A stretch of 64,000 nucleotides of DNA, from assembly GCA_014377485.1 (NCBI GenBank), contig JACMPM010000016.1, positions 1,396 to 65,395 on the forward strand, read 5' to 3'. The translations under genes were made by a program, and so were the position numbers. The notes below the pieces were generated by a model. The model worked only from the letters and a program-made list of their open reading frames with translations. It made no database searches and was not told the origin of the DNA. Origin of the DNA: Bacteriovorax sp. GTDB taxonomy: Bacteria; Bdellovibrionota; Bacteriovoracia; Bacteriovoracales; Bacteriovoracaceae. This document shows, piece by piece, positions 1-64,000 of this stretch (its first letter is position 1; the number at the start of each line of letters is the position of its first letter).

Positions 1-1655
1 AAAATATGGAAGAATTACTTACAAAATTTGTCAAAACTATTTCCGATACCATAACAGAAGGTTTAAGTTTCGACGAAGTTCAAAAAATTAAAAACCAATA
101 TCTCTCTTCTAAAATTTATGAAATGGAGTCAATTGAATCTTTTTCTTTTTCTCTCGGGCATAGTTACGCTCAAAATGGCGATATTAAATGTGAAGAAGAA
201 TTTATTGAGCGAATTAAAGCGACGGCTCCTGGCGTAGTTAACAAGGCCTTGAAAAATGTTTTTTGTAAAAACTTTCACCTTAGTATGCAAATACCAGAAG
301 AAGCTGATCTGGCGAAAACGAAGAAAGATCTTTTAAAGTTTCAGCTAAATCTTGAATTATTAAAGAAAAAGCTAATTCTTAGTAAATCAAAAGCAAAATT
401 TAAAATAGAAAAATCTAAATATGACCAACAAGTACAATTGGTACGATTAAAGCCAGGTATTTCATTAATTTACCGTCAGAATACAATGACCCCAACTTTT
501 GTTCTTCAAGCCTATTTGCGCGGCGGAATTACAGAAGAGACGACAAAAACAAACGGCATCTACCACTTGTTAAGCTCAATGCTTACCAAAGGTCACGATG
601 GAATTGGTTACGAAAAAATAAAATTAGCTCTTGAGGAAACTTCATCTAGTATCGGTGGGTTTTCCGGAAAAAATGCTTATGGTCTTTTAATGCATGGATT
701 GACCGAAAATCTACAAGATCTTTTCCCTCATTTTTCAGGTTCATTAATCAATCCTGATATGCCGTTAAAATATCTTAAACATGAAAAACAATTGACCTTC
801 AGGGCCCTTACTAATCAAAAAGAAGATCCGGTCAAACATTGTTTCAAACAAGCTCAGCAATTATTTTTCGGCAAGCATCCGTACGCTTTGAATCCAATTG
901 GAACTAAAGAAACCATAACTGCGCTTAATCAAAAATCACTTCTTCTGTTGCATTCGAAAAATTTAAAAAAGAAGGAAGTTATTTTCACTTATTGTGGCGA
1001 TAGCTCTCTTGAAGATGTCCTGGAAATGTTCAACCCATTATTAGAAAACTTAGCTCCACGCAAGACTGAAAAACTTAGCTTTAAGCCGTATAAATCAATA
1101 GTAGGCGTTGAAAAATTTATTTCATTTAACCGAGAACAAACTCAAATTTTTTATGGGATTCCATGTGGTCGAATCGGGTCTCCGGAAAATCTTTATTTAA
1201 AAATGCTAACAACTCATTTGTCAGGTCAATCCTCTGAATTGTTTGTTGAGGTAAGAGACAGACAAGGACTTTGTTATTCAGCACAACCTGTCCATTTTGC
1301 AGCTCTTGAAGGTGGATATTTTGGGATTTATATGGCATCCGGGCACGATAAAGTCATTGCTGCCACCATTGCGATTAAAGAGCTTATTGGCAGAATTAGA
1401 GATAATGGCCTGTTAGAAGTAGATTATAATAGAATTAAATTAATGATCGAAGGCCAAAATTTAATCAATGTTCAGACTAATGAAGATTTCGCTTCTATTT
1501 ATTCTGTTCCGGTATTGCAATCCCAAGGACTTGATTACTACTACGAAGGCAATAACGAAATCCAAAATTTAACTTATGCTAATTTCCAAAAAAACATTAA
1601 GAAAATTCTCTCTCAAAAATGGAATACTATTATTGTTGGAAGACCGCTGAAATAA
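1..1655 (+). CDS. M16 (pitrilysin/insulinase) family peptidase, C-terminal portion; gene probably continues off the 5' edge
   Basis: The frame is open to the window edge. An internal M16-repeat-like segment, GIYHLLSSMLTKG, sits where active M16 domains carry HxxEH, so this is a degenerate non-catalytic half. 549 aa are visible. Confidence 0.5.
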   Translation, partial: NMEELLTKFVKTISDTITEGLSFDEVQKIKNQYLSSKIYEMESIESFSFSLGHSYAQNGDIKCEEEFIERIKATAPGVVNKALKNVFCKNFHLSMQIPEEADLAKTKKDLLKFQLNLELLKKKLILSKSKAKFKIEKSKYDQQVQLVRLKPGISLIYRQNTMTPTFVLQAYLRGGITEETTKTNGIYHLLSSMLTKGHDGIGYEKIKLALEETSSSIGGFSGKNAYGLLMHGLTENLQDLFPHFSGSLINPDMPLKYLKHEKQLTFRALTNQKEDPVKHCFKQAQQLFFGKHPYALNPIGTKETITALNQKSLLLLHSKNLKKKEVIFTYCGDSSLEDVLEMFNPLLENLAPRKTEKLSFKPYKSIVGVEKFISFNREQTQIFYGIPCGRIGSPENLYLKMLTTHLSGQSSELFVEVRDRQGLCYSAQPVHFAALEGGYFGIYMASGHDKVIAATIAIKELIGRIRDNGLLEVDYNRIKLMIEGQNLINVQTNEDFASIYSVPVLQSQGLDYYYEGNNEIQNLTYANFQKNIKKILSQKWNTIIVGRPLK

Positions 1656-1723
1656 TTTTTGTAAGTCTAATATAGTAAGTTTGAAGTTGCGATTTCATTG
1701 TTTGTCGGTAATAATTTTTACCT

Positions 1724-3112
1724 ATGTACTCCTTCGATCTAAACGCACCTTTAAAGCTCAGAATCGATGAAATTCAGAAAAATGAGTTTGTTTTCTTAAA
1801 ACTTTCTACGGAACTCAATTCCACTGATGAAAGTATTAATATTATTTTTGATTCGCTTACAAAAAAGACAGATCGCCTGTTTTTTTCCATTGATAACTTA
1901 ATTGATTTTCCTCATATCAAAGAATATGAAGCTAAATTTCCTATTGCCTGGTTTGGCGTTCCTGTAATGGTGGGTTCTAATCAACAAGGTTTTAATAGCG
2001 ATCACACCGTTTATTCGAATATCGATTCACTAAGTTTAAATCTGTTTGATGCTCAAAAAAACCAATTTACCGATCAACAGAAAGTTATTCCCGAATTCAA
2101 TTTGTCAGGAAACCATTATCAGCTTGGACCTACCATCGTTGAATTTTTTGATCGTTATAAACTTCCCTTCGCTTTCTTAAAGATTGAAGGTTTACCTGAT
2201 ATGCAGCAGGTACAATATTTTCGTGAAACTTTTGAATCACTAAGAATTAAAGGATTTAAAGGAAAAATTTATTTTTCTTTTAACAATGCTCACTTAGATG
2301 AATGGAATATAAAAACATACAATACCTTTTCTGGAATCCAAACTGTACATCTTGATCTCTCAAATAAATGTACGCACTCGTGTGTCTTTTGTGGCCTTTG
2401 GGGGCCAGAATTTATTGATGAGATGAAATCGAGGACTGACGATGGAGTCTTAAGACCCGATGTTGTAAATTTTATGAACCGGCAAATGCCTTATCAACGG
2501 GCCATTGAAATATTGGAAGCACTTCCTGATACAGTTAAGGCTGTTCAATTTGGAGGTGCAGGCGACCCCCTAACTCACCCTCAGTGGTTGAATATTCTTG
2601 CTCGCTGGAGAGCTCGCGGATTTAAAGTAGAAGTTCTCACCAATTTTGAGTATCCGAGTAAAGAAGAACTAGATATTCTTCACGAGCTGTCGCAAGGTAG
2701 AAGAAATTTTGATTTTATGATTAATGTGTCGGCTGCAACGCCTGAAGTTTACAAAATCATACGCCCAAGACAGTCACAGGCCACTTTCGAAAAAGTTATA
2801 GCCAATATTCGTTATTCAAGAAATTTAAGAATACGCGATGGATATGGTCTTACCTTTACAATGATTCATATAATTAATACCCATAATTTTAGAGAAGCGG
2901 TAAAGATGGTTGAACTCGCTCATGAATTGGGAACCGGAGTTTGGTTAAAACCCCTGGAAGTGCATTCGGACATTCACAAAAAGTATACTATCCCAAAAGA
3001 AGACTATCCCCTATTTCAAAAAATGATGAAACAGGCACTACTAAGGGCAGATGAATTAAAAGTTAAAATCGTTTTAAGAGAGTTTCTTGAAGCTATCGCG
3101 GGAGACATATAA
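1724..3112 (+). CDS. radical SAM protein with an ~200 aa N-terminal domain of unknown function and no fused auxiliary-cluster domain
   Basis: CX3CX2C motif CTHSCVFC at nt 2369-2392 and a Gly-rich SAM motif GGAGDPL. The ORF ends 1 nt before the next ATG. Confidence 0.8.
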   Translation: MYSFDLNAPLKLRIDEIQKNEFVFLKLSTELNSTDESINIIFDSLTKKTDRLFFSIDNLIDFPHIKEYEAKFPIAWFGVPVMVGSNQQGFNSDHTVYSNIDSLSLNLFDAQKNQFTDQQKVIPEFNLSGNHYQLGPTIVEFFDRYKLPFAFLKIEGLPDMQQVQYFRETFESLRIKGFKGKIYFSFNNAHLDEWNIKTYNTFSGIQTVHLDLSNKCTHSCVFCGLWGPEFIDEMKSRTDDGVLRPDVVNFMNRQMPYQRAIEILEALPDTVKAVQFGGAGDPLTHPQWLNILARWRARGFKVEVLTNFEYPSKEELDILHELSQGRRNFDFMINVSAATPEVYKIIRPRQSQATFEKVIANIRYSRNLRIRDGYGLTFTMIHIINTHNFREAVKMVELAHELGTGVWLKPLEVHSDIHKKYTIPKEDYPLFQKMMKQALLRADELKVKIVLREFLEAIAGDI

Positions 3113-3113
3113 A

Positions 3114-3491
3114 ATGAGTGATTCATTATCTATTCGCCCTGAAACTAATCTAGAAAAATCACAAATCGATTTTGGTGTTTCCAACGGTCAAGTTCCCGGT
3201 GATCTATATCAGACTATTCCTTGCACCATTGGCTTTACATATATTAGGTTCGAAGTTGACGGCTCAGTTAAGCCTTGTTGTGTGGCTCCAATGCGCTTTG
3301 GAAATATTAACGAATCAAAATTCGATGATATCTGGCATTCCCATGAATATTATTCATGGAGAGGAAAATTTCTTCGAATTCAAAAAACTCGCTTTCATTT
3401 GAAAGAAACGGAGTTTGGTTTTTGCCAAATATGCCCACACATTCCACTTAATCTTGAATCATCACGACTTCTAGCGATTAAGAGAGATTAA
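3114..3491 (+). CDS. stand-alone SPASM/twitch-like Cys-rich domain protein
   Basis: ATG at 3114 lies 1 nt after the upstream stop; the track start at 3087 overlaps the upstream gene. The Cys pattern PCTIGF..EVDGSVKPCCVAP..FGNINE..DIWHS..FCQICPH is typical of SPASM auxiliary Fe-S domains. Confidence 0.6.
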   Translation: MSDSLSIRPETNLEKSQIDFGVSNGQVPGDLYQTIPCTIGFTYIRFEVDGSVKPCCVAPMRFGNINESKFDDIWHSHEYYSWRGKFLRIQKTRFHLKETEFGFCQICPHIPLNLESSRLLAIKRD

Positions 3492-3494
3492 TTT

Positions 3495-4910
3495 ATGGAA
3501 AAAGAAGATTTAAAAAAGCAATATTCAGATACGAAAGAAAAACTAGATACCGTCTCGCCTTCTTTCTGTTTGGCAAAGTGGTTCCAGGTGACTTTGCATT
3601 TGCAGAATGGGCACAATCATTCATGCCATCATCCCAATACTCATCAAACAAATTTGGATGAACTAGCAAAGAATCCTGCGGCCCTTCATAATACTATTTT
3701 CAAGAAAAAAATACGTTCATTAATGCTCGAAGGTGTGAGACCTAAAGAATGTGAATACTGCTGGAAAATAGAAGACACGGCTGGATCACATTTTAGTGAC
3801 CGCCATATTAAAAGTAATGATGATTGGGCTAAACCTTTTTTTGAAGAAGCAATTCAAGCCGGCGCCGAAAAAGATATTAATCCAAAATACTTGGAAGTCA
3901 GTTTCAGCAATTCTTGTAATTTTAAATGTGCTTACTGCCTTCCTCAAATCTCTAGCAGCTGGATGAAAGAATTAAAACAACATGGTGAATATCAAACTCA
4001 TTCAAAACATCATGCTTTTTCATATCTCGAAAAAACTGGAAAAATGCCAATTGCGGATACTTCCCTTAATCCATACGTAAAATCCTTTTGGGAATGGTGG
4101 CCTACACTCTATAAAGATCTAAAAACTTTTCGCATTACCGGTGGTGAACCATTTATGGTTCCAGACACCTATAAAGTGTTGGAGTATGTTGCAGAAAATC
4201 CTAACCCACAATTAAGCCTGGCAATAAACACTAATCTCGGAGTGGAACAACACTTAATTGATAAAGCAGTCGTTAGCATTAAAAAAATTCTTGATGCTAA
4301 ACATGTTAAAGATATCACAATCTTTACAAGCCTAGATACCTGGGGAATCCAGGCTGAGTATATACGCTATGGCCTAAATATGGATTTATTTCTAAGGAAT
4401 TTAACTTATGTCTTAGAAAAATTACCAGAGGTTAAGCTTACCTTTATGTGTACCTATAACTTACTTTCAATTTCTTCATTTAGAGCATTCCTGGAATTTA
4501 TCCTGAACCTTAAAAATAAATACAAGGTTGCTAACACTGAATATGACAGCCGCATTGTTTTAGATATTTCCTATTTAAAAGATCCTCAGTTTATGTGCGC
4601 CAATCTTGCAGACAAATCATTATTAGACCAGATGAAGTCTGATCTCCTTTTTCTGAGTGAAAATTCACCCAACAGGAAAAGTGACAATAAAATAGGATTC
4701 ACCGATTTTGAATTAAATAAAATGCAAAGATTATTTAGTTGGGCGAGTGTTGCTATAAATCCAGTGTTTAAAAATTTACAACTCAAAGACAATTATATTT
4801 TTTTCTCAGAATACGATCGTAGAAGAGGCACTAATTTTTTGCAGACATATCCTGAATATACAGACCTTTGGAATGCTGGAAAACACTTAGCTCAAAGTAA
4901 CGGAGTTTAA
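3495..4910 (+). CDS. radical SAM protein with an N-terminal Cys-rich (twitch-like) segment
   Basis: CX3CX2C motif CNFKCAYC at nt 3915-3938. The N-terminus reads FCLAKW..LQNGHNHSCHH..KECEYC. There is a 3 nt gap to the upstream gene. Confidence 0.75.
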   Translation: MEKEDLKKQYSDTKEKLDTVSPSFCLAKWFQVTLHLQNGHNHSCHHPNTHQTNLDELAKNPAALHNTIFKKKIRSLMLEGVRPKECEYCWKIEDTAGSHFSDRHIKSNDDWAKPFFEEAIQAGAEKDINPKYLEVSFSNSCNFKCAYCLPQISSSWMKELKQHGEYQTHSKHHAFSYLEKTGKMPIADTSLNPYVKSFWEWWPTLYKDLKTFRITGGEPFMVPDTYKVLEYVAENPNPQLSLAINTNLGVEQHLIDKAVVSIKKILDAKHVKDITIFTSLDTWGIQAEYIRYGLNMDLFLRNLTYVLEKLPEVKLTFMCTYNLLSISSFRAFLEFILNLKNKYKVANTEYDSRIVLDISYLKDPQFMCANLADKSLLDQMKSDLLFLSENSPNRKSDNKIGFTDFELNKMQRLFSWASVAINPVFKNLQLKDNYIFFSEYDRRRGTNFLQTYPEYTDLWNAGKHLAQSNGV

Positions 4911-4911
4911 A

Positions 4912-7236
4912 ATGAATTTGTTAATAATCCGTTCAGCTGAGTTATCAACCTGGGGTAGTTGCAAGGTAATTTCTCCAAACTTGCAAGCAACATATAAACT
5001 ACTAAGTGATAGGTTCACACTTACATGGTTTGATATTCCGGTTAAATATGTTCAGCAAGAAATAGATTCTTCAAGTTCGCACATCATTGATCTATCTTTA
5101 AAAATAAAAAATGAAAAACCAGATCAGATCATATTCATTGATCATCTTCCAAATCCAGCTGAAATTTTAAATAATCTGTCCTTAGTAATGGAACTAGATC
5201 AACTTCCACCTCTCGTATTTCATATATATGGCGACTTCACTTATTTTTCTAAAGACTGGCTGGAACTAACACCTAAATTAATTAATCATCCTGTTAAGTT
5301 TGTAACGGCTTCTAGTTCACAAAAAAATCTTTTAAGTTATTTTTGCGAAGATTCAAGAGTAATCGAACAATTTTGTTTTCCTGTTAATTCAGAAGAGTAT
5401 TACTTTGATTCAGAAGCCCGCATAAAACTAAGAAAAGAAATGCAAATTAGTGATCAAGACATCGTCATCCTTTACTCTGGCAGAATAAGTCTTCAAAAAA
5501 ATGTAGATGTTTTATTGAAAGAATATTTAAAGTTGATAAAAAACTCTACCCAGTGCATTCACTTGTGGATAGTTGGTGCATTTGACGACCTAGGTGCTCC
5601 ATTTATGGGAGTAGAAACCAACGAAGGCTATTTATATTCTAAATTTGAAAGCATTCTCGCAGGCCATCCCAAAGATTTTATAAATAAGATAAAATTTTGG
5701 GGAATTCAAAATAAAGAAAAATTGAGGGAAATTAAATCCGCGGCTGATCAATTTATAAGCTTAAGTCTTTATCATGATGAAGACTATGGCATGTCTCCTG
5801 CGGAGGCTTTGGCCTGCGGTCTTCCAACCCTGCTGACTGATTGGGGAGGATATTCATCGTTTGCTTCAAAGAATTGGCGCTGCCAACTAATGCCTGTTTC
5901 TATCACAGAATTTGGTCTACAAATTAAAACTTCTGCAATTAAAGAATTTCTAAATACATATCTAGAATGTTACATAAACGATACTGATCGCAAAAGATGG
6001 TCTAATGAATTTTTAAGTCAATTTTCAATAAAAGAAAACGGCTTAAAATTAGAATCTATTCTCTCTACCAGCTTTAGGGTTTTTAAAGGGTTTAACTGGG
6101 CCCTTGCTCCTTTTTCTCAACAATATGGAAAATCGTCAGAACACAAAACACTTAATGCCAATACTGGTCCGTCGGATAAAAATTTTTATTTCCAAGTCTA
6201 TAAAAATTATATTTCCCAAGACGATGCTCCGGATAAAGAGAGTACTTATGACACAATTCAATGGATGTATGACTACATTAAGAATTCTGAGGTTGAGCTT
6301 GTAACGGAAGCAAGAAAAAGCAATCGATCTTATCACCACTACCTTAAACCATTTTCAAAAAATTATTATGGCCCAACGAATCCTGCTCTTTTATTTGATG
6401 GAAAAATTACTACTAAATTAATTGATAAGAAAATTTGGACTTTAAGAGACGGCCTTGTTCCTGTATGCCTTTTCTTCAAAGAACATTTACCTAATAAATT
6501 TGCCGGAGAAATAGCAATTCATAAAAGCTTATGGTTTTTGGTTCCAGATCACTGGAGGGAAAAAGTATTATTTTATGAAATAAAAAATGAAGTTCAATTT
6601 AGCAAATCACAATTGCCTCAGAAAATCTTCATCACTGGTATGCTGAATTCAACTTTAGCCGATCCAGAAGAATTTGACCAAGACTTGGTCAGTTTAAAAG
6701 AAATACTAGGTAAAGAAAATATTGAAAAAATGGAAATCCTTGCTTTTCTTCCAAACAAAAAAGCTAATCTTTGGGGTAGCTGGGAAGAGGAAAATTTATT
6801 GAAATTTTCTCATTCTTTGTTCCGAAACATTAAAAATGAAGTTCAATTTTCTGAATGGCAAAACATTCAATCTGAGACAAATTTTAGTAATTCTCTCTAC
6901 TATGAAATTAATCGTGGCTATTTTATTAAAGATACTTTCACTAAACACTTCGCATTATCAAGAGGTGCCGGTTTACTGAAATCAAGTGTCGTTGAGGTTC
7001 CATGTGAATTGATAAAAACACATAAACTTTCACTCTATCATTCGATTAATATTTATCGTCCTAACTTCACAAAAATTCCCGCTTATATAAATCCTTTTGA
7101 TCATGAATATTTTGAGTATTTTAAAAAATTATTTGAATCAAATACAAAGAACCCAAAGGCTTCAACTTCTTGGGACTCTTGGTTTGCATCATATTTAAAA
7201 AAGTATTACAAACTCTATCCCCCTACTATTCTGTGA
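4912..7236 (+). CDS. large GT-B (GT4/GT1-like) glycosyltransferase with an ~380 aa C-terminal extension of unknown function
   Basis: Motifs GRISLQKNV and EDYGMSPAEALACGLPTLLTDWGGY (EX7E-type motif). There is a 1 nt gap to the upstream gene. Confidence 0.75.
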   Translation: MNLLIIRSAELSTWGSCKVISPNLQATYKLLSDRFTLTWFDIPVKYVQQEIDSSSSHIIDLSLKIKNEKPDQIIFIDHLPNPAEILNNLSLVMELDQLPPLVFHIYGDFTYFSKDWLELTPKLINHPVKFVTASSSQKNLLSYFCEDSRVIEQFCFPVNSEEYYFDSEARIKLRKEMQISDQDIVILYSGRISLQKNVDVLLKEYLKLIKNSTQCIHLWIVGAFDDLGAPFMGVETNEGYLYSKFESILAGHPKDFINKIKFWGIQNKEKLREIKSAADQFISLSLYHDEDYGMSPAEALACGLPTLLTDWGGYSSFASKNWRCQLMPVSITEFGLQIKTSAIKEFLNTYLECYINDTDRKRWSNEFLSQFSIKENGLKLESILSTSFRVFKGFNWALAPFSQQYGKSSEHKTLNANTGPSDKNFYFQVYKNYISQDDAPDKESTYDTIQWMYDYIKNSEVELVTEARKSNRSYHHYLKPFSKNYYGPTNPALLFDGKITTKLIDKKIWTLRDGLVPVCLFFKEHLPNKFAGEIAIHKSLWFLVPDHWREKVLFYEIKNEVQFSKSQLPQKIFITGMLNSTLADPEEFDQDLVSLKEILGKENIEKMEILAFLPNKKANLWGSWEEENLLKFSHSLFRNIKNEVQFSEWQNIQSETNFSNSLYYEINRGYFIKDTFTKHFALSRGAGLLKSSVVEVPCELIKTHKLSLYHSINIYRPNFTKIPAYINPFDHEYFEYFKKLFESNTKNPKASTSWDSWFASYLKKYYKLYPPTIL

Positions 7237-8231
7237 TCACTTTAACTTCTTTTGCAAAAAAAATAATTATAAACATAATTCCAAATAAAATTGGACGATT
7301 TGCTTATGTTGGCATTTTTAATGCCGAATATTTTTTTTCTAAATTATTATTCAGATACAACCTTAAAATGTGGTTTCGAAATAGCTTACTTCAAGATTAT
7401 TTTAGCTTTGGAGTATCAGACATAGACGTAAGCGTGGAGCTGAAAAATAATTTATTAATTCAATCTTTATCTAAGAAGCTCTTTTCTTTTTTAACTCTGT
7501 GCCCTCTTATTAAAGAAGTTAATTTTTATTATCCATTTAGTCTAAAAAAATTGCCTCTTTTGGTAAATTTTTTTGAACTATCTAGAGACCCCGAATTATT
7601 TCACAAGGTCCAAATGGATCAAACCTCATTAGAATTCAAAGAAGCTCAAAAATTTACTTATCTCTTGAGAATGTTCTTCTCTAATCTTAATCAAATTGCA
7701 AAAGGCTTTTCGGAAAGAGACATCGAAAAATGGAGTTTTCATTTAAAGTTAGTGGGACATCCTGAACTCATATCTGCTTTGTCTGGAGTGAAGAATGAAA
7801 AGAATCTTTTAAAAATTATTTTCTCAAGTTTTCCATCTTTTGATAATTCCCACTATGAGACCATTAAACATATCTCACATTGTCATATAATTGAAAAACC
7901 ACTTCATATACAATTCCAAGAGACGAAATTTCCTCAGGAGCTTTTAACGTTGATGCCTCATCTTTTTTGTTTTGCTGATTTGAGGTTGCAAAATATTTCT
8001 CAGCTTGGTCAAAAAGTTTTTATAACTCAAATGTCTTGGGAAATATTGGGCATGCTCACTCAGCCAATGCTATTTGAAGAAGGAAGCCCTGTATTTCAAC
8101 ATTTATTCAATATTAAATCTACATTGTATAAAGCTGCTCTTGAAAATGAAATTTGCGAAAAACGCAGATTGGAATTAATGAAAATTTTAGAAGGATATAT
8201 TGAACTCTTGTATAAAAATCATAAAATTTAA
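7233..8231 (+). CDS. hypothetical protein, possibly nucleotidyltransferase-fold
   Basis: An in-frame GTG at 7233 overlaps the TGA of the upstream gene (GTGA coupling); the track start at 7170 would overlap by 67 nt. The motif FGVSDIDVSVE loosely resembles the pol-beta NTase G[SG]..D.D motif. Confidence 0.4.
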   Translation: MITLTSFAKKIIINIIPNKIGRFAYVGIFNAEYFFSKLLFRYNLKMWFRNSLLQDYFSFGVSDIDVSVELKNNLLIQSLSKKLFSFLTLCPLIKEVNFYYPFSLKKLPLLVNFFELSRDPELFHKVQMDQTSLEFKEAQKFTYLLRMFFSNLNQIAKGFSERDIEKWSFHLKLVGHPELISALSGVKNEKNLLKIIFSSFPSFDNSHYETIKHISHCHIIEKPLHIQFQETKFPQELLTLMPHLFCFADLRLQNISQLGQKVFITQMSWEILGMLTQPMLFEEGSPVFQHLFNIKSTLYKAALENEICEKRRLELMKILEGYIELLYKNHKI

Positions 8232-8234
8232 GAT

Positions 8235-9020
8235 TTATCGCTTTTCAGACTTATCTTCACTGTATTTGAAGCCTCGATATTGTTCGTATGCCTCCTTGAT
8301 ATCGCCATCATAAAGGATTTTTCCCTCACTAATCAAAATTGCACGGTTACAAACACTTTGAATTTGGGTTTCATAATGACTTACAAAAATAACGGCTCTC
8401 GATTTCTCTATAAGCTTACTAATCCTCTCCGAAAGTTTTTCTCGGAAAAATTCATCTGCTCCATCGAAAACTTCATCAAGAATAAGGATGTCAGCAGGCT
8501 TTGAGGACAATAATGAGAGAGTTAATCTTACCAGCATGCCTTTACTATAAGTTTTTATTGGCACATCAATAAACTCTTTCAAATCACTGAATTCTAAACT
8601 TTCATTGATTATGCTTTCCAATTCATTTCGATAATCAGGATAATATATTTCAGCAAGAATCCTGGCATTTTCTCTTCCACTCAATTCTGGATAAAGACCA
8701 ATCGAAGACTCAAACAAAGCGCGAATCTTGCCATGTCTTAAAATTTTTCCGTCTTGAGGTTTATAAAATCCTGAAATGCATCTACAAAGAGTCGATTTAC
8801 CTGCTCCATTAACACCAATTAATCCAACTCGATCACCTTCGTAAATTTTTAGATTAATATTATTCAATGCCAAAAAATAACTTCGATCGTATTTTTTGGA
8901 AAATGGCCCTAACATCGTACTAATAAAAACATCTCTTACACTGGAAGCGGTTATTAACCTTAAAGGAAAAGCTAATTTTAATTCTCGAATATCTAGTAAA
9001 ACTTTTTTTGTGTTAAGCAT
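8235..9020 (-). CDS. ABC transporter ATP-binding protein, Wzt/TagH (polysaccharide or teichoic-acid export) type
   Basis: Walker A GVNGAGKST, signature-like YSKGMLVRL, Walker B ILILDE. It overlaps the upstream permease gene by 8 nt. Confidence 0.85.
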   Translation of the reverse strand: MLNTKKVLLDIRELKLAFPLRLITASSVRDVFISTMLGPFSKKYDRSYFLALNNINLKIYEGDRVGLIGVNGAGKSTLCRCISGFYKPQDGKILRHGKIRALFESSIGLYPELSGRENARILAEIYYPDYRNELESIINESLEFSDLKEFIDVPIKTYSKGMLVRLTLSLLSSKPADILILDEVFDGADEFFREKLSERISKLIEKSRAVIFVSHYETQIQSVCNRAILISEGKILYDGDIKEAYEQYRGFKYSEDKSEKR

Positions 9021-9771
9021 ATAAAATTAAATATTTTTTCATTTTCTTCCAAGTAATAAACGATGCTCCAGCTAACAATCCAGAGAAACCAAATGAGAGT
9101 AAAACACTTGTAAAAAACTCACGATTAGGGCTTTGCATTGTAAGAATCTGAAATGGCTTAATGATATAATAGATGGGATTAAAATCAGCCACAAATCTAT
9201 ATTGTGTTGGAATAAAATGAACTGGATAAAAAATTGGAGTTAAATAAAACAAAAGAGAAAATAAAAAGCTAATGACAAATTTTAAATCTCTCAGAACTAC
9301 ATTTATTGATGCAAAAATTAAACACATTGATCCAACTCCCACTGCTAGAGAAATAATAGGAAGAGGAAGGAAAAAGAATATATTGAGCTTTCCTGGATTT
9401 TTAAAAAGGAAAAGGACAATTAATATAAGAAACGAGCATAAAAAATTAACAAAATTATCCAAAATTTGAGTATAAACCAAGACAAGAGGAGAAACCGGAA
9501 GATTGCGTACAAAATGACTATTCATAACAAATATACTTGTACACATTTCAATGGACTGAATAATGAATAACCATGGTAAAAGTCCTGATAGTAGGAAGGT
9601 GCTATAATTTAAATACTGAATTTTAAAAATAATTGTAAATGCATAGGCCTGCACAGCGAAGGTCAATATTGGATTTATAATAACCCAAAGAAAACCATAA
9701 AATGTATTTCTATACCTAGACTTAAGATTTGCCAGGGTGAGTACATAAATAATTCGCAAATTATTGGGCAT
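9013..9771 (-). CDS. ABC-2 type transporter permease (Wzm/TagG-like)
   Basis: N-terminal LANLKSRYRNTFYGFLWVIINP motif, about six hydrophobic spans, and pairing with the ATPase gene. Confidence 0.8.
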   Translation of the reverse strand: MPNNLRIIYVLTLANLKSRYRNTFYGFLWVIINPILTFAVQAYAFTIIFKIQYLNYSTFLLSGLLPWLFIIQSIEMCTSIFVMNSHFVRNLPVSPLVLVYTQILDNFVNFLCSFLILIVLFLFKNPGKLNIFFFLPLPIISLAVGVGSMCLIFASINVVLRDLKFVISFLFSLLFYLTPIFYPVHFIPTQYRFVADFNPIYYIIKPFQILTMQSPNREFFTSVLLSFGFSGLLAGASFITWKKMKKYLILYA

Positions 9772-9835
9772 TGAAAAATTCTCAATTAAGGCTTTTATTA
9801 ACTCTTATTTGAAAGGCTTCATGTGTCAAGTACTT

Positions 9836-10678
9836 CTAAGGATTAAAAATATTTTTGTAAATGAGAAAATAGAATAATTTCATATCTTCGGGATGCTTGA
9901 AAAAATCCTTATTTCTTAAATCTTCAAGGAATGGACAAACTAAATCAGTATCATGACATTGCAGTTTTTTGATTTTTTGAATTGAATGATTAGGAGAAAG
10001 CAGATGCTCTGAGAGAATCTTATATTTTGAATTATCTAAGTCTGGCTGGTGTAAGCAAGCACCTTTTGATAAAGCAAGATGAACCAAATAATTATCAAGA
10101 CAAGACCATTGCGATCCTGCTTCAACTATTAAGCAATTTTTAAAAGATGCTTTTTTCTCTAAATCTTTAAGAGATAATGCTTCCGGCAGCAGTCCTAAAT
10201 ATTTCTGAATAAGTTGAAAGTAACTTAGAAGATATTTTTGATCTAGAGAATTATTTGTATCAACATTATAATTATAATGTGCCGATATCTTTAATTTCGA
10301 ATACTTTCGTAAATAATTCTCATGAAACCATTTCAGAAAATCATTCAAGAGCTCTAGTGGTGTTTCGAGAAGATTAATATTAAACAATAATATAAAGGTT
10401 GAATTATCATCAAACTGAACTTCGAAATTATTTTTTATTCTGTAATATTCAGACTGATCTTTAAATAAATCAAATCTAGAAAGTAGAATATGTGGAGTTT
10501 GGGCAATTGAGGAGTCAACAAGCTTATTAAACAATGTGAAAAATAGTCCATCTCGATTTAGCAGCATCGATGAATAATTAAAATATTCAGTCAAATAAAT
10601 ATTCGACGAATCATATCTTTGAGTTAAATCGTTTTCAAGCGACTGTAAATATAATTTTGTCTTCACAATTTTTACCAA
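9836..10678 (-). CDS. hypothetical protein (280 aa)
   Basis: Long ORF that overlaps the upstream glycosyltransferase gene by 7 nt. I recognise no motif. Confidence 0.5.
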   Translation of the reverse strand: MVKIVKTKLYLQSLENDLTQRYDSSNIYLTEYFNYSSMLLNRDGLFFTLFNKLVDSSIAQTPHILLSRFDLFKDQSEYYRIKNNFEVQFDDNSTFILLFNINLLETPLELLNDFLKWFHENYLRKYSKLKISAHYNYNVDTNNSLDQKYLLSYFQLIQKYLGLLPEALSLKDLEKKASFKNCLIVEAGSQWSCLDNYLVHLALSKGACLHQPDLDNSKYKILSEHLLSPNHSIQKIKKLQCHDTDLVCPFLEDLRNKDFFKHPEDMKLFYFLIYKNIFNP

Positions 10679-11910
10679 AAAGATTTATAATATTTTTTAA
10701 AATTTTCTAACGGCTTTTTTCCAGACTCACTTTTAAGCTCAAGTGCAAAAGTTAAAAGTACTTTATCAAAATGGGAAAAAATATTTTTCTTATAAAACAA
10801 ATCTGAAAGAGCACAAAATAATTTATCTTGCCCAATATGTTTTTTAGTTTTTTGAATTAATTTAGCCCTATCCTCTGGCGTTCTCTTGGCAACTTGCTCT
10901 AGGAATATGGCCAATTTCTCTGTCTCGAGATAAAGTTTTTCTTTCTCGAGAACTACATCCATACCAAAACAATCATCAGGAAATTCTTGGCAAAAATCCT
11001 TATATCCGCCCCAATTGCTTACAATGCAGGGAGTTCCTTCGGCCAGCGATTCAATTATTGTATTTCCATAATCTTCATCCAGAAAAGTACTGAAGGAAAT
11101 AACTGCATCGTTGCTTTGGTATAGGAAATTTAGCTCTGCTTCATTTTGATGGGGCAAAATCTTTACCTCAAAAAAACCAGAAAGTTTATTTATTTCTTTC
11201 ACGTATTCATGGAATTGTTCGCCAAGAATTTTCTTTGAATTTATGGTCGTAGGGTTGAAATCATCAAAGTATACGACTAGAGTTAAACAAATCTTTTTTT
11301 CCGTATTTTTAGAAATATCATTTAACGAACTAATAAGACATGTAACATTTTTTTGTTCATGATAGCGGCCTGCATACATCACGTTTAGGACTTCACCTGG
11401 CACTTTAATATTAAGATGCTTTTCACCATCGTCTTTAGAGTTAATAGGAAATGGCAATACGTATATATTTTCTTTTGAAATAAAATTAGCTAAAACCTCA
11501 AAATAACATTTAGATGCAACGACAAATTGAATATTTTTCTTTGTTAACAAATGATTAAGTGAAAACCAATTTTCTCCGTATCTAATAAAATTGCCAAATA
11601 TATGAAAAACAAATTGAGTTTGAACTTCTGTTTTTATACTTAGTAGAGCACTTAAAAAAAGGTGATTTGTAATACCAGGATGAATGATAATGACATGGTC
11701 GGGAGTGTTGTCTTTAAATTGAACAATACGATTTTTAAAATCCGAATCTACACTTTTTTCACTTTCAAGATCCATCAAATCAATTTCTAAAACTTCAAAA
11801 GACTCTTCAGGCAGAGAGAGATATAGCTTAGATAAATTTTGAGATATTCGATTAACACTCTGGATGTCTTCAGTTTTGTGATTTAAGATCCAAACATTTT
11901 TTTTAATCAT
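10672..11910 (-). CDS. GT-B (GT4-like) glycosyltransferase
   Basis: Motifs GRYHEQKNV and EDYGNTIIESLAEGTPCIVSNWGGY. It shares the WGGY block with the 774-aa glycosyltransferase. Confidence 0.8.
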   Translation of the reverse strand: MIKKNVWILNHKTEDIQSVNRISQNLSKLYLSLPEESFEVLEIDLMDLESEKSVDSDFKNRIVQFKDNTPDHVIIIHPGITNHLFLSALLSIKTEVQTQFVFHIFGNFIRYGENWFSLNHLLTKKNIQFVVASKCYFEVLANFISKENIYVLPFPINSKDDGEKHLNIKVPGEVLNVMYAGRYHEQKNVTCLISSLNDISKNTEKKICLTLVVYFDDFNPTTINSKKILGEQFHEYVKEINKLSGFFEVKILPHQNEAELNFLYQSNDAVISFSTFLDEDYGNTIIESLAEGTPCIVSNWGGYKDFCQEFPDDCFGMDVVLEKEKLYLETEKLAIFLEQVAKRTPEDRAKLIQKTKKHIGQDKLFCALSDLFYKKNIFSHFDKVLLTFALELKSESGKKPLENFKKYYKSFW

Positions 11911-11918
11911 GTGAAACT

Positions 11919-12827
11919 CTATTTCACAATATAGGGACTAATAAGTCCCAAACTGAACATTTCAAAGGGATGAATTTCGCCATAATATTCATTCGATCTC
12001 CAACATTGATTTGTATTATCAAAATCAAACCACGGAGACACTCCACAGATCATATGAATCCTGTCTATGGAGTCTATTTTTTTACAAAAAGGTCTATGAT
12101 TTTTTCCAGAATCATAAACATATGCATACCCCTGATCCATCGAGAATTCGTCTATTTCAAGTTCTTCACCTTCTGAATCCTTTATTATTTGGATAGAGTA
12201 ATTAGATGAAGTTTGAATCGGAATGTTCACTCTTAAGTTAAGAAATATTAGCTCATCATTATGCCAGCAAAAATTGAATTTAGTTGTTTCCTCTCTTCCT
12301 GCCTTGATTGTTGAAATTCTTGATCGAACCAATGTACGTTCAAACGAATCAAGAAATTTTTTAACATGCAAATGATTCGAAATTGGAGTTCTTTCAACAA
12401 ATGAATAAGTGTCATGATAAGAGTTGCGATAAGAATTTTTTCCATTCAAATCGCCTGTATAAAATGAAGCTGAATTCCCTTTCAATGAACTAGATCCAAG
12501 TGTAGCCAAATGTGGGTCAAGCGATATTTTATCATGTGCTGATGGATTCCAAGTTAAAGAGGATGAAACATAGGGTCCGTTTTCAGATAAAGCAACATTT
12601 CCGTATTTAAACTGATGGAGGCCATATTTAGTAATGCCATCAAGGATTGATTCTATAAGTAATTGAAAATCAAAATTAATTTTTTCCTTTCTAATAATAT
12701 TGGAATTGAAATGTGAAAATGTTTCGATTTTTTTCTTGATATCTGTAAACTTAAAAATATATTCGTGTATGGCCATATTGCCGGGGATATCTGACAGAGA
12801 AATGACCCAACGATCTTTGCTGGACAC
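11919..12827 (-). CDS. putative Fe(II)/2-oxoglutarate oxygenase, aspartyl/asparaginyl beta-hydroxylase-like cupin
   Basis: Pattern CWHNDE..LRVNIPIQT..G.AYVYDS.KNHRP..DRIHMI resembles the AspH/LpxO family (H.D ... H ... R.hL). GTG start in a TAGTG overlap with the PqqD-like gene. Confidence 0.5.
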   Translation of the reverse strand: MSSKDRWVISLSDIPGNMAIHEYIFKFTDIKKKIETFSHFNSNIIRKEKINFDFQLLIESILDGITKYGLHQFKYGNVALSENGPYVSSSLTWNPSAHDKISLDPHLATLGSSSLKGNSASFYTGDLNGKNSYRNSYHDTYSFVERTPISNHLHVKKFLDSFERTLVRSRISTIKAGREETTKFNFCWHNDELIFLNLRVNIPIQTSSNYSIQIIKDSEGEELEIDEFSMDQGYAYVYDSGKNHRPFCKKIDSIDRIHMICGVSPWFDFDNTNQCWRSNEYYGEIHPFEMFSLGLISPYIVK

Positions 12828-13135
12828 TAACTCTCCTTCAAAGTCTGCGGCGAATTGTGAAATTCAATTAGGGAATTATTTTGCAAGTCAGTTAAAAGAA
12901 CATCAATCTCTTCGTTAAAATAATTTGACTGCAACTTCATTTCAACTTCAAATTCTTTGATAACTTGTTCTAATGATTTTATTCCATTAAATCTATGACA
13001 TAAATTTGCTGCGAAACCGTCTAATTTATATCCACGATTATTTTTGCTATTAAAGATGTAGAAATGAGATTTGTTTTTATTATAGTCTTGTATGGGATCG
13101 GCCAAAAGAATAGGAAAAAGTTTTAACTTATCCAT
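12827..13135 (-). CDS. PqqD-family peptide chaperone (RiPP recognition element-like)
   Basis: 102 aa. The segment YIFNSKNNRGYKLDGFAANLCHRFNGIKSLEQVIKEF...EIDVLLTDLQNNSLIEF fits the PqqD pattern (LN..a..iw..ldG..t..ei ... fl..L...gli). Confidence 0.7.
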   Translation of the reverse strand: MDKLKLFPILLADPIQDYNKNKSHFYIFNSKNNRGYKLDGFAANLCHRFNGIKSLEQVIKEFEVEMKLQSNYFNEEIDVLLTDLQNNSLIEFHNSPQTLKES

Positions 13136-13138
13136 AAA

Positions 13139-13309
13139 CTAGTAACCACCACCATAAGATGAATTCGAACCAGTAGTACCTACTAATAAAGTAACTATTT
13201 GTGCAGCAGTCAAAGGGGCTAGAGAGCCAAACTGGAGCTTTTCAGTTTTAGAATCAGCGTTAGCAGTTGCGCTGTCTTCATTATTGTTTTTTGGATCTTC
13301 ATTATTCAT
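13139..13309 (-). CDS. 56-aa candidate precursor peptide MNNEDPKNNNEDSATANADSKTEKLQFGSLAPLTAAQIVTLLVGTTGSNSSYGGGY
   Basis: Translated by hand: ATG at 13309-13307, TAG at 13141-13139. It is absent from the ORF track because it is under 60 aa. The stop lies 3 nt from the PqqD-like ATG. Confidence 0.6.
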   Translation of the reverse strand: MNNEDPKNNNEDSATANADSKTEKLQFGSLAPLTAAQIVTLLVGTTGSNSSYGGGY

Positions 13310-13395
13310 TCATTTACCATAATTCAATACCTATCATTTAATATATTGCAATATTAATTTTAAATCTACAAAAATCTTATATTGACGGACAAACC

Positions 13396-13411
13396 AGCAA
13401 AATTGCTACCA
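13396..13411 (-). promoter_or_regulatory. candidate sigma-54 (-24/-12) promoter TGGTAGCAATTTTGCT
   Basis: GG and GC elements have the canonical 12-nt register (consensus TGGCACG-N4-TTGCW). It lies about 88 nt upstream of the peptide ATG, in the only sizeable intergenic gap of the operon. Confidence 0.3.
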
Positions 13412-13470
13412 CGGAGTATTTCTGCCTCGTGAGTTGTATTTAATCAATTTGCCTCTTAAAGTTGCTAATA

Positions 13471-14139
13471 TTAAGTAAATATTGTTCTATTTTTCATCGG
13501 GTGAACTTCATCCGTAGGGCCCCAGTCAGTATCGGGATGAAAGGCAATGACGTTCATAGATTCGCCATAAGTATTAAACTTGTGTGCAACAAGCGCTGGT
13601 ATAAAAAAACAATCGCCAATATTGAGCTTTTGGCTCCTATCTTCACTCACGCTTTCTCCATGACCTGAGACTACTATTCCAAACCTAAAGCTAGGATGAT
13701 AATGAGAAGTCTGATTTGTATTTTTAGGAAAATGAAGCAAATTTAGGCAAGGCTCCCCTAAGCGACTAGGAGAAATTAACAAAGTATCGCTGCAGCCATT
13801 TATATAATTTAATCGTCCAGTGGGCTCTATAGGACCGCCTACCATATTCAAGCAACTGTAGAAATTAATTTCGATTATCACTGCTTTACTATTTTGATCT
13901 AACTTTATTTTTACTGGTGCTTTTTGAGAAAAGTACATTCCCGGTAAAACATCCGAAGAATAGAATTCATTGCTAATTTTGGCATTTCCTTGTTGAAGAA
14001 AGAAAAATACAGAGCCGTTTTTATATGAGTATTCTTCCTCCCTCCCCATCGTTTGCTTTAGTGCTAAATTAAAACTTCCGATGTCTAGGACAACAGTTTT
14101 AGAAAATTTTTGATTGGTAATTAAAACAACATTCTGCAT
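13471..14139 (-). CDS. cupin domain protein
   Basis: Cupin motifs SHYHPSFRFGIVVSGHG and IGDCFFIPALVAHKFN. Confidence 0.65.
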   Translation of the reverse strand: MQNVVLITNQKFSKTVVLDIGSFNLALKQTMGREEEYSYKNGSVFFFLQQGNAKISNEFYSSDVLPGMYFSQKAPVKIKLDQNSKAVIIEINFYSCLNMVGGPIEPTGRLNYINGCSDTLLISPSRLGEPCLNLLHFPKNTNQTSHYHPSFRFGIVVSGHGESVSEDRSQKLNIGDCFFIPALVAHKFNTYGESMNVIAFHPDTDWGPTDEVHPMKNRTIFT

Positions 14140-14391
14140 CTGCCAATGATCCTATATTTTAAACGATGATTAAGCATTACAAAAATTTCATACAATGCAA
14201 TTGACTTAAAAATAAGATGAGCAAATCAATGGATGTTACTTCATGATCTGAGGACTTTCATTACTCAAATTCGGAAGATAGTTGTAGAAAAAAAAAGAAA
14301 AATATATTACTATTTTTGAGTTGTAAGCCAACTTGTAACTGTTCCTTGCAACAATTTCGACAAGATAAAATTTTCACATAAACGAACCTAA

Positions 14392-16692
14392 ATGAAATTT
14401 AAAAAATTAATAAGTAATTCAATATTAAAAAATATAATGATCGTTTTAGGTATTTTAATTGTATTTGCATTTTTTGCAAACCCTAGGTTTTTATTTAATA
14501 AAACTGTTTTTTATAATTTTCAAAGTAGAGATATCCAAAGAGGATTCAGACTTTTTAATGGGCATCCTATATTCTACGGTCCAGAAATGACAGGTGGAGG
14601 AAATCTCCCAGGGCCTTTATATTATTTTTTAATAAGTATTGCTCTGCGTTTTAAGGGTGGTTGGATCGGTGTATGGTTAATGCAATATATTCTCGCGTCA
14701 ATATCAGCAATTATTGGTGCATATTATTTCTGGTCTAAAACTTCTAAGATAATTTCATTAACGTGGATAATTTTTTTTTCCACGGCCTTATTTACTTCGT
14801 TTTATATAACGCAATTTTTAAATGTTAGCTCAATGCTATGTTTTACAGTAGCAGCCCTAGTGTTTATCAATAAAGCATTTACAGAAGATGATCTGGAAAA
14901 AAGGAACAGAAATTTTATTCTTGCATGCTTCACGATAGGACTCGGAATTCAACTTCACCTCTCAATCATCTGCTTAATTTTTGCACTATTCTTTATGCAA
15001 TTTTTCGCATTTAAGCTTAAATTGGTACCACTGCCGTCTAGACCTGTTTGGTTGGGACTATCGGCTTTCATGCTACCAATTATTCCTTATCTCACTTGGT
15101 TATTATTTTCAAAACTTGGCGCACAATTTGGAGTGCCAGCTTTTTACGCTGGTGCTACTGATCAAGCATTTGCAAGCAACGCTTATCTGTTAAAACTAGG
15201 GATGAATGAGCCATGGTCTAAGATTTTAATAGATTCGCTCAAAAAAATTTTTATCACTTTTCCGTTACCTTTATTTCTTTTGATTGCTGTACAATTATTG
15301 TCCAGAAGTAAGATGAAGGTCGCCAAATTTAAACCAATATTGATTTGCTTAATTTTTGCTTTTGTTCCATATGCATTTTGGTATTTCTCAACCCAGGCTT
15401 ATCGATATTCAATGCCTTTTTATCTTTCTTTAATTTTTATAACTATGTTTTTTTTAAACGATATAAAAGATTCATCTAAAAAAATCATGATTTTTAACTC
15501 CATTGCACTTTTTGTGCAAATTATTATTTCATTTTTTGTTCTTTTTTATTCTCCAAAAATAAATATTCTTGGATTTTTAATATCTAATACCGCTATTGTT
15601 ATTTTAATTACACTATTTGTATTTTTTATTGAAAAAAACAGATGGAAAACTGGACGTGGATTTATTTTAAGCCTAATTCTCGCGCTTACTTTGCAAAATG
15701 ATCAGAAATATCTCCATCAATCTATAGGTGAATTCGTCGGGTATATGCCTAACAAGTCAGAATGGACTGATATCTGGACTACAATATTCAATCAAACTGG
15801 GTGGAGTTACGAGGAAGCAAAAAATAAAATATATTATATAGACCATCATATAAGTCAAGATCCTGAATTGTTTTTAAGAAGCTTTAATTATCACAAGGAG
15901 CTTCAAAAAATACTACTCTCTCCGGATGGTTTTTTTGTATCCTACAGTTATGGTAATTCTTCAAGAAACCGTGAAGGGGGTCTAGTTAAGCCACAGGATT
16001 GGCTTTTAAAGCAAAATCTTCATCTAGATATAATTACCGCCTTAAAGAATGGTGAAATTAGGCTTGGTGAAAATATTTCAAAGTTAAATTTAATTATTCC
16101 CTTCTGGGTAACCAACTCAAATAAAATACCTAAACATTTTCACAATGTCGGTGAGGGATATCAAGCTTCTGAAGATGATAAGCGTTTAGCAGAGGTTCCA
16201 GAAGATCAAGGTATAAAAAAAATTGGTCCTAATACGTTTTTATTTAAATGGAACGAAAGCCCTGACAAGAATTCCTTTTGTTCAACAGGAGCAATCGTTA
16301 ATGTAATAAAAAAAAATAAAGATTATCAGATTAATATTAAAATTATTGGTTCTACAATTTCTCAAATGACTCCATGGGTGAGTCCAGCATGGACGCAAGC
16401 CTGGATCTCCCCTTATTTAGAAATAATGTGTGATACACAAATAAAAAGATTTATCATTTCGGAATCTGTTGGCTTTAGACGTAAATATACTCATAACAAA
16501 TGGGATCCATTGTTTACGGGAAATAATTCTATCATTGGTCCTTTTGAAAAAAATATTAATTTTTCCTGTAACGGTCCAATTACATTTTTGCGACTTGGGA
16601 GAAAAGGGTCTACGGTTGATAAAATTAGAAGTGTTAAAGAATTACCTCCCAAAAGCTTAGAAATTAATTTGAGAACATACAAGTTTATTTAA
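14392..16692 (+). CDS. polytopic membrane protein, GT-C (ArnT/PMT_2)-like N-terminal half plus ~300 aa soluble C-terminal domain; paralog A
   Basis: More than 10 hydrophobic spans. The loop motif FYGPEMTGGGNLPGPLYYFL resembles the PMT_2/ArnT first loop. Full-length paralog of 18194-20500. Confidence 0.4.
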   Translation: MKFKKLISNSILKNIMIVLGILIVFAFFANPRFLFNKTVFYNFQSRDIQRGFRLFNGHPIFYGPEMTGGGNLPGPLYYFLISIALRFKGGWIGVWLMQYILASISAIIGAYYFWSKTSKIISLTWIIFFSTALFTSFYITQFLNVSSMLCFTVAALVFINKAFTEDDLEKRNRNFILACFTIGLGIQLHLSIICLIFALFFMQFFAFKLKLVPLPSRPVWLGLSAFMLPIIPYLTWLLFSKLGAQFGVPAFYAGATDQAFASNAYLLKLGMNEPWSKILIDSLKKIFITFPLPLFLLIAVQLLSRSKMKVAKFKPILICLIFAFVPYAFWYFSTQAYRYSMPFYLSLIFITMFFLNDIKDSSKKIMIFNSIALFVQIIISFFVLFYSPKINILGFLISNTAIVILITLFVFFIEKNRWKTGRGFILSLILALTLQNDQKYLHQSIGEFVGYMPNKSEWTDIWTTIFNQTGWSYEEAKNKIYYIDHHISQDPELFLRSFNYHKELQKILLSPDGFFVSYSYGNSSRNREGGLVKPQDWLLKQNLHLDIITALKNGEIRLGENISKLNLIIPFWVTNSNKIPKHFHNVGEGYQASEDDKRLAEVPEDQGIKKIGPNTFLFKWNESPDKNSFCSTGAIVNVIKKNKDYQINIKIIGSTISQMTPWVSPAWTQAWISPYLEIMCDTQIKRFIISESVGFRRKYTHNKWDPLFTGNNSIIGPFEKNINFSCNGPITFLRLGRKGSTVDKIRSVKELPPKSLEINLRTYKFI

Positions 16693-16728
16693 AGAAGATA
16701 TTCATACTTCAAGATATAGATTTTTTTA

Positions 16729-18180
16729 CTACTCCGTTTCTTCCCTACACGGATACACCATTTTGTTTTTGATTTGAATCATCGCTATCTCGTCAACGTT
16801 TTCTTCCAAAAATGACGTAATTTCTGGATTTTTATCGTAAACATCCCGCAACTCATCAGGGTCATTTATTAAATCGTAAAGAAATTTTTTTTCATTTTTT
16901 AAATTCCAAACAAACTTCCACTTGTTTTTATAACGAATTGATTTAATGTCGTTTGCACAATTTCTGGAATATATTAGAGGATGATTGTTTTCTTTTTGGA
17001 TATATTCTTCAAAATTCTCTTCATTAATTTTACCTTCGATTATTTTATTAACTATATTTGCAATTCCTTGTTGATAAAATTGTGCGTTTATTATTTTTCT
17101 CTCATGCTGACCCGGAAATTTTATAAACAAAGGAAACTTTATCATTTCATCAAATACTGTTTCTCCATGAGCCATGTATTCGTGTTGAAAAAAAGCTTCT
17201 CCATGGTCTCCTGTAAAAATTAAAACCGTATTCTCTGCAAGTTCTTTGTCGTTATATAATTTTAAAAGTTCTTCTATCGAGCTGTCATAAATTTCCAACA
17301 TTTTATCATATGTTTCTTTAATTACATTTAAATCTGTTTCAAAAAAACTGGAAGACTTCCACTTGGCTAAAATACTTCGGTTATTTAATATACCAATAAA
17401 AGTTGGTGAATATTTTTTTTCCTTGAGACTCTTCGCTATTTGGTTATCTAGTTTTAATGTTTTTATTACTGCTTCTGTAAGCGTTTTTTTACGCTCCATA
17501 ACATATAAACTAAATGGAACTCTCTCTGGGTATTTGTCAAAGTTTTCAATATATTCTTCAATATAGCTTTGAGATTTAGGACTTATTAATTTCAGGATAT
17601 GATTTCCGGGGCCTAACTGCTTTGCGTAAGGAAGATGAATTATTTTATTATGGACTTCTATTAGAAATGGCCAATTTTTTTTATCCTGAAGTTTCTTCTT
17701 TAGGAATTGTAATCCATCAAGATAATTTCTAGGCATGTTGTTAAATATAATACTGTTATTTGGAATATTCATATAGTACTCAGGAATATTTTTGCCATTT
17801 ATTTGTTGCCAAGCAATTTCTTCTTTAGACCATGGTAACCCAATCGCATGGTATCCATTTTTTACTAGATTTGAGGATGGAATTCGCGACAAGAAGCCCG
17901 AGACGTTTGACCAAGACATATCTGTAATTGCATTATTAAAAACATAACTTTCTTCCGCTAGCTTATCTACATTCGGAGTTGAGTGGAATGCTGAATTGTA
18001 TACACTAAGTCGACTTGTACTTAGTGAGCAAGTACTTAGAACCAAAACATTATAACGCTTACGTTTGTTATTTTTTTGAATAAAAATAAATATTCCGACT
18101 AAGCTCAGTAGTGCTACGATACTAACGAAATATTTTTTTCGAGCATACATATTTTGTGTAAATCTTTTATACATAATCAA
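16729..18180 (-). CDS. membrane-anchored sulfatase-like hydrolase/transferase (alkaline phosphatase superfamily)
   Basis: N-terminal TM segment, FTGDHGEAF metal-site motif, and C-terminal FLYDLINDPDEL typical of PF00884-type proteins. Confidence 0.65.
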   Translation of the reverse strand: MIMYKRFTQNMYARKKYFVSIVALLSLVGIFIFIQKNNKRKRYNVLVLSTCSLSTSRLSVYNSAFHSTPNVDKLAEESYVFNNAITDMSWSNVSGFLSRIPSSNLVKNGYHAIGLPWSKEEIAWQQINGKNIPEYYMNIPNNSIIFNNMPRNYLDGLQFLKKKLQDKKNWPFLIEVHNKIIHLPYAKQLGPGNHILKLISPKSQSYIEEYIENFDKYPERVPFSLYVMERKKTLTEAVIKTLKLDNQIAKSLKEKKYSPTFIGILNNRSILAKWKSSSFFETDLNVIKETYDKMLEIYDSSIEELLKLYNDKELAENTVLIFTGDHGEAFFQHEYMAHGETVFDEMIKFPLFIKFPGQHERKIINAQFYQQGIANIVNKIIEGKINEENFEEYIQKENNHPLIYSRNCANDIKSIRYKNKWKFVWNLKNEKKFLYDLINDPDELRDVYDKNPEITSFLEENVDEIAMIQIKNKMVYPCREETE

Positions 18181-18193
18181 ACCAATGCAATTT

Positions 18194-20500
18194 TTAAATA
18201 TTTATTTTTAAATATTTCTCAGGCAATTTTTTAACACGCGTAATCATTTCAACAAATGATCCACTTCGACCTAGTCCAATTTCCTTAATCCCATTTTTGC
18301 AAGAAAATTCAAATCTTCTTTCAAACGGACCCACAAAAGAATTATTTCCCTGCAAAATGGGGGTATTTACATCCTGGCTATTAGATCGATTGAAACCTAT
18401 TGAGGAAGCGATTGAAAATTGCTTTCTTTCATTGTTTCCACACTTTAATTCTAAATAAGGAGCTATCCATGCTTGAGTCCAATTTGGTGCAACCCATGGC
18501 GTGATTTGAGAAAGGGTTGAGCCGATAATTTTAATATTTATTAAATAATTAAAATCATCTTTTTTCCATAATTCGATGATGGCCCCCGTAGAGCTGAATT
18601 CATTTTGATCTGGGTTTTCATTCCATTTAAAAAGATATTTATTTGAGCCAATGCTTTTCACACCCTCTGTACCTTGTATCGTTCCAAGTATTTTATCATC
18701 AAAAGACAATCTATAACCCTCTCCAAGATTATGGAAATGTTGTGGGATATTATTTTTATTTGTTATCCAGTAAGGCGTAATCAAAATTTCATTAGAAATA
18801 TTTTCCCCTAAACGAATATCTCCATTTTTTACAGACTGTAAAACTTCTGGTTGCATATTTTGTTTCATTATCCAATATTTTGCTGGAGCCAAAGGACCAA
18901 AATTTTTTTGCCAGGAAGCTCGGTAGTAGATTGATACAAAAAATCCATCTGGCACGTTAGCGGCTATTGGTCTAGAATGAATTTCATTTTTAAAATCAGT
19001 CAATACTAACTCTGGGGCTTGCTCTAAATGGTGCCCTATGTAAAAAATTCTAGTCCTTGCTTGATCATAACTCCAACCAGTTTCACGATTTATAGATGTC
19101 CAAATCTTTTTCCAAAGTGCGTATCTGGGCATGTTAAAGTTTCGAATACGAAATGTACCAATTTGTTCTAGCGATTTTTGCGTGTGAGTTAACGAAATCA
19201 TTAGGGCAAAGCTACAAAGAAATGCGTTCCCACGTTTTCGAAAATTGATATCTATGATCAAGATCAGCGTGATCAAAAAAAACATCAAAATAAAACAATA
19301 TACAATAATTGATTTAAACTGATTACTATTTTTATGATAAATAACTATCCATAATGATAATTGGATGATGATTCCAATAAAATTAAAAATTTTAACTTTT
19401 TTAGTTGATAGAATTAAGTAATCATATAAGTACAATGTTGTGAAGCTTACGCTTATCATAAAGGGCAATGTGTACCTGGCCGCTTGTGGAGAAAAGAAAA
19501 GTTCAATTACTGGCAAGCTAGAAATAATTAAGCAAACAATCAGTGGTTGCATCTTATTTTTTAATTCCTCTTTCGCAAGTTTATTAATATCACGAAAAAA
19601 TAAAAAATGAATTGGCAATAATATTAACATTGGAAAGGGAACCAATCCGAACATAATATTTATTATCACATTGCTTAAAGGCATTTGGTCACCAAACGAC
19701 ATTAAATGCAATAAACTTAAAGGTGCATTAGATGATTCACCTGAATAAAAACTAGGTACTCCGAAAGGAAGTTTTAGTTTTATAAATAAAATCCACGTTA
19801 AATATGGAATAGACGGAATAAGAAAAAACACCACCCCTTTGGCAATAACTTTTTTAGGAACTGAATATAAGTCTAACTTTTTTGATAAAATATTCAAAAT
19901 AATCATTGCTATAAAATAGCAAATAATTGAAAAGTGAAATTGCAATCCAAGTCCAATAATAAAAGACGCCCAAAGATAAGCTTTGTTTTTTGTTTCGATA
20001 CTATTTTTTTTATCATAAACCTCCTGAATAAAAACAAGAGAGAAGACTGTAAATATAATCATTGAACTGACATTTAAAAATATTGCAAGATAATTAAAGG
20101 TAAATGGAGCAAGTGAGAAAAGAATGATCCACATCAGTGCATTCACTCGAGATCCTTTTAAATAAAAATATAACGTTCCTCCAGCCCCTGCCATAACGGC
20201 AAGTATATATTGCATAACCCAAGCACTGACCCAACCAAAACTAAACATCTGTGAAATTGACAAGAAAATATAATAAAGTGGCCCCGGTAAGTTTCCTCCT
20301 CCAGTCATTTCAGGCCCATAAAATATTAAATTACCTTTTAAAATATTTCTTGCCCGAATAATATCTCGATGCTGAAAGATGTAAAAAATAGTATTATCAA
20401 ACAGATCAAAAGCGTTTATACAAATGGTAAACACTAGTGCAATACTCGCTAAGAATATTATAAATTTTAGTACATCATTTTTCCAAATTTTCTTTAACAA
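18194..20500 (-). CDS. polytopic membrane protein, GT-C-like; paralog B
   Basis: Shares FYGPEMTGGGNLPGPLYY, IRLGENIS, FLFKWNE.PD, INIKIIGST.SQ.TPWV.P.WTQAWI.PYLE with 14392-16692. Confidence 0.4.
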   Translation of the reverse strand: MLKKIWKNDVLKFIIFLASIALVFTICINAFDLFDNTIFYIFQHRDIIRARNILKGNLIFYGPEMTGGGNLPGPLYYIFLSISQMFSFGWVSAWVMQYILAVMAGAGGTLYFYLKGSRVNALMWIILFSLAPFTFNYLAIFLNVSSMIIFTVFSLVFIQEVYDKKNSIETKNKAYLWASFIIGLGLQFHFSIICYFIAMIILNILSKKLDLYSVPKKVIAKGVVFFLIPSIPYLTWILFIKLKLPFGVPSFYSGESSNAPLSLLHLMSFGDQMPLSNVIINIMFGLVPFPMLILLPIHFLFFRDINKLAKEELKNKMQPLIVCLIISSLPVIELFFSPQAARYTLPFMISVSFTTLYLYDYLILSTKKVKIFNFIGIIIQLSLWIVIYHKNSNQFKSIIVYCFILMFFLITLILIIDINFRKRGNAFLCSFALMISLTHTQKSLEQIGTFRIRNFNMPRYALWKKIWTSINRETGWSYDQARTRIFYIGHHLEQAPELVLTDFKNEIHSRPIAANVPDGFFVSIYYRASWQKNFGPLAPAKYWIMKQNMQPEVLQSVKNGDIRLGENISNEILITPYWITNKNNIPQHFHNLGEGYRLSFDDKILGTIQGTEGVKSIGSNKYLFKWNENPDQNEFSSTGAIIELWKKDDFNYLINIKIIGSTLSQITPWVAPNWTQAWIAPYLELKCGNNERKQFSIASSIGFNRSNSQDVNTPILQGNNSFVGPFERRFEFSCKNGIKEIGLGRSGSFVEMITRVKKLPEKYLKINI

Positions 20501-20566
20501 TATTACCTACTTTTCAATCTCATACCAAAACTCATTTAATAGATCATTGTTCTTTCATTACTAATT

Positions 20567-21169
20567 CTAAAAAATAAGTCTTGGAATTGTTAACAGATTA
20601 AGACTAACAAAATTATTTTCAAAAAATAATTGGATTTTTTCTAAGGAGGTCTCTGTCGGACTAAAGTAATCTACAATCAATAAATATCTCTTATTTTTGT
20701 CTCTGTAAAAAGCCGTTGCACGTTTAAAAATTGGTTTATTTTTCTGACAAATACATAATGCAAATCTCTCATCCACATATGCTGTTACAAAAGAGCTTTT
20801 CGCCAGATTGTAAATCTTAGGCATATATTCCTGACGACATGCTTCAGCCATTTCAGCTTTTCCATTAAATGCTAAAGAAGTGAAATGAAATTGTGAAAAC
20901 CTTGTTTTTAAACTTTGGTTCAACATTTCAGTTGCTTGTTCTTGATTTTTTACAGTTATCATTTGTATTTTTATAGAATTTCCACTTTTATTTTTAGCGA
21001 TAACAATATTGGGCTCTAGAGATTCATAAAAAGTATTATATTCCCCGCCAAAAGAAATCGGTATTTCATGATCCTCTAATCGCTTTTCAAAACGATTTTT
21101 GGTGCATGAAAACAACAGAAGCAAAAAAAAAAGAATGATAGAAATCTTATTTTTTAACATTTTAAGCAA
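20567..21169 (-). CDS. lipoprotein of unknown function; paralog of 30738-31403
   Basis: Signal peptide with lipobox LLFSC. Shares the ERFALCICQ block with the 30738 ORF (ERLALSICQ). Confidence 0.55.
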   Translation of the reverse strand: MLKMLKNKISIILFFLLLLFSCTKNRFEKRLEDHEIPISFGGEYNTFYESLEPNIVIAKNKSGNSIKIQMITVKNQEQATEMLNQSLKTRFSQFHFTSLAFNGKAEMAEACRQEYMPKIYNLAKSSFVTAYVDERFALCICQKNKPIFKRATAFYRDKNKRYLLIVDYFSPTETSLEKIQLFFENNFVSLNLLTIPRLIF

Positions 21170-21250
21170 ATTTTTATGCCTGGTTTACATATTGAAGTAT
21201 TTTACGTAAAAAATTATAATTTATATCTTTTTCGTAATCAAGGATTACTT

Positions 21251-22744
21251 GTGATTAAAAATTTCATCCTTTTTTTTTATATATTGTTGATTTCGCCATA
21301 TGCTTTCTCTATAACGAATAACGATATTATTACCAAGAATTCCCTCTCATGTCCCAGATGTAATATAATCATTATCTCACTAACTGGTCTTAGAAATAAG
21401 AACATGAATATTTACGGATATGGTCGCAATACTACTCCGAATATTAATCATTTTTTTAATGATTCTTATATTTTTACAAATGCCTTTGCTCCCGCATCTT
21501 TCACGTTCACTGATTCAATTTCACTATTTTATTCAATCTCCCCCCAGATACATAAAAGCTTTAATCGATATAGCTATAAATGGTTGGATAAAACGCTCAA
21601 AAATTATCCTTCTTTTCCTGAAATTCTTGCGCGTGACGGGTATAAAACTGCAGCATTTGTAAGCGATGAAGACTATTTTTACAATCAAGGGGTAGGAAGA
21701 ACCTTTCAATATTATTTTGATAGATCGCTTTATCCCGATTTTGGTATTACTTTTAAACCTTTCACTTATTCTGTCGGAACCAGTCAGCTTGTTCCAATTG
21801 TCAATAAATGGCTTAACATTCATAAAAAAGAAAAATTTTTACTTTTCATGCAAGCATACGATATGCATTGCCCCTATTCTCCTTTAGATAAGTTTGCCAA
21901 TTTATATCCAGGGCCTCATTCAAAAAAGATTCCCTTCACATCTGAATGTTTAATGACATTAAAAGATGTGATTAAAAATAAGAAGAAAGATAAAATTTTA
22001 TTGCAAACTCTTTCAGCTTTTATGGATAGTAGGAAGGTGGACTATTACTTAGACCGTAATGACCAAAAATATCTTGAATCTCGATACGATGCTGAGTTAA
22101 ACCAAACGGATTCTAATTTAAAAGCTTTATTTGAAACAATCAAAGAACTCAAGTTAGATAAAAATACAATAATTATCCTACTTTCCGAACATGGTGATAA
22201 TCTCGGAGAAAATGGTTTTTATATGAAAATGTCTCCAACTGCCAAAGGAAATCTTCAACGAAATAATCTAGGTTTTCCGCTCATTGTAAAAACTCCATCA
22301 CTAAATGGAAAGCATAAGCAGGATCAAATTATTCAGACAATTGATTTAGCACCTACTTTATTGGAAATGGTTGGGCTAAAGCCCGATTTGAAAATGCAGG
22401 GTAAAAGCTTCATGGATATTGTGGGAACTAAGAAAGAAATTAATGACTATGCCTACTCGTTCTCAATTGTATTTGATTTTTTGAAACTAGGTTTGCAGGT
22501 TAAAACTATGAATAAATTAGAATCCTTGATTGGAAAAGATTGGAAACTAGACCACTCAATACAAATAGAGATTTCCAAAATGCGTCCAATTAAAGAAGAA
22601 TACTTTCTTTACAATTTGAATAATGATCCAAATGAATCAATGGATCTCTCTCTAAAAAATAAAAAAAAATTAAAGGAGATGCAACAGATTTTATCCATTA
22701 AAAGGATTTACTATAGCACTACCAATCATTTGAATAAACCATAG
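21251..22744 (+). CDS. secreted sulfatase-like hydrolase/transferase (alkaline phosphatase superfamily)
   Basis: Motifs LSEHGDNLGENG and C-terminal FLYNLNNDPNES. An in-frame GTG at 21251 gives a clean signal peptide (IKNFILFFYILLISPYAFS). The track start at 21176 would leave only 6 nt to the divergent gene. Confidence 0.65.
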   Translation: MIKNFILFFYILLISPYAFSITNNDIITKNSLSCPRCNIIIISLTGLRNKNMNIYGYGRNTTPNINHFFNDSYIFTNAFAPASFTFTDSISLFYSISPQIHKSFNRYSYKWLDKTLKNYPSFPEILARDGYKTAAFVSDEDYFYNQGVGRTFQYYFDRSLYPDFGITFKPFTYSVGTSQLVPIVNKWLNIHKKEKFLLFMQAYDMHCPYSPLDKFANLYPGPHSKKIPFTSECLMTLKDVIKNKKKDKILLQTLSAFMDSRKVDYYLDRNDQKYLESRYDAELNQTDSNLKALFETIKELKLDKNTIIILLSEHGDNLGENGFYMKMSPTAKGNLQRNNLGFPLIVKTPSLNGKHKQDQIIQTIDLAPTLLEMVGLKPDLKMQGKSFMDIVGTKKEINDYAYSFSIVFDFLKLGLQVKTMNKLESLIGKDWKLDHSIQIEISKMRPIKEEYFLYNLNNDPNESMDLSLKNKKKLKEMQQILSIKRIYYSTTNHLNKP

Positions 22745-22749
22745 ATCTT

Positions 22750-22775
22750 GCTCTCTATTGTGATAAATAGAGAGC
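22750..22775 (+). terminator. rho-independent terminator-like hairpin
   Basis: Perfect 10-bp stem gctctctatt / aatagagagc with a 6-nt loop, 6 nt after the stop at 22744, followed by a T-rich tract. Confidence 0.6.
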
Positions 22776-22916
22776 ATTAGGTTATATTTTACATAATAAA
22801 ATTTTGTAAGTTGCAATCGACATCAGTTATTGCCAGAAGAAATTCCATGAATTACATTTTTAATTGGTTTTATTTACCATTCTCTGAGAAGCTAGAAATG
22901 CGAATCTAAAATTTGG

Positions 22917-23948
22917 ATGGTGGCCAGATTGAAAAAATATCAGATTGTTTTAGTGTTATTATTAGTTCTTACATTTGGTATCTTGATAGGATATCGGATT
23001 GAGTATAAGATGACTCAAAAAGATATTAATATTAGAAAGCAGGCAGTTTTTGGTAAAAACCTATATCCACAACAACCACTAGTCCTACCTCCTCTTCCTA
23101 TTATTATTAACTTTCTTTTAAATGATCAAACTAGCGATGAATTATTAGATGAGACCACGAAGTCATCAATTGAAAATTTAATGAGTTCAAAATATATTAA
23201 GTTCTATTTTCGATTTTTTGGTAAATCTCCAACAAGTGCACTGCAAACACTTTCCGAAAATCGTGGTAAAACCAATATGGGAATGGTTGATGCTTCACGT
23301 GTAGTGAATATGCTTCTTAGGGGTTGGCCAGTTGATCCTATCTATACAGCATCACCTAATCCAACCAACGAATGTTTTACCGAAACCCAAATTATTTCAA
23401 ATGGAAACGTTAAGCGTATTGAGGATTTGGATAGAAAGAATATTGGTGTCGAACGAATAGCGATGCCTCTTTCATTTCTTACATTCAAAAATCTCAAAGA
23501 ACAAAACATTAGTGTAAATAAATTCTACATTTATAATAACCTTAATTCTGAGCTAAAGGATTTATTAAACAATAAAATTGACGCTATAGTGACTAGGGTT
23601 AGCGTCTTTTCAAATAATCAGACTGGTAGCAAGATTGGTTATTTTGATAGTGAGGGCTATCCTGATTATCCAAATTTCAAAATATTAACAACTTCAAACT
23701 TTAAGGTTCCCTGCAAAATTATTTTTATCAGCAAACTTATTGGATCTAATCTAAAATTAGAATTAGAGAACAAATTGATGGATGTCACTTCAAGGCCTGA
23801 AACCAAAGAACTTATTGCGAGAGGAATTAATGTTGCATCTATCAGAAAAATTAAGTCTGAGGACTGGGGGAAAATAGAAAAACTTCTGAAGGACTTAAAA
23901 AATTTCCATCTAAATACTTTTGCCTCCGAAATTATCAAAAGTGAATGA
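22917..23948 (+). CDS. hypothetical membrane-anchored or periplasmic protein
   Basis: Long ORF with an N-terminal hydrophobic helix. Any periplasmic binding-protein-like character is only a weak impression. Confidence 0.4.
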   Translation: MVARLKKYQIVLVLLLVLTFGILIGYRIEYKMTQKDINIRKQAVFGKNLYPQQPLVLPPLPIIINFLLNDQTSDELLDETTKSSIENLMSSKYIKFYFRFFGKSPTSALQTLSENRGKTNMGMVDASRVVNMLLRGWPVDPIYTASPNPTNECFTETQIISNGNVKRIEDLDRKNIGVERIAMPLSFLTFKNLKEQNISVNKFYIYNNLNSELKDLLNNKIDAIVTRVSVFSNNQTGSKIGYFDSEGYPDYPNFKILTTSNFKVPCKIIFISKLIGSNLKLELENKLMDVTSRPETKELIARGINVASIRKIKSEDWGKIEKLLKDLKNFHLNTFASEIIKSE

Positions 23949-23980
23949 TAGTGTTTTAAGTTTTTTAATTCATAAAATTC

Positions 23981-25597
23981 TTAAAATTTATTTTGAACAT
24001 TCAACAGTTCTGATTTGAAAACTTGTAAGGACAAGTCATAGGTACTCGGTTTGCGCAGTCTTTTATATACATATTTCTTAAATCTAAAAAATCGCTTGAA
24101 AAGATTAAAAAATAAATTTTTACTTTCAATAGCTATCATCCACCATCCTCGTACTCTAAATTCGTTATAAGAATCACGTTTTATCATCTTGGTAAAATTA
24201 ACGAGAATGAAAGGATTTAAAAAACTTGGAAAATATTTAATGAGATCAAATTTTAAACAAAAAAGAATAAAAGCCTTGGGCATCAATGGAAGAAGAACTA
24301 TAAATGCGTGATATTTTCGAGATAGCTTATCCTGTTCGAGTTGAGTTCCACCTGCAATATGGCCTCTTGAATGTTGTGAGTTCTCAAGCTTCATTAGTTC
24401 CATAGGAGACAAGAGTTTTCTTTCTTTAACGATTGAAAGAATTTCTGTTGAGGGATAATAACGAAGCCAAAAAGCATAAATATGCCAAGGGTTTGTTTCA
24501 GCCAAGAGCCGAACAGTCTCATCAAGGTCTTCTTTTGTTTCTGTTGGTAATCCTATTATAATATCAACCGTTGCTCGGATTCCTGCTTTTTGAAGGGCCT
24601 TTAGAGATAAGCGGATCTGATCGTCCTTTGTGTTTCTATGAAGAAGCTCTTTGCGTAAATGTTGAGCTCCAGACTGGATACCCATTTCGACAGCATCACA
24701 TCCACTCTCCACTAATAACTGAGCCATTTCATCATCGATGGTATTAGGATAAACCCAAGCAAAATATGGAATTCCTACTTTCTCCTTATAGAGAGGACAA
24801 AATTCCCTCAGCCAGTTTTTATCAAAACTAAAATCTTCATCATTAAAACGTACGTGTTTTATATTATAATTTTTTTTAGCCCAAAGTATCTCATTAACAA
24901 CATATTCTGGACTATGACGACGTGCCCATTTTTGAGTTTTTTCAACTTCACCTTTATACAGTTTCATTGAAGTATTATTGTCACAAAAAGTACAACGGTA
25001 TGGACAACCTCTTCCGCTCATCGTTGTGTAACCATGATTGAGATAAGGCATGATATCGTAATAGAGATTTTTATCCGGAAAAGGCAAAATATCTAAGTCA
25101 TCTATGAGTGGCCTCATACTATTTATTTTTATTTTTCCATTTTGTTTGAAACCAAGACCAAGAACTTCCTCAAAAGCCAGTTTGCCTTCCAAGGCGAGTA
25201 CTAGCTCAACAAGAGTGATCTCTCCTTCTCCTCGGATTATAAAGTCCACAGCGTCGTGCTTCAAACACTCTTCTGGATGAAAAGTTGCGTGAACATTTCC
25301 AAGGACGATGGGAATATTGAGATGGTTTTTAATTCTTGCAGCCCATTTTAGCGCCCAAGTTAAATCGTCTGTTACAACCGAGAGGCCGATGAGATCTGGA
25401 TTGTGATCATCAATTTTTCGGATAACATCTTCATAGTTATCAAAAATTTTAGCAAGCAAAGAATGTTGTACCCAAGGATTATCAAACAGGTTGGGATCGT
25501 TAACCAAAGCAGTTTCATGTCCTTCTTTTTTAAGAAAGGCTGAAAGGCACTGGATACCACCCATTTCTTGCTGAGGATTTAGAAATAAAACCTTCAT
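23981..25597 (-). CDS. B12-binding domain radical SAM protein
   Basis: N-terminal Rossmann-like B12 domain (MKVLFLNPQ...LIGLSV) and CX3CX2C motif GRGCPYRCTFCDN. Confidence 0.8.
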   Translation of the reverse strand: MKVLFLNPQQEMGGIQCLSAFLKKEGHETALVNDPNLFDNPWVQHSLLAKIFDNYEDVIRKIDDHNPDLIGLSVVTDDLTWALKWAARIKNHLNIPIVLGNVHATFHPEECLKHDAVDFIIRGEGEITLVELVLALEGKLAFEEVLGLGFKQNGKIKINSMRPLIDDLDILPFPDKNLYYDIMPYLNHGYTTMSGRGCPYRCTFCDNNTSMKLYKGEVEKTQKWARRHSPEYVVNEILWAKKNYNIKHVRFNDEDFSFDKNWLREFCPLYKEKVGIPYFAWVYPNTIDDEMAQLLVESGCDAVEMGIQSGAQHLRKELLHRNTKDDQIRLSLKALQKAGIRATVDIIIGLPTETKEDLDETVRLLAETNPWHIYAFWLRYYPSTEILSIVKERKLLSPMELMKLENSQHSRGHIAGGTQLEQDKLSRKYHAFIVLLPLMPKAFILFCLKFDLIKYFPSFLNPFILVNFTKMIKRDSYNEFRVRGWWMIAIESKNLFFNLFKRFFRFKKYVYKRLRKPSTYDLSLQVFKSELLNVQNKF

Positions 25598-25598
25598 A

Positions 25599-26288
25599 CT
25601 ACACTCTTTCCGTTCTGTTTTTTACATCAATCCATTTCGATCTAAAAAGTCTAACAAAAATGGATGAAATAAATAAGATAAAAAATGTTAACGCGATATT
25701 TCTTTTGTAATTGATTGAAGTTGAGGCATCACTAATTAGACAAGAACCAATGCTATTAAGCAACACAACGTCAAAGAAAATTCCTACTATGGTCGTAAGC
25801 AAATAAAGCAAGTAAGGAACTCTTAAAAAGCCAAACATCATATTAAGTGCGCCATATGGGAGCAAAGGACTCAGTCTTGCGAGTATTAGGAAAGAATGAC
25901 CGTTGGATTCTAAATTATCTTTAAGGATATCTATTTGATTCTTATATTTATTTTTAATAAATTTAAGAGGCAGCTTCATTCCGATATAGTAGCTACTACA
26001 ACCGCTGAAAATAGTTACTAGATAAACAATACAAACTCCTCGCCAGAATCCAAAAACGGCTCCGGAGAGAATATTTAAAAAAGTACAGCTTCCAGGTAGA
26101 CTTAATGTTGCCGAAACGAAATGGACAAGGCAAAAAAGAATTATGCTTAATACCGGAAAATTTTTAAAAAAACTTCTTACCAGTTCAATATTACCTACGA
26201 ACCATGATGAAATTGGAACTTGACTCTTAAGATTAAGGAAACAATAAACTATGATGATTATTGCAAAAACAGAGAGTGCATTAATCAG
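25599..26288 (-). CDS. TVP38/TMEM64 (DedA-like, VTT domain) membrane protein; start codon unclear
   Basis: The track ORF starts at ATG 25979, but the frame stays open upstream to 26333. That stretch encodes ...LPGSCTFLNILSGAVFGFWRG..., the VTT-domain core, and has no in-frame ATG, GTG or TTG. Confidence 0.5.
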   Translation of the reverse strand: MINALSVFAIIIIVYCFLNLKSQVPISSWFVGNIELVRSFFKNFPVLSIILFCLVHFVSATLSLPGSCTFLNILSGAVFGFWRGVCIVYLVTIFSGCSSYYIGMKLPLKFIKNKYKNQIDILKDNLESNGHSFLILARLSPLLPYGALNMMFGFLRVPYLLYLLTTIVGIFFDVVLLNSIGSCLISDASTSINYKRNIALTFFILFISSIFVRLFRSKWIDVKNRTERV

Positions 26289-26292
26289 AAAT

Positions 26293-27363
26293 TTATTTCT
26301 TGCTGTTATGATTTCTCCTCTTGGTTCTATCGTCTAAATCATTAAGCAATTCTTTTATCTTACCACCGGCATGTGCCCAGATTAAATTTGTATCGATTTT
26401 TCCATACTCCATCGTTTTCCAAATTGGAGGATTAGTAGAAAAAATTCTCAATAAGGTCATTGTAACTGACGACTTTAATGAAGCCTTCAGTGAGGAAAAA
26501 CGATATCCAACTGCAATAGTATCAGTTTGATTTTCCACAAAATGCCAAACATGAGGTGGAACATACATAATATCGCCTGGGTTTAGATATGCAATGTTGG
26601 CAGTCGCATGTTCAAAAAGTGGAAAATTTTTAGAATCAGGTCTATCTACATCAACTGGACTTTTAATATAAGCAGTATTGGTAATTTCTGGATACATTAA
26701 AAGAGAATCTTTTGAAGAATATAACGTCCATTTTTTTTTACCGTAAATTTGAATTGAAAGATTACAAGGTTGATCGGTATGAAAGAGAGTTTTTTGTCCA
26801 GCCCCCCCTATAAACATATAGTATGTATTTGCAAAGGTTTTCTTTCCACGCATCTCTTGCAACCAATCCATATTCAAGTCCTCAACAAGCAAAGGATTAT
26901 TTTCAAGCAAGGGACTAAAACGTAAATATTTTTTACCGCCGGCCTTAATATTATCAACGAGCTCTCTCACAGTTAAAAACTCATAATGAGCATTATTTTC
27001 TCGAGAGGTTAATCCATTAGCATTAACCAGCAATAAATCTTCTTCTCCAAGGCTCATTTGAAAATAATCCAAGTCCCATTTTTGGCAACATACCCAGTCT
27101 CTAGCCACAGCTTCAAAAACTACTGGGCGCGATTTAGAGACATACTCTTTATGAAACTCAACAGGTGAAAGATTACTTCTAATATCTACATAAGATGCTT
27201 CTGGAGTAGCAAATGATGAAAGCTTCTTTTCGAGTCTTTTTAAAAAAGAAATTTTAAAAGGGTTTATTATAACAAAAATGCGTTTTCCAAATAATTGCTC
27301 TGCAAGCATGAAAGATTGAAAAAATATTCTTTCAAAGCAACTAACATTCATATTATTCTTCAT
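26293..27363 (-). CDS. JmjC/cupin_8-like Fe(II)/2OG oxygenase
   Basis: HxD in LFHTDQPCN, a distal His in HVWHFVEN, and a cupin-like beta-rich core. Confidence 0.6.
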   Translation of the reverse strand: MKNNMNVSCFERIFFQSFMLAEQLFGKRIFVIINPFKISFLKRLEKKLSSFATPEASYVDIRSNLSPVEFHKEYVSKSRPVVFEAVARDWVCCQKWDLDYFQMSLGEEDLLLVNANGLTSRENNAHYEFLTVRELVDNIKAGGKKYLRFSPLLENNPLLVEDLNMDWLQEMRGKKTFANTYYMFIGGAGQKTLFHTDQPCNLSIQIYGKKKWTLYSSKDSLLMYPEITNTAYIKSPVDVDRPDSKNFPLFEHATANIAYLNPGDIMYVPPHVWHFVENQTDTIAVGYRFSSLKASLKSSVTMTLLRIFSTNPPIWKTMEYGKIDTNLIWAHAGGKIKELLNDLDDRTKRRNHNSKK

Positions 27364-27446
27364 AGTAATTTCCTTAAATTTGTATCACAATAATAGAGCT
27401 AGTTTCATCATTTATAAATAGATTTAATCAACGGAAACGGTTCTGA

Positions 27447-28520
27447 ATGAATTCTTTTCACGCCACACAAACACATGCATTTAAAATCATGATATCTTGT
27501 GCTGGTCTCGGAATGGGGAACGCTTCTCGGATATGCGCTACCATCGAAGCACTGCAGAGCATTGCACAGAAAGAGAATTTTTCTATTACATGCCACGTTG
27601 TCAGCTGGGGCGCTGGCTATCTTTTCTTGAAAAATTTCAAGGAAAGTAGCAAACTTGGCTTTGAACTGACCGAGATACAAAACTACAGGCATCAATATAA
27701 CATTTTTAATTTTCTCAAATGCTATTACTCCAACACTAAGGCAATCAAATTGACCATCAATCAATTTAAACCTGATCTACTTGTTTTGGATTCCGATTAT
27801 CATTTTATTTCTTACGTTATGTTAAAGATACCCAAGATAAGCATCTCTCAGGCCAGCGATGTTCTCGACAGAATTCCCTTGACTAACTATAGACCAAAAG
27901 ATTTTTCAGAAAAAATCACTCTTTTTCTCAGGGAAGTGCTTGATGCTTTTTTTCAAAAAATTATTTCAACGAAGGTTCTCGTTCCTTCATTTACTCTAGA
28001 ATTAGACTCGAAAGAATACTTAAATCGCATAAAAATTCCTCTCATTGTGCGTGAGGAATTTCTTCAACCGACTCATGATTTAGAAGAAAATGGTAACTCT
28101 ATTGGCGTGCTATTAAGTGGATCAGAAATAGATAAGGATGCTTTTTTAAATTTAAAGCAAGAACAGTCTATCAATGTTATTACTCCCAATCTAAATAACT
28201 CGAATATTATTTCTCACGCAAGATTGCTAGATAAATATAATATAATTTTTACACAAGGTGGCCTTAGTTCGATTTCTGAAGTTATTGCTAGAGGTAAATT
28301 TTTAATTGTATTTCCAATTAGAAATCATCCTGAACAAATGATAAATGCATTGGAGGTTGAGCGCTTAGGTTTAGGGATGAAGGCTTCTCTTGATGATTTG
28401 AAAGATTTTGCAAAATTATTAAAAGAAATTAATCTTAAAAAAGAACGTACAAAAAAAAGATTTATAGATTGCACTGGATCACACAAAGCTGCAGAAATTA
28501 TCTCTCGTTTTCTTCATTAA
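27447..28520 (+). CDS. GT-B glycosyltransferase (MurG/GT1-like C-terminal domain)
   Basis: TQGGLSSISEVIARGKFLIVFPIRNHPEQMINALEVERLGLG matches the GT28/GT1 donor-binding motif. Confidence 0.65.
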   Translation: MNSFHATQTHAFKIMISCAGLGMGNASRICATIEALQSIAQKENFSITCHVVSWGAGYLFLKNFKESSKLGFELTEIQNYRHQYNIFNFLKCYYSNTKAIKLTINQFKPDLLVLDSDYHFISYVMLKIPKISISQASDVLDRIPLTNYRPKDFSEKITLFLREVLDAFFQKIISTKVLVPSFTLELDSKEYLNRIKIPLIVREEFLQPTHDLEENGNSIGVLLSGSEIDKDAFLNLKQEQSINVITPNLNNSNIISHARLLDKYNIIFTQGGLSSISEVIARGKFLIVFPIRNHPEQMINALEVERLGLGMKASLDDLKDFAKLLKEINLKKERTKKRFIDCTGSHKAAEIISRFLH

Positions 28521-29112
28521 ATTTTTCAAAACAAATTGCTCTGCTAATTAACGTCGGTTTCTCACTTCTTATCTTTATAAACCCATATTGTAATGCAAGT
28601 TCTTCATATTCCTTTGATTTACGGATAAAGACTTTACAACCACCTAGGGCGTGAACAACCCTGTAGAGCCAACCAAAACTCCCGTGAGTAGGAATTAATA
28701 TAACTAATCGTCCACCAGGAGTAATAATATTAAATATCGATTTAAAAAACTTTTCTGGTGATTTAACAAATTCCAAAACCCCTGCAGCTAACGCATTATC
28801 GAAAAGCTGAAATTGATCAAGATCCTCGATTGAAACTTGACGACTAGGAATCCCTCTTTTGTTTAGTTGATCTATCATTGCTGGCGAGGAATCGACGCAA
28901 AAGACATCTAAATTATATTCTTCTTTAAAATAAATTGCATAATATCCGGCACCACTTCCTAAGTCTAATAAAGAAGAATGAGCTTTGGCGTTTAAAAGCC
29001 TAGCAATTGAATCTCGTTCTTTATGCCGAAAAATTTTCCAAATACCATGATTGCTTTTGGCCATATAATCTATGGCCCGATCTTCAAAGTAAGAGTTTAT
29101 TTTTTTCCCCAA
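28498..29112 (-). CDS. class I SAM-dependent methyltransferase
   Basis: Motif I LLDLGSGAGYYA. Confidence 0.75.
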   Translation of the reverse strand: MGKKINSYFEDRAIDYMAKSNHGIWKIFRHKERDSIARLLNAKAHSSLLDLGSGAGYYAIYFKEEYNLDVFCVDSSPAMIDQLNKRGIPSRQVSIEDLDQFQLFDNALAAGVLEFVKSPEKFFKSIFNIITPGGRLVILIPTHGSFGWLYRVVHALGGCKVFIRKSKEYEELALQYGFIKIRSEKPTLISRAICFEKFNEENER

Positions 29113-29747
29113 ACTAACACTCCTGGATTTAGTAACGTGGCAGGCTTAATTATTTCAACTGAATAACCAAAATCTTTTAAAAGTTTTCTAATTTCAACTT
29201 CAGAATAGTTTCTTGCCCTGTAGGAATATTTGAAAGATTTTCTATCCATAATAATTCTATAATAATAATAAGGATTCCATGACGAGACAACCTTGGTCTC
29301 GGTGTAGGAGAAAAAAACATTATTCGTATGAAGTTTTGAAAACAATTCTCGCAACTGTTCAACTTCGAGCCAGTCAGTTAATCCTAGAAAAATTACAACA
29401 TCTTTTTTCTCAAAAGAAATTTTCATAATGTCAGCAGCTAAAAACTGCAGTTGCGTATGCCGGTTTTTCTTTTTCGCAAGTGCGATCGCATTTGCAGCAA
29501 TGTCAACTCCTAAATAATGTCCAACTTCGTTTGCAATATTAAACGCAAAAATGCCACTCCCGCAACCTAGTTCTAAAACTAACCAATCTGTTTGCAATCG
29601 TTTTTTAATAATTTTAACCGATGAATTCAATCGACTTCTCACTGTCCAAGAAAGAGGATAAAAAAATAACCATTGAGAATATCTGAGTCTTTCCCAATGA
29701 AGAATCTTTTCTTCCCAATAGGTCACAGGGGAGTTTGGTAGACTCAT
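29097..29747 (-). CDS. class I SAM-dependent methyltransferase
   Basis: Motif I VLELGCGSGIFA. Confidence 0.75.
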   Translation of the reverse strand: MSLPNSPVTYWEEKILHWERLRYSQWLFFYPLSWTVRSRLNSSVKIIKKRLQTDWLVLELGCGSGIFAFNIANEVGHYLGVDIAANAIALAKKKNRHTQLQFLAADIMKISFEKKDVVIFLGLTDWLEVEQLRELFSKLHTNNVFFSYTETKVVSSWNPYYYYRIIMDRKSFKYSYRARNYSEVEIRKLLKDFGYSVEIIKPATLLNPGVLVWGKK

Positions 29748-30502
29748 GATAAATACTCCAATAATAATTTTAATTCTGTCAATCGACCTTCTTGAAGTTT
29801 GTCGTTCATGCCAACAAATTTAAAATCATTAAACTTTGCTGGGTGAACAATCATATGCTGATATAGATTTAATTTCTCTTTTATTAGACGGGAGCTTTTT
29901 AAATTTTTCGTTAGAACATATCCACATGGCAGGAGATTCAAGCCTACACTTGAATCAAAGACAAACTTTTTAAAATAAGCGGATTGTAAAAAGCTCATCA
30001 TATGTTGAGGATCAATCATTGTCCGCACGCGCTTAATTCCGTTTTGTGGCAAAAGCTTCTTGATCGCTGAATAAACAGAAGGAAGAAGGTGAACATGATG
30101 ATGGCCATCTAGACCAGAGATAGGAATTCCGTAATCTTTTAAAATTTTCATCTGCTGAAGAAATGTATTTTCATATTCTTCAGGCGCAACTTGTCTCATT
30201 AAAGCTTTAATCATTAAAGTTTTTACATCAAAAAAAGCGCCACTTCTTGACGTAAGAGATGGCAGTTCGGCATGTGAAAATTTAGAGTGCCCATAAGTTA
30301 AATTGAAATGAATATGGAATTGCAATCCATCTTTTTCATAGCTAAGCAATTCCAAAAGACCATCCGCAAGATAAGTAGAATTAGCCAAACAGGACACTGA
30401 AAAAAGCAATTGCTTACGAGCTAGTTCGAGAATTCCGGCATTAACCCCCGGCGATAGTCCCCAATCATCTGCACAAAAATTTGAACTATAAGGATGCATC
30501 AA
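29744..30502 (-). CDS. YdjC/ChbG/HpnK-family carbohydrate deacetylase
   Basis: N-terminal CADDWGLSPGVNAGILELA and the HHHVHL block. Confidence 0.7.
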   Translation of the reverse strand: MMHPYSSNFCADDWGLSPGVNAGILELARKQLLFSVSCLANSTYLADGLLELLSYEKDGLQFHIHFNLTYGHSKFSHAELPSLTSRSGAFFDVKTLMIKALMRQVAPEEYENTFLQQMKILKDYGIPISGLDGHHHVHLLPSVYSAIKKLLPQNGIKRVRTMIDPQHMMSFLQSAYFKKFVFDSSVGLNLLPCGYVLTKNLKSSRLIKEKLNLYQHMIVHPAKFNDFKFVGMNDKLQEGRLTELKLLLEYLS

Positions 30503-30737
30503 AAAATCTCCTACACTTTATAATCTTAAAAAAATCATTATGAATTGGCGAGAAATTTTAAAGCGCACTGTGTGAAATTGCATCTATAAATATTTACCTC
30601 AATAATTACTAATGTATGTGCAATCATTAAACCGATCGACATTATCCATTGACGAATCTATGAAACCTCGTGCCAATAAAAAAATTGTGACATTAGGATT
30701 TATTAATTTATAATTAATTATCTTATTTAACTCTATC

Positions 30738-31403
30738 GTGCAATTAGAACTATCTTATTTGAATATTTTTACTCCAATAAGGTATTTTGTTATTTTAATA
30801 ATTTTTTTTGGAGTTTTTATTAGAAAATTTTCCTTATTCTTTCTTTTGCTATCCTGTTCAAGAAATAACTTTGATAGTTTTTTAAAAGAAAACAAAACAA
30901 AGTTAGACTTCAATAGTACTTTCCAAGTTAAAACAAAATCTTCAGTACCTCTTTTCGTCCTGGGAGAAAATATAAGCAAAGAACAATTGCTAAAAATTAA
31001 CATTAAACATGTAAAAGATAATAATAAAGCTTTGGATGAAATAAAAAAAAGCATCTTTCTTATCGTTTCTCAGTATGAATTTACAATGGCACCTTACCCT
31101 GGTCAGATTACCGTTGCGACCAATTGTGGGACTGCCTTACATCCTAAATTAAATTATAAAAACAATGTGTATTATATTTCATCCTTTGCAAATGAAAGGC
31201 TAGCCTTAAGTATATGCCAAGGAGATGAATATAGTTTAATTGTCTCAACAGCTTACTTTTATGAACCATCAACTAATCTATTACTCTCTGTTGATTTTTA
31301 CCAAAAAAAGAATATTTTCAACACTGACCCGTCAATATTTTTTAAAGATCATTTTAAAGAAATAAATAACATAAATCTTTCGAGGTTTAAAAATTTATTT
31401 TAA
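30738..31403 (+). CDS. lipoprotein of unknown function; paralog of 20567-21169
   Basis: Lipobox LLLSC; shared ER[FL]AL[CS]ICQ block and a similar C-terminal half. The true start may be downstream of 30738. Confidence 0.5.
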   Translation: MQLELSYLNIFTPIRYFVILIIFFGVFIRKFSLFFLLLSCSRNNFDSFLKENKTKLDFNSTFQVKTKSSVPLFVLGENISKEQLLKINIKHVKDNNKALDEIKKSIFLIVSQYEFTMAPYPGQITVATNCGTALHPKLNYKNNVYYISSFANERLALSICQGDEYSLIVSTAYFYEPSTNLLLSVDFYQKKNIFNTDPSIFFKDHFKEINNINLSRFKNLF

Positions 31404-31423
31404 TAATCAGATGGAGTTCAACA

Positions 31424-31864
31424 GTGCTAAGTAAGCAACAAAGCAGTTTAATAATAACTTATTTTTTCGGATTAATTATTGTAGTTTCATTATTGAATCA
31501 ATTTAACTTTCTTTCTACAGAGATAATTTCTTTTACTCATTTTACTGGGTTTGGAGCTAGAATGAATCCTTACAACAGTGCTAGGTCTTACACGGAAGAT
31601 GAAATTAAAGTTATATTTATCGACAATCAGGAAATTATTATTCATATGGACCAACTGATTCCATCTTTTTACCCCACCTATTTGAAAGGTAGTTTTAAAT
31701 ATTTTTATCGCGAATCTAAATTGCCAATAGAAACAAATATCCGAGTTTCTCTTAAGCTTTGTCAGCTTATACAAAATAAATTGTCACACCAACCGAAGCG
31801 AATAGAGGTGAAATTATTTCTTCCTGTGAAAAATGAAACAAAAGAATACCTATGTTTCAAATAA
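31424..31864 (+). CDS. hypothetical protein with N-terminal TM helix
   Basis: ORF in a compact operon; overlaps the next gene by 13 nt. Confidence 0.4.
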   Translation: MLSKQQSSLIITYFFGLIIVVSLLNQFNFLSTEIISFTHFTGFGARMNPYNSARSYTEDEIKVIFIDNQEIIIHMDQLIPSFYPTYLKGSFKYFYRESKLPIETNIRVSLKLCQLIQNKLSHQPKRIEVKLFLPVKNETKEYLCFK

Positions 31865-32559
31865 ATCGAATATTTATTGAAAAAATTTCAACTATTTTTC
31901 TTTTATATTACTTTGCTACTTATTTTTTATTTTTTAAATGGATCGTTTTCACCACTAGCTCAAACTGTGCAATAATTTATTTACTTTTAAGCCTCTCTCT
32001 TCTGATTTCTTCATTGTTTTACAAAAGAGATTGGCTATCGTTTGGTATTTTTATAAGTTGGTCAATAATGCCATTGGTAAATCCTTACGTACTATATGTT
32101 TCATTTCCAATACAATCGCTCTTGCTTTTCAATATTTTCTCATATAATTCCACACTCGTAACACGAGAGCATAAAAAAATTATTTTTAAAATTTCAATCT
32201 TTTTTTTAAGTTTACATTATTTTACCATCGGCTTATGGAAACTTATGAATCCAACTTGGACTAACGGAATTGCCATTAAGACCATCGCTATTAATTCAGG
32301 GTCTAGTTTGTTATATTTTGGATTATCAAAATTCCCTGGAACCGCGTTGAGTATTTCCAGGTTGGTTATATTCTTTGAACTAATGGGCATTCTACTTATT
32401 TTCAAAAAGATGCGAAGATGGATCATCTGGCTAATGATATTTTTTCATTTTACACTTATGATTGCCATGAGTCTCTACGAATTAAAAATTCCTTATTTTC
32501 TCATTTTATTTTGGATTCATAGTTACGATCAAAAAATCAAGCCTGAGGCTATTGAATGA
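31852..32559 (+). CDS. polytopic membrane protein, unknown function
   Basis: Six or more hydrophobic spans; 4-nt overlap with the next gene. Confidence 0.45.
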   Translation: MFQINRIFIEKISTIFLLYYFATYFLFFKWIVFTTSSNCAIIYLLLSLSLLISSLFYKRDWLSFGIFISWSIMPLVNPYVLYVSFPIQSLLLFNIFSYNSTLVTREHKKIIFKISIFFLSLHYFTIGLWKLMNPTWTNGIAIKTIAINSGSSLLYFGLSKFPGTALSISRLVIFFELMGILLIFKKMRRWIIWLMIFFHFTLMIAMSLYELKIPYFLILFWIHSYDQKIKPEAIE

Positions 32560-33566
32560 AAAAAAAACTATTTAAAATAATTGTAACAATATTATCTTTC
32601 CTGCTAATAATAAATGTTTTTACAAGGATAGTTTTAAAAAAATATTATCGAACAACCGCAAGACACTTCGCCTCACTGGCTTATATCGAAAAAATTAAAA
32701 GTCAGTCTCAAATAGATTATTTAATCATCGGTGATTCAACTGGGTTACACACAATTAATTCTAAACTTATATCTGGTAGAACCTATAACGTCTGTATATC
32801 TGGCGCCTCACTTCTTGATACATATAAAACATTAACCCTATTTGATTTATCACGAATTAAAAAAGGAATTATTCTTACCAATTCTTTTAATTCAAAAATC
32901 CATTACGGAGAAGATTTTTGGAAAAGGTTTGTTTTAACCAATTCTTATTCAATCAAAGATCTCTCTAAAATATTTAATGAAGACAAGACAATAAATATTT
33001 TTCCATCCAATCAATTTACGCCAATAGAATTTTACTTCACAGCTATCGCTACAAAATTACTTCTGAATAAATATGCCCTTGAAGCTTTATCTGAATATTT
33101 AAAATCTTTAAGATGGAATGTGAATTTTTACCAGAAATACACTTTATCTTATATTGCGAATAATGGTTTCACTACTTTAGTAGATCCAGGTACAAAGTTT
33201 CAATTAAAAGATGAAGAATTTTTTAAACAATATTTCAATTTTTACAGCAGACCTTTTCAGATCAATGTCACTGATTACTATTATTTGAATAAAATTTATC
33301 AGATTGCCAGTCGAGGAAACCTTTTACTAATCATGCCTTTGTTGCCGCTAGCAGATAAGGCAACAAATCTAAATGTCACAAATTTCAAAGATTCGTATGA
33401 AAGTTATTTTAAAAATTATGAAATTCATCATCCTGGATTTATTTTAGCGCCCATTAAAATTGAACTTAAACGCTCCGACTTTTTTGATTTTAATCATTTA
33501 AATTCGGAAGCCGCCAATAAAACAACGATGGCCCTACTTAAGTTACTGAAAAAGCTTAAAGACTAA
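32556..33566 (+). CDS. membrane-anchored protein with N-proximal GDS motif (possible SGNH/DltD-like esterase or acyltransferase)
   Basis: N-terminal TM helix, then DYLIIGDSTG. Confidence 0.3.
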   Translation: MKKKLFKIIVTILSFLLIINVFTRIVLKKYYRTTARHFASLAYIEKIKSQSQIDYLIIGDSTGLHTINSKLISGRTYNVCISGASLLDTYKTLTLFDLSRIKKGIILTNSFNSKIHYGEDFWKRFVLTNSYSIKDLSKIFNEDKTINIFPSNQFTPIEFYFTAIATKLLLNKYALEALSEYLKSLRWNVNFYQKYTLSYIANNGFTTLVDPGTKFQLKDEEFFKQYFNFYSRPFQINVTDYYYLNKIYQIASRGNLLLIMPLLPLADKATNLNVTNFKDSYESYFKNYEIHHPGFILAPIKIELKRSDFFDFNHLNSEAANKTTMALLKLLKKLKD

Positions 33567-33645
33567 CGAATTTATTGAACCAACCTATTGTTTAGTATCA
33601 ATCTATAGTAAAATAGTTCTTATATTGACCCTACGAGGAACCACC

Positions 33646-34653
33646 GTGAAACAGTTAATTTTTTCAATTTTTATAGCACTTAATTTTGGCTGCCTAAACG
33701 CTGCTGAAGTAAATCAAAAATATAAAATAAAATGGGTTTTGGCTCATGAACCAATTGGCCTCTTCAAAGAAGCTGCTAGCGTATTTTCTGAAGAAGTTAA
33801 AGAGAAAACAAACGGTAAAATATCTTTTGAAATATTAACCATTACTGAATATGAATCAAAATATAATGCCTCTAAAAAAATTACCTATTCAAATTTTCTT
33901 CATAAACTTCAAGATGGCTCAATTCAAATGAGCCAAACCTATACTACAGATTTAGGTCGCTTAAATAATTCATTATATGTTTTAGACCTGCCCTTTCTTT
34001 TTAGAGATCATGACCATGCTAAAAAAGTACTCGAAGGAAAAATTGGTAATAATTTACTATCTTCTCTCATAAGTTCAAATATTCGAGGACTTGCTTTTAC
34101 CTACAGTGGCGGTTATCGAGTAATCCCTGGAACAAAAAAAATTAATCGCGTAGAAGATTTTAAGGGAATGAAAATTAGAACTTCTTCTAGTCCTGTTGCT
34201 CAAGAGACTTTCAACATTCTTGGAGCAAAGGCAGTACCTATGGGATTAGATGAAATTGAAAATGGAATTAAAACAGGAAAAATTGACGACGCTGAATCTA
34301 CCTATGCACGCTACTTCACTTTAGGTCAAAATCAAGTTGCAAAAATTGTTAATGAAACTAACCATAGCTTATTTCTTACTTCAATAATTATTAATGAAAA
34401 ATTTTGGAATTCTTTGCCTGAAAATTATAAAACCATAGTTAGAGACGCTGCAGTTAAAGCTGCTAGAATTGAACGCGATCATTCGGTCCAGGCGGGCGTA
34501 GAAACCAAAAAGCAATGTAAAGAGAATGGGATAGAAGTTGTTACTTTAAATAAAAAAGAAGAAGCAAGATTTAAACAGGCAGTAATTCCTGTTTATAAGA
34601 AATTTTCATCAATGCTAGGGCAAGATTTAATTACAAGTATTCAGAATCAATAA
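33646..34653 (+). CDS. TRAP transporter substrate-binding protein (DctP family)
   Basis: DctP-like composition. A GTG at 33646 is preceded by GAGGA 6 nt upstream and yields a signal peptide ending NFGC. The track start is a TTG at 33625. Confidence 0.55.
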   Translation: MKQLIFSIFIALNFGCLNAAEVNQKYKIKWVLAHEPIGLFKEAASVFSEEVKEKTNGKISFEILTITEYESKYNASKKITYSNFLHKLQDGSIQMSQTYTTDLGRLNNSLYVLDLPFLFRDHDHAKKVLEGKIGNNLLSSLISSNIRGLAFTYSGGYRVIPGTKKINRVEDFKGMKIRTSSSPVAQETFNILGAKAVPMGLDEIENGIKTGKIDDAESTYARYFTLGQNQVAKIVNETNHSLFLTSIIINEKFWNSLPENYKTIVRDAAVKAARIERDHSVQAGVETKKQCKENGIEVVTLNKKEEARFKQAVIPVYKKFSSMLGQDLITSIQNQ

Positions 34654-34655
34654 AA

Positions 34656-34877
34656 CTACTGACGTATCATAGGGAGAAAGTCTTCTAAATTTTTTAACTC
34701 TAATACGTCTTCAATATCAAACTTCATTTTAAATTCTTTCTGTAATTCAATAATGAGTTCGGCGTGTTTCATTGAATCCCATTCAGGCATTTTCTCTTTA
34801 GCAATATTTATCAACATATATTTTGTTTTAAATATTCTATTAAAAACATCCAATAATCGCTCAGAATTATTTTTCAT
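34656..34877 (-). CDS. acyl/peptidyl carrier protein (DltC-like)
   Basis: 73 aa with a phosphopantetheine-site-like EWDSMKHAELI. Overlaps the upstream ligase gene by 11 nt. Confidence 0.65.
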   Translation of the reverse strand: MKNNSERLLDVFNRIFKTKYMLINIAKEKMPEWDSMKHAELIIELQKEFKMKFDIEDVLELKNLEDFLPMIRQ

Positions 34878-36225
34878 CAGTTTGATTTCCCTTAATTAAC
34901 TGCAACACATAATCATTGCCAATTTTCCCTCTGCTGTTTCTGACAATTAATTCTTGTACGAAAAATTTATCTGGAATTTTACTTACAGGAAGAAAAGAAT
35001 TACAAAATTCTTTTAATTGCATAATCGTTGAACCTTTTTTTAAACTAACAATGACACCGACCAGTTCATTTGAAAAATCATCTGGAATACTAAATGTATG
35101 AACATCATTTACGAACCCTGAACTGTTCAAAAATTCATTAATCTCCTGAGGGTATATTTTTAATCCTTTTTTATTAATTATCTGTTTCAACCGTCCCCCG
35201 AGCTGTCCATTTTCAAATATATCACCTGTTCTAAAAAATCCATCTGATGTAATTACTTCATGAAATGCAGATTCATTATCAAGATAGCCGTTAAACATAA
35301 ATTCTGACCTTAAAAGAAGTTCATCATTCACCCCATTTTTTTTTTCAACTGACCAAAAATTTTTAAATTCATTTGTTGATGAATCTATTTCAATTAAATT
35401 ACTTGCAACCCATCCGAGCATTTCTGTAATTCCATAAACATTATAAAAGCTAACCGATTCCCCGAGCCAGTTTTTTATTGAACCTGCTTTTGTATCTGAT
35501 AGAGGAGAGCTGGCGCAATGCACTCTTCTCAATGTGGGAGTTGCTACCCCCTTCGAAGAAAAGTTCAAAATTAACTCCCAAACGCTAGGAACTGTACTAA
35601 AAAAAGTAATTCCATATTTATTTATTATTTTTGCTATGTCTCTAACCAAAATCAGATCAAATTTCTTTGCAATAAAAAATTCTTTTCCATGAAATATTGC
35701 AAACAAACTATTGCAAATTAATCCATGGCCAAAATAGGTTGGGAGAGCGCATAGGGTATGAGCACAATCATTTGCTGAAATTTCATTGGTCATGATCTTC
35801 ATTTTTTTATCAAGAGAATTATAACTAATCATAACTCCTTTGGGTGATCCTGTTGTACCTGAGGTGTAAAGAATCAAGGCTATCTTTTCCAGCTTTTTTA
35901 AATATTTTAAAGATTCAAATTTTTCATCATTTTTATCTATAACTAGAGAAATTGAGGAATGTAATTTGATATTTTCAATTTCTAGATTTGAAGAATTTGG
36001 ATCTAAAGGAATTGCCGTTGCACCTAATTTGAAAACAGCTAATAAATTTATAAAAAATTCAATTGTATTATTTTGCAACAATAGAACACTAATACCTGGC
36101 CCTATACCGTATTGACTTTTAAAATTTTCGATTTTCTCCAGAATCTTTTGCTGAAACTCAAAAGAGGACATATGCTCCCCGCTCTCTACTTGAGTAATTG
36201 AAGAAAGATGGTTCAGATTAATCAT
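34867..36225 (-). CDS. AMP-dependent synthetase/ligase (adenylation enzyme, DltA-like size)
   Basis: Motifs LYTSGTTGSPKGV, YGITE and RTGDIF. Confidence 0.8.
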   Translation of the reverse strand: MINLNHLSSITQVESGEHMSSFEFQQKILEKIENFKSQYGIGPGISVLLLQNNTIEFFINLLAVFKLGATAIPLDPNSSNLEIENIKLHSSISLVIDKNDEKFESLKYLKKLEKIALILYTSGTTGSPKGVMISYNSLDKKMKIMTNEISANDCAHTLCALPTYFGHGLICNSLFAIFHGKEFFIAKKFDLILVRDIAKIINKYGITFFSTVPSVWELILNFSSKGVATPTLRRVHCASSPLSDTKAGSIKNWLGESVSFYNVYGITEMLGWVASNLIEIDSSTNEFKNFWSVEKKNGVNDELLLRSEFMFNGYLDNESAFHEVITSDGFFRTGDIFENGQLGGRLKQIINKKGLKIYPQEINEFLNSSGFVNDVHTFSIPDDFSNELVGVIVSLKKGSTIMQLKEFCNSFLPVSKIPDKFFVQELIVRNSRGKIGNDYVLQLIKGNQTDEK

Positions 36226-36282
36226 ATAGAAACCCTAAAGAAATTGACTTCATTTTGGCACCATGACAAAATTTATTTGATT

Positions 36283-37683
36283 ATGGCATTTGATCAACCG
36301 CTCTTCTATTTTTTTTTACTAATAATTTTAATAATTACTTTTAAAGTGAATCCTGAAAATAGATGGATATCCTTGCTGCTAGGAAACATTCTGTTCTTGT
36401 TGGTTTTAAATGGTCATCTCACTTTTCTGTTTATTGCCTTATCTCTCTTCAATTTTTTCATCGTTCATGCAAAGGCTTACTCTAAAGCCTTTTTTCATTT
36501 TGCATTACTTACAAATATTACATTTCTATTTTTCTACAAATACCTTAAAGTTTTTTTATCTGAAAATTCACCACTTCAATCTTATTTTATCATTCCAATT
36601 GGGATTTCCTTCTTTGTCTTCCAGCAACTCTCATATCTAATCGATGCTCATAGAAAACCAGATTCCAAGGTTAAACACCTTGGACATTACCTTACCTTCG
36701 CTTTCTTTTTTGGAAACTTCATATCTGGCCCTATTGAGAAGGCTTCAAATGTAATTCCCCGACTTGTAAAAATTAAATTTCCAGACTTAAAAACAGCCAG
36801 GACCGCATGGTTATTGATCTACTGGGGACTTTTTAAAAAAATCGCAGTTGCCGATAATATGGCACCAATTGTTTTAAAACTATTTGCCCCGGACAAAAAT
36901 ATTTTTAATAGTAAAGATGTTTTGCCAGCTTTCCTCTTTAATAAGTACGAAATTTATGCCAATTTTTCTGGCTATACAGATATAGCAATAGGCGTTGGTA
37001 TATTATTTGGATTAAATTTCACTCAAAACTTTAAACGTCCCTTCGCCTCATTATCAATTAAAGAATTTTGGAAAAGATGGCATTTGTCTTTATCATATTG
37101 GATTAGGGATTACATTTTCTTCCCTCTAAGTACTTCTCGCATTTCCAAGCTTGGTCTCTATCCAATACTAGCAATAACTTTTACAATCTTCGCCATTTGG
37201 CATGACTTACGAATAACTTTTATAATTTATGGTCTTTTACAGGTTCTTCTTATTTTCTTATCAAGTAATATCGGAATTTTTGTCGAGAGCTTTCATAAAA
37301 AATTAAATAACAGAGTCTTGTATGAACTAGTAGCGGTTTTAAGAAAACTTTGGGTTTATATTATTCTTATTTCTTTTCCCAGCATATTTTTCAGAGTTAT
37401 CAACTTAAAACAGGCCAATGCTATTTTTCACTCAATCTTCTCACTCAAGAGTAACGATTATTTCATATTTTTTAATAGTCTATTAAGCACATATTTTTTA
37501 ATCGTCTTTTTAATTATTTTTACCGAATTCATTGAATTTTTTAGAGAAAAATTTGACTTAAGTAATTGGCTCGAAAAGAAAAGCTATTGGTTGGAAGTTG
37601 TCTTCCATTTTTGTGCTTTACTTCTATTCATATCATTTGCAAAATTTAACAACTCTACAAGTTTTATCTATAGTCATTATTAA
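36283..37683 (+). CDS. MBOAT family O-acyltransferase (AlgI/DltB-like)
   Basis: Motifs KEFWKRWHLSLSYWIRDYIFFPL and FAIWHDL. The start is set at the MAFDQPLF Met, because the track start at 36208 overlaps the divergent ligase gene head to head. Confidence 0.8.
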   Translation: MAFDQPLFYFFLLIILIITFKVNPENRWISLLLGNILFLLVLNGHLTFLFIALSLFNFFIVHAKAYSKAFFHFALLTNITFLFFYKYLKVFLSENSPLQSYFIIPIGISFFVFQQLSYLIDAHRKPDSKVKHLGHYLTFAFFFGNFISGPIEKASNVIPRLVKIKFPDLKTARTAWLLIYWGLFKKIAVADNMAPIVLKLFAPDKNIFNSKDVLPAFLFNKYEIYANFSGYTDIAIGVGILFGLNFTQNFKRPFASLSIKEFWKRWHLSLSYWIRDYIFFPLSTSRISKLGLYPILAITFTIFAIWHDLRITFIIYGLLQVLLIFLSSNIGIFVESFHKKLNNRVLYELVAVLRKLWVYIILISFPSIFFRVINLKQANAIFHSIFSLKSNDYFIFFNSLLSTYFLIVFLIIFTEFIEFFREKFDLSNWLEKKSYWLEVVFHFCALLLFISFAKFNNSTSFIYSHY

Positions 37684-37696
37684 CATTGGGCGCCTT

Positions 37697-38698
37697 ATGA
37701 AATTTCTAATCTTTGTACTTTATCTCATCATCACTTCGAATTTAATTGCTGAAACTATAAAAATTGGATCATCACCCGTAATAAGCTCTGCCGGAATATA
37801 CCTGGCAAAAGAAAGAAATTATTTTAAAGAACAAGGTCTTGAGGTAGAAATCATTGACTTCAATAGCTCGGGAGCCCAGATGACGGTTCTTCTTTCAAAG
37901 GGTGAGCTTGATGTTGGTGCGGGTAATTTAAGCTCAGGCTTATTCAACGCTATTGCTAAAGGACAAAACTTCAAACTCGTTGCGGATAAAGGACATTTAG
38001 AAAAAGGAAAAGATTATATTGCATTAATTGTAAGAACTGATCATCTGACTTCAGGTAAATATAAAACTTTAAAAGATCTAAAAGGTTTCAAAATCGGCAT
38101 GACCTCTCTAGATGGAGTTTCTCAGCAAATTGTTGCTGAAAAATTCCTTAATAAGGTAGGATTAAATGCGAGTGATGTTGAATATGTTAAACTCTCTTAT
38201 TCTGAAATGAATGTGGCGCTTAAAACAAAAAGCATAGATGCTACAATTCAAATTGAACCTTATCTGACCAAAGCCTTAGTTGACGGTATTGCAAAAAATG
38301 TTGCGAATGCAGCCGAAGTTCATCCAAATCAACAAAGTGCCGCCTTGTTTTATTCTCCGAAATTTATGGAAAAAAATCCAGTGCAGGCTAAAAAATTCAT
38401 GATTGCTTACTTAAAAGGTGTAAGGGATTACAATAAAGCTTTTATTGATGGGATTGATAAAGACAAAGCGATATCGGATTTAAAGAAATATATCAAAATC
38501 GAAAATGATAAAATCTGGATAAATATGATGCCCGTTGGCTTATCTAATGATGGCTCAATTGACACTATTTCATTAATGGATGATGTTAAGTGGTATTTTT
38601 CAAAGAAATATCTAGAAAAACTTCCAACTCTCGAACAAATTGTAGATTTACATTATGCTAAAGAAGCTTCGATTGAATTATTTAAGGTAAAAAAATAA
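37697..38698 (+). CDS. ABC transporter substrate-binding protein, NMT1/SsuA/TauA-like
   Basis: Signal peptide MKFLIFVLYLIITSNLIA, then IKIGSSPVISSAGIYLAKERNYFKEQGLEVE. Confidence 0.65.
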   Translation: MKFLIFVLYLIITSNLIAETIKIGSSPVISSAGIYLAKERNYFKEQGLEVEIIDFNSSGAQMTVLLSKGELDVGAGNLSSGLFNAIAKGQNFKLVADKGHLEKGKDYIALIVRTDHLTSGKYKTLKDLKGFKIGMTSLDGVSQQIVAEKFLNKVGLNASDVEYVKLSYSEMNVALKTKSIDATIQIEPYLTKALVDGIAKNVANAAEVHPNQQSAALFYSPKFMEKNPVQAKKFMIAYLKGVRDYNKAFIDGIDKDKAISDLKKYIKIENDKIWINMMPVGLSNDGSIDTISLMDDVKWYFSKKYLEKLPTLEQIVDLHYAKEASIELFKVKK

Positions 38699-38704
38699 TA
38701 CAAA

Positions 38705-39409
38705 ATGCTCGAATTAAAAAACTTATCTTATTCGTATAATGAAAATCATGTATTAGAAAAACTTAATTTATCTATAAAGGATCACTCCTTTCATTCTCTC
38801 GTGGGCTTAAGCGGTGCCGGAAAAACACTTATCCTGAAACTTATTAGTGGTTTACTCGAAATACAAAGCGGTACTATTGAAAATTGTCCAATTAAAAAAA
38901 GTTTTGTTTTTCAAAATGCATCTTTTTTTCCCTGGTTATCTATTCTTAAAAATTTAGAAATTTGTACTAAAGCTTCTAAAGATGAAATTCTACATTCTTT
39001 AGAAAATTTTCGCTTAAGCAATATCTCCTCCATGTACCCTCATCAGCTCTCTGGAGGTACTCTTCAGAAAGTCAGTATTCTGAGAAGTTTCTTAAATAAA
39101 GCTGAACTAATTTTGATGGATGAACCATTTGTTCATTTGGATATGGCTCAAAAAGAAGAAATTTACTCATTTACCTTAAATTTATGGTCTACTTTTAAGC
39201 CTACAATTATTTTGGTAACTCATGATCTAGATGAAGCCCTATATCTTTCAGAAACTCTCTCATATCTTTCAAAAAAAAATAAAAAAATTGTAGAGAGTTA
39301 TCAGATTAATTTAAATAGAAATTTAAATTTTAACGAATGTAAGACGACCCAGCCTCACTTGACCTATTTCAATAATATCTACTCGCGTCTAAGGGAAGAT
39401 TTAAATTGA
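38705..39409 (+). CDS. ABC transporter ATP-binding protein (NitT/TauT family-like)
   Basis: Walker A GLSGAGKT, signature LSGGTLQK, Walker B LILMDEPF. Confidence 0.85.
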   Translation: MLELKNLSYSYNENHVLEKLNLSIKDHSFHSLVGLSGAGKTLILKLISGLLEIQSGTIENCPIKKSFVFQNASFFPWLSILKNLEICTKASKDEILHSLENFRLSNISSMYPHQLSGGTLQKVSILRSFLNKAELILMDEPFVHLDMAQKEEIYSFTLNLWSTFKPTIILVTHDLDEALYLSETLSYLSKKNKKIVESYQINLNRNLNFNECKTTQPHLTYFNNIYSRLREDLN

Positions 39410-40155
39410 TAAAAAAATTTTTATCAATTCTATCAATACTTTTAATTTTGTTATGTTGGCATCTACTTTCATTTTACAAAATTTTTGATGCTGAATTTTT
39501 CCCATCACCTTTCATTGTTTTAAATCGCTTGGCACTTTTGATCAATGAAGTCGACTTTTTATTAAATATCAAAGCAAGTCTCCTTAGACTCCTTTTAGGC
39601 ACATTAATTAGCATTCCCTTGGCATTTATCACTTCTCTCATCTGCTCTCATTCAAAAAGCATCGATAGAATTTTCAATCCTTTTATTGCCTTTACCTTCC
39701 CTCTCCCCAAGGTTGCAATAATGCCACTTCTAATGCTCATTTTTGGAATAGGTGATTCATTTAAGATCGCTATTATTTCATTAGGTATGTTTTACTTGTT
39801 ATTTATAAACTTAAGATCTTCGATGATTTTTTTAAAAAAATCTCCATTGGCCGACGTAGTTAAAATTTATGGTATTAGTGGTAAGGATTATTTTTATCAC
39901 GTTTTACTAAAAGGCATTTTTTTAAATTTCTTAATCGGATTACAAACTGCACTTGGTTATGGACTAACCTTGGTGGTCGTTAGCGAATTTTCCATGAGCA
40001 AGAATGGCATCGGAAATTTTATTTGGAAGTCCTGGGATCAATTTAAAATAATTGATATGTATGCTGGAATTTATTTCTTATGCATTCTAGGCTTTACTCA
40101 GTATACGATTCTGGATGCTTTAATTATGAGACAATCGCAAAAACATACTCATTGA
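39406..40155 (+). CDS. ABC transporter permease (SsuC/TauC-like)
   Basis: Six hydrophobic spans; 4-nt overlap with the ATPase gene. Confidence 0.75.
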   Translation: MIKKFLSILSILLILLCWHLLSFYKIFDAEFFPSPFIVLNRLALLINEVDFLLNIKASLLRLLLGTLISIPLAFITSLICSHSKSIDRIFNPFIAFTFPLPKVAIMPLLMLIFGIGDSFKIAIISLGMFYLLFINLRSSMIFLKKSPLADVVKIYGISGKDYFYHVLLKGIFLNFLIGLQTALGYGLTLVVVSEFSMSKNGIGNFIWKSWDQFKIIDMYAGIYFLCILGFTQYTILDALIMRQSQKHTH

Positions 40156-40165
40156 TCTATTTTTT

Positions 40166-41614
40166 TTATAATAAGCCCAGTGTAAATATCTTCAAGTAAA
40201 ATCTAATTATATCATTAAAATTTCCAAGAATTATTGAAAAATTAAGAGGCATAATTAGTGAATACAAAAAGAAATAAAAAAACATTCTTGCTATATTCGT
40301 TTTTTTTTCATTATTCTTTTTTTGAAAATATAAACTTATAGTCACGGCTAAAGACAATACAACCATATAAGGAAGGGCCAGTCTTGATGTTAAGGTTATC
40401 GCGTTAACAAATCCAAATTTATATACTTTCCATATATCTTTAAGGAATCTGGCAAAGAAACCACCAAAGATTAAGGCCCAATTCAAAGCAATAAAAACCT
40501 TTTTGTTTCTGGATAAATTAAAACGTCGTAAGAATTCCAGCGCTGGATAAAAGAAATGATTTATAATAATAATATTATAATAATACATAATCCTTGAAAA
40601 AAAGTCTGCGAACGACTGAGACTTCCATGGACTATTAATATAATCAGGGAAGTTAAATCCACAAAGCCGCGCTAAACCTACAACCACTCTACCGTAGATG
40701 AAAAAGCTAGAACCCAAATAGGAGACAGAATAAGAAAAAATGCAAAGTATAAGAACAAAGGCATTTTCTAGTTTCCAATTTTTCAAAAGAGAGAGGCAAA
40801 GTGTATTAACCAAAACTGTGTCATCTATAATAAGTGACATTTTTTTAGTTAATACAAAATTCAGTCCTGTCATGTAAAGGATCATCATAATTTTAAATAT
40901 AAAACACGTGGTAAAAATATAGGCTGCCGCTTTAGAGTTTTCAAGCGATTCTTCATTGCTTTTTTCAACTTGATAAACAGGATTTTCGGGTGCCTCAAAA
41001 GTAAGAAACCAAAATGGTTGTATCATTGTAGTAAATTCTTTCCTGTTGCTTGGAAGTCGATCAAAAAATCTTACATAATTGAATAAGTAAAACGCATGCT
41101 TCGCCATCATCAAGGTTGATAAGCAAAGAACAAATACTAAGTCATTTTTTAATATGACGAGACTCTGACTGAGCCAAATCAAAGCGAGGATAAGCAAAGA
41201 CAAGAAGATACTTGAGACTAAATTGATTTCTTTGAATAATTTTTTAATCAGCTTAAAAATTAAAAAAAATGTAAAAAGATAAAGAACGAAACCAGTAAAA
41301 TAGAGAAAAAGATTTTTCAGTCCCGCGGTATTTCCCGGAATAAATTTACCCGAAATAATTGAAATAGGGTCATTAGAATTATAACTAAACAGATGAAAGG
41401 TAAAAAAATTATGTGTGAAGCCTATACCAAACAAAATGGTGTATAGAAAAATTATTTCCAATTTTAATTTAGGAAAAATACGACTTAATAACACTGGAAT
41501 AAAGACTGAAAGGGTAAATGGACTCCCGGGCAGTAAAATCATTATTGCAAGCAATAGAATTGATATAATCCAGAGAGTTGTTGGTTTAAATTTTTCTAAA
41601 AAGAGCATGACCAC
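40166..41614 (-). CDS. polytopic membrane protein, divergent MBOAT-like
   Basis: By eye, PWKSQSFADFFSRIMYYYNIIIINHFFYP aligns with PFASLSIKEFWKRWHLSLSYWIRDYIFFP of the MBOAT at 36283. Confidence 0.35.
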   Translation of the reverse strand: MVMLFLEKFKPTTLWIISILLLAIMILLPGSPFTLSVFIPVLLSRIFPKLKLEIIFLYTILFGIGFTHNFFTFHLFSYNSNDPISIISGKFIPGNTAGLKNLFLYFTGFVLYLFTFFLIFKLIKKLFKEINLVSSIFLSLLILALIWLSQSLVILKNDLVFVLCLSTLMMAKHAFYLFNYVRFFDRLPSNRKEFTTMIQPFWFLTFEAPENPVYQVEKSNEESLENSKAAAYIFTTCFIFKIMMILYMTGLNFVLTKKMSLIIDDTVLVNTLCLSLLKNWKLENAFVLILCIFSYSVSYLGSSFFIYGRVVVGLARLCGFNFPDYINSPWKSQSFADFFSRIMYYYNIIIINHFFYPALEFLRRFNLSRNKKVFIALNWALIFGGFFARFLKDIWKVYKFGFVNAITLTSRLALPYMVVLSLAVTISLYFQKKNNEKKTNIARMFFYFFLYSLIMPLNFSIILGNFNDIIRFYLKIFTLGLL

Positions 41615-42362
41615 AATCTACAGTAAGAGTACTAGAATTAATCTGAGTCGAATTAATTAAAAACTCGACTGCTTTAGCTATTTCGTCCGGGTTAATCAAT
41701 TGCCCAGAGGGTTGGAGAAGTTCCTGATAATCTTCTTTAGATAATGTATCCAAATAATCCTGTGACATATCTGTCTTTGAAATACCCGGTCTAATTGTAT
41801 TTACCGTGACCCCAGAACGGGCAACTTCCCCACCAAGAATGTCACCAAATTTTTCCAGCGCAGCCTTTGAGGCACAATAAGCAGCGGAGCCTCTATTATT
41901 TATACTGACATTATTTGAACTCAAATTAATGATTCTACCGAACCTATCCTTCATCATTGCAGGCAAAACAAGTTTACACATGTTTATTGTGCCAAAATAA
42001 TTGACCTCAAAAGAGCGTTTGTGATCTGATAAAGACTCCATTATAAAAAGATTCTTGATCGCTACTCCGGCGCTATTTACGAGAACAGAGGCTTCCATTT
42101 GAAAATCTTCTTTAATTTTTTCATAAACTTTCTTTGAGAGCATTTCGTCAGAAACATCACATTGGTAGATTTTAACTAGGCAAGTATCAGAACTAAATTC
42201 CTCAAGAACCTTTTTAGCATTTTCGGTATCATTATAAAAAATTAGAGCCAAGTTATAATGATTGGACAATCTCGCGGCGATTCTCTTACCAAACCCTTTG
42301 GTGCCTCCTGTAATTAATGCAAGAGACTTTTTCCCTTTTACGTTTGACATAAGTACATCCAT
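41586..42362 (-). CDS. SDR family oxidoreductase (FabG-like ketoreductase)
   Basis: Motifs ITGGTKGFG and YCASKAAL (YxxxK). Confidence 0.8.
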   Translation of the reverse strand: MDVLMSNVKGKKSLALITGGTKGFGKRIAARLSNHYNLALIFYNDTENAKKVLEEFSSDTCLVKIYQCDVSDEMLSKKVYEKIKEDFQMEASVLVNSAGVAIKNLFIMESLSDHKRSFEVNYFGTINMCKLVLPAMMKDRFGRIINLSSNNVSINNRGSAAYCASKAALEKFGDILGGEVARSGVTVNTIRPGISKTDMSQDYLDTLSKEDYQELLQPSGQLINPDEIAKAVEFLINSTQINSSTLTVDCGHALFRKI

Positions 42363-42397
42363 TTTGATTTTCTTTAAAAGTATTATATTATTGTAAA

Positions 42398-43111
42398 ATG
42401 AGATTTGTTAAGGGAAATAATTCACTATTCATAATTGGAGAAAATTGCATTACGCAATCTCTCTCTCAACTCTCCGAATTTGGCCAAATTTTAAATCCAG
42501 TAGCAATATCATCTTTAGATACAGACAAATTCTCCTATAATCTGGGAGTTAATAAAAACATACGTCTACATTCAAGAAAAACCAAATGCATCCTAGAATG
42601 CATGTATCATTTAAATTTTGCTGATCTTAAAAAAAAATATAAAAACGAGCGCATTGGCATTTATATTAATGGATCACACAATGTGTTGGATTTTGAACTT
42701 CCAAGTTTATCCAGTCTTAACAATGCTGAGACTTCTCTTTATGAAATTTATAGAAAAAATATTACCCCCACATATAATATCAAAAATATATTAGGCATAC
42801 TTCCTGGGCACGTTGCCATATATCATGAAATCCATGGCCCATCTTTTATTATTTCCTCACTGGCAAAAAATCAAATTTTAAGAAAAGCTCGAATAGATTT
42901 ACAATCTCAACTGATAGATCTGGCAATAGTAGGTTATATAAATACCTATGAAGATCCTATGACTTTGGCATGGCACTCAAATAAGGCAAATGGAAAAAAA
43001 ATAACTGAAGCTGCCGGTGTTATTCTACTAACTAAAAACGATGATTTTTCATTTGATATTGGTGAAGATCAAGATAATTATTATGGTTACCTAGAAGGAA
43101 TTATCTCTTAA
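42398..43111 (+). CDS. beta-ketoacyl synthase N-terminal-like protein lacking the active-site Cys (chain-length-factor-like)
   Basis: 237 aa. HGPSFIISSLAKNQ occupies the position of the KS motif GP..tv.tACaS. Confidence 0.45.
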   Translation: MRFVKGNNSLFIIGENCITQSLSQLSEFGQILNPVAISSLDTDKFSYNLGVNKNIRLHSRKTKCILECMYHLNFADLKKKYKNERIGIYINGSHNVLDFELPSLSSLNNAETSLYEIYRKNITPTYNIKNILGILPGHVAIYHEIHGPSFIISSLAKNQILRKARIDLQSQLIDLAIVGYINTYEDPMTLAWHSNKANGKKITEAAGVILLTKNDDFSFDIGEDQDNYYGYLEGIIS

Positions 43112-43125
43112 AATTAGGATTCTCA

Positions 43126-43398
43126 ATGGACGATTTTCTACTTCAATCGACAATTCTTACTCTGAAAAAATTCTGCCAGGATTCAATCATTCCTATTAAT
43201 GCAGAAACGAAGATTGTGGAAGACTTAGGTTTAGAATCAATCGATTTTGTAGATTTTATTTTTGAACTAGAAAAAAATGTAAATCTAAAAATTGATATTG
43301 TTCATTTAAGCGTTGCTCTTTCTCAAGGTACAGCAAAAAGATTTAGAGAAGTAAAAGTGGCTGACATTGCCGCATATTTAAAAACGTTGAAAGGATAA
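43126..43398 (+). CDS. acyl carrier protein
   Basis: 90 aa with LGLESIDFVDFIFELE (DSL-type Ser site). Confidence 0.7.
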   Translation: MDDFLLQSTILTLKKFCQDSIIPINAETKIVEDLGLESIDFVDFIFELEKNVNLKIDIVHLSVALSQGTAKRFREVKVADIAAYLKTLKG

Positions 43399-43403
43399 CT
43401 TTT

Positions 43404-44576
43404 TTGAAATTAAAAGATACATTCGTAGGCTTTGCTAATACCATCACTCCGTTTGGCATGGGACTTGCGGTAAATCAAGAAGCTATCTTGTCCAATATGA
43501 CTGCTTATTCTTCTTTTCCCAAAGATCGTTACGGCACCGACTTTCCAGTTACCTGTGCTGGACTTATTCCACTTTCGTTTTACTCAAAAAATAATTGCGA
43601 TTCATATACAAGATCAGAGCAAATGCTAGAGACCTTATTAAAAAACACATTCAGTAACCTTCAAATAAAAACTAATATTGACGCAGCATTTTTACTTTAT
43701 AAAAATATTGATGGTTATGATTATCAATTAACAAATAAAACTAATTTGTCATTTTTTGAAAAAAGCGATCAAGACTCTGCTCATAAAATTTTTAACAATA
43801 ATAATATCTTAATCAACAGAGACAATATCCATATTATTGACAACACTTGCACAACGGGGTTAACACTTTTAACTTACGCTTCTCAAGCAATAGCAGCCGG
43901 CCTTTGGAAAAATGTAATAGTTTGCACTATTGATCTTATTGACCCTTTTGTCATTTACCTACTTAATGGTCTTGGTGCTCTGGCTCAATCTGGAAATGAT
44001 CCAAGTAAAGCTTCTCGCCCTTTCGATATTGCCAGGAATGGGTTCGTTAAAACAGAGTCTGGTACCATCGCTCTCCTTTCAGATAATCAAGAAAATCTTG
44101 GAGGTACTGCTTTAATGAAATTGGTTTCATTCAATCAAACCAATGATGCGCATCGAATAACAGACGGAAGAGATGATAGTCATTATATAAAGTTGGCGAT
44201 GCAAACAGCTTTAGATAATTCGAATTTAAAACCAAATGATCTGGCCTTTATTAAGGCGCACGGTACGGGGACCAAGTTAAACGACCAACACGAAGCTAAG
44301 GCTATTCGCGATATATTTGGCGATTTAAATATCCCTATTACTTCTCTCAAAGGGCATTTGGGACACACTACTGATGCATCTGGCTTAATTGAAAACCTGA
44401 TTGTTGGATACGCGCTTAAAAGCGGAATTATTTTACCAACTAAAAATTGTGAAAACCCAGAATTTGAATTAAACATTGTCCGAAATAATTATCGTCAGAC
44501 GACTTTGAAATTTTTCCAAAGCAATTCTTTTGGTTTTGGCGGGAACAATGCTTCCGCTATATTTGAGGTTATTTAG
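43404..44576 (+). CDS. beta-ketoacyl-ACP synthase (KAS I/II type, Cys-His-His)
   Basis: Motifs DNTCTTGL, AHGTGTKLND and KGHLGHT. Confidence 0.8.
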   Translation: MKLKDTFVGFANTITPFGMGLAVNQEAILSNMTAYSSFPKDRYGTDFPVTCAGLIPLSFYSKNNCDSYTRSEQMLETLLKNTFSNLQIKTNIDAAFLLYKNIDGYDYQLTNKTNLSFFEKSDQDSAHKIFNNNNILINRDNIHIIDNTCTTGLTLLTYASQAIAAGLWKNVIVCTIDLIDPFVIYLLNGLGALAQSGNDPSKASRPFDIARNGFVKTESGTIALLSDNQENLGGTALMKLVSFNQTNDAHRITDGRDDSHYIKLAMQTALDNSNLKPNDLAFIKAHGTGTKLNDQHEAKAIRDIFGDLNIPITSLKGHLGHTTDASGLIENLIVGYALKSGIILPTKNCENPEFELNIVRNNYRQTTLKFFQSNSFGFGGNNASAIFEVI

Positions 44577-44577
44577 T

Positions 44578-46134
44578 TTAAACAACTTTAAATTCAGTTT
44601 GACCTAGAAATCTTTTACCAAAAAATTCTGAAAAATAGTCTTTAAAAAATGCTCTTTTAGCCTTTCCACTAGGTGTCCGAACATTTTGGGAGGTTATGAA
44701 CAAAACAACTTTCGGTCTTTTATTTTTTTTTATATCTTTAAAACATATTTGAAACTTTTCAGTCAGATCATTTATTTCTTCAATCCTTTCAATTTTACAA
44801 ATTACTCCTATCTCTTCGCCTTTGTAAAGATTATCAAATGCAACTGCAAAAAAATCATTTTTTACAATATTTCCAGCTCGAATTAACTCATCAAGTTCAC
44901 GCAATGAAATAGTCTCACCTAAAACTTTTGCAATTTCTTTTTTCCTTCCTGAAATAAAAAAGTAATTTTGATTTTCATAAGTTTTAAAATATCCCAAATC
45001 ACCGGTTAAAAAATATTTTCCATTAAATCCAGATCCTGCTGGAGTATTTAAATACCCAGACATAAGATTACTTCCTTTTATCGCCAACTCCCCTTCAATT
45101 CCCTCGGCTACTTTTTTAAAATCTTCATCAACAATAATAATTTCATTACATTTCAATTCAATACCAATTGAGGGGAATTTTTCTCCAGTCATTACTTTTC
45201 GGTACATCTCTTCACTAATATTAATTGGCAATGTACATGAAAAATTTATGGCTTCAGATAGCCCATAACCTTGTATAATGTTTTTCCCATATAATTTCTT
45301 TATTTCCTTCACTGATTCTACCGACAGTGGAGCCGCCGCTGATACAAAATATTTTAATGAAGATATATTAAAGTTTTTTAATACATAATAGTTCTGAATA
45401 ATATTTGTTAATAGTGCTGGAATAATACTTAAAATATCAATTTCTTTTTTTTCAATAAATTCAAAGCATCTCCTGGGATCATAGTTTTTAAAAATAACTA
45501 ATTGTCCTCCGGAGAAAAGTGTGCAAAAAAAACTAAAATGAAGAGCGTTAACATGAAATAAGGGAAGTGGAGTTGCAATTTTTTTTCGGTCTAAAAGTTT
45601 ATGATGTTCAATTAAATCATCTATATTTGAAAGTAAGGCTATCTCTTTTTGAATGACAATTTTAGACTCACCTGTGGTAGCACTCGTCGAAATATAAACT
45701 AGGTCTTGGTAAGGCTCAGGTCCTTTTGGCATGAACTCTTTGGGAACTGGAAGATGACTCAAAGCTTCAATTAAGTTTATATTTGATATAGAAAGTTCAA
45801 GCGCTCGATCTGCAAAAATGGCATATTTTTTATCTAATTTTTTTAGACTGTTTAGGATAACCTTTTGGTCCTCGTCGGGATTTATGGGAAATAGCGTTTT
45901 TCCAGATAAGATCGTTGCCATCAAGTAAACGGAGTAGAGATAAGAATTTTTCCCAATTAAAACAATTATTTTAATGTCTGTGAAATTTAACTCTAGAAAA
46001 TAACAAATCCGAACTGTATCGTTAAAAAATTTTTCATAGGTAAAAGATTTTTCACTTTCTGCTTCTACTAAAAAGACATCTTCTTTAAAGCTTTGAAAGG
46101 AGTAGTTAAAACGATCGAGTATAGAATTTTTCAT
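44578..46134 (-). CDS. AMP-dependent synthetase/ligase (fatty acyl-AMP/CoA ligase-like)
   Basis: Motifs TSATTGESK, YGLSE and TGDLGY. Confidence 0.75.
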   Translation of the reverse strand: MKNSILDRFNYSFQSFKEDVFLVEAESEKSFTYEKFFNDTVRICYFLELNFTDIKIIVLIGKNSYLYSVYLMATILSGKTLFPINPDEDQKVILNSLKKLDKKYAIFADRALELSISNINLIEALSHLPVPKEFMPKGPEPYQDLVYISTSATTGESKIVIQKEIALLSNIDDLIEHHKLLDRKKIATPLPLFHVNALHFSFFCTLFSGGQLVIFKNYDPRRCFEFIEKKEIDILSIIPALLTNIIQNYYVLKNFNISSLKYFVSAAAPLSVESVKEIKKLYGKNIIQGYGLSEAINFSCTLPINISEEMYRKVMTGEKFPSIGIELKCNEIIIVDEDFKKVAEGIEGELAIKGSNLMSGYLNTPAGSGFNGKYFLTGDLGYFKTYENQNYFFISGRKKEIAKVLGETISLRELDELIRAGNIVKNDFFAVAFDNLYKGEEIGVICKIERIEEINDLTEKFQICFKDIKKNKRPKVVLFITSQNVRTPSGKAKRAFFKDYFSEFFGKRFLGQTEFKVV

Positions 46135-46143
46135 AAATTACAT

Positions 46144-47109
46144 TTAAAAAGATTTTAATATCAAATTCAAATACTCTTGAGCGGCTTTTAGAGGAAGTAT
46201 TTCTCCTTTAACAACTTTGGATTCAATTTCATGTCTGGACTTTATTAAATCTTTATTTTGTAAAATCTTTTGTTCAATCAACTCGTTAATTAGTTTTTTG
46301 AACCATTCTTGGTTTTGCGCTAGCCTTTTCTTTTCAAAATATCCTGATACGGCCGTAGTTTCTTTATACTCTTCAATCATCGAATAAATTGTATCCAGGT
46401 TCTTTTTCAGAAGTGCCGAACACGAAAGCACTCTCGCTTTCCAGTGTGGATTATGTCTCATCAATTCCATTGCGCTTGAATATTGAGCTAGTGTTAAGTT
46501 AGCCTGTGGAAGTATGTCCCCATCGGCTTTATTAATAATCACAGCGTCCGCTAACTCTAAAATCCCTTTTTTTATTCCCTGTAATTCATCTCCCGCATTA
46601 GGCAGCATGAGAACTAAAAAGAAATCTACCATATCGGCAACTTCAAATTCAGACTGACCAACACCTACAGTTTCAATAAGAACGTAATCAAACCCTGCAG
46701 CTTCACAAAGAAGAATTGTCTCTCTCGTTTTTTGAGCAACTCCTCCAAGAAATCCGAGGGATGGTGAAGGTCTGATAAATGCTTTTTCATTTTGAGACAG
46801 ATTTTCCATTCGAGTTTTATCACCCAGAATAGATCCACCTGATATTGGTGAACTAGGGTCTATCGCAAGGACAGCAACTTTATGACCATTATTAATTAAA
46901 TAGAGTCCAAAATTTTCAATAAAAGTAGATTTTCCAACACCAGGAACACCGGTGATTCCCAAACGAATGCTTTTACCGGTATTGGGAAGAATTTTTTCAA
47001 GTAATTTTTGAGCTTCGACGCTATCTTCTGAACGAGAGCTTTCTACTAGGGTAATTGCCTTCGCCAAACTACGTCTATCGCCCTTCAGGAGCTTTTGAAG
47101 CTCAATCAT
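46144..47109 (-). CDS. meaB: methylmalonyl-CoA mutase-associated GTPase MeaB/ArgK
   Basis: P-loop GVPGVGKST and NKAD motif; 4-nt overlap with the mutase gene. Confidence 0.9.
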
Positions 47110-49256
47110 TTTTTTTCCTCAAAAGCTTTTAGTAGTTCATCAGCACAGTAAGGAATAGTAGTACCTGGTCCAAAAATTCTTGCGACACCTGCTTTAAAAA
47201 GAAATTCGTAATCTTGTTTTGGAATTACTCCACCGGCGATTACTAATATATCTGAAGAGTCCTGAGCTTTTAATTCTTTAATCAGTTCTGGAATAAGAGT
47301 TTTATGTCCTGCGGCCAGAGAAGACGAAGCAACAAAATGAACATCATTTTCTATTGCTTGTTTAGCGACCTCTTTGGGAGTTGAAAAAAGTGGAGAAAGA
47401 TCAACGTCAAAACCAAGATCCGCTAAACCAGTCGCCACAACTTTTGCTCCACGATCATGTCCATCTTGTCCCATTTTTGCGATGAGAATTCTTGGACGTC
47501 TTCCATGATCTTCAACGAATTTTTTTATTTTTTCTTGAATCAATTTCCACTCTCCATCATCAACAAATGACTGGCCATAAACACCAGAGATAGTTTGAGA
47601 TTGAGCATTATAGCGTCCCCAAACGGATTCCAGGGCATATGTTATTTCACCAACTGAAGCGCGTAGACGAGCTGCCTTGACTGCTAAATCGAGTCCATTT
47701 CCTTCACCAGTTTTAGCGTATTCAGTAAGCGCATCAAGAGCGTCCATAACTTTTTGGTCATCACGATTTGAACGCAAATGATCGAGGCGCTTGATCTGAG
47801 ACAGGCGAACTTTTTCATTATCAATTTCTAAAATATCGTGTTGATCTTCTTTTTTAAGTTTGTATTTATTGACGCCAACTATAACGTCTAATCCTTTATC
47901 GATGCGCGCTTGTTTTGCCGCTGCCGATTTTTCGATATTAAGTTTTGGAATTCCTGTTTCAATAGCCTTTGACATCCCACCTTGTTTTTCTACATCGAGA
48001 ATAATAGCCCATGCTTTGTCGGCCATCTCTTGAGTTAGACTCTCCATCATATAAGAGCCACCCCATGGATCAACAACTTTTGTGATTTGAGTTTCTTCTT
48101 GTAAAACAATTTGTGTATTTCTAGCAATGCGGGAAGAGAATTCAGTTGGAAGAGCAATCGCTTCATCAAAAGCATTTGTGTGAAGTGATTGAGTTCCACC
48201 AAAAATAGCGGCCATGGCTTCTATAGTAGTTCTTATAACGTTATTATACGGATCCTGCTCTGTCAGGGACCAACCGGAAGTCTGGCAATGAGTACGAAGA
48301 ATTTTTGAGTTAATATCTTTAGGGTCATACTTTGAAACAATTCTGTCCCAAAGAAGTCTTGCAGCTCTTAGCTTTGCAATCTCCATATAAAAATTCATTC
48401 CAATACCAAAAAAGAATGAAAGTCTTGGAGCAAACGAATCAATCGTCAGTCCAGAAGCCAGTGCAGTTTCAATATATTCTTTACCATCGGCAAGTGTATA
48501 AGCTAATTCCAGGACGGCATCAGCTCCTGCTTCTTGCATATGGTAACCCGAAATAGAAATCGAATTAAACTTAGGCATATACTTTGAAGTATAAGCAAAA
48601 ATATCAGCGACAATTCTCATTGAGGGTTTCGGTGGATAAATATAAGTATTTCTAACCATGAATTCTTTTAAAATATCGTTTTGGATTGTTCCCGATAATT
48701 TATCAGGGGCCACTCCCTGCTCTTCAGCTGCCACAATATAACTTGCAAGCACGGGCAATACAGCTCCATTCATAGTCATCGAAACAGAAACTTTATCCAA
48801 AGGAATTTCATTGAATAAAATTTTCATGTCTTCAACTGAATCGATGGCCACACCCGCTTTTCCAACATCTCCAGTTACTCGTGGATGGTCTGAATCATAA
48901 CCTCTGTGAGTTGCCAGATCAAAAGCAACGGAGACCCCCTGTCCACCGGCCGCTAGTGCTTTTCTATAAAAAGCGTTTGAATCTTCTGCTGTAGAAAAAC
49001 CAGCATACTGACGAATAGTCCAAGGTCTACCTGAATACATCGTTGCTTTAGGACCTCGAATATAGGGTTCGAGCCCGGGCATAGTATTTGCGTATTTTAA
49101 TTTATCGGTATCTTCTTTGGTGTAAAGTGGTTTAACGTCGATACCTTCCAAGCTTTTCCAGCTAAGGTCTTCAATATTTTTACCTTTTGATTCAATTCCC
49201 GCGAGCTTAACCCAATCCGAAAGCGATGAGGTTTTAGGTTCATAACTACTGGCCAT
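47106..49256 (-). CDS. scpA: methylmalonyl-CoA mutase, single-chain with C-terminal B12-binding domain
   Basis: 716 aa with typical MCM blocks ([27 protein letters not shown]) and a DxHxxG-like [11 protein letters not shown]. Confidence 0.92.
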
Positions 49257-49370
49257 GAGGTCTATCCTTTTATCATTTTCTCGCCTTTAGCAGGAGGAAA
49301 TATTTACCTAGATTGTAGAGCCAAAGGTCAGTGTTGTAAAATTTAATATGACCCTTAAAAGGGCGTAATA

Positions 49371-49916
49371 TTGGAGATAATGCCAATGACTCAAGCTTCA
49401 AGTCTCATCTTCGAAAACAGTTTACAAGTTTTTTTCTTTGACTTGCTTATTGATGCCAATAAAAAATCAATGAAGCCTCTTCCCAATGAAATTATCTTTT
49501 ATTCGTCTCTCGTAATGGATAAATTTGGTTCTTCTCATAGTTACTTTGAAGAAGTTGATGGGAAAATTCGTGAAAAAATATTAGGAATAAAGCTACTTGA
49601 AAGTTACCAACTCCCAAAAGACAAACAAAAGAATGCTGTGAAAGATGTTGGCGAAACGGCTCTTCTTGTCTGTGGTTATTTTTCTGATTCTCTAAATAAG
49701 AAGATTATCGATACAAAATACTATAATGAGATAGGTATTCTTGCATACAGCCGTTTAAATTCTTTCATACCTAAAGCCTACGATATTCCAAATTTTTTCG
49801 ATAAAATGTCAAAGCACTTTCATCAGGTCACGGCATTGATCAGTCTTATTTCAGAAAAACAAATAAATGATGCCACGGATTTTTTTCTAATTATTTCAGA
49901 TAAAAAAGCTGTCTAG
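49371..49916 (+). CDS. hypothetical protein (181 aa)
   Basis: ORF only; no motif recognised. Confidence 0.4.
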   Translation: MEIMPMTQASSLIFENSLQVFFFDLLIDANKKSMKPLPNEIIFYSSLVMDKFGSSHSYFEEVDGKIREKILGIKLLESYQLPKDKQKNAVKDVGETALLVCGYFSDSLNKKIIDTKYYNEIGILAYSRLNSFIPKAYDIPNFFDKMSKHFHQVTALISLISEKQINDATDFFLIISDKKAV

Positions 49917-49949
49917 CCACTCCCGAATTTATTTGAGATAACTGAATGA

Positions 49950-50954
49950 ATGATTTTATTAAACATTCAAGGCTACAGATTAAAACTCTCATCAAACAAC
50001 GATAATATTTTATCTCGTATTAAAATGGATTTCGAGTATTTCGTCGATGATACTTTAGAATGCACTGAACATATCCAATTAACAATTCAAGCCGATGTTG
50101 TTCAATCTCTCTCTTCGACAATAATTCCAAAAAATATGAAACCTTTGTTTCAAAGGCAAAATTCTATAACATATGAGCAAAACGATATTCGCTATAACGA
50201 TTATTACGGCACAGTCGTTTCCGTTTTCAATGCAAACAAGGGTGATGCCCTGATTGAAGGGGTCGACTTAGAAAAGCTCTATGAAGTGACATATCTCTTA
50301 ATTTTATCTCGATCAGCAAAATTTTTAGACTTGGCGGGTTTGCATAAAATTCACGCATTCTCAATTGTACAAAATGGAAAAGGAATTGTTTGTATGCAGC
50401 CAATGAGAGGTGGTAAATCCACTCTCTTTACTAAATTATTATTAAATTTCGATGTCGAAATTGGCTCTGATGACACTCCTTTAATAAATCATAAAGGTGT
50501 CTTACTTCCCTTCCCTCTCAGAGTTAGCGTAGACAAAATTCCTGATAATTTAACTCTTACTGACCAAGATTATTACCTAATGAAGAGAGAGTTCTATAAA
50601 GCAAAATATAGTTTATCATTAAGAAAATTTGAGAAAAAAATATCAACTGAATGTAATAAATTTGTTTTCGTCGAAGCGCATCGTTCTACATTTGAGAATC
50701 CTCAAATCGTAAAAATGTCTCAATTAAGATTATTCCGAAGGCTTTTTCACCACATGGTTATAGGTTTTGGATTACCTATTATTTTTGAATATTTTTGGGA
50801 ATCAGGTACCAAAGATTTTTTTATTAAAACCAATATTTTCATGAAGCGTTTTATCTTAGCTTTAAAATTAGCCTTCACCAAAGATGGTTATGATTTTTAT
50901 CTATGCAGTGATTCCCAAAAAAATGCAGAAGCGATTTTGAAATTAATTAACTAA
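49950..50954 (+). CDS. hypothetical P-loop protein, HPr-kinase-like fold suspected
   Basis: LHKIHAFSIVQNGKGIVCMQPMRGGKSTLFTKLLL..IGSDDTPLI resembles the HprK C-terminal core (lH...v..G.G....G.sG.GKS ... DD). Confidence 0.35.
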   Translation: MILLNIQGYRLKLSSNNDNILSRIKMDFEYFVDDTLECTEHIQLTIQADVVQSLSSTIIPKNMKPLFQRQNSITYEQNDIRYNDYYGTVVSVFNANKGDALIEGVDLEKLYEVTYLLILSRSAKFLDLAGLHKIHAFSIVQNGKGIVCMQPMRGGKSTLFTKLLLNFDVEIGSDDTPLINHKGVLLPFPLRVSVDKIPDNLTLTDQDYYLMKREFYKAKYSLSLRKFEKKISTECNKFVFVEAHRSTFENPQIVKMSQLRLFRRLFHHMVIGFGLPIIFEYFWESGTKDFFIKTNIFMKRFILALKLAFTKDGYDFYLCSDSQKNAEAILKLIN

Positions 50955-51468
50955 TTACTTCAGCCTCAACTTCCATCATAAGAATTCCGTTATCAAGAGT
51001 ATCGCCAGCTTTAACATGAATAGCTCTCACGATACCGGCAGTTCCACACTTAATTTCATTTTCCATTTTCATGGCCTCTAGAATAATAAGCGTTTGCCCC
51101 TTGTGTACTCTATCCCCAATGACGGCCATGATCTTAACGATCTTACCCGGCATTTGAGTAAAGAGTCCGCCTTCATCTCCACCACCAGCGCTTGATGGCT
51201 TGTAACCTTGATAAAATTTATAAACTTTATCAACGTTTAACATAATTGAGGGAGAATCCTGACGAGCCAGCTTATTCCATCTTACACCATCGGTAGAAGC
51301 AAAATATTGGTCCGCGAGCTTTCTAATATATACTTTTTCTTTATGAACTTCGTGATTGTCTTTGATTGTTCTAAAATCGAACTCCACCATTTCTGCTGAG
51401 TGAGTGCGAGTTTTTATTAGATCAACTATGTATTCATTTTTATCGCTATCAATTAAATAATTTCTCAT
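50947..51468 (-). CDS. biotin carboxyl carrier (biotinyl domain) protein, PccA C-terminal-like
   Basis: Biotinylation motif LEAMKMENEI near the C-terminus; 1-nt overlap with the biotin carboxylase gene. Confidence 0.85.
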   Translation of the reverse strand: MRNYLIDSDKNEYIVDLIKTRTHSAEMVEFDFRTIKDNHEVHKEKVYIRKLADQYFASTDGVRWNKLARQDSPSIMLNVDKVYKFYQGYKPSSAGGGDEGGLFTQMPGKIVKIMAVIGDRVHKGQTLIILEAMKMENEIKCGTAGIVRAIHVKAGDTLDNGILMMEVEAEVIS

Positions 51469-52913
51469 TACAACCCCATTCTTCTAGCTTCAATTCCTGC
51501 AATTTTTTTATAAAGAGCAGTATAGTCCATTGAAGTATCAACTTGATCTTGTGGTTTCTCAGTCGTGATAAAGTTTGTAGAATATTTTCCATTAATAAAA
51601 ACTTCATTCTTCATAATAATTTTATGAAGAGGAATATTTGTTTTTAAACCTTCAACCAATAACCCATCAAGCGCTGCTCTCATTTTACGAATTGCAACTT
51701 CACGAAGAATTCCTTTAGCCACTAATTTCCCAACCATTGGATCGAAATCTGGTGTAACAACTAATCCTTTATAAAGGCAGTTATCAAAACGAATCCCTTG
51801 AGGGAAGTTTGTTTCACAACCTGTAACGACTCCAGGAGCTGGCATCATAGTAATTGGATCTTCAGCACAAATACGACATTCAATCGCATGACCTGTTCTC
51901 TTAATCCATTCTTGCGAAGGGATTCCAAGATCTTCTCCAAATGCCGATTGGATCATACAAACTATCAAATCAATTCCCGTAATTTCTTCAGTAATCGGAT
52001 GCTCTACCTGAATACGAGTGTTCATTTCAAGGAAATAAAATTCCTTGTTCTCACCCATAATTAATTCAACAGTTCCAGCAGAGTCATATTTAATGGCCTT
52101 TGCAAGATTAACTGCCGAATTACAAACTCTAAGGCGTAGTTCTTCATCATCACCAATAAATGGAGATGGTGCTTCTTCAACAATCTTCTGATGGCGTCTT
52201 TGAATCGAGCATTCTCTTTCGAAAAAGTGAAAAACATTTCCTTTTTTGTCAGCGAGAATCTGAACTTCAATATGATGAGGATTTACGATGTATTTCTCAA
52301 CTAATAAATCACCATTCTTAAAAGCCGATGCTGCTTCTCTTTGAACTGGTTCAAAGTTATTGCGAATATCTTGCTCATCATGACAAACGCGCATTCCGCG
52401 TCCACCACCACCAGCAACTGCTTTAAGTAAAATAGGATACTTTATTTGGTTTGCAATTTTAATTGCTTCTTCAATTGTTGGAACTGCTCCAGTTGATCCT
52501 GGAACTACTGGCATACCAACTTTTTTTGCAAATTCTTTCGAAACCGCTTTATCACCCATAACTCTTACAGCTTCTGGATGTGGTCCAATCCAAGTGATTC
52601 CATTATCAACTAAAGCTTGTGAAAACTCCGTATTTTCTGAAAGGAATCCGTAACCTGGGTGAACACCATCAATTTGATATTTTTTACAAACTTCAATAAT
52701 GTTTGGAATATTTAAGTAAGTTTCCTGATTATTTGATCCTGGAAGTCTTACCCATTCGTCGCAAACTTCAAGATGTTTTGCCTGAACTTCATTATCTGTC
52801 CAAACTCCAACAGCAGTATGGCCTAACTCTCTGCACGCCTTGGCGATACGAGCAGCAATTTCTCCGCGATTAATAATAAGTATTCTTTTATGAGAAGTAT
52901 TATTTGTAATCAT
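51468..52913 (-). CDS. accC: biotin carboxylase (acetyl/propionyl-CoA carboxylase alpha, BC domain)
   Basis: ATP-grasp blocks KAVAGGGGRGMRV and EMNTRIQVEHPITE. Confidence 0.92.
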   Translation of the reverse strand: MITNNTSHKRILIINRGEIAARIAKACRELGHTAVGVWTDNEVQAKHLEVCDEWVRLPGSNNQETYLNIPNIIEVCKKYQIDGVHPGYGFLSENTEFSQALVDNGITWIGPHPEAVRVMGDKAVSKEFAKKVGMPVVPGSTGAVPTIEEAIKIANQIKYPILLKAVAGGGGRGMRVCHDEQDIRNNFEPVQREAASAFKNGDLLVEKYIVNPHHIEVQILADKKGNVFHFFERECSIQRRHQKIVEEAPSPFIGDDEELRLRVCNSAVNLAKAIKYDSAGTVELIMGENKEFYFLEMNTRIQVEHPITEEITGIDLIVCMIQSAFGEDLGIPSQEWIKRTGHAIECRICAEDPITMMPAPGVVTGCETNFPQGIRFDNCLYKGLVVTPDFDPMVGKLVAKGILREVAIRKMRAALDGLLVEGLKTNIPLHKIIMKNEVFINGKYSTNFITTEKPQDQVDTSMDYTALYKKIAGIEARRMGL

Positions 52914-54472
52914 AGTTGGATATTCCCATGTTTACGTTTTGGCTTTTCTTGCTTTTTATTTTTAAGGGCCATTAAGTATTCATAAACTCTTTTACGAGTT
53001 TCTTCTGGAAGAATAATAGCATCCATAAATCCAAGTTCTGCTGCTCTATATGGATTAGCAAAATTATCTTCATACTCCGCCATTAAGGCAGCTTTTTTAT
53101 CGTCAAACGCTTTACCAGTTAATCCTTCAAGATCTCCTCTGTGAATAATATTAACTGCACCCTCAGCCCCCATAACCGCAATTTCTGCAGTTGGATAAGC
53201 CAAGTTAACATCAGTCTTAATATGCTTTGATGCCATAACAAGATAAGCCCCACCATACGACTTTCTAGTGATAATCGAAATAAGTGGAACAGTTGCTTCA
53301 GAATAAGCATAAAGAAGTTTCGATCCGTGCTTAATGATTCCACCGAACTCTTGTTCTGTTCCGGGTAAAAATCCTGGAACGTCTACGAGAGTTAAAATTG
53401 GAATATCAAATGCATCACAGAATCGAACAAAACGTGCTGCCTTTTCTGAAGAAGCAATATCAAGAACACCAGCTAAAATAGCCGGTTGATTGGCTACGAT
53501 ACCAATTTTAATTCCGCCAACAGAAGCAAATCCAACGATAATATTTTTAGCATAGTCTTTATGAACTTCTAAAAATTGAGCATCATCAACAACATCAAAA
53601 ATAATTTCTTTCATGTCGTATGGTTTTTTCGGATTGGCCGGAACAGTTTCTTTAATTTTTACGTTATCGCGGTAAACGATATCAGAAGTATATTTTGCAG
53701 TAGCTTTTGTGAAGTTAGCTGGAGGAATATAGCTTAAAAGCTCTCTTACACGCTCAAAACATTCATCTTCATTGATACATTTAAATTGGGCAACACCCGA
53801 TTTCTCAGCGTGGGCCTGGGCACCACCAAGTTGCTCTTTAGTAACTTCTTCGTGAGTCACAGTCTTAATAACTTCTGGACCAGTAACAAACATGTACGAA
53901 GTTTTATCAACCATGAAAATAAAATCTGTCAGCGCCGGAGAATAAACCGCACCACCAGCACAAGGTCCCATGATCAAAGAAATTTGAGGTATAACACCTG
54001 AACATTTTACGTTGCGATAAAAAATCTCGCCGTATCCTGCAAGCCCTTCAACACCTTCTTGAATTCTCGCTCCACCTGAATCGTTCATTCCAATCATAGG
54101 AATTCTGTTTTCAAGAGCGAAGTCCATAATCTTACATATTTTTTTTGCGTGAGCAGCTCCAAGAGCTCCCCCCCAGCAGGTAAAATCTTGTGAATATAAT
54201 GCAACTTTTTGATTGTTGATAGTTGCAATTCCAGTGACAACACCATCGCCAAGAAATTTATTTTGATCCATTCCTACGTTGTTACTTTTATGAACAACAA
54301 AACGATCAAATTCTAAAAATGATCCTGGATCAACTAGGCGTTCAATTCTTTCACGAGCTGTATACTTACCTTGTTCATGTTGCTTATTAATTCGAGCTTC
54401 ACCACCACCTACTTCCGATGCTTTTCGTAGTTTAAGTAATAGCTGGCGCTTGCCTTCTAGTGTTTGAGACAT
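52910..54472 (-). CDS. pccB: propionyl-CoA carboxylase beta subunit / methylmalonyl-CoA carboxyltransferase
   Basis: Carboxyltransferase blocks (ARERIERLVDPGSFLEFD, GGARIQEG). The start is set at ATG 54472, 7 nt after AGGAGG. The track start at 54499 lies inside an upstream hairpin loop. Confidence 0.9.
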   Translation of the reverse strand: MSQTLEGKRQLLLKLRKASEVGGGEARINKQHEQGKYTARERIERLVDPGSFLEFDRFVVHKSNNVGMDQNKFLGDGVVTGIATINNQKVALYSQDFTCWGGALGAAHAKKICKIMDFALENRIPMIGMNDSGGARIQEGVEGLAGYGEIFYRNVKCSGVIPQISLIMGPCAGGAVYSPALTDFIFMVDKTSYMFVTGPEVIKTVTHEEVTKEQLGGAQAHAEKSGVAQFKCINEDECFERVRELLSYIPPANFTKATAKYTSDIVYRDNVKIKETVPANPKKPYDMKEIIFDVVDDAQFLEVHKDYAKNIIVGFASVGGIKIGIVANQPAILAGVLDIASSEKAARFVRFCDAFDIPILTLVDVPGFLPGTEQEFGGIIKHGSKLLYAYSEATVPLISIITRKSYGGAYLVMASKHIKTDVNLAYPTAEIAVMGAEGAVNIIHRGDLEGLTGKAFDDKKAALMAEYEDNFANPYRAAELGFMDAIILPEETRKRVYEYLMALKNKKQEKPKRKHGNIQL

Positions 54473-54523
54473 AAAAAAACCTCCTAAAGAAGACGGCATT
54501 TTATACTGTCATTCTTTAGGAGG
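54473..54523 (-). promoter_or_regulatory. 12-bp inverted repeat plus T7 tract that includes the pccB Shine-Dalgarno sequence
   Basis: Minus strand reads CCTCCTAAAGAA-N20-TTCTTTAGGAGG-TTTTTTT-ATG. Confidence 0.5.
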
Positions 54524-54555
54524 CTACTTATAGTGCGTCAATTTTTTTCTTTTTT

Positions 54556-56151
54556 TTACGCTGCCTTAACTCGCTTATCTAGGCCATATTTTTCAACTTT
54601 CATAATTAAACTTGCTCGCGAGATATCAAGCTCCTTGGCCAGTTTTGATTTATTAAAATTACAACGCTTCAAGCCTTCTCTGATCATCATCACTTCCAGT
54701 TGCTCCAAAGCGTCTCTCAGCGTACCTTCAGTATTTACACCTTTAAACGCAGGTTCAGCCGAAGCTCCCCAGTCTAAAATTCTTGGGCTTAGATTTTCAG
54801 GACCAATCATTTTTTCGTCGGCCGATAAAACGACAAGACGTTCAACTTCATTTTCTAGTTCTCGAACGTTCCCTGGCCACGGATAATCCAACATTTTTTC
54901 CATACACTTTTTAGCGTAAGTCTTTAGTGCCTTCCCCGATTCATCACATCTTTTCTTCAAAAAATAATCCATTAATAATGGAATATCCTCATTGCGTTCG
55001 CGGATTGGAGGAAGATTGACGTTGATTACGTTAATTCTGTAATACAAGTCCTCTCTGAACTCACCCTTCGCCATCATTTCTTTTAAATTTTTATTTGTTG
55101 CTGCAACAATGCGCACATCAACTTTTTTCGGCGCCGTAGCCCCAACTGGAAGATAAGTTCCTTCCTGAAGAACGCGTAGTAGCTTTACCTGCATTGACAG
55201 CGATGTGTCCCCGATCTCATCTAAGAACAATGTCCCACCGTTTGCAGTTTCGAATAGACCTTTTTTATCTTTCACAGCTCCAGTAAACGATCCTTTCATA
55301 TGCCCAAATAACTCTGAGTCTAAAAGGTTATCGTTAAAGGCAGAACAGTTAACTGCTAAAAACATTTTTTCTTTTCTAGGTGAATAAAAATGAATAGCTT
55401 TTGCTACAAGTTCCTTACCAGTCCCATTCTCTCCTTGAATCATCACTGACGACTCAGAGTTCGAAATTTTTTCTAATAACGAATAGATCGCTTGCATCTT
55501 TTTCGATTTACCAATCATTGAATGGTAACGATATTTCTCACCGACTTGAGAACTTAGCTCATGAATTTGATGTTCACGTTTGGTAATTTCTTCGTGGAAA
55601 GTTACCATCTCTTCAGCAAGAAGACCTGTTAACTCTTTTACGTATTCCATTTCACGCGGCCACATTTTTTTAATTTTCTCACATGCCGCCGATGCATCTG
55701 ATTCACTTGAACCACACTCCATCATTTGCATTTTTAATTCATTCATCTCAGCTGATGTTGCTGTATCAAGAACAAACGGATAGACAAAAACAGCTCCTAC
55801 AAACTCCCCCTCAAATTTAATCGGGAAAGCCACACCTTTTACATTTTTATAATGTGATTGATAAATGGCCACTTCTTCTTTGCCTGAAGAAAGCTGATCC
55901 ACCATCTTTTCGATATCTTCTGATAAAAATTCATGGCCTACAGCTGTCTGCATTTGCACTTTCATAAAATGGCTTTTAAATGCATAGTCTTTATTTGCAT
56001 GATCAGACCAAAGCTTGCCGTGAGCATCTGCATAAAACATTTCCACATCAAACCACTTACCTAGAATACCTTCTAGCTTAGAGATAACGTGTAGTTTCCC
56101 CATATCTTGCCATTTAATCATACAAGTCTCCATCTTTCGTGCATTAGGCAC
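54556..56151 (-). CDS. sigma-54-dependent transcriptional activator (Fis-type HTH) with an N-terminal sensory domain
   Basis: AAA+ motifs GENGTGKELVAKAIH and GSFTGA (GAFTGA variant), plus a C-terminal HTH. Confidence 0.88.
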   Translation of the reverse strand: MPNARKMETCMIKWQDMGKLHVISKLEGILGKWFDVEMFYADAHGKLWSDHANKDYAFKSHFMKVQMQTAVGHEFLSEDIEKMVDQLSSGKEEVAIYQSHYKNVKGVAFPIKFEGEFVGAVFVYPFVLDTATSAEMNELKMQMMECGSSESDASAACEKIKKMWPREMEYVKELTGLLAEEMVTFHEEITKREHQIHELSSQVGEKYRYHSMIGKSKKMQAIYSLLEKISNSESSVMIQGENGTGKELVAKAIHFYSPRKEKMFLAVNCSAFNDNLLDSELFGHMKGSFTGAVKDKKGLFETANGGTLFLDEIGDTSLSMQVKLLRVLQEGTYLPVGATAPKKVDVRIVAATNKNLKEMMAKGEFREDLYYRINVINVNLPPIRERNEDIPLLMDYFLKKRCDESGKALKTYAKKCMEKMLDYPWPGNVRELENEVERLVVLSADEKMIGPENLSPRILDWGASAEPAFKGVNTEGTLRDALEQLEVMMIREGLKRCNFNKSKLAKELDISRASLIMKVEKYGLDKRVKAA

Positions 56152-56227
56152 TCATGTTGTTTAACTTTTCGGCAATTTGGTGGAATTCTTTAAAAGATTG
56201 ATGAAATATTTTACAGATAGGTCGAAA

Positions 56228-56824
56228 TCAGTGTGTTTCTATTTTACGTTCCACAGAATTCTGCATATTAAGCCAGAAATCCAAGCGTGTTTTATAAGAA
56301 TCTTGCAGCCATTCCTGCGGCCCAATGAACTTATTGATATGTTTTCCTTTAGTATCAAACAAAAAACTCTCAGGAACCTTTAGTGTACCAAAAAGGTCCA
56401 TTGCAGTATTATCTTTATCAAGCACAATCGTCACATTACTCGGAATAACAAATCTACTCATAAATTTCTGAATTTTTTTGTTTTCATCGTTAACGGCGAC
56501 TAAAAGAAATTTTACACCTTTTTCTTTCACTGACTCAGCATACTTTAAAAACTCAGGCATCTCTTTTTCGCATGGAGCACACCAAGTACCCCATATATGA
56601 ACGAAAACACCGCTACTGCCCTTTAAGAACTCTTTTGAGTTAACTGGCTTACCAGTACTAACTTCAACACTATCAAAATTTGGCAGTTGCTTTAAAACAA
56701 GCTCGTTAGATGAATTCTCACCGAATGAATAATATTTCTTCCGCTCATATTGAGCATATAAATAGGTCAACAACAGCATTGAAAATATAAGAAGAAGTTT
56801 TGAAAAAAAAGAATTAATTCGCAT
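56228..56824 (-). CDS. TlpA-like thiol-disulfide oxidoreductase (thioredoxin fold), membrane-anchored
   Basis: Motif WGTWCAPCEKE. The start is set at the MRINSFF Met (56824), because the 12 extra codons in the track ORF translate the rplQ terminator hairpin. Confidence 0.8.
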   Translation of the reverse strand: MRINSFFSKLLLIFSMLLLTYLYAQYERKKYYSFGENSSNELVLKQLPNFDSVEVSTGKPVNSKEFLKGSSGVFVHIWGTWCAPCEKEMPEFLKYAESVKEKGVKFLLVAVNDENKKIQKFMSRFVIPSNVTIVLDKDNTAMDLFGTLKVPESFLFDTKGKHINKFIGPQEWLQDSYKTRLDFWLNMQNSVERKIETH

Positions 56825-56831
56825 AAAAAGG

Positions 56832-56856
56832 AAAAAAAAAGCCTCCCTAGGGAGGC
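56832..56856 (-). terminator. rho-independent terminator after rplQ
   Basis: Minus strand reads GCCTCCCTAGGGAGGC followed by T9, 10 nt after the rplQ stop. Confidence 0.85.
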
Positions 56857-56866
56857 TCATTAAATT

Positions 56867-57223
56867 TTAATCTACAAGTGAGAAGTAGCTCATTTTTGCG
56901 CTGTCACCAACACGTCCATCAGCAATTTTAATAACTCGAGTATAACCACCATTTCTAGTTTTGCATTTTGGTGCAACTTTTGTGAAAAGATTAGTTACAG
57001 CGTCTTTGCTATTTAACTTAGAGTATGCGGTTCTTCTGTTGTGAACTGTATCTTCTTTTGCAAGAGTGATTAGTTTATCAACAAAAGTTCTCAAGGCCAT
57101 ACATCTAGCATGAGTTGTTTTAATTTGTCCGTGCTCAAATACTTCGATTGCTAAGTTTTTAATGATAGCAACTCTGTGAGCTGGCTTAACGCCTAAAGTA
57201 TATTTGTGTTTCCCGTGTCTCAT
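56867..57223 (-). CDS. rplQ: 50S ribosomal protein L17
   Basis: MRHGKHKYTLGVKPAHR N-terminus and operon position. Confidence 0.96.
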   Translation of the reverse strand: MRHGKHKYTLGVKPAHRVAIIKNLAIEVFEHGQIKTTHARCMALRTFVDKLITLAKEDTVHNRRTAYSKLNSKDAVTNLFTKVAPKCKTRNGGYTRVIKIADGRVGDSAKMSYFSLVD

Positions 57224-57245
57224 AATCCCACCTAATAATTAAATC

Positions 57246-58274
57246 TTAGTTCTTACCTAAAGTTTTACCGTCTTGCATATCTTTCATCAAACTATCAACT
57301 TTCATTCCTAAACCAAGACCCATGCTTGTTAGAATTTCTTTGATTTCATTCAAAGACTTTCTACCAAAGTTCTTAGTTCTAAGCATTTCACCTTCTGTTT
57401 TAGAAACAAGTTCGTAAATGTACTTAATGTTAGCATTCTGTAGACAGTTTGCTGAACGAACTGAAAGTTCAAGTTCAGATACTGGCTTAAGAAGCGCATT
57501 GTTCGTAGGAGATGAAACAGCGATTGGTTTAGAATCGTGTTTTACTACTTGTTCTTCATCTTCAAAGGTTAAGAATACTGCTAATTGATCTCTCAAAATT
57601 TTAGCTGCAAAAGCTATAGAGTCAGCTGGATTAATTCCAGAGTTCGTCCATACTTCTAAAGTTAATTTATCAAAGTCAGTTCTCTTACCAACACGAGTGT
57701 TAGTAACAGAATAGTTAACTCTGTATACAGGAGAGAAGAGAGTATCTAAATAAACCCAACCAACAGGAAGGTCATATTCTTCTTTATTGTCTACTGCAGT
57801 TACGTAACCTTTACCTCTCGCAACCTTAAGTTCGATCTTTAAAGATCCACCTGAAGAGATGTTAGCGATAACATGGTTAGGGTTTAGAATTTCTACGTTT
57901 GAATTAGTAACGATATCAGATCCTCTTACAGGACCCTCTCCGCTTTTTTCTAAAACAAGAACAGTGTCTTCTTTACCTGAAATTTTAAATCTAACTTCTT
58001 TTAAGTTAAGAATAATTTCTGAAACTTCTTCTTTAACGTTATTGATAGTACCGAACTCATGCTCAACACCTTCAACCCGTATTGCAACAATTCCCGCTCC
58101 CTGAAGAGAAGAAAGAAGCACTCTACGAAGAGAGTTACCAAGAGTTTGTCCGTATCCTCTCTCAAGAGGCTTAGCTACGAATTTTCCGTAATCATTTCTT
58201 AAACTTTCACTCTCTGCTTCGAGAGCAACTGGTCTAATCATGCTATTCCAGTTTTTAGCTGTAAAATTATCCAT
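57246..58274 (-). CDS. rpoA: DNA-directed RNA polymerase alpha subunit
   Basis: [18 protein letters not shown] block, C-terminal domain ([10 protein letters not shown]), and operon position. Confidence 0.96.
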
Positions 58275-58304
58275 TTTAAAGGTCTCCTTAAATAGAAATT
58301 GTAA

Positions 58305-58688
58305 TTAGACTCTTCTTCTCTTTGGTGCTCTACAACCATTGTGTGGAATAGGGCTTCTATCAGAAACAGAAACTATTCTAATTCCAGCTCCAAGAAGAGC
58401 TCTTATCGCGTTTTCTCTTCCTGCACCTGGGCCTTTGACTCTTACTTCAACAGAGTTAAGTCCATGCTCAGAAGCTCTCTTAGCAGCTTCCAAAGAAGCA
58501 GTTTGAGCAGCGAAAGGAGTAGATTTTTTAGATCCTCTAAATCCTAATTGACCAGCACTTGCCCATGCAAGAGCGTTCCCTTGAGGATCAGTGAAAGTTA
58601 CAATTGTATTATTGAACGAGGCTTGAATATGACAAATCCCGTGCGATACGTTCTTTTTTACTTTTTTCTTAACAACTTTTTTTACCAT
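58305..58688 (-). CDS. rpsK: 30S ribosomal protein S11
   Basis: Blocks [15 protein letters not shown] and [13 protein letters not shown]. Confidence 0.96.
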
Positions 58689-58707
58689 ACAACTTACCTA
58701 TGATTAT

Positions 58708-59091
58708 TTATTTAAGAGATTTAATTGATTTCTTACCAGCGATTGCAACAGCAGGACCTTTTCTTGTTCTTGCGTTGGTATGCGTTCTTTGTCCTCTAAC
58801 AGGAAGACTTCTTCTATGACGAACGCCTCTATAGCATGCCATATCTTTTAGTCTCTTAATATTTAAACCAATCTCTCTACGAAGATCACCCTCAACGACG
58901 TGTCCTTCTTCAAGATGTTTTCTTATTGTTTGTACTTCTTCTTCAGAAATATCGTTTGAACTTTTTTCTGGACTGATTCCAGACTTAGTTAAAACATCCA
59001 TTGCCACTTTTGGACCTACTCCATAAACTGACTGAAGTGCAATTCTCATTGCTTTATTTCTTGGTATATCTACCCCTAAAATTCTAGCCAT
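58708..59091 (-). CDS. rpsM: 30S ribosomal protein S13
   Basis: [11 protein letters not shown]-terminus. Confidence 0.96.
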
Positions 59092-59110
59092 ATAATCCCC
59101 TACCTAAATC

Positions 59111-59227
59111 TTAACCTTGTCTTTGTTTATGTTTTGGACTGCTCTTACATACAACTCTAAGAACGCCTTTACGTTTAATGACCTTACAATCTTTACAAAT
59201 TACTTTCACCGAAGCTCTTACTTTCAT
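59111..59227 (-). CDS. rpmJ: 50S ribosomal protein L36
   Basis: Hand translation gives [38 protein letters not shown] (38 aa). It is not in the ORF track. Confidence 0.93.
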
Positions 59228-59246
59228 AACTCAGACTCCACAACAA

Positions 59247-59465
59247 CTACTTACTTCTGTAAGTTATTCTACCTTTAGTTAAATCATACTTACTTATTTC
59301 AACCAGAACCTTGTCTCCTGGTAAAATTTTAATAAAATGCATTCGCATTTTTCCACTTATGTGAGCAATGATAATATGCCCATTAGGCAACTTCACACGA
59401 AATTTAGTATTAGGTAACAGTTCTGTAACTTCACCTTCAACTTCAATGATATCTTTATCGCTCAT
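59247..59465 (-). CDS. infA: translation initiation factor IF-1
   Basis: 72 aa S1-like protein with the block [14 protein letters not shown]. Confidence 0.95.
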
Positions 59466-59538
59466 ATTCCCCTAAAACAGGATGTATATCCTAAAATAAT
59501 CCCATAAAGCAAGAGCTATTTAGGCCATTTTTATCTTG

Positions 59539-60177
59539 TTAACTAATAACTGTTTCTAATTCACTAAAGACATCTTTCTCTTGCATAGAGGCGTCAATCT
59601 CTACAAGCACTCCCTTGGATCTGTAAAATGCAAGCATAGGCTCTACGGTTTCGGCAAAAATCTTCAAGCGATTAGCGACAACCTCTCGGTTATCATCTTT
59701 TCTTTGTTTGAGAGTACCAATAGCGCCGCACTTATCGCAAACATCAGCAACTAGAGGAACTTTTGTCGAGAGATTATAAATCTCACCACAACTTCCGCAA
59801 GTTCTTCTGTTTACTACTCGGTCTATTAATATACCGAGATCAATTTTAAAATAAACCGCTAAGGTTTTTCTTCCATGGAGTAACTCTGCATCAAGCATTT
59901 CTGCTTGGGCAATATTGCGTGGGAACCCATCAAAAATATAGCTAACTTTATCAACAGAGCAGTTAGCTTTTAAGAGGGCCATTACAGTATTATCGTCTAC
60001 CAAATCACCTCTGGAAATTATTCCAGAAACTTTTTGGCCAAGTTCAGAACCTTTTGCTATTTCACTTCTTAAAAGATCACCTGTAGATATATGCTTAAAG
60101 CCATTTTCTACTAATCTTGCAGCCTGAGTACCTTTTCCAGAACCAGGTGCTCCAAGGATGATCAAGTGAGGCTTCAT
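59539..60177 (-). CDS. adk: adenylate kinase (Zn-lid type)
   Basis: P-loop GAPGSGKGTQ and lid CGSCG...CDKCG. Confidence 0.95.
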   Translation of the reverse strand: MKPHLIILGAPGSGKGTQAARLVENGFKHISTGDLLRSEIAKGSELGQKVSGIISRGDLVDDNTVMALLKANCSVDKVSYIFDGFPRNIAQAEMLDAELLHGRKTLAVYFKIDLGILIDRVVNRRTCGSCGEIYNLSTKVPLVADVCDKCGAIGTLKQRKDDNREVVANRLKIFAETVEPMLAFYRSKGVLVEIDASMQEKDVFSELETVIS

Positions 60178-60179
60178 TG

Positions 60180-61493
60180 CTAAAACCTTCTATTGGGACC
60201 GTTATATTTTCCTTTACTTTTAAAGGCGGTCTCGTACTTATCTGAATACATAAATGTTTGAACGTTTAACATAACTCTCATAGCAACACTTACCATAATC
60301 AATAACGAAGTTCCTTCAAATCTACTATGGCTACCTGTAATCACAGATGGAAGTATACAAACCACGATCAAAAACAGTGCACCAAAAAATGTTACTCTAT
60401 TTAGTACAAAATCTAAGTACTCTTGCGTTTTAGCCCCTGGACGAATTCCTGGAATAAAAGCATTATTTTTCTGTAGCATTTCAGAAACTTTTTTAGTTTT
60501 AAACTGAATAGGTGCATAGAAAAATGACATATAAAAAATTAAAAATGCGAACAATAAATTAAACAACATTTGCCCAGGCATAAGCGATTGATGGATGACA
60601 TCCACAAACGGCTTAAGCGCACTTGTTTTTGGAACAAAGTTTGCGATCGTTGCAGGTGCAGCCAGCAATGAGCTTGCTAATATCGGAGGCATTACTCCAC
60701 CTGTATCAAGGCGAAGCGGTAAGTTTTGAGCTCCACCATAGACTTTATTATTAACAACTTTTTTTGCATATTGAACTGGAATATTTCTAAAAGAACTTTC
60801 AATAAATGAAACAATATAAAGCGAGAGACAGATTATTATCAGTCCAATGAATAAACTGAAGCCTGAAAGCTCTCCATTTCTAAACAGAGTAACCTTTTGA
60901 AAAAGTTCAGAAGGCAATTCTACAGCAATACCAGTAAAGATAATCAGTGACACTCCATTCTCTAAGCCAAACTCTGTGATTCTTTCTCCAAGCCAAAGTA
61001 GAAACATAGTTCCACCGGCAAGAGTAATCATAGTAGTAAGTCTAAACAACAATCCTGGATCATTTATAACAGGAACACCTGTAGGGCTCTTAAAACTCTC
61101 GAAAACTGCAGCCATTCCATAGCCCTGAACGCAGCATAGGAGAACGGAAGCATATCGTGTCCATTTTTGAATTTTTTTGTAACCCTCACTGTCTTCTTGC
61201 ATCTCTTGGATCTGAGGAACAACCTCACCGAGTAAGCTAAAAATAATTGAAGTAGTAATGTATGGCATGATACCTAAAGCTAGAACAGAGAAACGCTTAA
61301 ACGCTCCACCGCTAAAGGTATTTACGAGATCAAAAATACCACCACCACCAGATTCCGAAAAATAAGATGCGATCGCTGAAGCGTTAACTCCAGGAACTGG
61401 TACTTGTGCTGCTAATCTATAAACTAAAAGGAGTAAAAATGTATAAAAAATTCTCTTTTTTAATTCCTCTATTTTTCCCTGAGTCGTTGACAT
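60180..61493 (-). CDS. secY: preprotein translocase subunit SecY
   Basis: 10-TM protein with typical SecY blocks; operon position. Confidence 0.96.
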   Translation of the reverse strand: MSTTQGKIEELKKRIFYTFLLLLVYRLAAQVPVPGVNASAIASYFSESGGGGIFDLVNTFSGGAFKRFSVLALGIMPYITTSIIFSLLGEVVPQIQEMQEDSEGYKKIQKWTRYASVLLCCVQGYGMAAVFESFKSPTGVPVINDPGLLFRLTTMITLAGGTMFLLWLGERITEFGLENGVSLIIFTGIAVELPSELFQKVTLFRNGELSGFSLFIGLIIICLSLYIVSFIESSFRNIPVQYAKKVVNNKVYGGAQNLPLRLDTGGVMPPILASSLLAAPATIANFVPKTSALKPFVDVIHQSLMPGQMLFNLLFAFLIFYMSFFYAPIQFKTKKVSEMLQKNNAFIPGIRPGAKTQEYLDFVLNRVTFFGALFLIVVCILPSVITGSHSRFEGTSLLIMVSVAMRVMLNVQTFMYSDKYETAFKSKGKYNGPNRRF

Positions 61494-61514
61494 CTAAAGT
61501 CCTTCTTCCTAAAT

Positions 61515-61967
61515 CTACTTTACAGTTCCCGAGCTATTTTTTATTGATTCAAGTGCTTTCTTTGAAAATTTATTTACTTCTTCAAAATTCAAAGATTTTG
61601 TTAGTGGAATACATCCAATTACTTTAATCTTTAACCTTTTATCCGCACCAGACAATAAACCTTTAACTATTAAAGTTTCTCTGTTTACTGTTTCTGACTT
61701 ATTAAATTTTAATTCGATATTTTCAAGAGTAACAACAGCGTATGCTTCTGCAAACCTAGTATTGTTAAATCCTCGCTTTGGTAAGCGCATGTATAGTGGA
61801 AGGTTGTTACCTTCGAAACCACTTCTAACATGTCCACTCTTTCTGGCTTTTTGTCCTTTATGACCTTTACCGGCTTGAGTACCTTGTCCTGAAGCTTGTC
61901 CACGGCCAAGTCTTTTTGTATTTTTATTTGCCCCTTTAGGGCTTTGTAAATTCGTTAAAGTTAACAT
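61515..61967 (-). CDS. rplO: 50S ribosomal protein L15
   Basis: GRGQASGQGTQAGKGHKGQKARSG-type block. Confidence 0.95.
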   Translation of the reverse strand: MLTLTNLQSPKGANKNTKRLGRGQASGQGTQAGKGHKGQKARKSGHVRSGFEGNNLPLYMRLPKRGFNNTRFAEAYAVVTLENIELKFNKSETVNRETLIVKGLLSGADKRLKIKVIGCIPLTKSLNFEEVNKFSKKALESIKNSSGTVK

Positions 61968-62000
61968 AAGTATTCCTTTTAAATTCTAAATCGCTACTAG

Positions 62001-62189
62001 TTATTCTTGAACTTCTAGCATGTGGATTATTTTCTTAATCATTCCTCTTACACTTGGAGTATTTTCCAATTCAGATGATTGACCAATTTTTCTCAAGCCA
62101 AGTCCGCGAACGTTAGCTTTTACTTTTTCAGTAGTACCGTTCATGCTTTTAACAAGTTTTACTGTTATTTTCGATGTTACTTTTGACAT
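62001..62189 (-). CDS. rpmD: 50S ribosomal protein L30
   Basis: 62 aa with the RGLGLRKIGQ block. Confidence 0.93.
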   Translation of the reverse strand: MSKVTSKITVKLVKSMNGTTEKVKANVRGLGLRKIGQSSELENTPSVRGMIKKIIHMLEVQE

Positions 62190-62202
62190 AAATATCCCGT
62201 TA

Positions 62203-62799
62203 TTATTTTTTAAGTCTAATTCCCTTTACGCTTTTCTCTCTGCTCGCAGCAATTTGCTCAACTGATCTTAGCTCTCTTAAGGCTTTAAAAGTTGCTTTTA
62301 CAATATTGTGCGGATTGTTACCACGTAAGGATTTTGTTAAAATATTATGTACACCTGCAAGTTCTAAAATTGAACGACAAGCTCCAGCAGCTTTAACCCC
62401 TGTACCATTTGAAGCCGGCTTGAATAAAATTTTCCCTGCATCAAATTCTCCAAGAATTTCATGAGGAATTGTTCCGCTTTCAAGAGGAACAGTGATCATA
62501 TTTTTATAAGCTTCTTGAGTTGCTTTTCTAATTGCCTCAGGAACTTCTTTGGCTTTACCAAGTCCGTATCCAACCTTACCTTTTTTATCACCAACAATCA
62601 TAAGTGCTGAGAATGAAAATCTTCTACCACCCTTAACAACTTTTGCTACTCTATTTACAGCAACAACACGTTCCTCTAGTTCTCCACCTTGAGTTGGTGC
62701 TTTCTTCTTTGGCGGAGGTGGCCCTTTTCTTCTCGGACCTTTTTTAGTATCGCCCGCATCAGATTCAAACTCTTCAATTACAGAAATTTCTTCAGACAT
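62203..62799 (-). CDS. rpsE: 30S ribosomal protein S5 with an ~35 aa charged, Pro-rich N-terminal extension
   Basis: [19 protein letters not shown] core, preceded by [31 protein letters not shown]. Confidence 0.95.
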
Positions 62800-62807
62800 A
62801 TGATCTC

Positions 62808-63182
62808 CTAAACCTGTATTCCGCTTTCTCTAATACTTTGAACAAGTGCTGCAATTACACCTGTATACTTATAACCAGCTCTGTCGAATACGGCAGTGGT
62901 TAAGTTCTTTTGTTTCATCATAGTCGCAACCTTTACGCCTACTTTTTTAGCACCTTCAACGTTGCAACTATCAGCGGCAGCATCTTTTCCAAAAGTACTA
63001 ACAGTAAATAAACTTACTGACTTTGTATCATCTATTAATTGAACAGAAATATGTTTGTTTGATTTCATCGCACAAATACGTGGTCTTTCTGTTGTTCCAC
63101 TGATTTTATTTCTGATCGAAAGACGTCTTTTTTGTCTTCTTTGATCTTTTTTATTTTGAATTTTTCCGTATTGCTTTCTCAT
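62808..63182 (-). CDS. rplR: 50S ribosomal protein L18
   Basis: [16 protein letters not shown] block. Confidence 0.95.
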
Positions 63183-63184
63183 AA

Positions 63185-63727
63185 TTATTTACCTTTACCA
63201 CCAGCTTTACCAGCTTTTCTAATAATCGTCTCGTCAGTATATCTGATACCTTTACCTTTATATGGTTCAGGCTCTCTGAAAGATCTAACTTTTGCTGCCA
63301 CTTGACCAACCAATTCTTTGTTTGATCCTTCGATGTCGATTACGTTTTTATTAACCTTTGCTGTGATTCCAGCAGGCAAAACATAGTCAATTGTATGAGA
63401 GTACCCTAAACTTAAGTTAAGCGTACTTCCAGCAACAGCTGCCTTGTAACCAACGCCGTTAAACTCTAGAGATTTTACAAATCCAGTACTCACACCAACA
63501 ACCATGTTGTTAATTTGAGTTCTAGCTGTACCCCATTGAGCACGTGCAATTGTTGAATCGTCTTTTGGTTTAACATTGATTACCTTGCCGCTCATTTCAG
63601 CAACAACATTGCTATTTAGCTTCGCTGTAAGTGTGCCTTTAGCACCTGAAACAGTTACAACACCATCAATTATTTTAACTTCAACTTTTTCAGGAATATT
63701 TACAGGTACTTTTCCAATACGTGACAT
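63185..63727 (-). CDS. rplF: 50S ribosomal protein L6
   Basis: MSRIGKVPVNIP N-terminus. Confidence 0.96.
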   Translation of the reverse strand: MSRIGKVPVNIPEKVEVKIIDGVVTVSGAKGTLTAKLNSNVVAEMSGKVINVKPKDDSTIARAQWGTARTQINNMVVGVSTGFVKSLEFNGVGYKAAVAGSTLNLSLGYSHTIDYVLPAGITAKVNKNVIDIEGSNKELVGQVAAKVRSFREPEPYKGKGIRYTDETIIRKAGKAGGKGK

Positions 63728-63741
63728 GACCTAATCTCCTA

Positions 63742-64000
63742 CTACCAAATGTTGCAGAGAACTTCTCCGCCAACTTTATTCTTCTTAGCTTCTCTAGAAG
63801 ACATAACTCCCTTTGAAGTAGACACTATAGAAACACCAAGGCCACTCATTACTCTCGCGAATGAATCGTAGCTATTGTATCTTCTTAAACCAGGTCTAGA
63901 AACGCGGCTTAAACCAACAATTGCACCTTCTTTAAGGGCAACTTTGATTTTGATATCATTAGGTGCTTTTGCAACGATTTTGAAAGACTTAATAAATCCT
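63742..64000 (-). CDS. rpsH: 30S ribosomal protein S8, C-terminal part (runs off the 3' edge)
   Basis: Hand translation ends ...GGEVLCNIW, with stop TAG at 63744-63742. Confidence 0.9.

What the first reader, a model, noticed from the sequence alone, without database searches (positions are those of the whole stretch)
1..14139. Convergent two-operon locus: short peptide + PqqD-like chaperone + radical SAM/SPASM ORFs + two GT-B glycosyltransferases + AspH-like oxygenase + ABC-2 exporter; candidate new glycosylated RiPP or peptide-derived cofactor pathway
Seen: the minus-strand operon 13309->8235 is packed with overlaps or 1-8 nt gaps, apart from one 64-nt gap before the exporter genes. Its order is: 56-aa ORF; 3 nt gap; PqqD-like gene; TAGTG overlap; AspH-like oxygenase; GT-B glycosyltransferase; 280-aa unknown; ABC-2 permease plus Wzt/TagH-like ATPase. 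It ends 3 nt from an equally compact plus-strand operon 1724->8231. That operon holds an rSAM (CTHSCVFC), a stand-alone SPASM-like ORF, a second rSAM (CNFKCAYC) with an N-terminal Cys-rich segment, a 774-aa GT-B glycosyltransferase and a 333-aa unknown. An M16 peptidase gene lies immediately upstream and a cupin gene flanks the other side. Established: a PqqD-like recognition element plus rSAM/SPASM enzymes beside a short ORF is the hallmark of rSAM RiPP pathways. Examples are PQQ (PqqA/D/E with M16 PqqF), mycofactocin (MftA/B/C, glycosyltransferase MftF, substrate ending Gly-Val-Tyr) and subtilosin (AlbA with M16-like AlbE/F). Inference: the locus makes a radical-SAM-modified, hydroxylated and glycosylated peptide or peptide-derived small molecule. 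The combination of split rSAM/SPASM, two large GT-B enzymes, an AspH-like oxygenase, a polysaccharide-type exporter and a GGGY C-terminus matches no RiPP class I can name.
Basis: partly seen in the sequence, partly recalled or inferred. Interest (0 to 1): 0.85.

Follow-up and report, generated by a model that had tools for sequence, protein, structure and literature searches.

The report
Undescribed Tyr-terminated RiPP-like gene cluster
A predatory bacterium (Bacteriovorax) carries a compact gene cluster built around a 56-residue peptide that always ends in tyrosine, together with a peptide-binding chaperone, an iron oxygenase, sugar-adding enzymes, radical SAM enzymes and an exporter; the peptide family and several of its enzymes have never been described, so it probably makes a new kind of modified, likely sugar-decorated, peptide.

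Summary

The 56-aa ORF belongs to a family of 77 precursor-like peptides, found only in Bacteriovorax/Bacteriovoracaceae where a source is named. All share an invariant leader motif (FG..P(L/M)T..Q) and an invariant C-terminal Tyr. Their cores fall into three types.

In all 17 sequenced loci the peptide lies within two genes of a PqqD-like RRE or of a 302-aa oxygenase. That oxygenase has an Fe(II)/2OG dioxygenase fold and no Pfam family. A GT4-type glycosyltransferase paired with a new "partner" domain, and at least one radical SAM enzyme, are also always present.

- The oxygenase is not AspH-like by HMM.
- The window's own PqqD match is sub-threshold; it is significant only at family level.
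- The rSAM/SPASM split is lineage-specific.
- The M16 peptidase and the cupin are probably neighbours, not cluster members.
- The twitch rSAM plus the 332-aa protein form a module that elsewhere sits in nucleotide-sugar contexts.
- Only the final Tyr is conserved, not GGGY.

The product's chemistry remains inferred. No paper or curated family describes this system. I class it as a new variant of a known kind (an RRE-dependent RiPP-like cluster).

The parts
13139..13309 (-). Precursor peptide, 56 aa: MNNEDPKNNNEDSATANADSKTEKLQFGSLAPLTAAQIVTLLVGTTGSNSSYGGGY. It has a variable acidic/basic N-terminus, the conserved leader motif FGSLAPLTAAQIVTLLV, and the core GTTGSNSSYGGGY.
   Evidence: The family has 77 clusters. 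F, G, P, Q and the C-terminal Y are invariant in 77/77. NCBI gene MBC7538039.1.
12827..13135 (-). Stand-alone PqqD-like RiPP recognition element (RRE), 102 aa
   Evidence: The window copy is sub-threshold (PF05402 E 0.017; TIGR03859 E 0.019). The family profile matches PqqD 3G2B at E 1.6e-5 over its full length and TfuB1 at E 0.085. 11/11 members hit PF05402. It is directly adjacent to the peptide in 13/17 loci.
11919..12827 (-). Fe(II)/2-oxoglutarate dioxygenase-fold protein, 302 aa, with no Pfam or NCBIfam family. Invariant H189-x-D191, H244, R256. Its start overlaps the RRE stop codon.
   Evidence: pLDDT 92.1; Foldseek: 7v4o, 4p7x, 1e5r, AsqJ, FtmOx1. Present in 15 of 17 peptide loci; the two without it (L012, L036) are not shown to lack it.
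10672..11910 (-). GT-B (Glycos_transf_1, GT4-type) glycosyltransferase, 412 aa; paralog of the N-terminal half of the 774-aa GT
   Evidence: (E 1e-27 against GT774 residues 16-414)
9836..10678 (-). GT 'partner' protein, 280 aa; homologous to the C-terminal domain of the 774-aa GT; uncharacterised family
   Evidence: hhalign 97.3%, E 2e-11; no PDB relative
9013..9771 (-). ABC-2 permease, Wzm/KpsM-like, about 7 TM segments
   Evidence: best match galactan exporter Wzm/RfbD, E 1.4e-17, below cutoff
8235..9020 (-). ABC ATPase, Wzt/TagH-like, 261 aa, with no C-terminal carbohydrate-binding domain
   Evidence: Wzt/RfbE E 3.8e-52, 177 bits against a cutoff of 400
1724..3112 (+). Radical SAM enzyme, 462 aa. 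CX3CX2C at residues 216-223 and no other Cys. The ~200-aa N-terminal extension has unknown function.
   Evidence: Co-occurs with the peptide in 7 loci.
3114..3491 (+). Stand-alone SPASM/twitch-like Fe-S domain protein, 125 aa, 5 Cys. Fused to the preceding rSAM in L001 and L003.
   Evidence: (PF13186 E 8.4e-13)
3495..4910 (+). NF033640 radical SAM enzyme with an N-terminal twitch domain, 471 aa
   Evidence: 328.6 bits; MBC7538030.1
4912..7236 (+). Fusion of a GT4-type glycosyltransferase (residues ~1-415) with the partner domain (~416-774). Encoded as two genes (~445 and ~335 aa) in other clades.
7233..8231 (+). Unknown protein, 332 aa from GTG 7233 (the longest ORF starts at 7170). Conserved partner of NF033640 rSAMs, also in sugar contexts. 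Invariant S-D-x-D motif.
   Evidence: (L041 homolog E 2e-9 against the window, 3e-15 against L014)
22917..23948 (+). Candidate member: membrane-anchored NMT1/periplasmic-binding-protein-like protein, 343 aa ('fam5'). It lies beside the peptide genes in 10 other loci but is displaced by about 9 kb here.
6..1655 (+). Flanking M16 peptidase, cut by the window start. Membership is doubtful; it is probably a syntenic housekeeping neighbour.
13471..14139 (-). Flanking Cupin_2 protein, 222 aa. Membership is doubtful; it is present only here and in L001.

Best explanation
The locus is a biosynthetic gene cluster for a ribosomally made, post-translationally modified and exported peptide. It belongs to a previously undescribed RiPP-like family confined to Bacteriovoracaceae.

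Shown by sequence and comparative evidence:
- The 56-aa ORF is a member of a 77-member precursor family with an invariant leader motif and an invariant C-terminal Tyr.
- It travels with a PqqD-like RRE, a new Fe/2OG dioxygenase-fold family, one to three 'GT4 glycosyltransferase + partner domain' modules, and at least one radical SAM enzyme.

Inferred mechanism:
1. The RRE binds the leader motif FGxLxPLTAxQ(I/V)(I/V)xL and presents the C-terminal core GTTGSNSSYGGGY.
2. The translationally coupled oxygenase hydroxylates a core residue. The invariant terminal Tyr is the most likely target.
3. The two paralogous GT+partner modules (412+280 aa, and the fused 774 aa) add sugars to Ser, Thr, Tyr or the new hydroxyl.
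4. The NF033640 twitch rSAM and its 332-aa partner tailor a sugar.
5. The 462-aa rSAM and its separate SPASM protein modify the peptide in a way I cannot name.
6. The Wzm/Wzt-like ABC-2 pump exports the product across the inner membrane.

No leader protease is identified.
For: - **Precursor family:** 77 clusters. F(-5), G(-4), P(0), Q(+5) and the last residue Tyr are invariant in 77/77. There are three core types. This pattern of a variable N-terminus, a conserved recognition motif and type-specific cores is that of a RiPP precursor.
- **Adjacency:** the peptide lies next to the RRE in 13/17 loci and within two genes of the RRE or the oxygenase in 17/17, despite extensive rearrangement.
- **RRE:** the family profile matches PqqD 3G2B at E 1.6e-5, and PF05402 is hit by 11/11 members.
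- **Oxygenase:** AF2 pLDDT 92. Foldseek gives 58 hits at E<=0.001, and every listed one is an Fe/2OG dioxygenase. The HxD...H...R pattern is invariant.
- **Glycosyltransferases:** GTs occur in 17/17 peptide loci. GT412+unk280 is a split paralog of GT774, so both strands of the window carry the same module type. This links the two operons.
- **Twitch rSAM:** its >=62%-identity clade is Bacteriovorax wherever a source names it, and many members sit on contigs whose lengths match those of oxygenase or peptide hits. In L014 it lies 3 genes from the peptide.
- **Relatives with Cys cores:** these carry rSAM/SPASM enzymes whose best NCBIfam resemblance is to the peptide maturases PapB, QhpD, CcpM and SCIFF.
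- **Exporter:** it is glycan-type.
- **Distant oxygenase homologs:** these sit beside a C39-peptidase ABC exporter or beside peptide-binding and peptidase genes.
Against: - No modification has been observed; every chemical step is inferred.
- The window's own RRE is below the Pfam and NCBIfam cutoffs.
- No conserved leader peptidase is found in this clade.
- The twitch rSAM, its partner protein, the GT4 enzymes and the Wzm/Wzt-like pump are all typical of glycan pathways. Outside Bacteriovoracaceae, the twitch rSAM module occurs without any peptide.
- The window's 462-aa rSAM shows no specific similarity to known peptide maturases.
- The rSAM1, twitch rSAM and ABC-2 genes are present in only 6-7 of the 17 sampled peptide loci. 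Other loci use a different rSAM family.
- The TwiRS fold search was inconclusive on substrate.
Confidence: 0.7

Rival explanations
1. Peptide-derived small molecule or cofactor, in the manner of mycofactocin, PQQ or pearlin-type scaffold pathways. Only the invariant C-terminal Tyr, perhaps with its neighbour, is built upon. It is hydroxylated, cross-linked or decarboxylated, and glycosylated, and then cut off. The rest of the peptide is a disposable scaffold.
For: - The terminal Tyr is the only invariant core residue in 77/77 precursors, while the rest of the core varies.
- An RRE with rSAM/SPASM and a glycosyltransferase parallels MftB/MftC/MftF (established knowledge).
- Two precursors end in CVY, close to MftA's GVY.
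- An M16 peptidase lies next to the rSAM genes in the window, L003 and L004.
Against: - Cores are strongly conserved within each type (SNSSYGGY; PSSPxGAxACY; repeated AC/GPC units). This argues that the whole core matters.
- There are no significant MftC, PqqE or PqqD equivalog hits: TIGR03962 10.8 bits against 265, TIGR02109 16 against 381, TIGR03859 14.8 against 46.
- The GTs are PF00534-type, not GT2.
- A dedicated exporter points to a secreted product.
- No cofactor-using oxidoreductases are co-located.
- The family is limited to a single bacterial family.
- M16 looks like a syntenic neighbour.
Confidence: 0.14
2. Two unrelated systems that happen to be adjacent. In this reading, a minimal peptide system (peptide, RRE, oxygenase) sits beside a cell-surface glycan or glycolipid pathway, made up of the GT4 enzymes, the twitch rSAM with its partner, rSAM1/SPASM and the Wzm/Wzt-like exporter. 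That pathway never touches the peptide.
For: - NF033640 rSAM and unk353 homologs occur with NDP-sugar epimerases/dehydratases, a DegT aminotransferase and GTs, and without a peptide.
- The exporter's best matches are the galactan, teichoic-acid and capsule exporters.
- The cluster lies in a conserved chromosomal region rich in envelope genes: polytopic membrane proteins, sulfatase-family proteins and a Dlt-like set.
Against: - GT+partner modules are found in all 17 peptide loci, in three different gene orders, and are often the gene next to the peptide.
- The partner domain is rare: 255 representatives in 1.84 billion.
- The GT412/unk280 pair sits inside the peptide operon with overlapping or 8-nt junctions.
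- No initiating phosphoglycosyl transferase, polymerase or flippase typical of glycan pathways was seen among the genes scanned.
Confidence: 0.12
3. The short ORF is not a substrate at all. It would be a small regulatory or structural protein, or a chance ORF, and the enzymes act on something else.
For: There is no direct evidence for this. The peptide has no Pfam or NCBIfam hit, and the promoter/terminator scan is uninformative.
Against: 77 homologs have invariant motifs, and the best profile E-value is 2e-19. The ORF is constantly adjacent to an RRE, whose known role is binding precursor peptides. It shows the core-type diversity typical of RiPP precursors.
Confidence: 0.03

Closest known systems
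Mycofactocin pathway (MftA/B/C/D/E/F)
   Same: A short precursor ending in Tyr. A stand-alone PqqD-like RRE. An rSAM enzyme with a SPASM-type auxiliary domain. A glycosyltransferase that decorates the product. Two of the 77 relatives even end in CVY.
   Different: - No equivalog-level match to MftC or MftB.
- The GTs are GT4/PF00534-type with a novel partner domain, not GT2 like MftF.
- An Fe/2OG oxygenase is the signature enzyme here.
- The cores are long and type-specific.
- A dedicated ABC-2 exporter is present.
- No MftD/MftE homologs were noticed.
- The system is restricted to Bacteriovoracaceae.
Ranthipeptides/sactipeptides (PapB, SCIFF, CcpM type rSAM/SPASM maturases)
   Same: The Cys-rich and Cys-Tyr relatives (types 2 and 3) carry one or two rSAM/SPASM enzymes whose best NCBIfam resemblance is to PapB, QhpD, CcpM and SCIFF maturases. 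They also use an RRE.
   Different: - Scores are far below the family cutoffs: 55-89 bits against 340 or more.
- The window's core has no Cys, and its rSAMs belong to other families.
- The oxygenase and GT+partner modules are not features of these classes.
Glycosylated RiPPs: glycocins (SunS-type), cacaoidin (Tyr O-glycoside, PMC8068269), a glycosylated lasso peptide (PMC11912497), siderophore-microcins
   Same: A ribosomal peptide decorated by dedicated glycosyltransferases. Cacaoidin provides a precedent for glycosylation on Tyr. Siderophore-microcins have a Gly/Ser-rich C-terminal tail that carries the sugar-linked moiety.
   Different: - The GT families differ: GT2 in glycocins (my own knowledge), against GT4-type plus a novel partner domain here.
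- None of these systems combines an RRE, a 2OG oxygenase, two rSAMs and a Wzm/Wzt-type exporter.
- Glycosylation of this peptide is not demonstrated.
ABC-transporter-dependent glycan export (Wzm/Wzt, TagGH, KpsMT)
   Same: The permease and ATPase are most similar to these exporters. The GT4 enzymes and a sugar-context rSAM lie alongside.
   Different: - Scores are below the equivalog cutoffs.
- The ATPase lacks the Wzt carbohydrate-binding domain.
- No initiating transferase was seen.
- The pump is embedded in a peptide operon and is present only in type-1 clusters.
GtfA/GtfB O-GlcNAc transferase pair of serine-rich-repeat adhesins
   Same: This is an analogy only, from my own knowledge: a GT4-type catalytic subunit works with a non-catalytic partner that engages a Ser/Thr-rich polypeptide substrate.
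   Different: The partner here has no detectable similarity to any solved structure or Pfam family. The substrate is a 56-aa peptide with a leader. No experimental link exists.

Membership tests
RRE-dependent RiPP biosynthetic gene cluster (general definition) | A short precursor gene with a conserved leader/recognition sequence and a variable core | tested here: met
   77-member family. FG..P(L/M)T..Q is invariant or nearly so. Three core types.
RRE-dependent RiPP biosynthetic gene cluster (general definition) | A PqqD-like RiPP recognition element encoded with the precursor | tested here: met
   Family profile against 3G2B, E 1.6e-5. PF05402 hit by 11/11 members, best E 1.8e-7. The window copy alone gives only E 0.017. 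Adjacent to the peptide in 13/17 loci.
RRE-dependent RiPP biosynthetic gene cluster (general definition) | Modifying enzymes that co-occur with the precursor across genomes | tested here: met
   Oxygenase in 15/17, GT in 17/17, and at least one rSAM family in all but L013 among the sampled peptide loci.
RRE-dependent RiPP biosynthetic gene cluster (general definition) | A leader peptidase | tested here: inconclusive
   M16 is adjacent but behaves as a syntenic neighbour. No HExxH motif occurs in any cluster protein. Only relatives have an rSAM with a weak MA-peptidase-like C-terminus.
RRE-dependent RiPP biosynthetic gene cluster (general definition) | A post-translationally modified mature peptide | not testable with these tools
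   Requires expression and mass spectrometry.
Mycofactocin system | MftC rSAM maturase (TIGR03962) | tested here: not met
   Only the twitch rSAM gives a trace hit: E 0.19, 10.8 bits against a cutoff of 265.
Mycofactocin system | MftA precursor ending Gly-Val-Tyr | tested here: not met
   The window ends GGGY. Only 2/77 relatives end in CVY.
PQQ biosynthesis | PqqD and PqqE equivalogs (TIGR03859, TIGR02109) | tested here: not met
   14.8 bits against 46, and 16.1 bits against 381.
Ranthipeptide/sactipeptide | Cys residues in the core, cross-linked by a PapB/SCIFF-type rSAM-SPASM maturase | tested here: not met
   The window peptide has no Cys. The window's rSAMs give no PapB hit. Relatives' family-4 rSAMs reach 55-89 bits against a cutoff of 340.
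NF033640 twitch domain-containing radical SAM protein | Score above the NCBIfam cutoff over the full model length | tested here: met
   328.6 bits against 170; model positions 1-397 of 398. NCBI gives it the same name.
Aspartyl/asparaginyl beta-hydroxylase (AspH, PF05118) | A match to PF05118 | tested here: not met
   No Pfam hit at E<=0.01 for the 302-aa protein. True PF05118 proteins exist as separate genes in L011, L013, L014 and L029.
Fe(II)/2-oxoglutarate dioxygenase superfamily | A double-stranded beta-helix fold with an HxD/E...H iron triad and a basic 2OG-binding residue | tested here: met
   AF2 pLDDT 92.1. Foldseek matches 2OG oxygenases with E down to 2e-9. H189, D191, H244 and R256 are invariant in 29 sequences. 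Cofactor use itself was not tested.
Wzm/Wzt glycan ABC exporter | Equivalog-level match | tested here: not met
   177 bits against 400 (ATPase) and 64 against 380 (permease). The general ABC-2 family is matched.
Glycocin | SunS-type GT2 S/O-glycosyltransferase | tested here: not met
   Both GTs match PF00534/PF13692 (GT-B, GT4-type).

The most novel reading that the evidence does not exclude
A ribosomal peptide acts as the primer or carrier of a glycan. The invariant C-terminal Tyr, after oxygenase action or directly, would be the acceptor on which the GT4+partner modules build an oligosaccharide. The twitch rSAM tailors that sugar chain. The glycopeptide is then handled by a Wzm/Wzt-type pump that normally moves lipid-linked glycans, and in sister clusters it is further esterified outside the cytoplasm by a Dlt-like MBOAT system. 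This would be a glycogenin-like priming logic grafted onto RiPP machinery, with a peptide replacing the polyprenol carrier.
Probability: 0.15. Interest if true: 0.9.

Novelty: new variant of a known kind. Interest (0 to 1): 0.68.

Why it matters
If the inference holds, this defines a new RiPP-like class with three unstudied components:
- a Tyr-terminated precursor family
- an Fe/2OG oxygenase family with no Pfam model that is genetically coupled to an RRE
- a rare partner domain that accompanies GT4 glycosyltransferases

It would also give the large, function-less NF033640 twitch-rSAM family (more than 5000 clusters) a tractable context in which to find its substrate.

The producers are predatory Bacteriovoracaceae, whose secondary metabolism is almost unexplored. 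A secreted glycopeptide there could act in predation, prey recognition or self-protection.

The three core types, served by swapped rSAM sets, form a natural experiment for working out which enzyme acts on which residue.

Tried and rejected
- **Pfam/NCBIfam on the window's own 102-aa and 302-aa proteins:** this gave no usable call. Family profiles and a structure model were needed.
- **An early wrong conclusion:** I first concluded that rSAMs were absent from several peptide loci. This was wrong. All-against-all clustering showed a different rSAM family there.
- **Metagenome scan with the RRE profile:** only 2 extra loci.
- **Distant oxygenase homologs (29-35% identity; Ferrovibrio, Bradyrhizobium and others):** these have no peptide or RRE. 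Short-ORF hunting in the high-GC loci gave only spurious ORFs.
- **Profile searches of the partner domain and unk353 against PDB sequences and Pfam:** nothing significant.
- **TwiRS structure and Foldseek:** a confident model but only weak, mixed matches (SuiB, QueE, BlsE, AprD4, viperins), so the substrate class is not resolved.
- **Structure prediction of unk280, unk353 and the RRE with family alignments:** not possible, because locus-derived sequences are not accepted by the predictor.
- **Cupin against the type-2 Asp_Arg_Hydrox protein:** unrelated.
- **Sulfatase-family neighbours as substrates of an anSME-like rSAM:** rejected, because they have no C/S-x-P-x-R motif.
- **Spliceotide (XYG) and triceptide cyclophane ideas for SSYGGGY:** considered from memory. 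There are no supporting HMM hits, and Gly lacks the C-beta needed for a cyclophane, so neither was adopted.
- **Promoter/terminator scan:** uninformative in this AT-rich DNA.
- **Six literature searches:** no description of the system.

Full report
**Source.** The window's peptide and twitch rSAM are identical to NCBI proteins MBC7538039.1 and MBC7538030.1. Both come from a 72,311-bp contig of a Bacteriovorax sp. MAG. G+C is 29-38%. No tRNA or Rfam RNA lies in the window.

**1. Observation**

Minus strand:
- peptide 13139-13309
- 3-nt gap
- 102-aa gene
- TAGTG overlap
- 302-aa gene
- 8-nt gap
- 412-aa GT
- 7-nt overlap
- 280-aa gene
- 64-nt gap
- ABC-2 permease
- 8-nt overlap
- ATPase ending at 8235, 3 nt from the stop codon of the plus-strand operon

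Plus strand:
- rSAM 1724-3112
- a SPASM ORF whose in-frame ATG is at 3114, 1 nt after the rSAM stop
- twitch rSAM 3495-4910
- 774-aa GT 4912-7236
- an unknown protein that most likely starts at GTG 7233 (a GTGA overlap; 332 aa)

HMMs confirm Radical_SAM, SPASM (E 8e-13), NF033640 (328.6 bits against a cutoff of 170), Glycos_transf_1 twice, ABC2_membrane, ABC_tran, Peptidase_M16_C and Cupin_2.

PqqD reaches only E 0.017-0.019, and PF05118 (AspH) gives no hit.

**2. The short ORF is a real precursor family**

Homologs of the 302-aa protein brought in 34 genomic loci. Upstream of it in the Bacteriovoracaceae loci lies a short ORF with the same architecture as the window's.

A profile of 12 such peptides found 77 protein clusters. 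The best E-value was 2e-19, and every named source is Bacteriovorax.

Anchoring on the motif gives these counts:

| Position | Residue | Count |
|---|---|---|
| −5 | F | 77/77 |
| −4 | G | 77/77 |
| 0 | P | 77/77 |
| +1 | L | 76/77 |
| +2 | T | 76/77 |
| +5 | Q | 77/77 |
| last | Tyr | 77/77 |

The residue before the terminal Tyr is Cys in 48, Gly in 27 and Val in 2. Position +13, just after the hydrophobic stretch, is Ser or Thr in 66/77.

The cores fall into three types:

| Type | Core | Count |
|---|---|---|
| 1 (the window's) | GTTxSNSSYGG(G)Y, no Cys | 27 |
| 2 | PSSPxGAxACY | 29 |
| 3 | Cys-rich, e.g. xSDxALGACACACGGPCY | 21 |

So the Gly-rich GGGY tail is not the family's hallmark. The terminal Tyr is.

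**3. The companions**

*The 102-aa protein.* An 11-member family profile matches the PqqD crystal structure 3G2B over its full length (E 1.6e-5). It also weakly matches the lasso-peptide RRE TfuB1. All 11 members hit PF05402, with a best E of 1.8e-7. It is a PqqD-like RRE.

*The 302-aa protein.* It belongs to a small family of 69 clusters with no Pfam domain. H189-x-D191, H244 and R256 are invariant. The AF2 model has pLDDT 92.1. All of the best Foldseek matches are Fe/2OG dioxygenases: the nucleoside-antibiotic hydroxylase 7v4o, proline 4- and 3-hydroxylases, AsqJ, FtmOx1 and PHD2. It has a 2OG oxygenase fold and is not specifically AspH-like. True PF05118 proteins occur as additional genes in type-2 loci.

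*The glycosyltransferases.* GT412 aligns with the first ~414 residues of GT774 (E 1e-27). unk280 is homologous to the C-terminal domain of GT774: pairwise E 3e-5, reciprocal hits in six loci, and hhalign 97.3% with E 2e-11. In other clades GT774 is two genes of ~445 and ~335 aa. The window therefore has two paralogous 'GT4 + partner' modules, one on each strand.

The partner domain is rare. There are 255 representatives at E<=1e-3 among 1.84 billion proteins, mostly stand-alone ~330-aa proteins with a few ~770-aa fusions. It has no Pfam model (0 of 34 members) and no PDB sequence relative.

*The exporter.* It resembles Wzt/RfbE, TagH, Wzm and KpsM, all below the equivalog cutoffs.

**4. Co-occurrence**

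I clustered all ORFs of 22 sequence sources, 17 of which carry a peptide gene. The counts below cover all 22 sources; a few lack a detectable peptide or were not part of the clustering.

| Gene family | Sources with it |
|---|---|
| oxygenase | 19 |
| GT | 17 |
| peptide | 17 |
| RRE | 15 |
| 'family-4' rSAM/SPASM | 12 |
| NMT1/PBP-like 'fam5' | 11 |
| rSAM1/SPASM | 7 |
| twitch rSAM | 7 |
| ABC-2 permease (with its paired ATPase) | 6 |
| unk353 | 6 |

The peptide is next to the RRE in 13/17 loci. It is within two genes of the RRE or the oxygenase in 17/17.

The family-4 rSAMs are found in the loci with Cys-containing cores. They come as ~450-aa and ~550-577-aa paralogs. They most resemble the PapB, QhpD, CcpM and SCIFF peptide maturases but score far below the cutoffs. 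The long form has a weak MA-clan peptidase-like C-terminus.

Type-1 clusters instead use rSAM1(+SPASM) and the twitch rSAM. rSAM1 and SPASM are one ORF in L001 and L003, and two ORFs in the window, L004 and L009. The split is therefore a recent fission, not a defining trait. rSAM1 has only the CX3CX2C cysteines, and the SPASM ORF has five Cys.

**5. What probably does not belong**

*M16 peptidase.* It is 71-86% identical across loci in which cluster genes drop to 27-50%. Its position and orientation vary.

Much of the window out to 61 kb has homologs in the flanks of the other loci, some at 84-100% identity. The cluster therefore sits in a conserved chromosomal neighbourhood. I rate M16's involvement at roughly one in three.

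*Cupin.* It is found only in the window and L001, and is unrelated to the type-2 Asp_Arg_Hydrox protein.

**6. The twitch rSAM module**

NF033640 is a very large family, with more than 5110 clusters at E<=1e-10.

Members at 45-50% identity lie among NDP-sugar epimerases/dehydratases, a DegT aminotransferase, GT7-like transferases and methyltransferases. No peptide or RRE is nearby.

In L041 the neighbouring 338-aa protein is a homolog of unk353 (E 2e-9 against the window, 3e-15 against L014). TwiRS+unk353 is thus a portable module with a sugar-pathway affinity.

The TwiRS model is confident (pLDDT 92.6). However, it has only weak, mixed structural neighbours: SuiB, QueE, BlsE, AprD4, viperins and MoaA.

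Within Bacteriovoracaceae the module is tied to the peptide cluster. This holds in six type-1 loci plus L014.

**7. Mechanism**

*Shown:* gene content, conservation and folds.

*Inferred:*
- The RRE binds the invariant leader motif.
- The oxygenase, whose start codon overlaps the RRE stop, hydroxylates the core. The invariant Tyr is the best candidate because the oxygenase and a GT are the only enzyme families common to all core types.
- The GT+partner modules glycosylate the peptide. The partner domain may engage the peptide, by analogy with GtfA/GtfB (my own knowledge).
- TwiRS and unk353 tailor the sugar.
- rSAM1/SPASM perform an unknown peptide modification.
- The ABC-2 pump exports the product.

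My estimated probabilities are about 0.8 that this is a RiPP-like cluster with this peptide as substrate, about 0.55 that the peptide itself is glycosylated, and about 0.35 that the Tyr is the oxygenase's target.

Rivals are a Tyr-derived small molecule or cofactor (0.14), two unrelated adjacent systems (0.12), and a non-substrate ORF (0.03).

**8. Comparison and novelty**

No equivalog-level match exists to the mycofactocin, PQQ, ranthipeptide/sactipeptide or glycocin enzymes.

Six full-text searches found no description of the system. Cacaoidin (PMC8068269) and a glycosylated lasso peptide (PMC11912497) are the nearest precedents for glycosylated RiPPs.

The logic of precursor, RRE and tailoring enzymes is known. 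What is new is the precursor family, the RRE-coupled oxygenase family, the GT partner domain, and the combination with a glycan-type exporter. I class it as a new variant of a known kind, with interest 0.68.

Noticed in passing
window 34656-38698: A Dlt-like set: a 73-aa carrier-like ORF, an AMP-binding ligase (34867-36225), an MBOAT (36208-37683) and a 366-aa protein. The same kind of set lies directly beside the Cys-rich (type-3) peptide clusters L037-L039: ligase, a ~90-aa protein with a GxLDS(L/I) carrier motif, MBOAT and a ~330-aa protein. It also lies near the cluster in L003, L035 and L015. It may esterify the exported product, or it may simply be a syntenic neighbour.
   Followed up: partly
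window 23981-30502: A further block of tailoring-type genes: a B12-binding radical SAM enzyme, a VTT-domain protein, a JmjC/Cupin_8 protein, a GT28-like glycosyltransferase, two methyltransferases and a YdjC-like protein. Homologs appear only in the flank of L009.
   Followed up: partly
window 14392-22744: Two paralogous ~767-aa proteins with 9-11 predicted TM segments (one has a weak TMEM260/PMT-like hit), and two sulfatase-family proteins. The latter lack the C/S-x-P-x-R formylglycine motif and each has a single N-terminal anchor. A sulfatase-family pair also lies next to the oxygenase in L039.
   Followed up: partly
P0137 and P0146 (relatives of window 13139-13309): Two of the 77 precursors end in ...AACVY. 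This resembles the Gly-Val-Tyr end of mycofactocin MftA. Their contigs are too short to show the accompanying enzymes.
   Followed up: no
L024:9791-13122; L022:6708-11927; L029:9989-11571: Distant homologs of the 302-aa oxygenase (29-35% identity) also sit in peptide-related contexts. In Azospirillum the homolog is beside a C39-peptidase ABC exporter. In Ferrovibrio it is between an SBP_bac_5 oligopeptide-binding protein and an M81/MlrC peptidase. In a Rickettsiales MAG it is followed by an Asp_Arg_Hydrox protein. No precursor ORF could be recognised there.
   Followed up: partly
L040:2951-12175: Two NF033640 twitch-rSAM paralogs sit inside a cluster with three GT7-like/Laminin_G_3 proteins, a methyltransferase and an NDP-sugar epimerase. 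This is a peptide-free context that could help reveal the substrate of this large rSAM family.
   Followed up: no
window 13139-13180 (core) and type-1 relatives: All type-1 cores carry N-(S/T)-(S/T) immediately before YGG(G)Y. This is formally an N-x-S/T sequon. Types 2 and 3 lack it.
   Followed up: no
L015 (contig CANFVK010000002.1, 608,278 bp): The oxygenase gene has no peptide, RRE or GT within 10 kb. Yet a precursor (P0091) and a twitch rSAM (P0163) are reported from a contig of the same length. The cluster can apparently be dispersed within a genome.
   Followed up: no
window 47106-61493: Genes here are 79-100% identical to genes flanking the oxygenase in L004, L006, L010, L013 and L015. 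This shows that the peptide cluster occupies a conserved chromosomal neighbourhood with variable content, which may be an integration or recombination hotspot.
   Followed up: partly

Follow-up and report, generated by a model that had tools for sequence, protein, structure and literature searches.

A 56-codon open reading frame (ORF) on the minus strand of a 64,000-nucleotide stretch of Bacteriovorax sp. DNA, referred to here as the window, is by sequence comparison a genuine conserved gene under purifying selection. We consider it quite probable that this ORF encodes the precursor of an RRE-dependent, RiPP-type pathway, so far found only in Bacteriovoracaceae, in which a conserved segment of the peptide would be recognised and its core tailored. 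The features generic to such precursors are present, namely a short ORF beside recognition and tailoring genes, with a conserved leader and a diversifying core. The neighbouring genes and the structural models of their products suggest that the RiPP family is probably glycosylated and oxidised.

The peptide gene and its homologues

Translation of the minus strand from 13309 to 13139 gives MNNEDPKNNNEDSATANADSKTEKLQFGSLAPLTAAQIVTLLVGTTGSNSSYGGGY followed by a stop, in exact agreement with the coordinates and 56-residue sequence proposed in a preliminary description of this DNA. The start codon is the ATG at 13309-13307. The stop codon is the TAG at 13141-13139, after which come TTT and the ATG of a 102-aa ORF, and reading of the window thus confirms the 3-nt gap reported between the two genes. 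The label "unannotated" is not strictly true, since the NCBI entries for a Bacteriovorax sp. MAG include the ORF as hypothetical protein H7281_04415, and a Logan assembly of run SRR9661224 also has it called as a gene. The length of the ORF by itself is weak evidence, since the window is AT-rich (33% G+C): calculated from this composition, about 7% of random codons would be stops, and the chance of a run of 56 codons without one is roughly 1.4%, and many ORFs of comparable length sit in off-frames of the window.

Conservation carries the case. About 25 homologues of 50-73 aa share the same architecture, all of them in Bacteriovoracaceae assemblies; this tally comprises six close homologues, 13 from syntenic loci and six real matches found when all 1.84 billion cluster representatives were searched with HMMER's own filters. 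The Bacteriovoracaceae loci are without exception from MAGs or assemblies of uncultured organisms. Two other matches from that search, P0101 and P0103, were discarded as spurious, repeat-rich proteins, and when metagenomes were scanned with the peptide alignment, only 3 out of 85 matches to the pattern were confirmed. Across 14 loci a 16-codon motif has pS = 0.80 and pN = 0.18, that is, synonymous change has reached saturation while the protein read in this frame stays constant, and this together with the homologues of like architecture identifies the ORF as a real gene. The preliminary description had made its case depend on conservation of the ORF and of its synteny in relatives, and both are found: besides the homologues themselves, the gene for the 102-aa neighbour, a PqqD-type RRE, is no more than 1.5 kb from the peptide gene in the window, as it is in 18 of 20 further inspected loci that carry the peptide. 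Searches of the peptide against Pfam, NCBIfam and PDB sequences returned only a sub-threshold DUF4402 match (E = 0.026), and an Rfam scan of 12000-14500 found nothing.

The three-part layout initially proposed for the peptide is supported by the homologue alignments. Residues 1-26 form an acidic, Asn-rich N-terminus that is variable among homologues, with indels. Codons 27-44 (13178..13231, minus strand; FGSLAPLTAAQIVTLLVG) carry the conserved leader motif FGxLxPLTxxQ[IV]xxL, recognised from its invariance across core types and its saturated synonymous sites. FGxLxPLTxxQ[IV] is invariant among the ~25 homologues, and F27, G28, P32, T34, Q37, I38 and L41 are invariant in 17 sequences spanning three core types. 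The idea that a hydrophobic segment serves as leader or RRE-binding element holds to the extent that this segment is the conserved, leader-like part containing the seven invariant residues, and we propose FGSLAPLTAAQIVTLLVG as the putative RRE-binding segment. It is unusually hydrophobic for a leader and adjoins the core directly.

The proposed core of the window peptide (type 1; codons 45-56, 13142..13177, minus strand; TTGSNSSYGGGY) is the region that differs between types and ends in Tyr, and the leader/core boundary at residues 44/45 is placed where conservation stops. At least five core variants exist, among them GTTGSNSSYGG(G)Y, PSSPAGAGACY and NSDNSAGACACACGGPCY, all ending in Tyr; they vary between types in composition and in length (10-25 residues), and whole cores are kept within each type, for example TTGSNSS, or AC and GPC repeats. 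The C-terminal Tyr singled out in the preliminary description is invariant in all homologues, and the residue before it is Gly or Cys in every one. The core TTGSNSSYGGGY contains no Cys, which is present in the type 2 and 3 relatives. Among type-1 homologues the core is nearly invariant, a pattern seen more typically in a cofactor or signal than in an antimicrobial that diversifies.

Comparison of loci also brought out a conserved DNA element upstream of the ATG (13340..13374, minus strand), the probable promoter of the peptide operon. It comprises TTTTTGTAGATTTAAA (13374-13359), N6 and then ATTGCAATATATT with a -10-like TATATT (13345-13340), and ends 30 nt before the peptide ATG. The string TTT(T)TGTAGATTTAAA hardly differs between the window, L003, L004, L005, L039 and L040, and L011 has a weaker form of it; the -10-like part stands out most clearly in the window, L004, L005, L039 and L040. 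This near-identity contrasts with the saturation of synonymous sites in the coding DNA. A generic sigma-70/terminator scan gave no minus-strand promoter in the intergenic region, and the element emerged only from the locus comparison. The peptide ORF has no strong consensus Shine-Dalgarno sequence. The TAG-TTT-ATG junction had been offered as an argument for co-translation; the 3-nt spacing is not constant across loci, the peptide and RRE genes being 0-34 nt apart in types 1 and 2, and in type-3 loci the RRE gene comes first, followed by roughly 130-150 nt and then the peptide gene.

The surrounding gene cluster

The 102-aa neighbour (12827..13135, minus strand) was initially read as a PqqD-type RRE, and family Pfam matches, a PDB profile match, an AF2 model and Foldseek all point the same way. 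The window protein itself matches Pfam PqqD (PF05402) below threshold (E = 0.017; 15.9 vs 23.4 bits) over profile positions 4-67 of 67, and all 21 of 21 family members match it at E <= 0.1 (best 9.7e-7); three homologues have a precomputed PF05402 match, and those in L042, L044 and L045 are annotated PF05402. A single-sequence PDB search gave nothing significant, and with the family profile the best PDB match is PqqD 3g2b (E = 0.006). The AF2 model (pLDDT 84) has a core of three strands (24-29, 34-39 and 90-93, plus 7-10) and three helices (41-47, 55-65 and 74-86), the three-stranded sheet and three following helices of the winged-helix RRE fold. The best Foldseek match of this model is TbiB1 with leader (5v1v; TM 0.68/0.77, rmsd 2.3 A), and the other leading matches are mostly PqqD, lasso B1, TigE, SuiB, CteB and MibB; E-values for so small a model are weak, 0.014 at best.

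The next gene encodes a 302-aa protein (11919..12827, minus strand) whose GTG start overlaps the RRE stop (TAGTG), with AAGGAG upstream. It has no Pfam match even at E <= 10, no NCBIfam match and nothing significant in a single-sequence PDB search. Its 69 homologues define a family in which W188, H189, D191, E192, H244 and R256 are invariant (35 sequences), giving an HxD...H...R signature, and its AF2 model (pLDDT 92) matches 2OG hydroxylases in Foldseek, including 7v4o (3e-9), proline hydroxylases and AspH 5apa (4.5e-4, TM 0.35). There are 63 PDB matches at E <= 1e-3, and the best 50 of the 63 are almost all 2OG oxygenases. The predicted fold, metal triad and basic residue are those of the Fe(II)/2-oxoglutarate oxygenase superfamily, and by these signs the 302-aa protein is predicted to be a non-haem Fe/2OG oxygenase, of a family previously without annotation. 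The proposal that it is an Asn beta-hydroxylase is not supported: there is no PF05118 match, AspH 5apa is only a distant structural match, and Asn hydroxylation cannot be the shared reaction since Asn is absent from most type-2 cores. The oxygenase does not adjoin the peptide gene in L041 or L045. Members of the family also occur in Alphaproteobacteria, where the upstream region inspected holds no peptide or RRE gene, and the family is therefore not intrinsically peptide-modifying.

The wider cluster outlined in the preliminary description, with oxygenase, glycosyltransferases and radical SAM enzymes, is borne out by Pfam/NCBIfam and structural matches. On the minus strand it includes a 412-aa GT4/GT1-family glycosyltransferase (10672..11910; Pfam Glycos_transf_1, E = 8e-12), syntenic after the oxygenase in L003, L004, L005, L011, L012, L013, L016, L039 and L040. 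A 280-aa protein (9836..10678, minus strand) has no Pfam or PDB profile match; it is placed by synteny and by a tblastn cross-match to the C-terminus of p774, the 774-aa glycosyltransferase fusion, to whose C-terminal domain it is homologous. The ABC-2 exporter (8235..9771, minus strand; permease 9013-9771, ATPase 8235-9020) is supported by Pfam ABC2_membrane and ABC_tran and by NCBIfam matches; it is Wzm/Wzt-, DrrAB- and LanFEG-like, and is kept with the cluster in type 1 and in the rearranged L042.

A convergent plus-strand operon ends with a 353-aa protein (7170..8231) that has no Pfam match and is kept in L003, L004, L005, L011, L039, L040 and L042. Also on this strand is the 774-aa GT4 glycosyltransferase fused to a 280-aa-like domain (4912..7236; Pfam Glycos_transf_1, E = 5e-18), which has a homologue near the peptide gene in most of the longer loci of every core type (L003, L004, L005, L009 (partial), L011, L013, L015, L016, L039, L040, L041, L042 and L045). 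A 471-aa radical SAM protein with an N-terminal twitch domain (3495..4910, plus strand) matches NCBIfam NF033640 over the full profile length (328.6 bits vs a cut-off of 170), and is kept in type-1 loci and L016. The rSAM-SPASM gene (1724..3491, plus strand), 10 kb from the peptide in this convergent operon, comprises a radical SAM part (1724-3112; Pfam Radical_SAM, E = 7e-14) and a SPASM domain (3087/3114-3491; Pfam SPASM, E = 8e-13). It is a single continuous ORF in L039 and L040; in the window it is split by a TAA (3110-3112) followed by A and an ATG (3114), with GGGAGA upstream, and because of this split the pathway in the window could be partly degenerate. For the 462-aa rSAM protein, an hhalign comparison of the N-terminus for an RRE was negative (single sequence, low sensitivity), and a PDB sequence search gave no match.

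At the window edge, by which it is probably cut, lies an M16-family peptidase-like protein (6..1655, plus strand; Pfam Peptidase_M16_C) that aligns with the last 543 residues of an 860-aa M16 protein encoded next to the rearranged L042 cluster. An M16 homologue occurs within 10 kb of the cluster in L006, L012, L013, L015 and L016, with 68-75% identity vs 44-55% for the oxygenase; this higher identity means that it may simply be a conserved neighbour, and we treat it as a candidate leader peptidase whose cluster membership is uncertain. No conventional RiPP leader protease (C39, S8 or lasso B2 enzyme) was found. On the other side, a 222-aa cupin_2 protein (13471..14139, minus strand; Pfam Cupin_2, E = 4e-9) sits directly upstream of the putative peptide promoter and is the likely cluster edge; cupin homologues flank the cluster in L003, L039 and L042. 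For the gene beyond it (766 aa, 14392-16692), none of the loci has a homologue. This membrane protein and the sulfatase-family genes of 14392-22744 were rejected as cluster members, the tested proteins having no syntenic homologues except one weak sulfatase match in L004.

Peptide, RRE, oxygenase, GT4, 280-aa protein and ABC-2 exporter are collinear in L003, L004, L005, L011, L039 and L040. In L042 the cluster families recur in another order, with M16, a p774-like glycosyltransferase, a protein like the 353-aa one (unk353-like) and a cupin. The gene set that recurs in varied orders thus comprises peptide, RRE, oxygenase, two GT4 enzymes, ABC-2 exporter, cupin, M16 and radical SAM. Two further radical SAM families, rSAM447 and rSAM577, are found in loci of every Cys-containing core type, both of them in L009, L013, L014, L016, L041, L042, L045 and L046 and one in L012; they are absent from the window and from type-1 loci within the flanks covered. 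Type-1 loci carry the rSAM-SPASM and twitch rSAM instead, the latter also being present in L016. In the Cys-rich types 2 and 3 an rSAM gene lies directly ahead of the RRE and peptide genes. Across these loci, the radical SAM complement co-varies with the chemistry of the core.

Known pathways and alternative explanations

Like mycofactocin, whose MftF adds sugars to the product, the system has a short precursor in which a small residue is followed by an obligatory C-terminal Tyr (MftA ...GVY; here GGGY), a stand-alone PqqD-type RRE gene beside it, and an rSAM-SPASM enzyme and glycosyltransferases in the cluster. Unlike mycofactocin, the RRE here is coupled to a 2OG oxygenase and not to an rSAM enzyme, the glycosyltransferases are GT4 and not GT2, an ABC-2 exporter is present, and the cores are 10-25 residues long and kept within each type. 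The mycofactocin-like specifics of the preliminary description were not sustained, as the peptide has no NCBIfam match and the rSAM-SPASM is distant, split and without a listed MftC or PqqE model. Apart from NF033640 for the 471-aa protein, the best NCBIfam matches of the rSAM proteins are to unrelated families well below cut-offs, and the scanned cluster proteins gave no Pfam/NCBIfam match to MftD, MftE, PqqB or PqqC. The resemblance to PQQ lies in PqqD being the closest sequence family of the 102-aa protein and in the nearby rSAM-SPASM and M16 peptidase, the M16 peptidase of the PQQ system being of the PqqF type; in contrast, there is here no PqqA-like motif, the rSAM matches no PqqE model, and glycosyltransferases and an exporter are present.

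With lasso peptides the system shares the best structural match of its RRE model, TbiB1/B1-leader, and the model suggests that the leader-binding mode is likely the same. However, the leader motif here is FGxLxPLT and not the lasso YxxPxL, and no cluster protein has a Pfam domain for a B2 cysteine protease or an Asn-synthetase-like lasso cyclase. The combination of RRE-dependent rSAM enzymes and a small precursor recalls rSAM RiPPs with SPASM/twitch maturases (sactipeptides, ranthipeptides); in contrast to these, the enzyme adjoining the RRE here is a 2OG oxygenase, and thioether chemistry is impossible in the window since Cys is lacking from the type-1 core. Assignment of the system to the mycofactocin, PQQ, lasso or sactipeptide classes was rejected, as their defining features are absent. 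A non-haem Fe/2OG enzyme acting with a ribosomal peptide is also known from Fe/2OG-oxygenase RiPPs, CinX-type Asp hydroxylation being one such step, but the 302-aa family has no Pfam/NCBIfam model and is not AspH-family by sequence. Macrocyclisation by an alpha-KG dioxygenase in a RiPP pathway has been described (Xia et al. 2025, as cited in PMC12710340), and oxidation of a C-terminal Tyr has precedent in its oxidative decarboxylation, both 2OG-dependent (plant) and rSAM-dependent (MftC), as cited in PMC12871766. A literature search found no description of this peptide/RRE/oxygenase system.

Several other explanations of the peptide were weighed. It may be a sacrificial scaffold for a small Tyr-derived molecule, akin to mycofactocin or PQQ, with only the C-terminal ...G/C-Tyr being cross-linked or decarboxylated, excised by a peptidase and glycosylated. 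The resulting compound would serve as a signal or in the manner of a cofactor, and a modified peptide of 10-25 residues would then not be the product. The constant Tyr after Gly or Cys would fit, as would the stand-alone PqqD-type RRE, the rSAM-SPASM, the nearby M16 (PqqF-type) peptidase and the glycosyltransferases, and MftC is an established case of an enzyme that oxidatively decarboxylates a C-terminal Tyr (cited in PMC12871766). We nevertheless think such a scaffold unlikely: the peptide and rSAM proteins match no MftA, MftC, PqqA or PqqE NCBIfam models, PqqB, PqqC, MftD and MftE are without a match among the scanned cluster proteins, the conserved set contains a dedicated ABC-2 exporter, and the preservation of whole cores within types would be needless if only the last two residues mattered.

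Less probable still is a small tail-anchored or membrane-associated protein acting unmodified, e.g., as an accessory subunit or acceptor for glycan/ABC-2 export machinery. The stretch LQFGSLAPLTAAQIVTLLV reaches a maximum 19-residue Kyte-Doolittle mean of 1.52, but hydrophobicity stays below 1.6, the usual value and the one used here as transmembrane threshold, in all three types, and the apolar run is broken by the invariant Pro and Gln and also, in types 2 and 3, by Lys, on which grounds a transmembrane helix was rejected. It is true that the ABC transporter resembles Wzm/Wzt polysaccharide exporters most closely and that GT4 enzymes are typical of glycan assembly; such a role would leave unexplained both the tight linkage to RRE and radical SAM enzymes and the co-variation of the latter with the Cys content of the tail. 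A last explanation is that the frame is open by chance, or that it is an upstream leader ORF with a regulatory role, whose amino-acid sequence does not matter. In favour of this, the ORF is of small size, sits in AT-rich sequence and lacks a strong consensus call for a Shine-Dalgarno or sigma-70 signal. However, its amino acids are conserved while synonymous sites are saturated, its length and architecture are kept in ~25 homologues, some of them on the opposite side of the RRE gene, and the region has no Rfam match; the homologue alignment and the pS/pN of the motif effectively refute this explanation, to which we give almost no weight.

Proposed pathway and its significance

In the RRE-dependent RiPP-type pathway that we favour, the operon would be transcribed from the conserved promoter-like element ~30 nt upstream of the ATG. 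The variable acidic N-terminus of the peptide may be dispensable filler, and FGSLAPLTAAQIVTLLVG (residues 27-44) would be the recognition sequence bound by the 102-aa PqqD-type RRE, which would then present the C-terminal core (~residues 45-56, TTGSNSSYGGGY) for tailoring by the enzymes that the cluster encodes. Oxidation of the core could fall to the oxygenase, which is translationally coupled with the RRE, and Tyr hydroxylation or oxidative decarboxylation is the leading guess because the C-terminal Tyr is the sole core residue common to all types. The two GT4 enzymes may O-glycosylate Ser/Thr/Tyr or a newly introduced hydroxyl, and the rSAM-SPASM and twitch-rSAM might put a C-C/C-O cross-link or other radical modification in the Cys-free YGG(G)Y tail. 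An M16 peptidase would cut off the leader and the ABC-2 transporter would export the product.

More tentatively, and with somewhat less than even confidence, we suggest that the peptide founds a new class of RiPPs, restricted to the predatory Bacteriovoracaceae. The stand-alone RRE would deliver a C-terminal-Tyr peptide to an Fe/2OG family without earlier annotation and to GT4 enzymes, with interchangeable rSAM modules for Cys-free and Cys-rich cores, and the exported, glycosylated and oxidatively modified product would have a chemistry outside described classes, possibly for predation or signalling. The invariant C-terminal Tyr points to specific testable chemistry, the pairing of core types with different radical SAM sets offers a natural comparison for assigning enzymes to modifications, and the pathway is small enough for heterologous reconstitution. 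To our knowledge, the Bacteriovoracaceae, which are obligate bacterial predators, have almost no characterised secondary metabolism. If the proposal is true, it would define in them a family of precursors and, for a ribosomal natural product not yet described, a gene set that is both compact and complete, and would give a first functional context to the 2OG-oxygenase family and to the conserved 280-aa and 353-aa proteins, all without Pfam/NCBIfam annotation.

The peptide gene and its family

Translation of the minus strand from 13309 to 13139 gives MNNEDPKNNNEDSATANADSKTEKLQFGSLAPLTAAQIVTLLVGTTGSNSSYGGGY*, and TTT separates the TAG stop from the ATG of a 102-aa ORF (13135..12827, minus strand), so that the preliminary description was exact in translation, stop and junction. 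It had called the ORF unannotated, which is not strictly so: NCBI carries it as hypothetical protein H7281_04415 of a Bacteriovorax sp. MAG (Bdellovibrionota, family Bacteriovoracaceae), and it is also gene-called in the Logan assembly of run SRR9661224. The length of the ORF alone is not significant, as the window has a G+C of 33% and contains numerous off-frame ORFs that are about as long.

Searching 5.8 billion proteins by word index returned six homologues (55-60 aa, 64-82% identity), in which the C-terminal 36 residues are nearly invariant and the N-termini vary, with indels. Thirteen additional peptide genes were recovered from 36 loci retrieved via the neighbouring 302-aa protein and three retrieved via the peptide motif. 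A profile search reading all 1.84 billion cluster representatives gave eight matches at E <= 1e-3; two were spurious repeat proteins and were discarded, and the other six are real peptides of 55-73 aa. With only six among 1.84 billion representatives, the family is, judged by these searches, rare and lineage-restricted.

Invariant in a 17-sequence alignment are M1, F27, G28, P32, T34, Q37, I38, L41 and the C-terminal Y56. The stretch after the motif sorts into distinct core types: GTTGSNSSYGG(G)Y in the window (type 1, Cys-free), PSSPAGAGACY (type 2), NSDNSAGACACAC(AC)GGPCY (type 3) and the further variants NSLNASAGPCAGPCGACGPCSGPCY, KSDSTFAGPCGY and KSDLALGGACACACACACGGPCY. The last residue is Tyr in all sequences, and the one before it is Gly or Cys. 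For the 16 codons of the motif, pooled across 14 loci, pS was 0.80 and pN 0.18; saturation at synonymous sites alongside a conserved amino-acid sequence indicates coding selection in the peptide frame. The Cys-rich cores of L009, L014 and L041 (loci from other assemblies) and of P0100 and P0104 (cluster representatives) consist of short (AC)n and (GPC)n repeats that differ in number between close relatives (3, 4 or 5 AC copies), suggesting that cores diversify through repeat expansion and contraction.

The RRE, the oxygenase and the upstream element

On sequence profiles and predicted structure the 102-aa protein is an RRE. The window protein alone matches Pfam PqqD below threshold (E = 0.017, full profile covered), PqqD is matched by 21/21 family members (best 9.7e-7), and the family profile finds PqqD 3g2b as its top match in the PDB. 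Its AF2 model (pLDDT 84) shows a three-strand, three-helix winged-helix core closest to the leader-bound lasso RRE TbiB1 (TM 0.68/0.77, rmsd 2.3 A), the remaining top matches being mostly RRE-containing (PqqD, lasso B1, TigE, SuiB, CteB, MibB). Of 20 further peptide-bearing loci inspected, 18 have an RRE gene <=1.5 kb from the peptide gene. The earlier idea of a precursor and its RRE is borne out; the 3-nt junction, once taken to argue for co-translation, is not a conserved family feature when junctions in other loci are compared. In the GGG tail, the codons GGT GGT GGT make up a GGTGGTGG stretch (13142-13160, minus strand), 9-16 nt before the RRE start, that could double as the RRE ribosome-binding site, and the C-terminal codons of the peptide would then be linked to RRE translation.

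Upstream of the peptide, TTT(T)TGTAGATTTAAA is near-identical in the window, L003, L004, L005, L039 and L040 and weaker in L011, and mostly continues after N6 with (A/C)TTGCnnTATAnT; in the window it occupies 13374-13340 (minus strand) and ends 30 nt before the ATG. The element TTTTTGTAGATTTAAA-N6-(A/C)TTGCnnTATAnT is strongly conserved beside coding DNA saturated at synonymous sites. It is probably the operon promoter, or an operon-specific promoter or regulator site, a role that we infer since a generic promoter scan made no call there. Type-3 loci carry instead TTGTGCTAT(C/G/A)AT, resembling an extended -10 box.

The 302-aa gene (11919..12827, minus strand) has a GTG start overlapping the RRE stop (TAGTG), with AAGGAG upstream. 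Its product has zero Pfam or NCBIfam matches, and from its structure model (pLDDT 92) is an enzyme with a predicted 2OG-oxygenase fold: in the PDB it structurally resembles Fe/2OG hydroxylases (7v4o at 3e-9, proline hydroxylases). It has 69 homologues, and W188, H189, D191, E192, H244 and R256 are invariant across 35 sequences. AspH is only a distant structural match; membership of that family was rejected as its defining features were tested and are lacking, and with it falls the proposal that tail Asn residues suit a beta-hydroxylase. Type-2 loci L013, L015 and L016, whose cores have neither Asp nor Asn, hold a true Asp_Arg_Hydrox gene (PF05118, E = 3e-7, 198 aa; e.g., L016:10668-11264) and a third radical SAM gene (368 aa), both missing from the window. 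Outside Bacteriovoracaceae the 302-aa family occurs at 29-35% identity (loci L018-L036; Ferrovibrio, Bradyrhizobium denitrificans LMG 8443, Azospirillum, Betaproteobacteria, Verrucomicrobiales and Rickettsiales MAGs), with no peptide or RRE gene in the inspected upstream region, and so its ancestral substrate may not have been this peptide. In Ferrovibrio the homologue immediately follows a conserved 504-aa gene that, from its N-terminal sequence, we suspect to encode an MlrC/M81-type peptidase.

Gene content, order and edges of the cluster

Downstream of the oxygenase on the minus strand lie a GT4 glycosyltransferase gene and a gene for a 280-aa protein without detectable family (together 9836-11910), then an ABC-2 permease and ATPase. 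The convergent plus-strand operon encodes an M16-type peptidase (6-1655), a radical SAM protein with a separate SPASM ORF (1724-3491), a twitch-domain radical SAM protein (NF033640, 329 bits), a 774-aa GT4 fusion (4912-7236) whose C-terminal domain resembles the 280-aa protein, and a functionally unassigned 353-aa protein; immediately upstream of the probable peptide promoter there is a cupin_2 gene. No Pfam or NCBIfam model covers the peptide, the oxygenase, or the 280-aa or 353-aa protein. Peptide, RRE, oxygenase, GT4, 280-aa protein and ABC-2 exporter are collinear in L003, L004, L005, L011, L039 and L040, where the convergent 353-aa, 774-aa and twitch radical SAM genes are likewise present, L039 and L040 additionally having the rSAM-SPASM gene. 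L042, with a divergent peptide, holds the same families in a different order (M16, GT fusion, 353-like protein, ABC ATPase, ABC-2 permease, radical SAM, peptide, PqqD, oxygenase, radical SAM, cupin); the order is radical SAM, RRE, peptide in type-3 loci and radical SAM, peptide, radical SAM, RRE, GT in L045.

Two radical SAM families (~447 aa and ~577 aa) accompany every Cys-containing core type and are absent, within retrieved flanks, from the window and type-1 loci, which have instead the rSAM-SPASM enzyme plus the twitch protein (the latter also in L016). Judged by gene content, the set of radical SAM enzymes varies with the chemistry of the core, as would be expected were the tail of the peptide the substrate, and taken together the genes would form one cluster acting on the peptide.

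The 774-aa protein appears equivalent to the separate GT4 (412 aa) and 280-aa protein fused, so the cluster appears to hold two paralogous modules, each a GT4 with an unknown domain; in L016, L041 and L045 the 774-type protein is divided in two. The radical SAM and SPASM ORFs, one continuous ORF in L039 and L040, are split at 3087-3116 (TAA 3110-3112, then A, then in-frame ATG 3114; GGGAGA 3100-3105); compared with those two loci, the window has a ~29-codon insertion with frame change. The gene may be genuinely split or disrupted by a pseudogenising event, or the assembly may be in error here. The M16-like ORF, of which only the "inactive" C-terminal domain is seen, probably extends past the window start, given that there is no stop ahead of its ATG (position 6) and that the L042 homologue (860 aa) has both M16 domains. 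At the other side we place the cluster edge near 14139, as none of the loci has a homologue of the 766-aa membrane protein beyond the cupin. The block at 14392-22744 (two large membrane proteins of 766 and 768 aa, one with a weak TMEM260/PMT-like match, a 200-aa ORF without family matches and two sulfatase-family proteins) looks like a separate envelope-modification locus; its four tested proteins are not conserved beside peptide clusters elsewhere, apart from one weak sulfatase match in L004.

Proposed pathway and alternatives

The ORF most likely encodes the precursor peptide for a RiPP-type pathway that depends on the RRE. The RRE would recognise residues 27-44, and residues ~45 to 56 would form the core. 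The oxygenase is present with most core types and coupled to the RRE; the leading guess is that it oxidises at or near the C-terminal Tyr, as this is the sole core residue common to all types. Oxidative chemistry on a C-terminal Tyr has precedent in PMC12871766, and the references cited in PMC12710340 give one for alpha-KG dioxygenases in RiPP pathways. As the GT4 fusion is a very consistent companion of the peptide, glycosylation probably belongs to the core steps, and cross-linking of the tail is the probable task of the radical SAM enzymes. Removal of the leader may fall to the M16 protein, which could instead be a mere conserved neighbour since its identity (68-75%) is much higher than that of the cluster oxygenase in the same loci (44-55%); the ABC-2 transporter would export the product.

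An excised small molecule, mycofactocin- or PQQ-like, would also account for the invariant terminal Tyr, the RRE, the rSAM-SPASM enzyme, the M16 peptidase and the glycosyltransferases, but we consider it improbable, because long cores are conserved, an exporter is present and all family-specific models failed to match. That the peptide acts unmodified as a small membrane protein is more doubtful still: its maximum hydrophobicity (1.52) is under the usual threshold, and the hydrophobic stretch is broken by the invariant Pro and Gln. A chance or regulatory ORF, the least credible reading, is refuted by the conservation in the 17-sequence alignment and by a pS of 0.80 against a pN of 0.18.

The precursor pathway proposed here resembles RRE-guided RiPP systems. 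Mycofactocin is among the nearest analogues, with the C-terminal Tyr, stand-alone RRE, rSAM-SPASM and glycosylation in common, and lasso peptides are the nearest for leader recognition. Membership of the mycofactocin, PQQ, lasso and sactipeptide/ranthipeptide families was nevertheless rejected since their defining features, when tested, were lacking, and the analogy once drawn with MftA/MftC did not survive. A full-text literature search found no description of this system, which is a candidate new RiPP family: a well-supported, experimentally tractable lead, though not a surprise in kind.
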